Positions 1 through 42,482 of a stretch of DNA of 42,482 nt are shown piece after piece. This DNA comes from Chlamydiia bacterium (GTDB lineage: Bacteria > Chlamydiota > Chlamydiia > Chlamydiales > SM23-39), in NCBI GenBank assembly GCA_016213175.1, contig JACRBF010000039.1, positions 1 to 42,482 of the forward strand, written 5' to 3'. The translations under genes were made by a program, and so were the position numbers. The notes under the pieces are model-generated. The model was given only the letters and a program-made list of their open reading frames with translations. It did no database searches and had not been told where the DNA came from. Position 1 is the first letter of the stretch, and the number at the start of each line of letters is the position of its first letter.

Positions 1-98
1 CAATATCGACACCCAGTATATTGCCCCAGAATTTTAAATCGAAAATCGGCTCAAAAGAACCCGAAAATCGACAGAACTTTACTTTGTAGACATCCTCT
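1..98. repeat. Palindromic MITE-like element family A, partial (loop plus one arm, cut by window edge)
   Basis: Has the same central loop CAATATCGACACCCAGTATATTGCCCC as the full copy at 4165-4337. The arm ends in TTACTTTGTAGACATCCTCT, the terminal inverted repeat of that copy. Confidence 0.9.
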
Positions 99-180
99 AA
101 GAGCCGGGTATTTTGAAGAATTCCTTCTTGAAAGGGGCATCAGGTTCCTTGCCGCAACTTGACAAATAGCTCGCTTGACT

Positions 181-349
181 TATTAACCAGAGGGGTAAAC
201 AAGTGACAACTCGCTTGCTGCGGCTTCGACATATCGATCCTCCATCGTCGTCCATAGTTGTGCTATGGACTTCTCTTTCGGACCGCTGCGCTTCGATCTG
301 TTCTTGCCTCGCAGCGCGATTTGTCACTTGTTTACCCCTCTGGTTAATA
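181..349. repeat. Palindromic MITE-like element family B, full copy (169 bp)
   Basis: 29-bp perfect terminal inverted repeats TATTAACCAGAGGGGTAAACAAGTGACAA / TTGTCACTTGTTTACCCCTCTGGTTAATA and an inner hairpin GTCCATAG-TTGTG-CTATGGAC. Recurs inverted at 1514-1686 and truncated at 4383-4434. Confidence 0.9.
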
Positions 350-412
350 GTCCTGAAGGGCCGGGACTCTCGCCGAGCTGCTCGTTCAAAACTTAATTGC
401 CACTCCCTAAAA

Positions 413-474
413 TATACCGAACGTGATTCAATAATCCAGAAAATCGATGAACCATTACTTTGTAGACATCCTCT
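413..474. repeat. Chimeric element: family C left end fused to family A right end
   Basis: TATACCGAACGTGATTCAATAATC matches 25506-25529. AATAATCCAGAAAATCGATGAACC.TTACTTTGTAGACATCCTCT matches the right arm of 4165-4337. The junction is the shared 7-mer AATAATC. Confidence 0.85.
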
Positions 475-501
475 CAATGTCTGTCCGCAAAAGAGGTGCA
501 A

Positions 502-1506
502 GTGGAACAAGTTATTTTAGATCACGGAACCGGAGCGAAGCTTAGTCGGCAGCTTGTTGAGCTAATCGTCTCTGTATTGGGCGATGTCTACATTGGGGAC
601 ATGGAAGACAGCGCGATTTTGCCTATTCAAGGGAATCGGATTGCAATGACCACCGATTCTTTCGTCGTAGATCCTTTATTTTTTGGTAATGGCGATATTG
701 GAAAAATTGCGGTTTGCGGAACAGTCAATGATCTTAGTGTTATTGGAGCCAAGCCGCTTTATTTAACTCTCTCGCTAATCATCGAAGCAGGGTTTCTTAT
801 TGCAGATTTAAGACGAATCCTCGAGTCCATTCGGAGTACAGCATTGGAAGCTGGAGTGAAAATTGTCGCTGGGGATACCAAGGTTACTAGAGCTGGAGAA
901 ACAGACAAGTTATTCATTAACACCGCTGGGGTGGGCATTTTCAAGGGTTCTCCATTAAAAATGAGGAATGTACAGGTTGGCGACAAAATCATCTTAAGCG
1001 GAATGATTGGAAATCATAGCGTTCATCTTCTTTCAGTTCGAGAAGGGCTGGGCTTTGACACAGCGGTTATAAGCGATTGCGCGGCTTTAAATGGAATGAT
1101 CGATCATCTCTTTGCCGAGGTAGGTGAAAATGTGATCCAATCAATGCGCGATGTAACGCGAGGAGGACTCTCAGCTGTTCTCCATGAATATTCAAATGCG
1201 ACGGGTCAGAAAATGGAAATTTATCAAGAAGCGTTGCCGATCCAACGGGAAACGCTAATGGCTACCGAGATGCTGGGGATTAGTGCCTTGAATTTGGCTA
1301 ATGAGGGCTGTTTGTGCCTATTCGTGAAGTCTGAAAAGGTTGATCAAGTTCTCAATGCATTGAGAAAGCATCGATATGGACAAAAAGCTGTAGAAATTGG
1401 AGAAGTCTCCGCAATGTGCATCAAGTCTGTCCAAATGATCCGACGCGACGGGACCCGTGAAGAGATCGAAGAACTAGAGGGAGCGGAACTCCCACGGCTA
1501 TGCTAG
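502..1506 (+). CDS. hypE: HypE carbamoyl dehydratase ([NiFe]-hydrogenase maturation family, PurM/AIRS fold)
   Basis: Motifs HGTG, TTDSFVVDPLFF.NGDIGKIAVCGTVNDL, GDTKV, MRDVTRGG, ANEG and the C-terminal PRLC with the acceptor Cys. GTG at 502 is better spaced from the AAGAGG RBS than GTG at 496. Confidence 0.93.
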   Translation: MEQVILDHGTGAKLSRQLVELIVSVLGDVYIGDMEDSAILPIQGNRIAMTTDSFVVDPLFFGNGDIGKIAVCGTVNDLSVIGAKPLYLTLSLIIEAGFLIADLRRILESIRSTALEAGVKIVAGDTKVTRAGETDKLFINTAGVGIFKGSPLKMRNVQVGDKIILSGMIGNHSVHLLSVREGLGFDTAVISDCAALNGMIDHLFAEVGENVIQSMRDVTRGGLSAVLHEYSNATGQKMEIYQEALPIQRETLMATEMLGISALNLANEGCLCLFVKSEKVDQVLNALRKHRYGQKAVEIGEVSAMCIKSVQMIRRDGTREEIEELEGAELPRLC

Positions 1507-1513
1507 TACAGTT

Positions 1514-1686
1514 TATTAACCCGAGAGGTCAATAAGTGGCAACAAGCGGCGCTAGCGAGATGAAGTCAGATCGAAGCGCAGCGGTCCGAAGGAGAAGTCC
1601 ATAGTACAACTATAGACGACGATGGAGGATCGATATGTCGAAGCCGCAGCAAGCGAGTTGTCACTTGTTTACCCCTCTGGTTAATA
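1514..1686. repeat. Family B element, inverted copy between hypE and hypF
   Basis: Reverse complement of 181-349 over the core and one arm; the other arm has diverged (TATTAACCCGAGAGGTCAATAAGTGGCAA). Confidence 0.88.
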
Positions 1687-1695
1687 AAGCGCGTA

Positions 1696-1721
1696 GAACC
1701 CTTACTTTGTAGATATCCTCT
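1696..1721. repeat. Family A terminal fragment
   Basis: GAACCCTTACTTTGTAGATATCCTCT has one mismatch to the right end of 4165-4337. Confidence 0.8.
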
Positions 1722-1831
1722 TAATACGGATCAACTTGAGTAGCCTGCGATCGATCGATTATACGCAGCTTTCATGCTAGAGATTATCTCAAGAATTTTT
1801 GTTGCGGATCACTAAGAAATGGGAGAGCCTA

Positions 1832-4132
1832 ATGTCAGAAACCGCGTTAAATAGGATTTTCAAAATCCGAGTGACTGGCATTGTTCAGGGCGTTGGATTT
1901 CGTCCGTTTATTTATCGCCTCGCTCATGCTCATGGAGTTTTGGGTTGGGTGATCAACGACCCTGAAGGGGTTTTGATTGAAGCCCAAGGAGACGCTTCCT
2001 TAGAACAGTTTGTTGCGGCAATATCCGAACAAGCGCCTCCACTGGCCAATGTATTGAATGTGAAAATTATTGAACGGATTGCCTGTGCTAGAGCCCTACA
2101 TAAAATATTCGAGATTCGGGACACTGTCACTATAGGGAAAAAAGAGGTAGTCGTGTCTCCAGATTTTCATGTGTGTAGTGATTGCTTGCAAGAACTTCAA
2201 TCTAAAGGGAACCGACGCTATCGTTATCCATTCATAAATTGTACCAATTGTGGCCCCCGGTTTTCAATCATTCAGAAGTTGCCCTATGATCGCGCTAGCA
2301 CCACGATGTCCGTCTTCAAGATGTGCTCGGAATGCGATCAAGAATACCGAGATCCGTTCGACAGAAGGTATCATGCGCAGCCAAATGCGTGTCCTACCTG
2401 CGGTCCCAATGTGTTTTTATCGGATAGGGAAGGGATTCGTGCTCGCTCAGATCAGGCAATTCAATTCACAATTGATTTGCTTTTATCAGGAAAAATTGTT
2501 GCGATCAAAAGTGTGGGAGGATTTCACTTAACTGTTAATGCGCAAGATGGTGAGGCCGTCGCGTTGCTGCGCAAGCGTAAGCGTCGGGATGTTAAGCCTT
2601 TTGCAGTAATGGTTAACTCTGTCGAAGCCGCTGGAAAATACACTCAGCATACCAAGCAGGAAGCCGATCTACTTGAATCTGCGTCCCGTCCAATTGTGCT
2701 GCTCAAGAAAAAACAGGGAGCTCTTCCGGAGCAAATCGCTCCTCGAAATCCTAACTTGGGTCTTATGATCGCTTCTGCTCCCCTGCATTATTTGCTGCTC
2801 AACGACCCCAGAATGGATATTTTGGTGATGACTAGCGGCAACATTTCGGGTTATCCAATTGTTTATAAAAATACAACAGCTGCTCAGCTGTTTGATGTGG
2901 CAGATGCGATCTTATTCCATAACCGGGATATAGAAACTCGAGCGGATGATTCGGTGGTTCGAGTTTCCTCCTATCTCGATCTTAGGCGGTCTATTGTAAG
3001 CTTTGTAAGAAAATCCAAGGGGTATGCGCCTTACGTTCTTCATATGAAGAAGCCGTTGCACAAAATTATTGCCTATGGTGCTGAACTGAAAACAACGGTG
3101 GCTTTGTCCCAGGACAAGAGGATCTATATCGGTCCTCATATTGGAGATCTCAAAAATGATGAGACCTTTCAGTCTCATCAGAAATGCATCGAACATTTAA
3201 AATGCTTGTATGACATCGAACCGGAGTGGATAGCTTGCGATTTGCACCCGCTATTCCGCTCTGTCAGCTTCGCTCTTACAAAGGGGGAAAACAAGGTGAT
3301 TCGAGTGCAGCATCACCATGCACATATGGCAGCTTGTATGGGAGAAAATCACCTACAAGGGCCTACGATTGGCGTGATCTTAGACGGGACGGGCTATGGC
3401 TTGGATGGGACGATTTGGGGAGGAGAATTTTTAATTGGTGATTATTCATCGTTTATGCGTTCATTCCATCTGCGCCATATTCATTTGTTAGGAGGAGATA
3501 AGGCGATATCTGAACCTTTACGCATCGCTCTTGTTCTGGCTTTAGAAGCATCGGTAGCTGGACAAGTTCCTGCGTTCAAAAAATTCACAGACCAAGAAAG
3601 AGCGGTGTTTACAGCTATGCATTCTAAAGGGATTCATTCGACGCCTACCTCTAGCATGGGTCGCCTGTTTGATGGTGTAGCCGCTTTGTTGGACATCTGT
3701 GTAAAAATGGAATATGAAGCACAAGGTCCCATCGAACTCGAAGCTCTCTTGCAAAGGGATCTTTCCATGGCTGATCCGTATCCATTTAGTTTTGAAAATG
3801 AAACAATTGATTACCGTCCGCTTATCCAAACGATGGTTTACGATTTCTTGAATGGATTGGCTATTGCTGAAATCAGTCGGCGTTTTCACTCTACAATTGT
3901 ACAGATGATCGTTGCGGTTTGTATTCTGATTAGAACAAAGACCAGTATTGCTCAGGTCGTATTGAGCGGCGGGGTTTTTTTAAACGAATTTTTATTGATC
4001 AATTCGATGCACCTGTTAGAGAGTGCTGGATTTGTCCCTTATTGCCATCACACGATCCCGACTAATGACGGGGGAATTGCCCCTGGTCAAATTCTGGTGG
4101 CGGACGCGCTTTTGTCGAGCTATTCTCGATGA
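1832..4132 (+). CDS. hypF: HypF carbamoyltransferase
   Basis: Acylphosphatase domain (GIVQGVGFRPF), four CxxC zinc-finger pairs (CSDC, CTNC, CSEC, CPTC), YrdC-like region (TSGN) and Kae1-like domain (QHHHAH, DGTGYG, SSMGRLFD, LSGGVF, PTNDGG). ATG at 1832 follows GGGAGAG. Confidence 0.95.
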   Translation: MSETALNRIFKIRVTGIVQGVGFRPFIYRLAHAHGVLGWVINDPEGVLIEAQGDASLEQFVAAISEQAPPLANVLNVKIIERIACARALHKIFEIRDTVTIGKKEVVVSPDFHVCSDCLQELQSKGNRRYRYPFINCTNCGPRFSIIQKLPYDRASTTMSVFKMCSECDQEYRDPFDRRYHAQPNACPTCGPNVFLSDREGIRARSDQAIQFTIDLLLSGKIVAIKSVGGFHLTVNAQDGEAVALLRKRKRRDVKPFAVMVNSVEAAGKYTQHTKQEADLLESASRPIVLLKKKQGALPEQIAPRNPNLGLMIASAPLHYLLLNDPRMDILVMTSGNISGYPIVYKNTTAAQLFDVADAILFHNRDIETRADDSVVRVSSYLDLRRSIVSFVRKSKGYAPYVLHMKKPLHKIIAYGAELKTTVALSQDKRIYIGPHIGDLKNDETFQSHQKCIEHLKCLYDIEPEWIACDLHPLFRSVSFALTKGENKVIRVQHHHAHMAACMGENHLQGPTIGVILDGTGYGLDGTIWGGEFLIGDYSSFMRSFHLRHIHLLGGDKAISEPLRIALVLALEASVAGQVPAFKKFTDQERAVFTAMHSKGIHSTPTSSMGRLFDGVAALLDICVKMEYEAQGPIELEALLQRDLSMADPYPFSFENETIDYRPLIQTMVYDFLNGLAIAEISRRFHSTIVQMIVAVCILIRTKTSIAQVVLSGGVFLNEFLLINSMHLLESAGFVPYCHHTIPTNDGGIAPGQILVADALLSSYSR

Positions 4133-4164
4133 GTAATTTTGTCCATGAGAAAAACTGACGCATC

Positions 4165-4337
4165 AGAGGATGTCTACAAAGTAAAGTTCTGTCGATTTTC
4201 GGGTTCTTTTGAGCCGATTTTCGATTTAAATTTCTGGGGCAATATCGACACCCAGTATATTGCCCCAGAAATTTAAATCGAAAATCGGCCAAAATAATCC
4301 AGAAAATCGATGAACCCTTACTTTGTAGACATCCTCT
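4165..4337. repeat. Family A element, full copy (173 bp)
   Basis: 20-bp terminal inverted repeats AGAGGATGTCTACAAAGTAA / TTACTTTGTAGACATCCTCT and a long perfect inner stem GCCGATTTTCGATTTAAATTTCTGGGGCAATAT around an 11-nt loop. Confidence 0.92.
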
Positions 4338-4382
4338 CCAATGAGTTTCCACCAAATCGTCTCTGGGAAGCCCTTCCCAAAT

Positions 4383-4434
4383 TATTAACCAGAGGGGTAA
4401 GCAAGTGACAACTCGCTTGCTGCGGCTTCGACAT
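4383..4434. repeat. Family B left arm, truncated
   Basis: 52 bp with one mismatch to 181-232. Confidence 0.85.
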
Positions 4435-4528
4435 GAGGATTTGAATCGATTTTCTTGGGTACCTTTCAACTGGAACCACTATATACTCGAAATAAAGGTG
4501 GCTGCTAGTATAGGTTGCGAGGAAAGCC

Positions 4529-5008
4529 ATGTCCGTAAATAAGCCGCGTACGATTGACAATCTGGGGGTTGAAGCCTCAGTTCGCTATGCCAAAGATACA
4601 GAACTCTTTGAATCACGCTATATTGAAGAGTCCCGTCTTATTGCGCAGAAGACGGAGGTTCAAGTTGTCTCTCCCTCTGTCCTTTCCGAATTCGATCGGT
4701 TCTATTCGTCCGCTAAAACTGCCCCTTGGGCGCTGTTCTATCCACCGCCTGAGTATTTGTCCTACGGAAAGCCGCTTTTTTCGTATCAGTTGATCCCTTC
4801 GCTGGGCGAGTATGACAAGTTAGAGGAGGATATCGATAAGTTGGAGCAGATGGGGGATGCTTTGGAGGATGAGCAAGAAGGGCATCAGAAAGATCCTGAC
4901 CAGGAGAAGCAAAGACAGGCGCTCGTAGCGCTGTTCCGGTGTTTGAATAAGTTAGATAAGACGTTGTTGTTGATTAATGCGCGGCGCAATCAGTATCAGA
5001 GGGGATAA
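4529..5008 (+). CDS. Conserved chlamydial hypothetical protein (CT273-like), first gene of the T3SS operon
   Basis: GAGG RBS and tight coupling to the TPR chaperone and sctU. The CT273-like assignment is from recall of the sequence style and gene order. Confidence 0.7.
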   Translation: MSVNKPRTIDNLGVEASVRYAKDTELFESRYIEESRLIAQKTEVQVVSPSVLSEFDRFYSSAKTAPWALFYPPPEYLSYGKPLFSYQLIPSLGEYDKLEEDIDKLEQMGDALEDEQEGHQKDPDQEKQRQALVALFRCLNKLDKTLLLINARRNQYQRG

Positions 5009-5010
5009 AG

Positions 5011-5403
5011 ATGCCTGTGAATTGGTTGGAATTTCTGGGTTGGGATCAAGAGGGTGTGAAGGATTTGCGCTATGCCGCCTACTCCTATATTAAGCAGGGG
5101 GTTTATGACGTCGCCCTCATTTTTTTCGACGCCTTGAGCGCTCTTGCTCCGCCCTCTCCCTATGATCTTCAAACGATTGGCGCTTTGCATTTGCAGATTG
5201 GCAATGGGTTGAAGGCGCTCGACTATTTAGATCGCGCGTTGAAGGCGGACCCCTCCCATCTTCCTACGCAGTTGAATCGTTCCAAGGCACTTTTAATGCT
5301 GGGGTATAAGAGGCAAGGGCTGTTGCAAGCGATGGAACTTGCAAAAGCGGGCGATCCGGAAATTGCTTCGCAAGCCTCGGCGTTACTCCTATCCTATAAG
5401 TAG
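5011..5403 (+). CDS. TPR-containing SycD/LcrH-like T3SS chaperone (CT274-like)
   Basis: AYSYIKQGVYDVALIFFDAL and TIGALHLQIG...AL.YLDRAL TPR pattern; lies directly upstream of sctU. Confidence 0.8.
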   Translation: MPVNWLEFLGWDQEGVKDLRYAAYSYIKQGVYDVALIFFDALSALAPPSPYDLQTIGALHLQIGNGLKALDYLDRALKADPSHLPTQLNRSKALLMLGYKRQGLLQAMELAKAGDPEIASQASALLLSYK

Positions 5404-5412
5404 ATCCCCCCC

Positions 5413-6489
5413 ATGGCAGAAAAAACCGAACAAGCGACCCCGAAGAAACTCAAGGACGCGCGGAAAAAAGGACAAGTGGCCAAGATCCAGGATCTTCCTG
5501 CGGCCTTTACCTTTATTGTCTCTCTCGGGGCGTCCTTGGCGATGATGTCCCATTTTTTCGAACAGATCGGCTCTTTCATGCTCCTGATGCTGCGCGAAGT
5601 GCCTAATGTGTCTACCGATTTCAATAATAAAGCGCCCGGGTATTTCCTCTCCGCTATTGACGTGATCTTGAATTCCAGTTTGCCGATCATGGTGCTAGTG
5701 GCCTTCGTTGGGGTTATCGTGAGTTTCTTGGTCATCGGTCCCGTGTTTTCTATGGAGGCCATGAAGTTCGATCTGAAAAAGCTCAACCCCGTGGAAGGGA
5801 TCAAACAAAAATTCAAATTAAAGACATTGATCGAACTGATTAAGTCGGTGGCTAAGATTACAGGCGCTGCTCTCATCATCTATCTCATTATTTGGAATAG
5901 GCTGCCGCAGATCCTTTCAACAGTGATGATGCCCGTCCTGGGATCTGCCCTTGTAGTCAATGATTTTCTTGTTTCGGCTACCATTCAGGTAGGTCTTTTT
6001 TTTCTCTTTGTCGCTCTCCTTGATCTCGCTTTTCAGAAAAAGAATTTTGCCAAAGAGATGATGATGCAGAAATTTGAGGTGAAGCAGGAGTACAAGGATA
6101 CAGAGGGCGATCCAATGATCAAGAGTAGGCGTAGAGAGATATCGCGCGAGATTGCCTATCAAGACGGTCCTTCCGCTGCAAGAAGAGCGCGTGCGATTAT
6201 CACGAACCCCATTCACATTGCCGTTGCTTTGAAGTACAATCCAGCGGAGGAACCGGCGCCCATTATCTTAACGATGGGGGCCGGCGTGATGGCGGAAAAA
6301 ATCATTCAAATCGGACTGGACTATAAAATTCCCATCATGCGGAATGTGGATTTGGCAAGAAGCCTGTACACTAAAGGGAAAATTTCCGAATATATCCCTG
6401 AGGACCTCTACCCGATGGTTGCTGAGATTATTAAATGGCTCGAATCGATCGAAGAAAAACCAGAAGTTAGCAAGGAGCTGTTTCAGTGA
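5413..6489 (+). CDS. sctU: T3SS export apparatus switch protein SctU/CdsU (YscU/FlhB family)
   Basis: EKTEQATPKKLKDARKKGQV, KKLNPVEG, EYKDTEGDP; autocleavage motif present as NPIH (canonical NPTH). Confidence 0.96.
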   Translation: MAEKTEQATPKKLKDARKKGQVAKIQDLPAAFTFIVSLGASLAMMSHFFEQIGSFMLLMLREVPNVSTDFNNKAPGYFLSAIDVILNSSLPIMVLVAFVGVIVSFLVIGPVFSMEAMKFDLKKLNPVEGIKQKFKLKTLIELIKSVAKITGAALIIYLIIWNRLPQILSTVMMPVLGSALVVNDFLVSATIQVGLFFLFVALLDLAFQKKNFAKEMMMQKFEVKQEYKDTEGDPMIKSRRREISREIAYQDGPSAARRARAIITNPIHIAVALKYNPAEEPAPIILTMGAGVMAEKIIQIGLDYKIPIMRNVDLARSLYTKGKISEYIPEDLYPMVAEIIKWLESIEEKPEVSKELFQ

Positions 6490-8612
6490 AGAAGTTCCTA
6501 GACAATCTCACACGCTCTCTCGGTGGAGATCGGATGCTCGCTGCCATTTCAGGCTCCAGCGATCTGATGCTTGCGGCGTTGATTATCGCCATCATCATGA
6601 TGCTGATTTTCCCCGTTTCGCCCGATGTTATCGATATCCTCATCGCCATCAATTTGGGTGTTTCGGTCTCCGTACTCTTCGTGGCGCTCTATATTCAGAA
6701 AGCGGTACACCTCTCGATTTTCCCCTCGCTGCTTCTGATTACGACTCTCTACCGTCTTGGTGTCAACATCTCCTCTACGCGGCAAATTTTGTTGCATGCC
6801 AACGCTGGGCACATCATTTTTGCCTTCGGTAATTTTGTCGTAGGGGGCAGCTTTGTCGTAGGGGGCGTGATCTTCTTGATCATCACGATCGTGCAATTCA
6901 TCGTTGTGACGAAGGGTGCGGAAAGGGTAGCCGAGGTGGCAGCGCGCTTTACCTTGGATGCGATGCCCGGTAAACAGATGTCGATTGACGCGGATCTGCG
7001 CTCCGGCATCATCGACCAGCAGCAGGCGCGCGAACTGAGATTGGGACTTGCCAAAGAGAGCCAGCTCTACGGGGCCATGGACGGTGCGATGAAATTTGTC
7101 AAGGGGGATGCGATCGCGGGGATCGTCATTGCTTTGATCAATATTATCGGGGGACTCATCATCGGGAATGTGATTCACGGGAGGAGTCTCATGGATTCGG
7201 CTCGCATTTACACTCTCCTTTCCATTGGCGATGGTCTTGTTTCGCAAATCCCTTCTCTCATGATTGCCGTAACAGCGGGTATTGTGACGACGCGTGTGTC
7301 CAGCGAAAAAAAAGACGCTCACCTCGGTAAAGAGATCTCTGAGCAGTTGCTCAAACAGCCCAAGGCGCTCATGATTGCAGCGGGAGTGCTCTTTTTTATG
7401 GCGTGGATTCCCGGATTTCCTGCCTGGTCCTTTCTCGTGCTGGCAGCCATCGTGGGTACCTTGGGTTACTTTTTCTGGTCCAATAGCAGAAGAGCTGTAG
7501 CGAAAGCGGCAGCTGGCGTAGGCCCCGTGGATACGGAAGTATCCGGTCATTCCGTTGTGGGGGGGTCTGCGGAAGATTATGCCCTTACTTTGCCCGTCGT
7601 TTTGGAGGTGGGCGTCTCCATTTCGCAGCTCATCCGGAAGGACAAACAGGGCATTACATTCATTGATCAGATGATTCCTAAGATGAGGCATGCTCTCTAT
7701 CAAGATCTTGGCGTCCGCTTCCCAGGTATCCACGTGCGCACCGACTCTGCTTCGTTAGAACCGGGAGAATACGCTGTTCATCTCAATGAAGTGCCCCTCG
7801 CAAGGGGCAAGATTCTGCTGAAGCATCTATTGACGAACGAGACGGAAGAGACGCTCAGGCGCTACAATATCCCCTTTGTCGCGTCCAAAGGATCGATTGG
7901 CATGCCGGCTTTGTGGGTCGATGAAAAGTACCGCGAAATTCTCCAAAGGGCGAGCATTCGTTACTGGACGGGGTTAGAGGTGATTATTCTCCATCTGTCC
8001 CGCTTTTATCGCCAATATGCGAGTGAATTCATCGGAATTCAAGAGGTGCGAGCGATTCTCGAATTTGTGGAAAAATCGTTCCCCGATCTCGTCAAAGAGG
8101 TTTCCCGTCTTGTACCTCTGCAAAAATTGACCGAAATTTTACGCAGGCTTGTCCAAGAACAGGTTTCGATCAAAGATCTGCGGACGATTTTGGAAGCGCT
8201 CAGCGAATGGGCGCAAACGGAGAAAGATACAGTTCTTCTCACGGAGTATGTCCGCTCTTCTTTAAAACGCTATATCAGCTACAAATATTCTCTGGGACAG
8301 ACTGTGCTCTCCGTCTATTTACTCGACCCGGAAATTGAGGATATGGTGCGAGGCGCTGTCAAGCAAACCTCTGCCGGATCGTATCTCGCTCTTGATCCCG
8401 ACTCGGTGCAGCTCATTCTGCACTCCATGCGCGCGATCATTAAACCGACGCCCCCTGGAGGACAGCCTCCTGTTCTGCTGACTGCCATCGACGTGCGCAG
8501 GTTTGTCCGTAAGTTGATCGAAGGGGAGTTCCCCGATCTCGCGGTAGTCTCTTTTCAAGAAGTAGTTCCTGAAATCCGTATTCAGCCTTTAGGCAGAGTC
8601 CAGCTCACTTAG
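6486..8612 (+). CDS. sctV: T3SS export gate SctV/CdsV (LcrD/FlhA family)
   Basis: FIVVTKGAERVAEVAARFTLDAMPGKQMSIDAD and GAMDGAMKFVKGDAIAG signature. Confidence 0.97.
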   Translation: MKKFLDNLTRSLGGDRMLAAISGSSDLMLAALIIAIIMMLIFPVSPDVIDILIAINLGVSVSVLFVALYIQKAVHLSIFPSLLLITTLYRLGVNISSTRQILLHANAGHIIFAFGNFVVGGSFVVGGVIFLIITIVQFIVVTKGAERVAEVAARFTLDAMPGKQMSIDADLRSGIIDQQQARELRLGLAKESQLYGAMDGAMKFVKGDAIAGIVIALINIIGGLIIGNVIHGRSLMDSARIYTLLSIGDGLVSQIPSLMIAVTAGIVTTRVSSEKKDAHLGKEISEQLLKQPKALMIAAGVLFFMAWIPGFPAWSFLVLAAIVGTLGYFFWSNSRRAVAKAAAGVGPVDTEVSGHSVVGGSAEDYALTLPVVLEVGVSISQLIRKDKQGITFIDQMIPKMRHALYQDLGVRFPGIHVRTDSASLEPGEYAVHLNEVPLARGKILLKHLLTNETEETLRRYNIPFVASKGSIGMPALWVDEKYREILQRASIRYWTGLEVIILHLSRFYRQYASEFIGIQEVRAILEFVEKSFPDLVKEVSRLVPLQKLTEILRRLVQEQVSIKDLRTILEALSEWAQTEKDTVLLTEYVRSSLKRYISYKYSLGQTVLSVYLLDPEIEDMVRGAVKQTSAGSYLALDPDSVQLILHSMRAIIKPTPPGGQPPVLLTAIDVRRFVRKLIEGEFPDLAVVSFQEVVPEIRIQPLGRVQLT

Positions 8613-8618
8613 AAAATT

Positions 8619-27033: not shown

Positions 27034-27942
27034 CTACCCTTTCAGGAGACGGGCGATGCGTTCTTCAAGAGGGGGGTGGGTGGAAAAAAGCCGGATCAGC
27101 CCCTTCTTGCCCGAATGGGAAATCTTGAAGGCCGCAATCGCAGGGTTTTCGGTGCGGGGATCTTTGATCTCTTGGAGCGCCTGAAGCCTTTGGAGCGCAG
27201 CCACCATCGAACCTTTCCCCGCAAGCTTGGCCCCTCCCGCATCAGCCCGAAATTCTCGATAACGAGAGTAGGCGGCGACGACTAAAGAGCCTAAAATCAT
27301 AAAGACTACTTCAAACAGATAGACGAAGAGCATATAGCTCATGTAGCTGCCGCCGGAAGACCCTTCGCGGTTATTGCGCCCCAGTCCTGATACAGCATAG
27401 GCAAGAATACGGGCTAAGAACATCACAAAAGCGTTTACGACGCCCTGCAGCAGGGTCATTGTCACCATATCGCCATTGGCAATGTGAGAGATCTCATGGC
27501 CGAGGACTCCTTCCATTTCGTTCTCTTTCATTTTCTGGAGCAAGCCAGTCGATACGGCGACGAGGGATCTATTTTTGGTAGGCCCAGTAGCGAAGGCGTT
27601 CACCTCGTTGGAACGATAGATGCCGACCTGGGGAAGGGGAATTCCAGAGGTTCTGGCGAGTTGATAGACAGTATCCAGGAGACGGCGCAGCTCTGGATCT
27701 CTCGTGTCTGGAGAGACGATCTCTATGCTCATGAGCCATTTGACCATGATGCGAGAGAGCGCAAGAGAGATGAAGGCGCCCCCCATCCCCCAGATCAGGC
27801 AAAAGAGCATGAGCGATGGCAAGTCGAGTCCATAGGAAGAGAGGAATGGCTTGACGTTGAAAATATCGAGGATCGCGGTAATCGTAAAGACAACGAGAAA
27901 ATTGAGTGCGATAAAGAGAAAAATTCTCTTGAACATGGCCAT
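27034..27942 (-). CDS. htpX: Membrane zinc metalloprotease HtpX (M48)
   Basis: NAFATG, VAVSTGLL, HEISHIANGDMVTMTLLQGVVN, SRYREFRAD, FSTHPPLEERI. ATG at 27942 follows AGGAG. Confidence 0.96.
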   Translation of the reverse strand: MAMFKRIFLFIALNFLVVFTITAILDIFNVKPFLSSYGLDLPSLMLFCLIWGMGGAFISLALSRIMVKWLMSIEIVSPDTRDPELRRLLDTVYQLARTSGIPLPQVGIYRSNEVNAFATGPTKNRSLVAVSTGLLQKMKENEMEGVLGHEISHIANGDMVTMTLLQGVVNAFVMFLARILAYAVSGLGRNNREGSSGGSYMSYMLFVYLFEVVFMILGSLVVAAYSRYREFRADAGGAKLAGKGSMVAALQRLQALQEIKDPRTENPAIAAFKISHSGKKGLIRLFSTHPPLEERIARLLKG

Positions 27943-27961
27943 GGGAACGACTCCTGTAAAA

Positions 27962-28111
27962 GAACCCACCTCACCAATCAGGCTCAGTCGATTTTTGGTC
28001 GTTTTTTGATTTTTGTTCGGGGGGGAGTGATATCACTCCCCCGGAAAAAAAGCAAAAAAACGGCCAAAAATCCTCCGAAAAGCGAACAGCCCTGATTAGG
28101 GAGATGGGTTC
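27962..28111. repeat. Palindromic element family D (150 bp)
   Basis: Imperfect ends GAACCCACCTCACCAATCAGG / CCTGATTAGGGAGATGGGTTC, T-rich and A-rich complementary arms, perfect centre GGGGGAGTGATATCACTCCCCC. Only one copy in the window. Confidence 0.75.
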
Positions 28112-28119
28112 GAAGGCAG

Positions 28120-28148
28120 ATTCTACACGATTTATGGCGCGTGCGCAA
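28120..28148 (-). promoter_or_regulatory. Putative sigma66 promoter of htpX
   Basis: TTGCGC-17 bp-TAGAAT on the minus strand. Confidence 0.55.
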
Positions 28149-28176
28149 TACCTAGGCTGCTCTCTCCTTTTAATAA

Positions 28177-28219
28177 GGTGTAATCTTACACCATCAATAC
28201 ATTGGTGTAATCTTGCTCC
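28177..28219. promoter_or_regulatory. Repeated operator-like palindromes upstream of the Hip module
   Basis: GGTGTAA-TC-TTACACC (28177-28192) and GGTGTAATCTTGCTCC (28204-28219); the half-site ATTGGTGTAA recurs at 28289-28298. Confidence 0.55.
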
Positions 28220-28272
28220 AATCCTATATAGATTATTACAAGTAAGTTAAATAGTTTAAGTATTGAGATATG

Positions 28273-28301
28273 TTGACGTCAATATCTTATTGGTGTAAGT
28301 T
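28273..28301 (+). promoter_or_regulatory. Putative sigma66 promoter of the Hip operon
   Basis: TTGACG-17 bp-TAAGTT, 22 bp before the ATG at 28324. Confidence 0.55.
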
Positions 28302-28323
28302 GAAGTCAAAAATCAGAGCTTTG

Positions 28324-29235
28324 ATGGAAGAGCATTGTTTTTGCTGTTTGCTGGCTTTAGGAAAAGAAAGTGCTCACGGCCTGCACCAACGATGTTTTCG
28401 CAACTGGTTTGGAGTGGATGGTTTGCATGCTCCTTTTCGATTAACTATGAAAACCGCGGGGAATAGCAATGATCCGAAAGCAGAACTCAACTCCAGTTTT
28501 TTCCATGGAAAATTCAGGAAATATTCCGCCAAATTAGGGGAGTCTAGTTACATCATTAAAGTACGGCAATCGTCTTTTCCCGATCTTCCTGCCATGGAGT
28601 TTTTATGTAATCAAATCGCAAAAAAACTGGGCATAAATATTCCCGATTTTTATCTCATTCGATTAGAGGGAGAGCCGGCCTTTGTTTCCAAAAATTTCAT
28701 GGAACAATACCCAGGAGCCAATTTGGTGCACCTGTACCGATTCTTAGGAGAGCAACCCTTTGATTTAAAAACAATTTTACAAGTGATTTCCGATCACACA
28801 GGAAAATCTGCAGATATTGAACAATTTATCAAATTGTGCCTCTTTGATGTCTTCATAGGTAACCATGATCGACACGGTAGGAATTTGGCCCTGATCCAGA
28901 CGGCTCAGGGTAAAATGTTATCTCCCATCTATGACAATCCTTCTTGTTTAGGCATTGAGGAGGAAGGGTTTTTAAAGGCGGTTTTAGAACCGTGTGGGAA
29001 AATTCATTCCTCTCGTTCTAAAGAACCGAAAATGCGTGAATATGCTCTTGATTTTTGCGAGATGGGATACGAAGAGCTTGTCGTGCAAGTCTACCTTTCT
29101 ATTGCACTTCAAGAGATTGTGGATTTAGTGAGCGCAAGTTTTATTTCCCCTACAAGAAAAATGGCATTTTCTAAGCTCTTAACGAGAAGATACCAGGAAC
29201 TCAAAGAGGTGGCTGATGCAGATTCCGACCGATAA
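28324..29235 (+). CDS. HipA/HipT-family Ser/Thr kinase toxin (core kinase only)
   Basis: YIIK, EFLC.QIA..LGI, FDVFIGNHDRHGRN catalytic loop, LSPIYD. N-terminal CxxC...HxxC and no HipA N-terminal subdomain. Confidence 0.88.
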   Translation: MEEHCFCCLLALGKESAHGLHQRCFRNWFGVDGLHAPFRLTMKTAGNSNDPKAELNSSFFHGKFRKYSAKLGESSYIIKVRQSSFPDLPAMEFLCNQIAKKLGINIPDFYLIRLEGEPAFVSKNFMEQYPGANLVHLYRFLGEQPFDLKTILQVISDHTGKSADIEQFIKLCLFDVFIGNHDRHGRNLALIQTAQGKMLSPIYDNPSCLGIEEEGFLKAVLEPCGKIHSSRSKEPKMREYALDFCEMGYEELVVQVYLSIALQEIVDLVSASFISPTRKMAFSKLLTRRYQELKEVADADSDR

Positions 29236-29851
29236 AGTGCCATCTGTGCTCGTCTACTTGGAACGAAGAAAAAGTCGCAAGTTCGTTGGCGAATTAAAGT
29301 ATAATTTTAGAAAACATTTATATGTTTTCGTCTATGATAAAGCGTACTTGCGTGCGAATCTCATTCCATTGGGACCAGAATTGCCGTTGAGTCCAAGAAA
29401 ATTCCTGTCTTCCTCTCTGTTTGAGTCATTTATCGATCGACTTCCTTCGCGGGAAAATCCTGCATATCAAGAATATTGCGCAGCAGAGAATATTGAAGTC
29501 ACTGAACAAGATCCTTTTATTTTGCTCACTACTATTGGGAAAAGAGGTCCCTCTTCCTTCATTTTTGAACGACAAAAGCAAGCCTTCTTAGGAGCTATAG
29601 AATTGAAAGGTTTTCGTAAAAAACTTGGATTAACAACACGAGAATTTGCTATCGGATTTTCTATTGCCACAAAAACGCTTAGCTCTATCGAGAATGGACG
29701 TTCAGACGGGAGAGATGCCATGAAACGACTTGAGCTGTACATCCGCTTCCCTGAAGTGGCCCTTTTTGAATTTCGGAGAAACTGCGCTGCGATCCATCGA
29801 GATAAGCGGAAACAGGTAGAACATATTCTCTCGACTTGGCCACTTTTTTAG
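29216..29851 (+). CDS. Putative antitoxin: HipS-like (HipA N-terminal) domain fused to C-terminal XRE helix-turn-helix
   Basis: VGEL......YVFVYD.AY...PLGPELPL......SSSLFESF.DRLP, then LKGFRKKLGLTTREFA....IATKTLSSIENG; overlaps the kinase stop by 20 bp. Confidence 0.8.
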   Translation: MQIPTDKVPSVLVYLERRKSRKFVGELKYNFRKHLYVFVYDKAYLRANLIPLGPELPLSPRKFLSSSLFESFIDRLPSRENPAYQEYCAAENIEVTEQDPFILLTTIGKRGPSSFIFERQKQAFLGAIELKGFRKKLGLTTREFAIGFSIATKTLSSIENGRSDGRDAMKRLELYIRFPEVALFEFRRNCAAIHRDKRKQVEHILSTWPLF

Positions 29852-29931
29852 CCTGCTGGCCTCGGCAGATTTGCTCTCTCCGAGAGTAAATCTGCCGAGG
29901 CCAGCAGGCTAAAAAAGTGGCCAAGTCGAGA
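29829..29931. repeat. 103-bp near-perfect hairpin (element E)
   Basis: 50-bp arms with a single G/T mismatch and a 3-nt loop (TCC). Confidence 0.92.
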
Positions 29932-30014
29932 TTCTTTCAGAATATTCGAGTTGCCAGAAATAGGGCTATTCTGTCATGTATTCGTAGCAATTCTTAAGGA
30001 AGGGGCCTAAAGCG

Positions 30015-30224
30015 GTGAATGTGGCAGCAATTTCTCGGATGAAGAAAGCTTTAGGTGGGAAATATACCTGCTATGTACTCATCGCCTGTTCTACGCCTGC
30101 AGAAAACGGAAATATGGACGTAGAGATGCACTTCGAAGGCGATGAGACTCTCGCTGCTTTTCTCGTAGAAAATGCCAGTCAAGCATTCGAAGAGCGGCAG
30201 GGACTGCAGGAATCCGGTTGTTAG
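30015..30224 (+). CDS. Small hypothetical protein, probably conserved in chlamydiae
   Basis: AAGGAAGGGG RBS; CYVLIAC...G.MDVEMHFEGD..LAAFLVE looks like a globular protein; co-oriented with the next gene. Confidence 0.65.
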   Translation: MNVAAISRMKKALGGKYTCYVLIACSTPAENGNMDVEMHFEGDETLAAFLVENASQAFEERQGLQESGC

Positions 30225-30252
30225 TTAGTGGCGTTTTTTCTATGATCGGGCT

Positions 30253-31617
30253 ATGATGACGATCGCCGATCTCAAGAATTGGTTCAGCAAACATCGCTCA
30301 GAGATCAAGGAAGAGTATTTCCGCTTTTTACGCTTCGCATCGATTAGCGCAGATCCTGCGTATCGGGATCGCTGTGAACATTGTGCCCAGTGGTTGGCAG
30401 AATTTATGCGCCAAGGCGGCTTGCAGACAGAGTTGATCTCCACGCCAGGATTGCCTCTCGTGTACGCAGAAGATCTCAGCGCAGGTCCACAGACTCCGAC
30501 TCTTCTTCTCTACGGTCATTACGACGTACAGCCAATTGATCCTGCCGAATTATGGATAAGTCCTCCTTTTGAGCCGACAGAGCGTAATGGGTCTGTCTAC
30601 GCGCGCGGCGCTGTCGACGACAAGGGGCAGATTTTGTACGCGATTTTCGCTGTTCTCTGTTGGAAGAAAATGGGACGATCGTTGCCGGTTAATGTGAAAT
30701 TTTGTATCGAGGGAGAAGAGGAGTCTCACAGCACTGGGCTCTTTCAGATGTTGGAAATTTTAGGAAAAAAAATGCGCGCCGATTACTTGCTGGTTGTCGA
30801 TTTCGACCAGTTCGATCGGGATATGCCGGCTGTGTCTCTCGGAGGCAGGGGGCTTGTCTCCTTAGAAGTGACTTTGATCGGTTCTCATACGGATCTCCAC
30901 TCAGGTTTGTACGGAGGCGTTGCCTATAATCCGAATCGAGCGCTTGTTGAATTGCTTGCAAAATTGTGGGATGCGGAAGGACGTGTGCAGGTACCAGGTT
31001 TTTACGACGATGTCGTCGATGTGCCTGAGAAAGAAAGAAGCATGTTTGCTTGCAGATACGGGAAGGAAGACTATGCGAAGGCCTGTGGTATTGAGGCGTT
31101 CGGGGGAGAAAAAGGGCGCACGCTCCACGAAGCGAACTGCTTTCGCCCGACCCTAGAACTCAATGGAATTTCTGGAGGGTATACGGGCGCAGGAATGAAA
31201 ACGGTAATCCCTGCTGCTGCGCAGGCTAAAATTTCGTGCCGTCTCGTACCTCATCAAAATCCAGAGACAATCGGACGCTCTATCGCACAATTCCTCAGGC
31301 AGAACGCCGTGCCAGGGATGAAAATCGAGGTGGTGCAACATGAGGGAGATTCTGCTTTTCGTGGAGAGAGAACGTCAAAACTGACCCAAGCAATCGCCAA
31401 GGCATCCTCCGAGGTGGCAGGTGTAGAGTGTCGCTATATTCTCTCTGGCGCTTCAATTCCGATCGTTCCTGAACTCGTGAAAGCTACGGGGGCACAGATG
31501 GTGGGCATGGGCTACGGTCTCATCGACGATGAAATTCATGCACCGAACGAACATTTCGATATGCACCGCTTCGAGCAGGGGTTTTTGACCGTAGGAAGAG
31601 CTTTGGCTTTGTTATGA
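30253..31617 (+). CDS. M20 family metallo-dipeptidase (ArgE/DapE-like)
   Basis: YGHYDVQP, ARGAVDDKGQ, EGEEE, DLHSG.YGG, IHAPNEHF. Confidence 0.93.
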   Translation: MMTIADLKNWFSKHRSEIKEEYFRFLRFASISADPAYRDRCEHCAQWLAEFMRQGGLQTELISTPGLPLVYAEDLSAGPQTPTLLLYGHYDVQPIDPAELWISPPFEPTERNGSVYARGAVDDKGQILYAIFAVLCWKKMGRSLPVNVKFCIEGEEESHSTGLFQMLEILGKKMRADYLLVVDFDQFDRDMPAVSLGGRGLVSLEVTLIGSHTDLHSGLYGGVAYNPNRALVELLAKLWDAEGRVQVPGFYDDVVDVPEKERSMFACRYGKEDYAKACGIEAFGGEKGRTLHEANCFRPTLELNGISGGYTGAGMKTVIPAAAQAKISCRLVPHQNPETIGRSIAQFLRQNAVPGMKIEVVQHEGDSAFRGERTSKLTQAIAKASSEVAGVECRYILSGASIPIVPELVKATGAQMVGMGYGLIDDEIHAPNEHFDMHRFEQGFLTVGRALALL

Positions 31618-32705
31618 TAGAGAAAAGCACAAATGAATCGGTTCTGTGGCAGGTGGTGGGTCCCATCGCCCTTATCGCAGCCTTTGCTATGGCGCCCATA
31701 GGCGTCGCTTCCGTTCCCCTAAAAATGACCAGTTGCCTGGGATTATTTCTCAGCGCACGCTGGCAGATGAGGGGGTGTTTCGCCGCGCTTCTTACCTTGT
31801 TCGTGGCAGGCACTTTATCGCATGTCTTAGCAGACGGACACCATCTATGGCGCTTGTGTCTAGAATTCTCTTCCGCGCTCTCGTTTGTGATTACGGCGCT
31901 CTCCTTTACCCAAATCGGACAAGATCTCTCCTCTCTTGCCTCTCAGACCCAGGCGCAGCAAGCGGCGATCCGTAATCTGGAAGAGGAGATGGCCTCGATC
32001 CATGCTAATGCCACCGAACGGCAAATTGTCTCCACGGCAAAAATTGAAGAGCTTCAGAAGCGGATTGAAGAGGTAGAGTCGGAGAAGGCGTCGCTGGAAA
32101 TTTTGAATGATGTCTTACGCAAGACAAATGCAGGCTACTACGTAGAAAAAAAAGCGCTTGAGGAGAGCTTTTCTCAAGAAAAACAAAGGCTTGCTCAGCT
32201 TGTCTTGGTAGCCGAAGAGCAAAGACAAGAAATTGCTGTACTGCAACAAATTAGTGCTACGACTGCAAATAACGATCTTTTGCACCAAGAGCGTGAGGCG
32301 CTCATGGAGCAATTGACTCAAGCGGAAGAGAAGATCCGATCTCTCGCACTCCTAGAGAGCAAACACAGGCAGCTCAAGGAACAATTCGAAGAAAAAAACA
32401 AAGTGCTGCAAGAGACCCGGGCGCTCTTATTTCACTCGGATACCGCTCTGCAATCTTTCCAAATTGAAAAGGCGCAAAAAGAGCTGAGGTTCGATCCCTT
32501 ATTTGAAGCGTTGAGCAAGGAGCTCTCTGTTCAGGAGCAAGAGACGTCTCACTTGCAGGAAGAAAATAAGGAGCTGGAGTGTCTTGTTACCTGTCTTACG
32601 CACCTGGCAGGGCAGCCCTCCTTGGAAGAAATTCTCCGAGAGTCGCTTGTTCCTAAGAGAAAGAAAAAAACGAAAAAACCGGCCCAGCAAGACCTACTGT
32701 TTTAG
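31614..32705 (+). CDS. Membrane-anchored coiled-coil protein (CT850-like position next to map)
   Basis: N-terminal hydrophobic helices, long Glu/Gln/Leu heptad region and basic tail; convergent with map. Confidence 0.75.
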   Translation: MIEKSTNESVLWQVVGPIALIAAFAMAPIGVASVPLKMTSCLGLFLSARWQMRGCFAALLTLFVAGTLSHVLADGHHLWRLCLEFSSALSFVITALSFTQIGQDLSSLASQTQAQQAAIRNLEEEMASIHANATERQIVSTAKIEELQKRIEEVESEKASLEILNDVLRKTNAGYYVEKKALEESFSQEKQRLAQLVLVAEEQRQEIAVLQQISATTANNDLLHQEREALMEQLTQAEEKIRSLALLESKHRQLKEQFEEKNKVLQETRALLFHSDTALQSFQIEKAQKELRFDPLFEALSKELSVQEQETSHLQEENKELECLVTCLTHLAGQPSLEEILRESLVPKRKKKTKKPAQQDLLF

Positions 32706-33569
32706 TACACCAGTTAAGACTTCATATCCTGTTTCTGTGATGAGGAGAGTGTGCTCCCATTGGGCAGAGGGTCTGCCGTCTTTAGTTCTCACGGTCCAGA
32801 GATCGATCGGATCGATCAACCCCTCGCGCACCCCTCCATTAATCATGGGTTCAATCGTAAAGGTCATTCCTGGTACGAGTAAGATATCGAGTTTGTTATA
32901 ATGATGGGGGATTTCTGGGGGTTCATGAAAGGCGACGCCGATCCCATGCCCTACATACTGATTGACAACAGAGCATTTTTGGGTAGCTGCATACTCTTCG
33001 ATGGCCTTCCCGATATGCCAAATAGGAACGCCCGGTTTACAGACGGCCATGGCGCGCTCCAAGCATTCATGCGAGACGGTGACTACGCGCTGTTTCTCCT
33101 CAGCAATCTTCCCGATGCATACCATGCGGCTGCAATCGCCGAAATGATCGTCAACGATAGAAGAGACGTCGATATTCATGATATCCCCCTCTTGGAGGGG
33201 GCGATCGTCTGGGATTCCGTGGCAGATCACCTCATTTAAAGAGGTACAGATTGTTTTCGGATAGGGGGGATCTCCATAGCCCAGATCGGCCGGAATAGCG
33301 CCAGCTTCTTGATGGAGTCTACGGGAAAGGAGATCAAGTTCGTTAGTTGTAACCCCTTTTTTCGCAGCAAGGCATAAAGCATCAAGAATCTGGGCGGTCA
33401 CACGGCATGCTCTACGGATTTTTGCAATCTGCTCAGGAGTCTTCAGTACGATCCCATAGCGTCTGAGATATTCCTTGGATAAGGGATTAGAGGTAGATAG
33501 ATCGGGATAATGGCACTTTTTCCATTTTTTTCCGCTTCCACACCAACAGGGATCATTTCGCTCAATCAT
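32694..33569 (-). CDS. map: Methionine aminopeptidase type I with N-terminal SEC-C motif
   Basis: RNDPCWCGSGKKWKKCH; CTSLNEVICHGIP, NIDVS, GDCSRM, GHGIG..FHE, FTIEPMIN, SAQWEHT. Confidence 0.96.
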   Translation of the reverse strand: MIERNDPCWCGSGKKWKKCHYPDLSTSNPLSKEYLRRYGIVLKTPEQIAKIRRACRVTAQILDALCLAAKKGVTTNELDLLSRRLHQEAGAIPADLGYGDPPYPKTICTSLNEVICHGIPDDRPLQEGDIMNIDVSSIVDDHFGDCSRMVCIGKIAEEKQRVVTVSHECLERAMAVCKPGVPIWHIGKAIEEYAATQKCSVVNQYVGHGIGVAFHEPPEIPHHYNKLDILLVPGMTFTIEPMINGGVREGLIDPIDLWTVRTKDGRPSAQWEHTLLITETGYEVLTGVLKQ

Positions 33570-33603
33570 AGAGTAAGGGATTGTTTAACAGTCCCTAAGT
33601 AGT

Positions 33604-34344
33604 CTACAACAAATCATACCTTACATGAAAGAGGGAGAGGCCGTGAGGTGGCGCCGTAACCCCTGCCTGTGTACGATCTTTCTCTATGAAAATTTTTTCT
33701 ATCGCCTCTTCAGGCAGTTTATTGCAGCCAACATAGACAAGCGTGCCGACGATGGTGCGTGCCATTTTATAGAGGAATCGATCTCCGCAGAGGGCGATTT
33801 GCAGCCTCTCTTCAGGGAGTTGAGAAATGGCAATACGATTTATGGTACAGAATGGATTGGGATGATCCGCGTTTGCAAAGGCAGAAAAATCGTGGCGGCC
33901 TAAGAAATAGTTCGACGCGCTCACCATACGCGTCAGATCGAGAGGTCTTTGGACATGCCATGAATAGAGGAAGTGGAGAGGAGACTGAACGGGTCCGAGA
34001 CAAAGATGATAGTGATACTCCTTTTCCTTGGCCTGTAAAGTAGGATGAAAATCTAACGGCGCTCTTTCTACACGGTGGATGCGGATGGTATCAGGGAGGC
34101 AAGCATTGAGCCCTTTTTGCAACCGAATCTCGTCCCATTCTTTCTGTAAACACAAAGAAGCGACTTGACCCTCTGCATGGACGCCTCGATCAGTGCGGCT
34201 TGCCCCATCGGGTAATTGAGGCTCCTGCGTAACCTGTGATACTGCTTTTTCAAGCAACTCTTGGACGCTCGGCCCGCTTTTTGTTTTTTGCCAGCCGAAA
34301 TAAGGCGTGCCGTCATAGGAGAGAGTAATTTTATAGCGGTTCAT
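33604..34344 (-). CDS. truA: tRNA pseudouridine(38-40) synthase
   Basis: YDGT.YFGWQ, ASRTDRGVHA.GQ, HDFSAF, FLYKMAR, APPHGL. Confidence 0.95.
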   Translation of the reverse strand: MNRYKITLSYDGTPYFGWQKTKSGPSVQELLEKAVSQVTQEPQLPDGASRTDRGVHAEGQVASLCLQKEWDEIRLQKGLNACLPDTIRIHRVERAPLDFHPTLQAKEKEYHYHLCLGPVQSPLHFLYSWHVQRPLDLTRMVSASNYFLGRHDFSAFANADHPNPFCTINRIAISQLPEERLQIALCGDRFLYKMARTIVGTLVYVGCNKLPEEAIEKIFIEKDRTQAGVTAPPHGLSLFHVRYDLL

Positions 34345-34933
34345 GGAGATGAGCGATGAAGGCGGTGACGCCGCTGAGGAACATCTGGATAGCGATAAGG
34401 GTTAGGATGAGGCCCATGAGTCTTTCCAAAGCAGTAATGCCCCTCCAGCCTAAAATTTTTTTTAAAAAAGAAGAGGCGAGCAGAATGAGTAAAGAAGCTC
34501 CCCAGGCGAACAAAATGGCACCCATCATGACCCAATCGCTTGTCTCTTGGCGGGCATAGATCATTACGGCGGCCAGAACACCAGGGCCTGCAACCAGGGG
34601 TACCGCCAAGGGGACGATGAATGGCTCGCTTGTGTGAGGGAGCGCTTCATTGGGGTCGTGCGGGGCTGGGAAAATCATTTTTAGGCAGAGAAGAAATAGG
34701 ATAATGCCGCCGGCGATTTGGATGGTGTCTTCCCGTACATTGAGAAAACGCATCAGACCGTCTCCTACAAAAGTAAAAAGGATAATAATGAAGAGGGCGA
34801 TAAGCAATTCTCTGACAATGACTTTCCGTTGGCGCTCTGGATTGAGCCCCTTCAAAAAGCTAATGTAGAAGGGGATGTTTCCGATGGGATCCATCAATAG
34901 AAAAAGGGAGAGAGCAATCGAAAATAGTCCCAT
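34331..34933 (-). CDS. MarC family integral membrane protein
   Basis: LMDPIGNIP, IAGGIILF, FIVPLAVPLVAGPG, ERLMGLIL. Start assigned to ATG 34933. Confidence 0.92.
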   Translation of the reverse strand: MGLFSIALSLFLLMDPIGNIPFYISFLKGLNPERQRKVIVRELLIALFIIILFTFVGDGLMRFLNVREDTIQIAGGIILFLLCLKMIFPAPHDPNEALPHTSEPFIVPLAVPLVAGPGVLAAVMIYARQETSDWVMMGAILFAWGASLLILLASSFLKKILGWRGITALERLMGLILTLIAIQMFLSGVTAFIAHLHEPL

Positions 34934-34965
34934 AGACCCGATTTTGAACTCGCTTGTGTATAAAA

Positions 34966-35997
34966 TCAATGGGCTGTTGTGGAAATGCGGCGCCACAAGG
35001 AGTTCATGAACGATTTTTGCTCCGTTGTAAGAGGGGATAGGATGATGAGGCAATCGCTATTTTTCATGAAGGCAGATTTTGTCCAATTGGCGGAGCCTGC
35101 GATGAGGATCTGTTCGTCGATGTAGGCGAATTTGTGGTGGAGGAGCTGCGTTCCTTGGCTATGGAGAATCTTGACGCCCGTCCTTTGTAGCGCTTGAAGG
35201 GTTTGCGCGCTGGCTCCGAGTCCTGAATGCATATCGATGACCACAGTGACGTCGACGCCCCTTTGATGAGCGAGAACGAGTTCATCTGCAAGTCCCGCGT
35301 GGGTGAAGGTAAAGAGAGCGATCCGAATTGATTTTCGGGCAGTTTTCAGTCTTTTTTTGAGCTCTAGGAGACTATGTGCTTTGGGGTCTGGCAAGATCCA
35401 AAGATCGACATTTTGCCCTCCGATCAGGGTGTGCAGGTGACTGGATGGGCAAAGTGCCTTTTCTTGCAGAAAGGAAGCGATCCGTTGGTTTGCAAACCCG
35501 ATGACTAGATTGTCATGCATGCGTAAGGACTGGGTGGTCATATTTGCGGAACCGAGGAAGACCATTTCCTGATCTACAATTAAAATTTTTTGGTGCATGA
35601 AACCCGATTGCCGAATGGGGGAGACGGCACATCCAAGCAGCACTTGGCGTAAATTAGGAGAGCCGTTGGGATCGTAATAGACGGTGACGGGAATTTGCTG
35701 ATTGGCTTTGCGAAGAAGCGCTTTGAGGATAGCAGGATCGCTGAGGCCAAACATCACGAGATGGAGGGATTTAGTCGATTGTTGAATTGCCTCAAGAAGG
35801 GTGAGAGTGAGATCTTGCTGGCATTGATTGGAGTAGAGTTTAGGCGGGGCGTCGGGGGTGGGCAAGATTGGGGTAACGGAGCGCCAGACAAACCAGCTTA
35901 CAAAAGCCAGGCAAGCCAGTAGGAGGAGGGGGAGACGCTTAGAAGATTTTTTTTGAGATAGGGGACGCCTCTGAGGGAGAGATACCTTTCTAGACAA
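34966..35997 (-). CDS. Phospholipase D superfamily protein (two HKD motifs)
   Basis: MHQKILIVD...GSAN and LHHKFAYID...GSANWT; N-terminal membrane anchor. Confidence 0.92.
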   Translation of the reverse strand: MSRKVSLPQRRPLSQKKSSKRLPLLLLACLAFVSWFVWRSVTPILPTPDAPPKLYSNQCQQDLTLTLLEAIQQSTKSLHLVMFGLSDPAILKALLRKANQQIPVTVYYDPNGSPNLRQVLLGCAVSPIRQSGFMHQKILIVDQEMVFLGSANMTTQSLRMHDNLVIGFANQRIASFLQEKALCPSSHLHTLIGGQNVDLWILPDPKAHSLLELKKRLKTARKSIRIALFTFTHAGLADELVLAHQRGVDVTVVIDMHSGLGASAQTLQALQRTGVKILHSQGTQLLHHKFAYIDEQILIAGSANWTKSAFMKNSDCLIILSPLTTEQKSFMNSLWRRISTTAH

Positions 35998-36009
35998 AGA
36001 GGACGCCTT

Positions 36010-36058
36010 AAAAAAGTAGAGCCAGTTCTCTCATTGCACGCAATGGGAGAACTGCCTC
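36010..36058 (-). terminator. Rho-independent terminator after rpmB
   Basis: Stem CAGTTCTC.CATTGC / GCAATG.GAGAACTG followed on the minus strand by TACTTTTTT. Confidence 0.7.
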
Positions 36059-36059
36059 A

Positions 36060-36335
36060 TTAAACTCGCGCGCCTTGTTTGCGCATCTGACGGACTGCGG
36101 CGTTTGCCCCTTTTTTGTCGATGGTGCGTAGGGCAGCCGTTGACAGTCTCAAGGTTACAAAGCGCTTCTCCTCAGGAATCCAGAGTCTTTTGGTGACGAG
36201 ATTAGGCAGGAATCTGCGATTCGTGCAGCCGGTGATTTTCAGACCGATCCCTTTCTTCTTTTTCGCGATGCCGCGCAGAGCATATTTGCGTCCAGAGCTT
36301 GATCTGCGCCCTGTGAGTGTACAAGTTCTAGGCAT
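36060..36335 (-). CDS. rpmB: 50S ribosomal protein L28
   Basis: C.LTG, RGIAKKKKGIGLKITG, RRFLPNL, STAALRTIDK. Confidence 0.95.
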   Translation of the reverse strand: MPRTCTLTGRRSSSGRKYALRGIAKKKKGIGLKITGCTNRRFLPNLVTKRLWIPEEKRFVTLRLSTAALRTIDKKGANAAVRQMRKQGARV

Positions 36336-36428
36336 AGGAAAACCTCTTGAATAAAGAAGTACAGTACCAAGAAGGTGGGTTTTGCGAAACAGAAATATTT
36401 TTTTGAGGCTTTCTCGTTGCTGCGAAGG

Positions 36429-36458
36429 TGCTGCGAACGGCTTGCGCCGTTCGCAGCA
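36429..36458 (-). other. GC-rich stem-loop downstream of the SWIB gene
   Basis: TGCTGCGAACGGC-TTGC-GCCGTTCGCAGCA: perfect 13-bp stem, GCAA tetraloop on the transcribed strand, no U-tract. Confidence 0.6.
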
Positions 36459-36468
36459 GGGGAGAGAT

Positions 36469-36759
36469 TTATTTTTTGATATGCTTGCTTAAAGCGCCGG
36501 CGAGTTTCAACATATCGATCGGCTTTTTCCCGATCACCTCTGCCAGTTTTTTATCGGGAACAATGAGGCGTCTATTTTTCGTATCTTGGCATTTGTGCCT
36601 CTTGATGTATTCCCAGAATTTCTTTACCACCTGAGGACGGGTCAAGCTTTTTGCCCCTACGATCTCTTGGAGCTGTTCGGATAGGGAATAGGTGAGCTGA
36701 GTCAGTCCTGATTTTCTTTTAGTTTTAGGCTTTGTGGTCTTTGTTTTCTTTCTTTTCAT
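36469..36759 (-). CDS. Stand-alone SWIB/MDM2 domain protein
   Basis: LSEQLQEIVG...LTRPQVVKKFWEYIK.H.CQD.KN.R.I.PD.KL..V, with a Lys-rich N-terminal tail. Confidence 0.93.
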   Translation of the reverse strand: MKRKKTKTTKPKTKRKSGLTQLTYSLSEQLQEIVGAKSLTRPQVVKKFWEYIKRHKCQDTKNRRLIVPDKKLAEVIGKKPIDMLKLAGALSKHIKK

Positions 36760-36829
36760 GACAGTATTTCCTCTTGGCTGGATTTCAAAGGGTCTCCTAT
36801 GTGAGCTGATGCTCGATGCGTAGCTACCC

Positions 36830-36998
36830 TAACCCACATTTCTCACACATTCCGGGAAAATCTGAACGATTTGTCACGCCGTCTTTCATAAATCGCTTGT
36901 CGTCAATATTGCGGCAATATTGACCTTCTCGCGATTTTCGAAATCCGGCATAACATCTCGTCCACCTTTTCTCCGGTCTGTGTGAGAAATGCGGGCTA
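36830..36998. repeat. Palindromic element family F (169 bp)
   Basis: Ends TAACCCACATTTCTCACACA / TGTGTGAGAAATGCGGGCTA (2 mismatches), CCGG.AAA / TTT.CCGG pairing, centre GTCAATATTGC-G-GCAATATTGAC. Only one copy in the window. Confidence 0.78.
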
Positions 36999-37074
36999 AC
37001 AATGCAAATAGTTCGCATTCCTATCTAGTGATGTAAGAAGTTTTTTGAATTCTTGCAAGGGATTTTGTTTTTTA

Positions 37075-37103
37075 TTGAGGAGATGTCCTCTTTTTTTTAG
37101 AAT
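37075..37103 (+). promoter_or_regulatory. Putative sigma66 promoter
   Basis: TTGAGG-17 bp-TAGAAT just upstream of the ATG at 37118. Confidence 0.55.
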
Positions 37104-37117
37104 CTGAGCCGTGAAAG

Positions 37118-37597
37118 ATGGGTATTACTATGTTCCTTGCTCTGATTGCCGCTTGGCACGTTCTTGCGGCTGAAATTCTCGATACCGATATGAACGCTCA
37201 GGAAAAAAAAGCCACGGGCGTCTATAAATTGACCGATAAGGAAAAAGCGGCGCTGCAGCAGTGGATTGATACGAAATACCAAAAAAAGGCAGAGGGCGAA
37301 GATTCTGCCCCTGTGACGGGAAAGCACCCTACGCTGTCGGAAAATTTGATGGGGAGCAAGTACTTGCGCCTCAGCGACAACACGCTCTGGAGCGTGCGTC
37401 CTGAGGATGTCCCTATTGCACGAGGCTGGATTACACCGGTAGAGATCATCATCACACAGAGTACTGATCCCTTCTTTACCTACAAATTGACGAATAAGCT
37501 CACCGGATCTTCTGTCCTTGTCCGTAAGGTGGACAAATTGCCTGCAGGGCCGTCTGCGCCAACGAATACTCCATCAGTTCCTGCCCCTAAACAATGA
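37118..37597 (+). CDS. Exported hypothetical protein
   Basis: Signal-peptide-like N-terminus, Pro-rich tail; ends 7 bp before the clpB start. Confidence 0.75.
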
Positions 37598-37604
37598 GGT
37601 TCCT

Positions 37605-40196
37605 GTGGCACCCCAGTTCACTGACGCTGTGACAACAGCTCTTGAAGCGGCTCTTCGCTATGCAGAGGAGCGTAAGCACACCTCCGTTGGAGAAAACCAT
37701 CTTCTCCGTACGCTCCTTCTCGATCCGCAAGGATACTTTGCTTCGCTCTGCACAGCTGTCCCGATTGACCCTGCGCTCCTTCTCAAGCAGGTGGAGGCGT
37801 CTTTGGCAGAGCAGCCCACGTACACAGGACCCTCTCAGTCGCCTCAGGTAGCGCATGGCTTGCAGCAGAAGATCCAGGCGGCGGAAAAAATTGCGGCGGC
37901 TTGGAAAGATTCCTACATTGGCAGCGATCATCTGTTTCTCGCTTACTGGGATCATCCGATGGAACCGTTTGCCTCTTGTGTGCGCGCATCGAAACACGGA
38001 CGCAAGGAGATCGAAGCGCAAATACAGACTCTCCGCGGCGGGCGTCACTTGGACTCTCCGGGCAGCGAGGCCCAGTTAAAAGCGCTGGAAAAATACTGTA
38101 AAAATCTGACCGATTTGGCAAGGCATGGCAAGCTCGATCCGGTCATTGGACGCGATGAGGAGATTCGGAGGACGATTCAAGTCTTGTCTCGGAGGACGAA
38201 GAATAATCCTATGCTCATCGGTGAGCCCGGCGTCGGTAAGACTGCTATTGCCGAAGGGCTGGCGCATCGGATCGTGCAAGGAGACATTCCTGATTCCTTA
38301 AAAGGTAAAGAGTTGATGTCCCTTGACATGGGTAGTCTAATCGCCGGTACAAAATTCCGAGGGGAGTTTGAAGAGAGGCTCAAAGGAATTTTGCAGGATG
38401 TGGAAAAAAGCGATGGCAATATCATTCTCTTCATCGATGAAGTCCATACGCTTGTGGGAGCTGGCGCTTCGGAAGGATCGATGGATGCAGCCAATCTCCT
38501 CAAGCCTGCGCTTGCGCGGGGAACTTTGCACTGCATAGGAGCCACAACATTAAGCGAGTATCAAAAGTACATTGAAAAAGACGCGGCGCTTGAGCGTAGG
38601 TTTCAGCCCGTCTATGTGCCGGAGCCCTCTTTAGAAGACGCCATCGCCATTTTACGCGGACTGAAGGAGCGTTACGAGATCTATCACGGCGTGCGGATTA
38701 CAGAGGGAGCGCTCCACGGGGCGGTGTTTCTCTCTGCTCGGTATATCCCCGACCGGCGCCTTCCCGACAAAGCCATCGATCTTATCGATGAGGCCGCAAG
38801 CCTCATCCGGATGCAAATCGGCAGCCTGCCTTTGCCGATCGAGAAAAAAGAGAGGGAAATTGCCTCGCTGCGGGTCAAACAAGAAGCACTGAAGCGCGAA
38901 GGGGCAGAAGATGGAGAGGCTGAGAAAAGAATTGCTCAGTTAACGGAGGAGCTTGCCCAGATGCGTTCCAAATGGAACCGGGAAAAGGCGCTCATCCAAT
39001 CGGTCAAAGAAAAGAAAGACGCTTTAGAAAAACTCCGTTTTCAGGAAGAAGAAGCGGAGAGGAGAGTCGATTACAATCGGGTTGCTGAACTGCGTTACGC
39101 TCAGATTCCTGCCATGCAAAAGCTTTTGGAAGAGGCGCAGCAAGATCTCCATCATCTGAAAGAGCGGATGCTCCAAGAAGAGGTCGATGAAGCGTTAATT
39201 GCTCAGATCGTCGCTAAATGGACAGGCATCCCCGTAGAGAGGATGCTCGAAAAAGAGACGCAAAAAATTCTCCATCTCGAAAAGCACCTCGAGCAGCGGG
39301 TGATTGGCCAGTCCCTGGCAGTCGGTGCCGTCAGTCAAGCCATCCGTAGATCGCGAGCAGGTCTTAGCGATCCCAATAGACCCGTCGGGGTCTTCCTCTT
39401 TCTTGGCCCCACTGGAGTGGGAAAAACAGAACTGGTTAAAGCCCTTGCTGTGCAGCTCTTCGATAAAGAAGATGCGATCATCCGCCTCGATATGTCCGAA
39501 TACATGGAAAAACACAGCGTTTCGCGCCTGATTGGATCGCCTCCAGGCTACGTAGGCTATGAAGAGGGGGGACAGCTCACAGAGGCGCTCCGCAGGCGTC
39601 CCTATGCAGTTGTCCTTCTCGATGAGCTCGAAAAAGCCCATCCCGATGTATTCAATATTCTGCTTCAAATTTTTGACGATGGCCGCATTACTGACGGTAA
39701 GGGGCGTAAGGTCAATTGCAAAAACGCCCTCTTCATCATGACCTCGAATCTAGGCTCCGATCTTTTGCTCAAAAAGATGGATGCGAAGAGACATTGGACC
39801 AAGGAAGAGCTGCTGGATGTGCTGCAACCAGCGCTAAGAGCCACGTTTCGTCCGGAATTTCTCAACCGCCTCGATGAGATCCTTCCCTTTTTACCACTCA
39901 AGATGGAGGACATGGAGAAAATTGTCTCCTTGCAGCTCGAGCGGGTCGCCGAAAGGCTCCGAGAGCGTCATATTCAGTTAACCTGGGATGAGAAGGTCCT
40001 CAAATACCTTGCCGAAGCAGGCTATGACCCAGCTTTTGGTGCAAGGCCCTTGAAACGGCTGATTCAGCATGAGATAGTGAATCTCTTTGCCACCGCAATC
40101 CTTGAGAACAAGATCCCGCAGCATAGTACGATACGCTTGGTAGAGAAACGAGATAACGCAAGTACTCGGATCGCTTATGAAATATATCAAACGTGA
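37605..40196 (+). CDS. clpB: AAA+ disaggregase ClpB
   Basis: [27 protein letters not shown], coiled-coil middle domain, [27 protein letters not shown] at 37605 follows GAGGT. Confidence 0.96.
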
Positions 40197-40272
40197 TGCA
40201 AAAATTGGTATTACGATCATCGATTTTTCAGGGGCGGGGAGGTTGTGCAATTGCCTCTTTCGATAATTGGTA

Positions 40273-42228
40273 TTAAGAGGGGGCTGAGGCTGGCGGTGGA
40301 TTCAGTAGAGCCCCTAAAGTGAGGGCATTGTAGGTGACATAGATCTGAGCGCCTAAGTTGAAAAGGCTGAGTCCTAGGCTGATGAGTGCGTCGCTTTTGC
40401 GGTTTTTATGCGCTGATCGGTAATGCTGGAATTGAGAAAACACAACTTTTGCGGCCCCTGCTACCTTGAGCAACGCATACCCGTTTCCAAATACTGCGAA
40501 GGCTCGATCCACGGATTTTATTGTGGGCAGGTAATTTTGTCCGGACTCGGGCACGTGAGGCAGCGCATATTGATACAGTGTGTAGAATCCCTGCCACCAT
40601 GCTATGGGAAGAACGGGCACCGATAACCCGCCAAAGAAACTAGCGCCTGCGAAGCAGGCTGCAAGAATTACTGTCGATGTGGAGAATTTAGGAACCATGG
40701 GTATTTCCATCCCACCAGTGTATTGGCTCAATAAGAATAGTGTTGAAGAAACGGGGCGTGAAACAAACAGCGACGCTGTGTATATCGTGTTGTATGTGCT
40801 CATGACCCAACTGAGTGGGGATTGTAGTGCGCTGGGCAGCATGCCTTGATCAAACAGTCGTGGTATTCCGAACAGTTGGTGTGTGGCGAAGAAAGGAATG
40901 TTCCATGCCTCTCCCACAGCCCAGCCTAGACCGGAGCAAATGCTGTGAGCGCTCTTCTGCGCTAGGCATCCGATATCCCAACCAGAATCGCAAGTAGGAT
41001 TGCCAATCCAATTTGCAAGCCCCTCAGGAAAGATACGTAAATAAGAGAAGGCTGAGAAACCTAGCCATAGCGCATTCCCGACTGCCGTTTGTAGTTCTAT
41101 ATCACGCAAGCGGAGAGGGTCTCTCTTTGCTGCTTCTGCTGTGATTTGTTGATCAAGGATGCCGGTGATATGAAGATAGAGTAACAGCGTATCCGCGGAA
41201 TTGGGTCCCTGAGAGAGTTTAGAGGGCAGTTTCCATTGTGTAAATAGTGTATAGATTCGAGCATTTTTGGAGAGGATCGCGTAGTCGAGGAATGAGTAGC
41301 CATTGCGCGTCAGACGGGTGAGAGAAGAGGGATCTAATCGTTTGAGAAAATAGGTAACGACCTGTTCATTGCCTTGAAGGAGTGCATAATGCAGAGCGGT
41401 GCGCCCCGACTGATCTGGGGTACTGAGTTCCTCATTGGAGAAATGTTCTAGAGCGCCCAAATCGCCTTCATAAGCTGCCAAACAGACTGGAGACAGTGTG
41501 TTTGGATTGACACTCGATAAAGATTTGATCAGGGAAGTAGCTTTTTGCTGTTGGGCTGAAAATTGTTGCCATTTTTCGTCGCTGCCCCGCCACGCAGGAA
41601 ACAGAAGATCTAAGTAAATGTCCTCATCTTTGTATAATACTGCTTCATGCAGCGGGGTGAGTCCTTGAGCATTTGGGGTCCAAGGAGATTGTCCTTGAAG
41701 GCGCAATTGGATCACTAAAGCTCTATTCCCACTTCTCACCGCTTCATGGAGGGCAGGATCGGCTTTTTCTATTTTAGGGATAGGAGCTGGCGTAGGTTCT
41801 GGGGGAGCATGACGAGGCGGGGTCGTTATGAGTGGTTTTGATTGGATCGCCTTTTCAAGCGAAGGGGAGAATCTCGTTGCGTGCGCAACACCTTGGGTTT
41901 TCTGAGATGTTTTATAGGGTGTGCTATCCTTTTCAAAACACCCCAATTCTCTACCCTCTTGGACCAATTCCACTAAAGCTGCGTGGTGGGATTGTATCCG
42001 CTGGCGGAGCTGCGGTGAAATTTTTACTGCCTGGCTGTTGACTTTTTCTATATCTCTATCGTACTGATGGATAAGGTCGTCTAATTTTTTTGAGTAGGGC
42101 ATTAGGCCGATGGCAGGGGGTTTTCCTCTTTTTGCGCCCTGAAATGCCTGACGGATTTGTGCTACGTTCTTATCCCGTAAGTCATAGCTTGCAATACTGA
42201 GTAGTGGAGCGGATGTCTTTGTAGTCAT
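40273..42228 (-). CDS. Ankyrin-repeat protein with multi-pass hydrophobic C-terminus, candidate effector
   Basis: ALHEAV, GLTPLHEAV, SPVCLAA, GRTALHYAL, GYSFLDYAI ankyrin motifs; Pro-rich linker; hydrophobic C-terminal half. Start is at 42261 or 42228. Confidence 0.85.
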   Translation of the reverse strand: MTTKTSAPLLSIASYDLRDKNVAQIRQAFQGAKRGKPPAIGLMPYSKKLDDLIHQYDRDIEKVNSQAVKISPQLRQRIQSHHAALVELVQEGRELGCFEKDSTPYKTSQKTQGVAHATRFSPSLEKAIQSKPLITTPPRHAPPEPTPAPIPKIEKADPALHEAVRSGNRALVIQLRLQGQSPWTPNAQGLTPLHEAVLYKDEDIYLDLLFPAWRGSDEKWQQFSAQQQKATSLIKSLSSVNPNTLSPVCLAAYEGDLGALEHFSNEELSTPDQSGRTALHYALLQGNEQVVTYFLKRLDPSSLTRLTRNGYSFLDYAILSKNARIYTLFTQWKLPSKLSQGPNSADTLLLYLHITGILDQQITAEAAKRDPLRLRDIELQTAVGNALWLGFSAFSYLRIFPEGLANWIGNPTCDSGWDIGCLAQKSAHSICSGLGWAVGEAWNIPFFATHQLFGIPRLFDQGMLPSALQSPLSWVMSTYNTIYTASLFVSRPVSSTLFLLSQYTGGMEIPMVPKFSTSTVILAACFAGASFFGGLSVPVLPIAWWQGFYTLYQYALPHVPESGQNYLPTIKSVDRAFAVFGNGYALLKVAGAAKVVFSQFQHYRSAHKNRKSDALISLGLSLFNLGAQIYVTYNALTLGALLNPPPASAPS

Positions 42229-42482
42229 TATGTTTTCAATATTTTCAGAATATTTTATCAATTTATTTGGTTTTTTTCAATAAATTAAATGTTTTGACGG
42301 GTTTTCGATTTTTGGGATAAAATTTGAGCGTGTGAAAATGCCTATAGTGCTTCCACTTGAGGTGCACCCAAAATTCATTCAACCTAATTGGATTGGATTC
42401 AACTGAATAATTTGAAAGTTGTCGTTGATCCGTTGTGTCAATAGTCGCCGGAGTCGATGCACCTTATCTGCAAAAAAGCCTC

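What the first reader, a model, noticed from the sequence alone, without database searches (positions are those of the whole stretch)
1..36998. Six palindromic element types, mostly 150-173 bp, sharing an architecture and mixing parts
Seen: intergenic space repeatedly contains long hairpin-forming elements with different termini but similar size. These are A (173 bp, 4165-4337, plus 4 partial copies), B (169/173 bp, plus 1 partial), C (165 bp, plus 2 derivatives), D (150 bp), F (169 bp) and the shorter hairpin E (103 bp). B, C and F begin and end with TA. No transposase is in the window. Established: MITEs and Rickettsia palindromic elements (RPEs) have this size and hairpin form. Inference: this may be an undescribed chlamydial set of RPE/MITE-like elements that cluster at hotspots and exchange arms. 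I cannot tell from the window whether it has already been described.
Basis: partly seen in the sequence, partly recalled or inferred. Interest (0 to 1): 0.85.

Follow-up and report, generated by a model that had tools for sequence, protein, structure and literature searches.

The report
Hairpin mini-transposons in a chlamydial genome
The six palindromic repeats are real small non-coding transposons of several different kinds, and the commonest one carries a hairpin core that is shared, unusually well conserved, by about a quarter of the sampled chlamydial genomes.

Summary
Five are multi-copy in this 1.19 Mb chlamydial MAG. D is single-copy and looks like a decayed relative of A.

They are MITEs (miniature inverted-repeat transposable elements), but not one kind. 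A duplicates a 3-bp TNA target (IS5/IS1031-like ends). B, C and F are TA-flanked (IS630-like). E duplicates 5 bp and sits inside a gene's 3' end.

Nested copies give true empty sites. Hybrids such as C-left/A-right and B-left/H-right confirm "mixing parts".

No transposase gene lies in the window. However, its last 140 bases are the end of a 1145-bp, TA-flanked insertion sequence (IS). That IS ends 24 contig ends and was left out of the assembly.

The less ordinary result concerns A's 128-bp core:
- It carries four or five unrelated terminal pairs with different target duplications.
- It occurs in 95 of 401 sampled genomes of the phylum and 0 of 301 of a neighbouring phylum.
- It is 88-90% identical in genomes where sctV DNA is only 69-75% identical.

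I found no published description. This scan has reported such chlamydial MITEs before, including on another piece of this genome.

The parts
1..98 (.). Partial A1 copy. The contig starts inside the element.
   Evidence: Bases 18-98 are 99% complementary to 4165-4245. Also seen by blastn.
181..349 (+). B element, 169 bp, TA-flanked.
   Evidence: z -13.1. 5 full copies in the genome. 4 of 4 terminus pairs are TA-flanked.
414..474 (+). Hybrid element: left terminus of C joined to the right end of A1 across the shared heptamer AATAATC.
   Evidence: Sequence read. Scored as a C/A1 terminus pair 59 nt apart.
1514..1687 (-). Second B copy, inverted. One arm is of the B type and one is of a variant type (TATTAACCCGAGAGGTCAATA).
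   Evidence: I1; z -6.3.
1688..1720 (-). A1 terminal fragment abutting the second B copy.
   Evidence: (D1).
4165..4337 (+). Full A1 element (proper 4166-4336). It has GAG...CTC ends, a 128-bp core at 4187-4314, and 3-nt flanks TCA/TCC.
4382..4485 (+). Hybrid element: the left 53 nt of B joined to the right ~50 nt of an H-type element, TA at both ends.
   Evidence: Bases 4382-4434 are 98% identical to B. Bases 4435-4483 align to the right end of H with score 27. It does not fold as a hairpin (z -1.9).
13668..13697 (.). Mini-C: a 30-nt hairpin made of the two C termini only.
   Evidence: (z -6.5). Four C-C terminus pairs of 25-37 nt exist in the genome.
13790..13852 (+). Right 63 nt of an A1 element. 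Its end overlaps the stop codon of the starch synthase gene on the minus strand.
25506..25670 (+). C element, 165 bp, TA-flanked, in a divergent intergenic region.
   Evidence: z -21.1. 23 full copies. 29 of 32 terminus pairs are TA-flanked.
27969..28118 (+). D: a single-copy, weaker hairpin. Its arms are related to the A core.
   Evidence: I13; z -5.7; A4-D z 14.7, A3-D z 13.6. No full copy in 40 relatives.
29825..29935 (+). E: a 101-bp perfect fold-back derivative of a 182-bp family, flanked by the 5-bp duplication ATTCT. It is inserted in the 3' end of ORF 29216-29851 and supplies that ORF's last six codons and its stop.
36830..36998 (+). F element, 169 bp, TA-flanked.
   Evidence: z -10.5. 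6 full copies. 89-90% identical copies in G011.
42343..42482 (+). Right end of a 1145-bp insertion sequence (31-nt terminal repeat including a TA). The contig breaks inside it.

Best explanation
The elements are non-autonomous transposons (MITEs) that transposases of full-length insertion sequences move in trans. Several unrelated families live side by side in this small chlamydial genome. They use at least three kinds of transposase, told apart by the target duplication each leaves.

**Families**
- A belongs to a superfamily with GAG...CTC ends and a 3-bp TNA duplication. From memory, that is the signature of the IS1031 group of the IS5 family.
- Sister subfamilies carry the same 128-bp core between other terminal pairs. 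One of them, A2, duplicates ANT. Its ends match a 915-bp IS5-family IS found in two other chlamydial genomes.
- B, C and F, and the abundant family H outside the window, are TA-flanked. They are most likely moved by IS630-type transposases.
- A 1145-bp TA-flanked IS of that kind is present in roughly 13-35 copies, but it was lost from the assembly because it is repeated.
- E leaves a 5-bp duplication, and its transposase is unknown.
- D is a decayed, single-copy relative of A.

**Shape, clustering and hybrids**
- The hairpin shape comes from terminal inverted repeats plus a palindromic interior.
- Elements cluster because they insert at TA or TNA sites at the ends and loops of resident elements.
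- Mixed elements arise from nested insertion followed by deletion or recombination. In one case the join lies across 7 nt of microhomology.

**Shown and inferred**
- Shown: repeats, hairpins, target duplications, nested insertions, hybrids, the IS ends, and the distribution in other genomes.
- Inferred: which transposase moves which family, and why the A core is so conserved.
For: **Mobility**
- H is inserted in two A-type elements with a TA duplication (C48 and C35).
- An A3 copy is inserted in the right end of an F copy with a TGA duplication (C35).
- E is inserted in a gene's 3' end. Orthologues in G017 and G014 run on past the insertion point (...ILSRK...). Removing the element and one ATTCT restores an open C-terminus.

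**Flank identity**

| Family | Identical flanks | Motif | Shifted control |
|---|---|---|---|
| A1 | 7 of 8 | TNA | 1 |
| A3 | 11 of 15 | TNA | 0 |
| A2 | 12 of 13 | ANT in 11, ATG in 1 | 0 |
| E | 7 of 12 | 5 nt | 0 |
| C | 29 of 32 | TA | 2 |
| H | 28 of 30 | TA | 1 |
| B | 4 of 4 | TA | 0 |
| F | 7 of 9 | TA | 1 |

**IS partners**
- The G038 IS (L121, 915 bp) has the terminus AGACCTCTTTCGAAACTA, which matches the A2 terminus at 16 of 18 positions.
- Its two ORF halves score 80.3 and 129.7 bits on NF033581 (IS5 family).
- 11 of 11 distinct ends in G038 are preceded by ANT.
- A similar IS lies in G036.

**The genome's own IS**
- The 31-nt terminus occurs 26 times in G000, 24 of them exact.
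- Of these, 24 lie within 140 nt of a contig end and point outwards (10 left and 14 right ends). One more is an internal remnant in C9.
- A 1145-bp contig in run X1 has depth 700.9, against 18.6-26.1 for the flanking unique contigs.
- Its first 10 terminal bases match 9 of 10 of the terminus of a G006 IS. That IS's transposase scores 159.9 bits on NF033545 (IS630).

**Abundance and clustering**
- 371 pieces make up 41.4 kb, or 3.47% of the assembly.
- 61 of 310 gaps between pieces are 5 bp or less, against a random mean of 15.1 and a maximum of 27.
- 13 of 25 IS ends directly abut an H end.
Against: - No transposase of any tested family is in the assembly: PF01797, PF13358, PF01609 and NF033581 each give 0 matches in G000. 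Every element-to-transposase link therefore rests on other genomes or on target signatures.
- The 1145-bp IS could not be read. Its IS630 assignment rests on TA flanks, size and 9 of 10 terminal bases. A 22-aa N-terminal peptide gave no significant match.
- No autonomous partner was found for A1/A3, C, E or F in any locus examined.
- For B, C and F the flanking TA never varies, so it could be part of the element rather than a duplication. Only H has an empty site.
- B shares just TATTAACCAG with an IS630-type IS of G036.
- In ordinary MITEs the ends are the conserved part. Here the interior is, and this model does not explain that.
Confidence: 0.85

Rival explanations
1. The A core (and perhaps other cores) is kept by the host, or by the element, for a function of its own. 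Candidates are a protein-binding site, a terminator, or a processed RNA hairpin. On this view it is mobile only incidentally, as has been argued for ERIC or domesticated Correia elements.
For: - The core is 88-90% identical in G337, G297, G370 and G259, where sctV DNA is 75, 73, 69 and 72% identical.
- Core identity has a floor near 82% whatever the genome or terminus type.
- 42 stem pairs are 97.4% paired, against 89.9% in shuffles. 16 pairs show compensatory change, against a shuffle mean of 7.3 and maximum of 10.
- A constant asymmetric bulge and the repeated CGATTTTCG motif are conserved.
Against: - Copies show target duplications and sit at unrelated sites, including inside other elements and in gene ends.
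- Many copies are truncated or internally deleted.
- No Rfam family matches above threshold. Only sub-threshold hits to generic miRNA hairpin models were seen.
- The shuffle control does not remove relatedness among copies, so the covariation is weak evidence.
Confidence: 0.2
2. The high cross-lineage identity reflects recent horizontal spread of the MITEs and their ISs among chlamydiae that share hosts, not selection on the core.
For: - The non-coding A core and F are more alike between genera than sctV is.
- Presence is patchy within one family: 37 of 68 genomes in f1, and mixed within genus g7 at 3 of 5.
- The same terminus types recur in different genera.
- The core is confined to one order of the phylum and is absent from 301 genomes of a neighbouring phylum.
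Against: - No vehicle was found. There was no match in 72,556 plasmid records.
- Identity between genomes (about 82%) is no higher than between subfamilies within one genome (about 81%). That fits old subfamilies as well as it fits transfer.
- No tree reconciliation was done.
Confidence: 0.3
3. They are REPIN-like or IS200/IS605-type hairpin elements moved as single strands by a tyrosine (HUH) transposase, not cut-and-paste MITEs.
For: - Long hairpins suit single-strand transposition.
- The same genome holds a true element of that kind, G. It has 7 copies at 99-100% identity, is always inserted after TTCAT or TGAT, ends in TTCAC, and leaves no duplication.
- Y1 transposases occur in 20 of the 40 relatives searched, 18 of them over the family's cut-off.
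Against: - A, E and H leave target duplications, which HUH transposition does not.
- PF01797 gives 0 matches in G000.
- The elements have terminal inverted repeats rather than subterminal hairpins next to a fixed target word.
Confidence: 0.05
4. The A core is itself a separate small transposon that inserted into the centre of several different mini-palindromes. The 'different termini' would then be older host elements rather than swapped ends.
For: Terminus-only mini forms exist: A3 49 nt, A1 58 and 78 nt.
Against: - No duplication flanks the core at any terminus/core junction.
- No solo core without outer termini was seen among 42 full copies.
- The 49-nt A3 form still holds a few core bases at its centre, so it is a deletion product.
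Confidence: 0.07

Closest known systems
MITEs derived from IS5-family insertion sequences (IS1031 group: GAG ends, TNA duplication; ISL2-like group: ANT duplication). The group signatures are recalled from ISfinder, not tested here.
   Same: - A1 and A3 have GAG...CTC ends and a 3-bp TNA duplication.
- A2 has an ANT duplication.
- The A2 terminus matches, at 16 of 18 positions, a 915-bp IS whose transposase matches NCBIfam's IS5-family model.
   Different: - Only the outer ~18 nt resemble the IS. The interior is unrelated to it.
- The same interior is shared between subfamilies with different ends and different duplications.
- No cognate transposase is in this assembly.
IS630/Tc1-mariner-type bacterial MITEs, such as RUP of Streptococcus pneumoniae and Correia elements (CREE/NEMIS) of Neisseria (recalled).
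   Same: - Size of 100-170 bp, terminal inverted repeats, and TA at both ends.
- Insertion next to genes and into each other.
- A TA duplication is shown for H.
- A resident TA-flanked 1145-bp IS is present.
   Different: - There is no sequence similarity to those elements.
- These are near full-length palindromes.
- The TA duplication is not proven for B, C and F themselves.
- No promoter, IHF-site or RNase III evidence was sought or found.
ERIC/IRU elements of enterobacteria (recalled).
   Same: An imperfect palindrome of about 127 bp whose non-coding sequence is strikingly conserved across genera. The A core shows the same puzzle.
   Different: - ERIC has no known transposase, and its ends are not exchangeable.
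- The A-core elements show clear target duplications and subfamily-specific terminal repeats.
Rickettsia palindromic elements (RPE).
   Same: - Palindromic repeats of 100-150 bp in an obligate intracellular bacterium.
- E alters a protein's C-terminus, much as RPEs add peptide segments.
   Different: - RPEs are known for in-frame insertions inside genes, and target duplications are not their defining trait.
- Nothing tested here links the two by sequence.
- Rfam gave no match.
REPIN-RAYT systems and IS200/IS605-derived PATEs.
   Same: - Hairpin repeats that persist over long periods.
- The G element elsewhere in this genome fits the PATE pattern.
   Different: The six window elements have terminal repeats and duplications. 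No Y1 transposase is in the assembly.

Membership tests
MITE (generic) | Short, non-coding, with terminal inverted repeats. | tested here: met
   The elements are 101-173 bp. Inverted termini are seen. None of the 30 window ORFs scanned with Pfam matches a transposase family; the short ORFs that overlap the elements themselves were not scanned.
MITE (generic) | Target-site duplication on insertion. | tested here: met
   Flank identity: A1 7 of 8, A3 11 of 15, A2 12 of 13, E 7 of 12. Paralogous empty sites exist for H (TA) and A3 (TGA). For B, C and F only an invariant TA is seen.
MITE (generic) | Many dispersed copies with unrelated flanks. | tested here: met
   The exception is D, which has 1 copy.
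MITE (generic) | Termini shared with an autonomous IS. | tested here: inconclusive
   - Met for A2, which is not in the window: 16 of 18 positions with the G038 IS.
- Partial for B: 10 nt shared with an IS of G036.
- Partial for H: 19 of 29 positions with the genome's own IS, counted by eye on the sequences.
- Not found for A1, C, E or F.
IS5 family, IS1031-group derivative (element A) | 3-bp TNA duplication and GAG termini (definition recalled). | tested here: met
IS5 family, IS1031-group derivative (element A) | A cognate IS1031-type transposase with matching ends. | tested here: not met
   None in G000. Only decayed NF033580 fragments without matching ends were found in 4 of 5 relatives. 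The sampling was limited.
IS630/Tc1-mariner derivative (B, C, F) | TA target duplication. | tested here: inconclusive
   TA flanks both ends in B 4 of 4, C 29 of 32 and F 7 of 9 pairs. No empty site exists for these three. It is shown only for H.
IS630/Tc1-mariner derivative (B, C, F) | An IS630-family transposase in the genome. | tested here: inconclusive
   PF13358 gives 0 matches in the assembly. However, a 1145-bp TA-flanked IS is missing from the assembly, and its family could not be read.
REPIN-RAYT | An associated RAYT (Y1/HUH) gene and no target duplication. | tested here: not met
   PF01797 gives 0 matches in G000. Duplications are present.
Rickettsia palindromic elements | Sequence membership in an RPE family, and in-frame insertion within genes. 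| not testable with these tools
   No RPE models are on hand. Rfam gave nothing above threshold. One insertion (E) replaces a C-terminus rather than adding an in-frame segment.

The most novel reading that the evidence does not exclude
The 128-bp A core is a portable hairpin module. It has been fitted repeatedly with different ~20-bp terminal 'adaptors', so that different IS5-group transposases can move it (TNA, ANT and 2-bp targets).

The module, not the ends, is what is conserved: about 82-90% identity across at least six chlamydial families, where sctV DNA is about 70% identical. Either the core itself is needed for mobilisation or for some host function, or non-coding DNA still passes between obligate intracellular lineages.
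Probability: 0.35. Interest if true: 0.7.

Novelty: new variant of a known kind. Interest (0 to 1): 0.5.

Why it matters
**Repeat load.** Chlamydial genomes are usually described as repeat-poor. That picture comes from the pathogenic Chlamydiaceae. The Waddlia genome paper counted only repeats over 200 bp (passages of PMC2878342). In this genome, at least 3.5% of a 1.19 Mb assembly is small hairpin transposons of several classes. A further roughly 1-3% (the unassembled IS) is missing because of them.

**Practical consequences.**
- These repeats break assemblies: 24 of 122 contig ends here are one IS.
- They hide transposases from MAG gene inventories.
- They rewrite gene ends.

**Open question.** The same non-coding core occurs in about a quarter of sampled Chlamydiota and is better conserved than a core secretion gene. 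That makes it possible to test how much DNA still moves between lineages of obligate intracellular bacteria, or whether a MITE interior can itself be under selection.

Tried and rejected
- **First self-comparison.** It timed out and was rerun with a longer word.
- **Named relatives.** The sctV neighbourhoods of six named relatives (L001-L004, L015, L029) held no element copies and no hyp genes, so they gave no empty sites.
- **The IS terminus.** It was not found in 40 relatives or in the metagenome contig collection.
- **The IS N-terminus.** A 22-aa N-terminal reading of the IS gave no significant match to IS630 transposases of relatives.
- **Partner for the TNA-type ends.**
  - An apparent A1-like terminus beside a G040 transposase was spurious. 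That IS has other ends.
  - The multi-copy IS of G259 is an IS903-like element with 9-bp duplications and is unrelated.
  - NF033580 fragments in G003, G012, G014 and G017 have no matching ends.
- **Rfam.** At the gathering threshold it found only a tRNA. At E up to 1 it gave only sub-threshold hits: generic miRNA hairpin models and one Phe_leader hit (34.2 bits against a gathering score of 55).
- **Plasmids.** No match for A.
- **Sequencing runs.**
  - No RNA holder is listed.
  - The runs are kept as contigs, and laying them showed no filled/empty polymorphism. The joints seen connect different repeat copies.
  - The small shares in X2 and X3 were not interpreted.
- **Core as a separate transposon.** I considered that the core is a separate transposon nested in mini-palindromes and rejected it (no junction duplication, no solo cores).
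- **Supplementary files.** Those of the chlamydial genome papers could not be opened and may list repeats.


Full report
**Setting**

The window is a whole contig (C23) of a 1.19 Mb, 61-contig MAG, 86% complete.
- Its genes are chlamydial: sctU, sctV, a CopN-like gene, DUF5399, starch synthase, an autotransporter, and a HypE-like/HypF pair.
- By SctV, the nearest named records are an uncultured MAG (80% over a partial match), 'Chlamydiae bacterium SM23_39' (75%) and 'Parachlamydiales bacterium Bin_65_10' (72%).
- The only run that holds most of the stretch is labelled a groundwater metagenome.

**Observation**

| Element | Fold z-score |
|---|---|
| A | -20.3 |
| B | -13.1 |
| Second B copy | -6.3 |
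| C | -21.1 |
| D | -5.7 |
| E | -21.3 |
| F | -10.5 |

The listed partial copies are real.
- A self-comparison of the genome shows 4.3-5.2% of bases repeated, in 351 intervals. Nearly all are under 210 bp and none exceeds about 650 bp.
- With a 16-entry library I count 371 pieces, 41.4 kb, 3.47% of the assembly.

| Family | Loci | Full copies |
|---|---|---|
| A1 | 21 | 7 |
| A2 | 40 | 15 |
| A3 | 42 | 10 |
| A4 | 15 | 3 |
| B | 8 | 5 |
| C | 54 | 23 |
| D | 1 | 1 |
| E family | 22 | 12 |
| F | 15 | 6 |
| H (not in the window) | 66 | 29 |

**They are mobile**

Flank comparison gives identical short direct repeats on both sides.

| Family | Identical flanks | Motif | Shifted control |
|---|---|---|---|
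| A1 | 7 of 8 | TNA | 1 |
| A3 | 11 of 15 | TNA | 0 |
| A2 | 12 of 13 | ANT in 11, ATG in 1 | 0 |
| A4 | 5 of 6 | 2 nt | 1 |
| E | 7 of 12 | 5 nt; the other 5 differ by 1-2 nt | 0 |

C (29 of 32), H (28 of 30), B (4 of 4) and F (7 of 9) are flanked by TA on both sides.

Nested copies supply real empty sites.
- H sits inside two A-type elements. Removing it and one TA restores the A loop.
- An A3 copy sits in the right end of an F copy, with TGA on both sides.
- In the window, E (29830-29930) is flanked by ATTCT on both sides and lies inside the 3' end of ORF 29216-29851.
- The orthologues in G017 and G014 align up to the insertion point and then continue ...ILSRK.... The G000 protein ends ...ILSTWPLF*, with a tail encoded by the element. 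Removing the element and one ATTCT reopens the frame to ...ILSEYSSCQK*.

**Not one class**

- Pairwise alignment against shuffles groups A1-A4 with D (z 6-15 for D), C with two other families (z 22 and 5.8), and F weakly with H (z 5.1). B, E and G stand alone.
- With the duplications, this gives at least three transposition signatures among the window's six types: TNA (A), TA (B, C, F) and 5 bp (E).
- Another class occurs elsewhere in the genome, the element G. It is 111 nt, with 7 copies at 99-100% identity. It is always inserted after TTCAT or TGAT, ends in TTCAC, and leaves no duplication. This is the pattern of IS200/IS605-derived elements.

**Transposases**

None of PF01797, PF13358, PF01609 or NF033581 matches the assembly. 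This absence is an assembly artefact.
- A 31-nt terminus that starts the window's last 140 nt occurs 26 times in G000, 24 of them exact.
- Of these, 24 lie within 140 nt of a contig end and point outwards (10 left and 14 right ends). One more is an internal remnant in C9.
- The left end carries an ATG about 70 nt in.
- Run X1 holds a 1145-bp contig with this terminus, at depth 700.9 against 18.6-26.1 for the unique neighbours. In X3 the same-length contig has the terminus at both ends.
- So a 1145-bp, TA-flanked IS is present in roughly 13-35 copies. The upper figure assumes that all the depth belongs to this organism.
- Its first ten terminal bases match 9 of 10 of the terminus of a G006 IS. 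That IS's transposase scores 159.9 bits on NCBIfam's IS630 model.
- By my own count on the sequences, H's terminus matches the IS terminus at 19 of 29 positions.
- Four contig ends also carry the C-terminus of an IS30-like transposase.

For the A superfamily:
- A 915-bp IS in G038 has a terminus that matches A2 at 16 of 18 positions.
- Its two ORF halves score 80.3 and 129.7 bits on the IS5-family model NF033581.
- 11 of 11 distinct ends in G038 are preceded by ANT.
- G036 has a similar IS.
- No partner was found for the TNA-type ends.
- An IS630-type IS of G036 starts TATTAACCAG like B, but diverges after that.

**Mixing parts**

Three things are real.
- **Adjacency and nesting.**
  - 61 of 310 gaps between pieces are 5 bp or less, against a random mean of 15.1 and a maximum of 27 in 200 trials.
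  - 13 of 25 IS ends abut an H end, and 3 abut a C end.
- **Hybrids.**
  - Ten terminus pairs of unlike families lie 59-169 nt apart.
  - The window has two. Bases 414-474 join the C left terminus to the A1 right end across the shared AATAATC. Bases 4382-4485 join the B left half to an H-type right half.
  - The second B copy has one arm of each of two B variants.
  - Each family also has symmetric internal-deletion forms, for example the 30-nt mini-C and the 101-bp E.
- **Modular structure.**
  - One 128-bp interior is attached to five kinds of terminus. Counting termini, these are A1 22, A2 45, A3 47, A4 4 and A4b 19.
  - The different termini go with different duplications.
  - The C interior likewise recurs with other termini, both in this genome and in G021.

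**The A core beyond this genome**

- Full A matches occur in 12 of 40 relatives, including 10 of 24 genera of the same family.
- The core alone matches 95 of 401 sampled genomes of the phylum, all in one order: f1 37 of 68, f7 40 of 90, f22 6 of 46, f23 4 of 35, plus a few more.
- It matches 0 of 301 genomes of the phylum of a Puniceicoccales MAG.
- It is present in the genome of 'Parachlamydiales bacterium Bin_65_10' and was not found in that of SM23_39.
- In 40 copies fetched from ten other genera, the core is flanked by many terminus types. These again show TNA or 2-nt repeats.

Conservation of the core against a coding gene:

| Genome | A-core identity | sctV DNA identity |
|---|---|---|
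| G337 | 90% | 75% |
| G297 | 89% | 73% |
| G370 | 88% | 69% |
| G259 | 88% | 72% |

- F is 89-90% identical in G011, where sctV is 72%.
- The coding DNA next to E is 66-68% identical to G014 and G017.

Mean core identity by class:

| Terminus type | Genome | Mean identity |
|---|---|---|
| Same | Same | 0.889 |
| Different | Same | 0.809 |
| Same | Different | 0.829 |
| Different | Different | 0.821 |

The stem shows 97.4% pairing against 89.9% in shuffles. 16 pairs are compensatory, against a shuffle mean of 7.3 and maximum of 10. That control does not remove relatedness among copies.

**Reading**

The mundane part is secure. These are MITEs of IS5-like, IS630-like and unknown parentage, in a genome whose ISs fell out of the assembly.

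The unusual part is that the interior is conserved and the ends are exchangeable, which is the reverse of the usual MITE. Three explanations fit the data, and I could not separate them:
- selection on the core;
- continued horizontal spread among chlamydiae;
- old subfamilies kept alive by continuing transposition.

**Literature**

Four searches and two 'find' look-ups turned up no description of MITEs or palindromic mobile elements in Chlamydiae.
- Searches: Chlamydiae with MITE; Anoxychlamydiales; genus names with MITEs; chlamydia, palindromic elements and IS630.
- Look-ups, passages only: PMC3733652 and PMC2878342.
- Supplements were closed.

This scan has reported such elements before, on another piece of this genome and in other chlamydial genomes. 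I treated those notes as leads only.

Noticed in passing
window 42343-42482: The contig ends inside a 1145-bp, TA-flanked insertion sequence that is missing from the assembly. 24 contig ends of the genome finish the same way.
   Followed up: yes
G000 C20:5331-5441, C4, C6, C17, C28, C33, C60 (not in the window): A 111-nt element with three small hairpins has 7 copies at 99-100% identity. It is always inserted after TTCAT or TGAT, ends in TTCAC, and leaves no duplication. This is the pattern of an IS200/IS605-derived element, yet no Y1 transposase is in the assembly.
   Followed up: partly
G000 C43:1-140, C30:1-121, C46:28794-28937, C6:23521-23656: Four contig ends carry the same reading frame, ending ...LNNRPRKVLQFRTPIEVF. 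From memory this looks like the C-terminus of an IS30-family transposase, so a second unassembled IS is likely.
   Followed up: no
window 181-4434: The HypE-like and HypF genes are bracketed by three B copies, at 181-349, 1514-1687 (inverted, 98% over 121 nt) and 4382-4434. The layout resembles a composite transposon or a recombination scar around hydrogenase-maturation genes.
   Followed up: no
window 28270-29851: A HipA C-terminal kinase-domain ORF is followed by an ORF with a HipA N-terminal domain and what looks, by eye, like a helix-turn-helix tail. This would be a split, reordered HipA-type toxin-antitoxin arrangement. The second ORF's C-terminus was rewritten by the E insertion.
   Followed up: partly
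window 40216-40258: A 43-51-nt repeat with 7 copies in the genome lies between the convergent ClpB-like and ankyrin-repeat genes. Its nature is unknown.
   Followed up: no
window 4240-4262, 25580-25596, 36903-36925; H copies elsewhere: The hairpin tips of otherwise unrelated families (A, C, F, H) all carry CAATAT(T) motifs. F and H share GTCAATATT..CAATATTGAC. Several families also repeat AAATCGA/CGATTTTCG words in their arms.
   Followed up: partly
window 13851-13853: The stop codon of the starch synthase gene (minus strand) is formed by the last base of an A1 fragment plus the two flanking bases.
   Followed up: no

Follow-up and report, generated by a model that had tools for sequence, protein, structure and literature searches.

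The window analysed here, a whole contig (C23) of 42,482 nucleotides from a Chlamydiia bacterium (JACRBF010000039.1 in assembly GCA_016213175.1), contains a hypE and a hypF gene that are both intact, conserved and members of an orphan lineage, and this lineage exists in genomes that have neither a hydrogenase nor HypD. Judged from sequence and gene neighbourhoods, the pair probably arrived by horizontal transfer and represents an orphan HypE-HypF module, a paralogous lineage that works independently of hydrogenases. The textbook role of HypE and HypF is a single-purpose one, the making of the cyanide ligands of [NiFe] hydrogenases: HypF moves a carbamoyl group from carbamoyl phosphate to the terminal cysteine of HypE, and HypE dehydrates it to a thiocyanate, from which CN is donated to iron on HypCD. 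The existence of a conserved sister lineage contradicts this picture.

The gene pair and the lineage it belongs to

The hypE gene (502..1506, + strand) encodes 334 amino acids. Its reading frame spans 496..1506, and translation more likely begins with the GTG at 502, which lies six bases past AAGAGG. The protein matches TIGR02124 with 408.3 bits (cut-off 251.6) over profile positions 1-332, both the N- and the C-terminal AIRS domains are matched (PF00586, PF02769), and the translated tail reads ELPRLC, with leucine where canonical rows have isoleucine. The hypF gene (1832..4132, + strand; 766 amino acids) lies in a frame spanning 1799..4132, its ATG preceded by GGGAGAG, and the product matches TIGR00143 over its full length with 739.5 bits (cut-off 466.1). 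All five HypF domain families are present, namely acylphosphatase (PF00708), zinc fingers (PF07503, two stretches), YrdC (PF01300) and the Kae1-like PF17788 and PF22521, and the translation shows the zinc-finger CxxC pairs and the HHHAH motif. With intact frames and scores far above the curated cut-offs, the first-pass annotation was right to describe a full-length HypE ending in PRLC and a HypF with all domains. The window HypE retains 84 of the 85 columns that are invariant across 40 other members of the orphan clade, and HypF 99 of the 101 that are invariant across 35 others; five of seven clade signature residues are present in HypE, which sits on a long end branch in the HypE tree (0.40 vs a median of 0.14).

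Loci were classed as orphan when their HypE was >= 48% identical to that of the window (n = 46) and as canonical at 46% or less (n = 34). The HypE tree (79 rows) contains a split with 100/100 support that sets 37 canonical rows apart from 42 orphan ones, the window among the latter and sister to three metagenome proteins (100/93); in the HypF tree, the window appears only in sets composed of orphan rows. The C-terminus is PRLC in 41/41 orphan rows as well as in the window, and PRIC in all 37 canonical rows, three chlamydial ones included. Proteins from Streptomyces, Nocardia, Saccharothrix, Paraburkholderia, Sorangium, Clostridia and metagenomes are 60-70% (HypE; P0004/P0124 and P0005/P0125 among these relatives) and 52-63% (HypF) identical to those of the window, and the clade occurs in Actinomycetota, Myxococcota, Pseudomonadota and Bacteroidota and on plasmids. 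A metagenome scan with generic HypF motifs returned canonical loci in 79 of 80 cases (39-49% identity), the only clade member being L137 (54%).

Gene order divides the two groups as well. hypE is followed directly by hypF in 46/46 orphan loci, and none of them has HypC, HypD, HypA or a protease within 10 kb, whereas all 34 canonical loci show the hypC-hypD-hypE arrangement. The window has the clade's order, hypE then hypF on one strand with neither hypC nor hypD between them. The trees and the survey of homologue neighbourhoods had been proposed earlier as checks on the pair, and both set it in a separate clade of HypC- and HypD-free hypE-hypF loci. Every orphan locus also encodes an isochorismatase-family cysteine hydrolase (PF00857; 46/46, adjacent upstream in 36), which is found in 0/34 canonical loci, and recurrent neighbours in other hosts are ATP-grasp ligases, class-III aminotransferases and exporters. 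A hint at the substrate comes from a single alphaproteobacterial locus, where carA-carB comes after the module. A complex prediction for the Hafnia HypE with its own cysteine hydrolase, both given as alignments, scored 0.00 and 0.00, below the mark, and yields no verdict either way.

Half of the carrier genomes (23/46) are without HypD, and each of these has exactly one full-score HypE. No [NiFe] large subunit above the cut-off was found in 21 of these 23, and the other two have 28-bit matches confined to profile positions 5-67. Within the 10-kb neighbourhoods, large subunits were sought with queries of type 3b alone, which would miss a case like that of P. phymatum described below; the genome-wide Pfam searches are unaffected. 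The remaining 23 carriers, which do have HypD, each hold a second HypE, in 22 of them less than 400 bp from HypD. Because a separate canonical HypE is present in 23/23 HypD-bearing carriers, the orphan HypE does not replace the canonical copy.

The chlamydial host and the surroundings of the pair

The host genome is represented by 61 contigs (1.19 Mb, 86.26% complete, 0.37% contaminated) and is roughly 1.2-1.4 Mb in size, that of a host-dependent organism. Among the 34 ORFs of the window compared with NCBIfam there are no other hyp or hydrogenase genes, as had been noted from the sequence alone, and the same holds for the 86.26%-complete genome: profile searches there gave 0 matches to HypD (PF01924), HypC (PF01455), the [NiFe] large subunit (PF00374) and Complex1_49kDa (PF00346), and none to HypA or the [FeFe] large subunit, with only a sub-threshold HypB-like match (18.7 bits). 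In this assembly tblastn with chlamydial HypC, HypD and type-3b subunits likewise returned nothing. The profile search suggested by the first-pass annotation extended to CarAB, and carbamoyl-phosphate synthetase (a 25-bit match only), carbamate kinase and OTC/ATC-type transcarbamoylases are all missing from the 86%-complete assembly; the usual substrate of HypF is thus without a visible source.

No cysteine hydrolase was found in the 501 bp 5' of hypE, in the region past hypF or elsewhere in the assembly. Apparent remnants in three intergenic stretches were matches of only 25-30 residues inside dispersed repeats and were rejected. A hydrolase gene of ~600 bp lying between repeats could have stayed unassembled, as the contig opens 501 bp upstream of hypE inside a repeat. 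Neither an ATP-grasp ligase nor an aminotransferase or exporter was seen with the chlamydial copy.

The 500 bp 5' of hypE, the short upstream stretch to which the earlier caution referred, consist of repeats throughout. The contig begins inside the right half of a palindromic, MITE-like repeat of family B (1..98; 132 blastn matches on 42/61 contigs, unitig depth ~488), which is followed by a first copy of a 170-nt palindromic repeat of family A (180..349; present on 4/61 contigs) and by a family-B end fragment just 5' of hypE (430..475, + strand). Extension upstream with public reads from one run, probably the source, started in repeat, at a depth near 488, with no unique sequence to follow. 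The spacer between hypE and hypF, a junction that is usually tight in the clade, holds a second, inverted family-A copy of 177 nt (1512..1688), of which 121 nt are 98% complementary to 180-300. Past hypF lie a complete family-B palindrome (4165..4337; unitig depth ~599) and a partial family-A repeat (4382..4434). A promoter/terminator scan of 1-4700 gave nine promoter-like sites vs 6.9 expected, which says little. The flanking repeats were considered as marks of a mobile cassette carrying hypE and hypF, and this was rejected; throughout this genome genes commonly end in such palindromes, which therefore do not single out the pair.

Core type III secretion (T3SS) genes had been placed directly after hypF, but ~400 bp of palindromic repeats (4133-4528) intervene. 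Only then come a 159-aa ORF, an SctY-like chaperone and SctU, SctV and SctW of the chlamydial secretion apparatus (4529..9788, + strand), which we regard as context only. The 159-aa and 130-aa ORFs are conserved as a pair in 12/12 same-family relatives searched. For a synteny comparison aimed at the insertion site, even the nearest relatives share no more than 45-61% identity with the probe protein. The genes on either side of the T3SS chaperone pair in 4/4 relatives sit here inside two other contigs (C58 and C46); the region is therefore rearranged, and the comparison says nothing about an insertion site.

Hydrogenases do occur in this phylum. The premise that those of chlamydiae are chiefly of the [FeFe] type was incomplete, as 12 of 300 chlamydial genomes sampled have type-3b [NiFe] hydrogenases with full hyp sets; in each of the 12 the operon's own hypF adjoins the large subunit, and three of the genomes (G088, G269, G281) belong to the same family as the window's host. 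Chlamydial type-3b [NiFe] hydrogenases are already in print, in the part of the literature consulted (Köstlbacher et al. 2021, PMC8242063). The window proteins are only 35-42% identical to their other chlamydial counterparts (HypF 35%, HypE 36-42%), the grouping of all chlamydial HypE proteins in one clade is rejected by an AU test (delta lnL 88.3, p 7e-8), and the window copy is the sole one of the orphan type among 400 chlamydial genomes scored.

Possible function and competing explanations

Family chemistry suggests that HypF would convert carbamoyl phosphate or carbamate and ATP into a carbamoyl-adenylate and then carbamoylate HypE at its C-terminal cysteine, which is part of PRLC in the window; HypE would dehydrate this group with ATP to an enzyme-bound thiocyanate. 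Beyond these steps, the cyano (or carbamoyl) group may pass to an acceptor other than iron on HypCD, a transfer that the cysteine hydrolase might normally assist and that could end in a small exported molecule. Of this scheme, the window's chlamydia shows the E and F steps alone, and the carbamoyl donor may be derived from the host. The earlier proposal of a hydrogenase-independent HypEF pair, which might yield cyanide, a nitrile or thiocyanate, is supported by the phylogeny, the gene order, the PRLC vs PRIC tails and the half of carriers without HypD or hydrogenase; it needs amending in that the pair looks not like a chlamydial repurposing but like a widespread module, horizontally acquired, that normally comes with a cysteine hydrolase not found here. 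A bolder extension is that this chlamydia, obligately associated with a host, has a functional HypF-HypE cyanation system without any hydrogenase. Running on carbamoyl phosphate or carbamate from the host, it would produce, within a eukaryotic cell, a metabolite bearing a cyano or thiocyanate group, or else cyanide or thiocyanate in free form. We regard this as doubtful; if true, it would be a new chemistry for a symbiont or pathogen, in the smallest natural form of the module, two genes.

The pair might instead be a decaying leftover, the whole module having been acquired and its hydrolase and accessory genes lost through repeat-mediated rearrangement, with a useless pair remaining. That the hydrolase was not found here, vs its presence in 46/46 other loci, speaks for such a history, as do the want of a carbamoyl-phosphate source in the assembly, the repeats on all sides (the 177-nt copy splitting the hypE-hypF junction), the long HypE end branch with two of seven signature residues missing, and a local gene order rearranged relative to 4/4 same-family relatives examined. 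Yet neither frame is interrupted in its 334 or 766 codons, plausible ribosome-binding sites are retained, the clade-invariant columns (84/85 and 99/101) are kept no worse than in typical members, and palindromic repeats at gene ends are common genome-wide, all of which make decay an unlikely reading. Ordinary hydrogenase maturation, in which the window pair would serve hypABCD and a [NiFe] hydrogenase hidden in the unassembled 14%, is very unlikely. The assembly, with a completeness of 86.26%, is broken up at repeats, and type-3b hydrogenases are found in the same chlamydial family, but 12/12 chlamydial operons bring their own hypF, with products 35-42% identical to the window proteins, the 23 HypD-bearing orphan carriers all have a separate canonical HypE as well, and the PRLC tail and the tree set the window outside canonical HypE. 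The alternative of the first-pass annotation, a [NiFe] system elsewhere in the genome, was not found in the 86%-complete assembly and is also improbable given the type of HypE and HypF.

An artefact of assembly or binning, by which hypE and hypF pieces from another organism or from some strains only were joined through shared repeats, is hardly credible. In its favour, no Logan contig spans the stretch in the one run that holds it, and hypE and hypF have a lower GC3 (0.42-0.43) than the other window genes on average (mean 0.52, sd 0.06). Three separate pieces, of 1222, 2535 and 9418 bp, carry hypE, hypF and the T3SS side at depths of 10.4, 15.7 and 20.9, respectively, but Logan contig depth cannot rank genes and these values are not readable as copy number. 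Against an artefact, both Logan unitigs pass from unique coding sequence into repeat ends that are dispersed genome-wide (family B on 42/61 contigs, family A on 4/61), which a different organism should not have in common with this genome. Genome contamination is 0.37%, and the codon-usage correlations of hypE and hypF with window genes (0.76 and 0.84) are within the range of the other genes (0.66-0.93).

A horizontally acquired orphan module is therefore our preferred reading, and what it implies is a second use of S-carbamoylation and dehydration chemistry, in a lineage that has spread horizontally over at least five phyla and plasmids, is present in hydrogenase-free genomes and is expressed in Paraburkholderia nodules. 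The chlamydial copy is an extreme case, with only the two core genes in a small, host-dependent genome without visible carbamoyl-phosphate synthesis. For annotation, the presence of HypE and HypF is not evidence of hydrogen metabolism, and the PRLC tail and the position of hypE before hypF are quick discriminators of the orphan type.

Comparison with known HypE and HypF systems

The window proteins resemble canonical HypE and HypF in domain architecture, in scores above the equivalog cut-offs and in the C-terminal cysteine tail of HypE. The nearest solved chains are canonical, 3vti_C (274 bits), 2i6r and 2z1e for HypE and 3vth_A (586 bits) and 4g9i for HypF, and the chemistry of the first two steps presumably does not differ. 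The canonical order hypF-hypC-hypD-hypE with a PRIC tail contrasts with hypE-hypF and PRLC in the window. The type-3b operons of chlamydiae (G147, G088 and ten more) come from the same phylum, three of them from the same family, and likewise include hypE and hypF genes, but there hypF-hypC-hypD-hypE is embedded in hydB-cNMP-hydG-hydD-hydA-protease-hypA-...-nicO, unlike the arrangement in the window.

No functional study of the orphan lineage was found in the literature searched, and a single remark touches on it: the portion of PMC7794033 consulted mentions a Streptomyces cluster of hypE/hypF and an ATP-grasp gene without other hyp genes, flagged by decRiPPter and considered likely to have a 'novel function'. 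In P. phymatum, Bphy_7270-7272 form an orphan module 4.7 kb from hydrogenase structural genes, and a table in PMC8305402 lists these genes as strongly NifA-dependent in nodules and co-regulated with the hydrogenase genes. Given this proximity and the shared NifA regulation, the module may be linked to hydrogenase in some hosts. A plasmid operon of Citrobacter freundii presents the orphan module in the order LysR, cysteine hydrolase, hypE, hypF, HAD phosphatase and MFS. Unlike other orphan modules, the window copy lies among palindromic repeats beside T3SS genes and has no visible carbamoyl-phosphate metabolism to draw on; like them, it belongs to the orphan protein clade, has hypE ahead of hypF and a PRLC tail, and is independent of HypCD.

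Lineage of the hypE-hypF pair

The window encodes a HypE of 334 aa (502-1506, with a GTG at 496 as a possible alternative start) and a HypF of 766 aa (1832-4132), scoring 408.3 bits against TIGR02124 (cut-off 251.6) and 739.5 bits against TIGR00143 (cut-off 466.1), respectively. HypF comprises acylphosphatase, two HypF zinc fingers, YrdC and both Kae1-like domains, and the nearest solved chains are 3vti_C for HypE and 3vth_A for HypF. The best database matches are metagenome proteins (HypE 66-70%, HypF 56-63%), followed at 60-66% (HypE) and 52-56% (HypF) by proteins of Streptomyces, Nocardia, Saccharothrix, Kitasatospora and Amycolatopsis, and of Paraburkholderia/Burkholderia, Sorangium, Cystobacter and Clostridia. 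GC3 of the two genes is 0.42-0.43, compared with 0.52 (sd 0.06) in the remaining genes of the window, which fits a foreign origin, though the difference amounts to only ~1.7 sd.

A locus survey, limited to a single genome from each species, gave 80 loci in two sharply different sets. In 46 'orphan' loci, with HypE 48-64% identical to that of the window, hypF directly follows hypE, and hypC, hypD, hypA and protease genes are all absent within 10 kb; the other 34, 'canonical' loci (HypE 40-46% identical) have hypC-hypD-hypE or hypF-hypC-hypD-hypE arrangements. The phylogenies and neighbourhood survey proposed in the first-pass annotation placed the window in the orphan clade. In the HypE tree (IQ-TREE, 79 rows, 17 near-duplicate loci excluded), 42 orphan rows, window included, separated from 37 canonical rows with support 100/100, and the window adjoined three metagenome proteins (100/93), a placement with which the HypF tree was consistent. 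Grouping the window with three chlamydial canonical HypE sequences, a group chosen after inspection of the tree, was rejected by the AU test (delta lnL 88.3, p 7e-8). The HypE tail is PRLC in the window and in 41/41 orphan rows and PRIC in 37/37 canonical rows, and this perfect separation makes the PRLC tail quoted in the first-pass annotation a clade signature.

Independence from hydrogenase and a conserved partner

The assembly (61 contigs, 1.19 Mb), of which the window is one complete contig (C23), is 86.26% complete with 0.37% contamination. Searched with protein-family profiles, the assembly as a whole yielded no HypA, HypC or HypD, no large subunit of a [NiFe] or [FeFe] hydrogenase and no Complex1_49kDa, and a HypB-like match reached only 18.7 bits; tblastn with all proteins of two chlamydial hydrogenase operons matched solely at the window's hypE and hypF. 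The pair thus stands as first described, intact and without HypA, HypC, HypD or hydrogenase in these searches, and the [NiFe] system suspected elsewhere in the genome was not found. As 14% of the genome is missing, the absence of hydrogenase falls short of proof. Carbamoyl-phosphate synthetase, also on the first-pass search list, was not found in the assembly, and neither were carbamate kinase and transcarbamoylase.

The genomes carrying orphan loci give a wider view. HypD occurs in 23 of the 46, each of which has a second full-score HypE, located <400 bp from HypD in 22 and, in the remaining genome, at a distance of 24 kb. The other 23 have exactly one full-score HypE each, with a sub-threshold paralogue in two. 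Strong [NiFe] large-subunit matches are confined to the HypD-positive carriers; 21 of the HypD-negative genomes have no match above the cut-off, and the remaining two have 28-bit matches covering profile positions 5-67 only. From this distribution, the orphan pair neither requires nor replaces the hydrogenase set. A hydrogenase-independent HypEF, the other option originally raised, is therefore supported as regards hydrogenase and HypD, but not as a chlamydial repurposing: the window's pair is an acquired member of a wider, known but unstudied module.

When neighbouring genes were clustered, a single partner proved to be conserved: a cysteine hydrolase of the isochorismatase family (~194 aa, PF00857), present in 46/46 orphan and 0/34 canonical loci. 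In 36 loci its gene is the immediate upstream neighbour in the same orientation; one locus has it 343 bp upstream, five have it downstream of hypF, and in four it is divergent. ATP-grasp ligases, class-III aminotransferases, EamA or MFS exporters and DJ-1/PfpI proteins are variable neighbours. In a 1.4-Mb alphaproteobacterial MAG (L095, 13342-17617), hydrolase, hypE and hypF are followed directly by carA and carB, the sole locus seen to tie the module to carbamoyl-phosphate synthesis. Nine plasmid records carry the module at 60-80% identity, among them an 82-kb Citrobacter plasmid (LysR, cysteine hydrolase, hypE, hypF, HAD phosphatase, MFS) and the Paraburkholderia phymatum symbiosis plasmid pBPHY02 (L212, 6301-10365). 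In bean nodules this last copy, Bphy_7270-7272, listed simply as hyp genes in the paper, fell in expression in a nifA mutant (log2 -5.2 to -7.5), and together with a neighbouring ectB-like transaminase it ranks among the most NifA-dependent genes (log2 -5.2 to -7.6; PMC8305402), so a member of the clade is expressed. On pBPHY02 a distance of 4.7 kb separates the module from hydrogenase structural genes, with which it shares a regulator, and this counts against strict hydrogenase independence in every host. In Streptomyces, hypE and hypF that adjoin an ATP-grasp gene but have no further hyp genes around them have been considered to have a probably novel function (PMC7794033); our searches of article full texts found no functional study of orphan HypE-HypF, and this remark was the one relevant passage.

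Gene integrity, repeats and competing explanations

The data show to which lineage the pair belongs, that its two genes are intact and that it is independent of HypCD; established HypF/HypE chemistry suggests how the pair would work. HypF would carbamoylate the terminal cysteine of HypE, HypE would dehydrate it to a thiocyanate, and the group may then pass to some acceptor that is not the iron on HypCD, a step in which the cysteine hydrolase would normally take part, en route to a small exported compound. The chlamydial copy would encode the two core steps only, with a host-derived carbamoyl donor or carbamate. We consider it probable that the pair is an acquired orphan module working by this chemistry without HypCD.

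A decaying remnant is an unlikely explanation. The cysteine hydrolase was not found in the flanks, in the assembly (tblastn, Pfam) or as a remnant; HypE has a long terminal branch (0.40, median 0.14) and differs at two of seven clade signature residues. Judged by sequence, both genes look sound: of the columns that do not vary among the remaining clade members, HypE keeps 84/85 (40 members compared) and HypF 99/101 (35 members), values typical of the clade. That the pair serves a hidden hydrogenase, for which the missing part of the genome leaves some room, appears distinctly improbable beside the empty searches and the distribution among orphan carriers.

An assembly artefact seems the least probable reading. 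The other genes of the window are of chlamydial type (SctU, matching the PRK06298 model, SctV, SctW, MalQ, GlgA and ribosomal proteins). The non-coding DNA on all sides of hypE and hypF consists of two palindromic MITE-like repeat families, filling 1-98, 180-349, 430-475, 1512-1722 and 4165-4434. Family B (1-98, 4165-4337) gives 132 blastn matches on 42/61 contigs, and the contig begins mid-copy of such a repeat; family A (180-349, 1512-1688, 4382-4434) is present on four contigs. Since such elements also lie on other contigs, they are a property of the genome and not specific to the pair. The sole public run with this stretch has three separate Logan contigs terminating in repeats, one each for hypE, hypF and the T3SS side, and the order of the three therefore depends on the assembler first used. 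Assembly could easily miss a short hydrolase gene flanked by repeats. The depths over 1-5200 (hypE 10.4, hypF 15.7, T3SS side 20.9) could hint at strain-variable presence, though such depths cannot rank genes.

Other features were also recorded. The genes flanking the T3SS chaperone pair in 4/4 same-family relatives lie here inside contigs C58 (15079-24227) and C46 (2386-3775), and the T3SS neighbourhood is therefore rearranged. Two adjacent ORFs, 28270-29235 (321 aa) and 29216-29851 (211 aa), match no NCBIfam model and have GC 0.41 and GC3 0.36-0.40, clearly below the adjacent genes, and may be of foreign origin or evolving fast. The C-terminal region of a 1164-aa ORF (21971-25465, minus strand) is of the autotransporter type (EprS-like, with a sub-threshold 103.6 bits), and the ORF also has a beta-strand repeat.

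[NiFe] hydrogenases of other chlamydiae

HypF scored above cut-off in 12 of 300 chlamydial genomes, the present one and 11 others, and G281, from the same family, has HypF fragments at contig ends. All 12 of these other genomes possess HypD and, on the contig of hypF, a [NiFe] large subunit of ~450-480 aa. With the window's HypE as query, 15/400 chlamydial genomes gave matches, the other 14 all at 36-42% identity, and its type thus occurs in one of the 400 sampled. The chlamydial pair is a useful pointer to the question of what orphan HypEF makes.

In G147, a chlamydial genome with a complete operon, the order is hydB, a cNMP-binding ORF, hydG, small subunit, large subunit, protease, hypA, hypF, hypC, hypD, hypE and nickel transporter; G088, from the window's family, shares 66% (HypF), 82% (HypD) and 82% (large subunit) identity with it. 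The small ORF between hydB and hydG, with a cyclic-nucleotide-binding domain (7616-8077 in the G147 locus, 7394-7858 in that of G088), is 73% identical between the two families and may be a regulatory subunit. By subunit make-up the G147 hydrogenase is a type-3b enzyme, in agreement with Köstlbacher et al. 2021 (PMC8242063), who reported type-3b hydrogenase in two Rhabdochlamydiaceae and in a single genome of SM23-39. The proteins of these chlamydial hydrogenase operons differ markedly from the window's pair, with only 35% identity for HypF and 40% for HypE.
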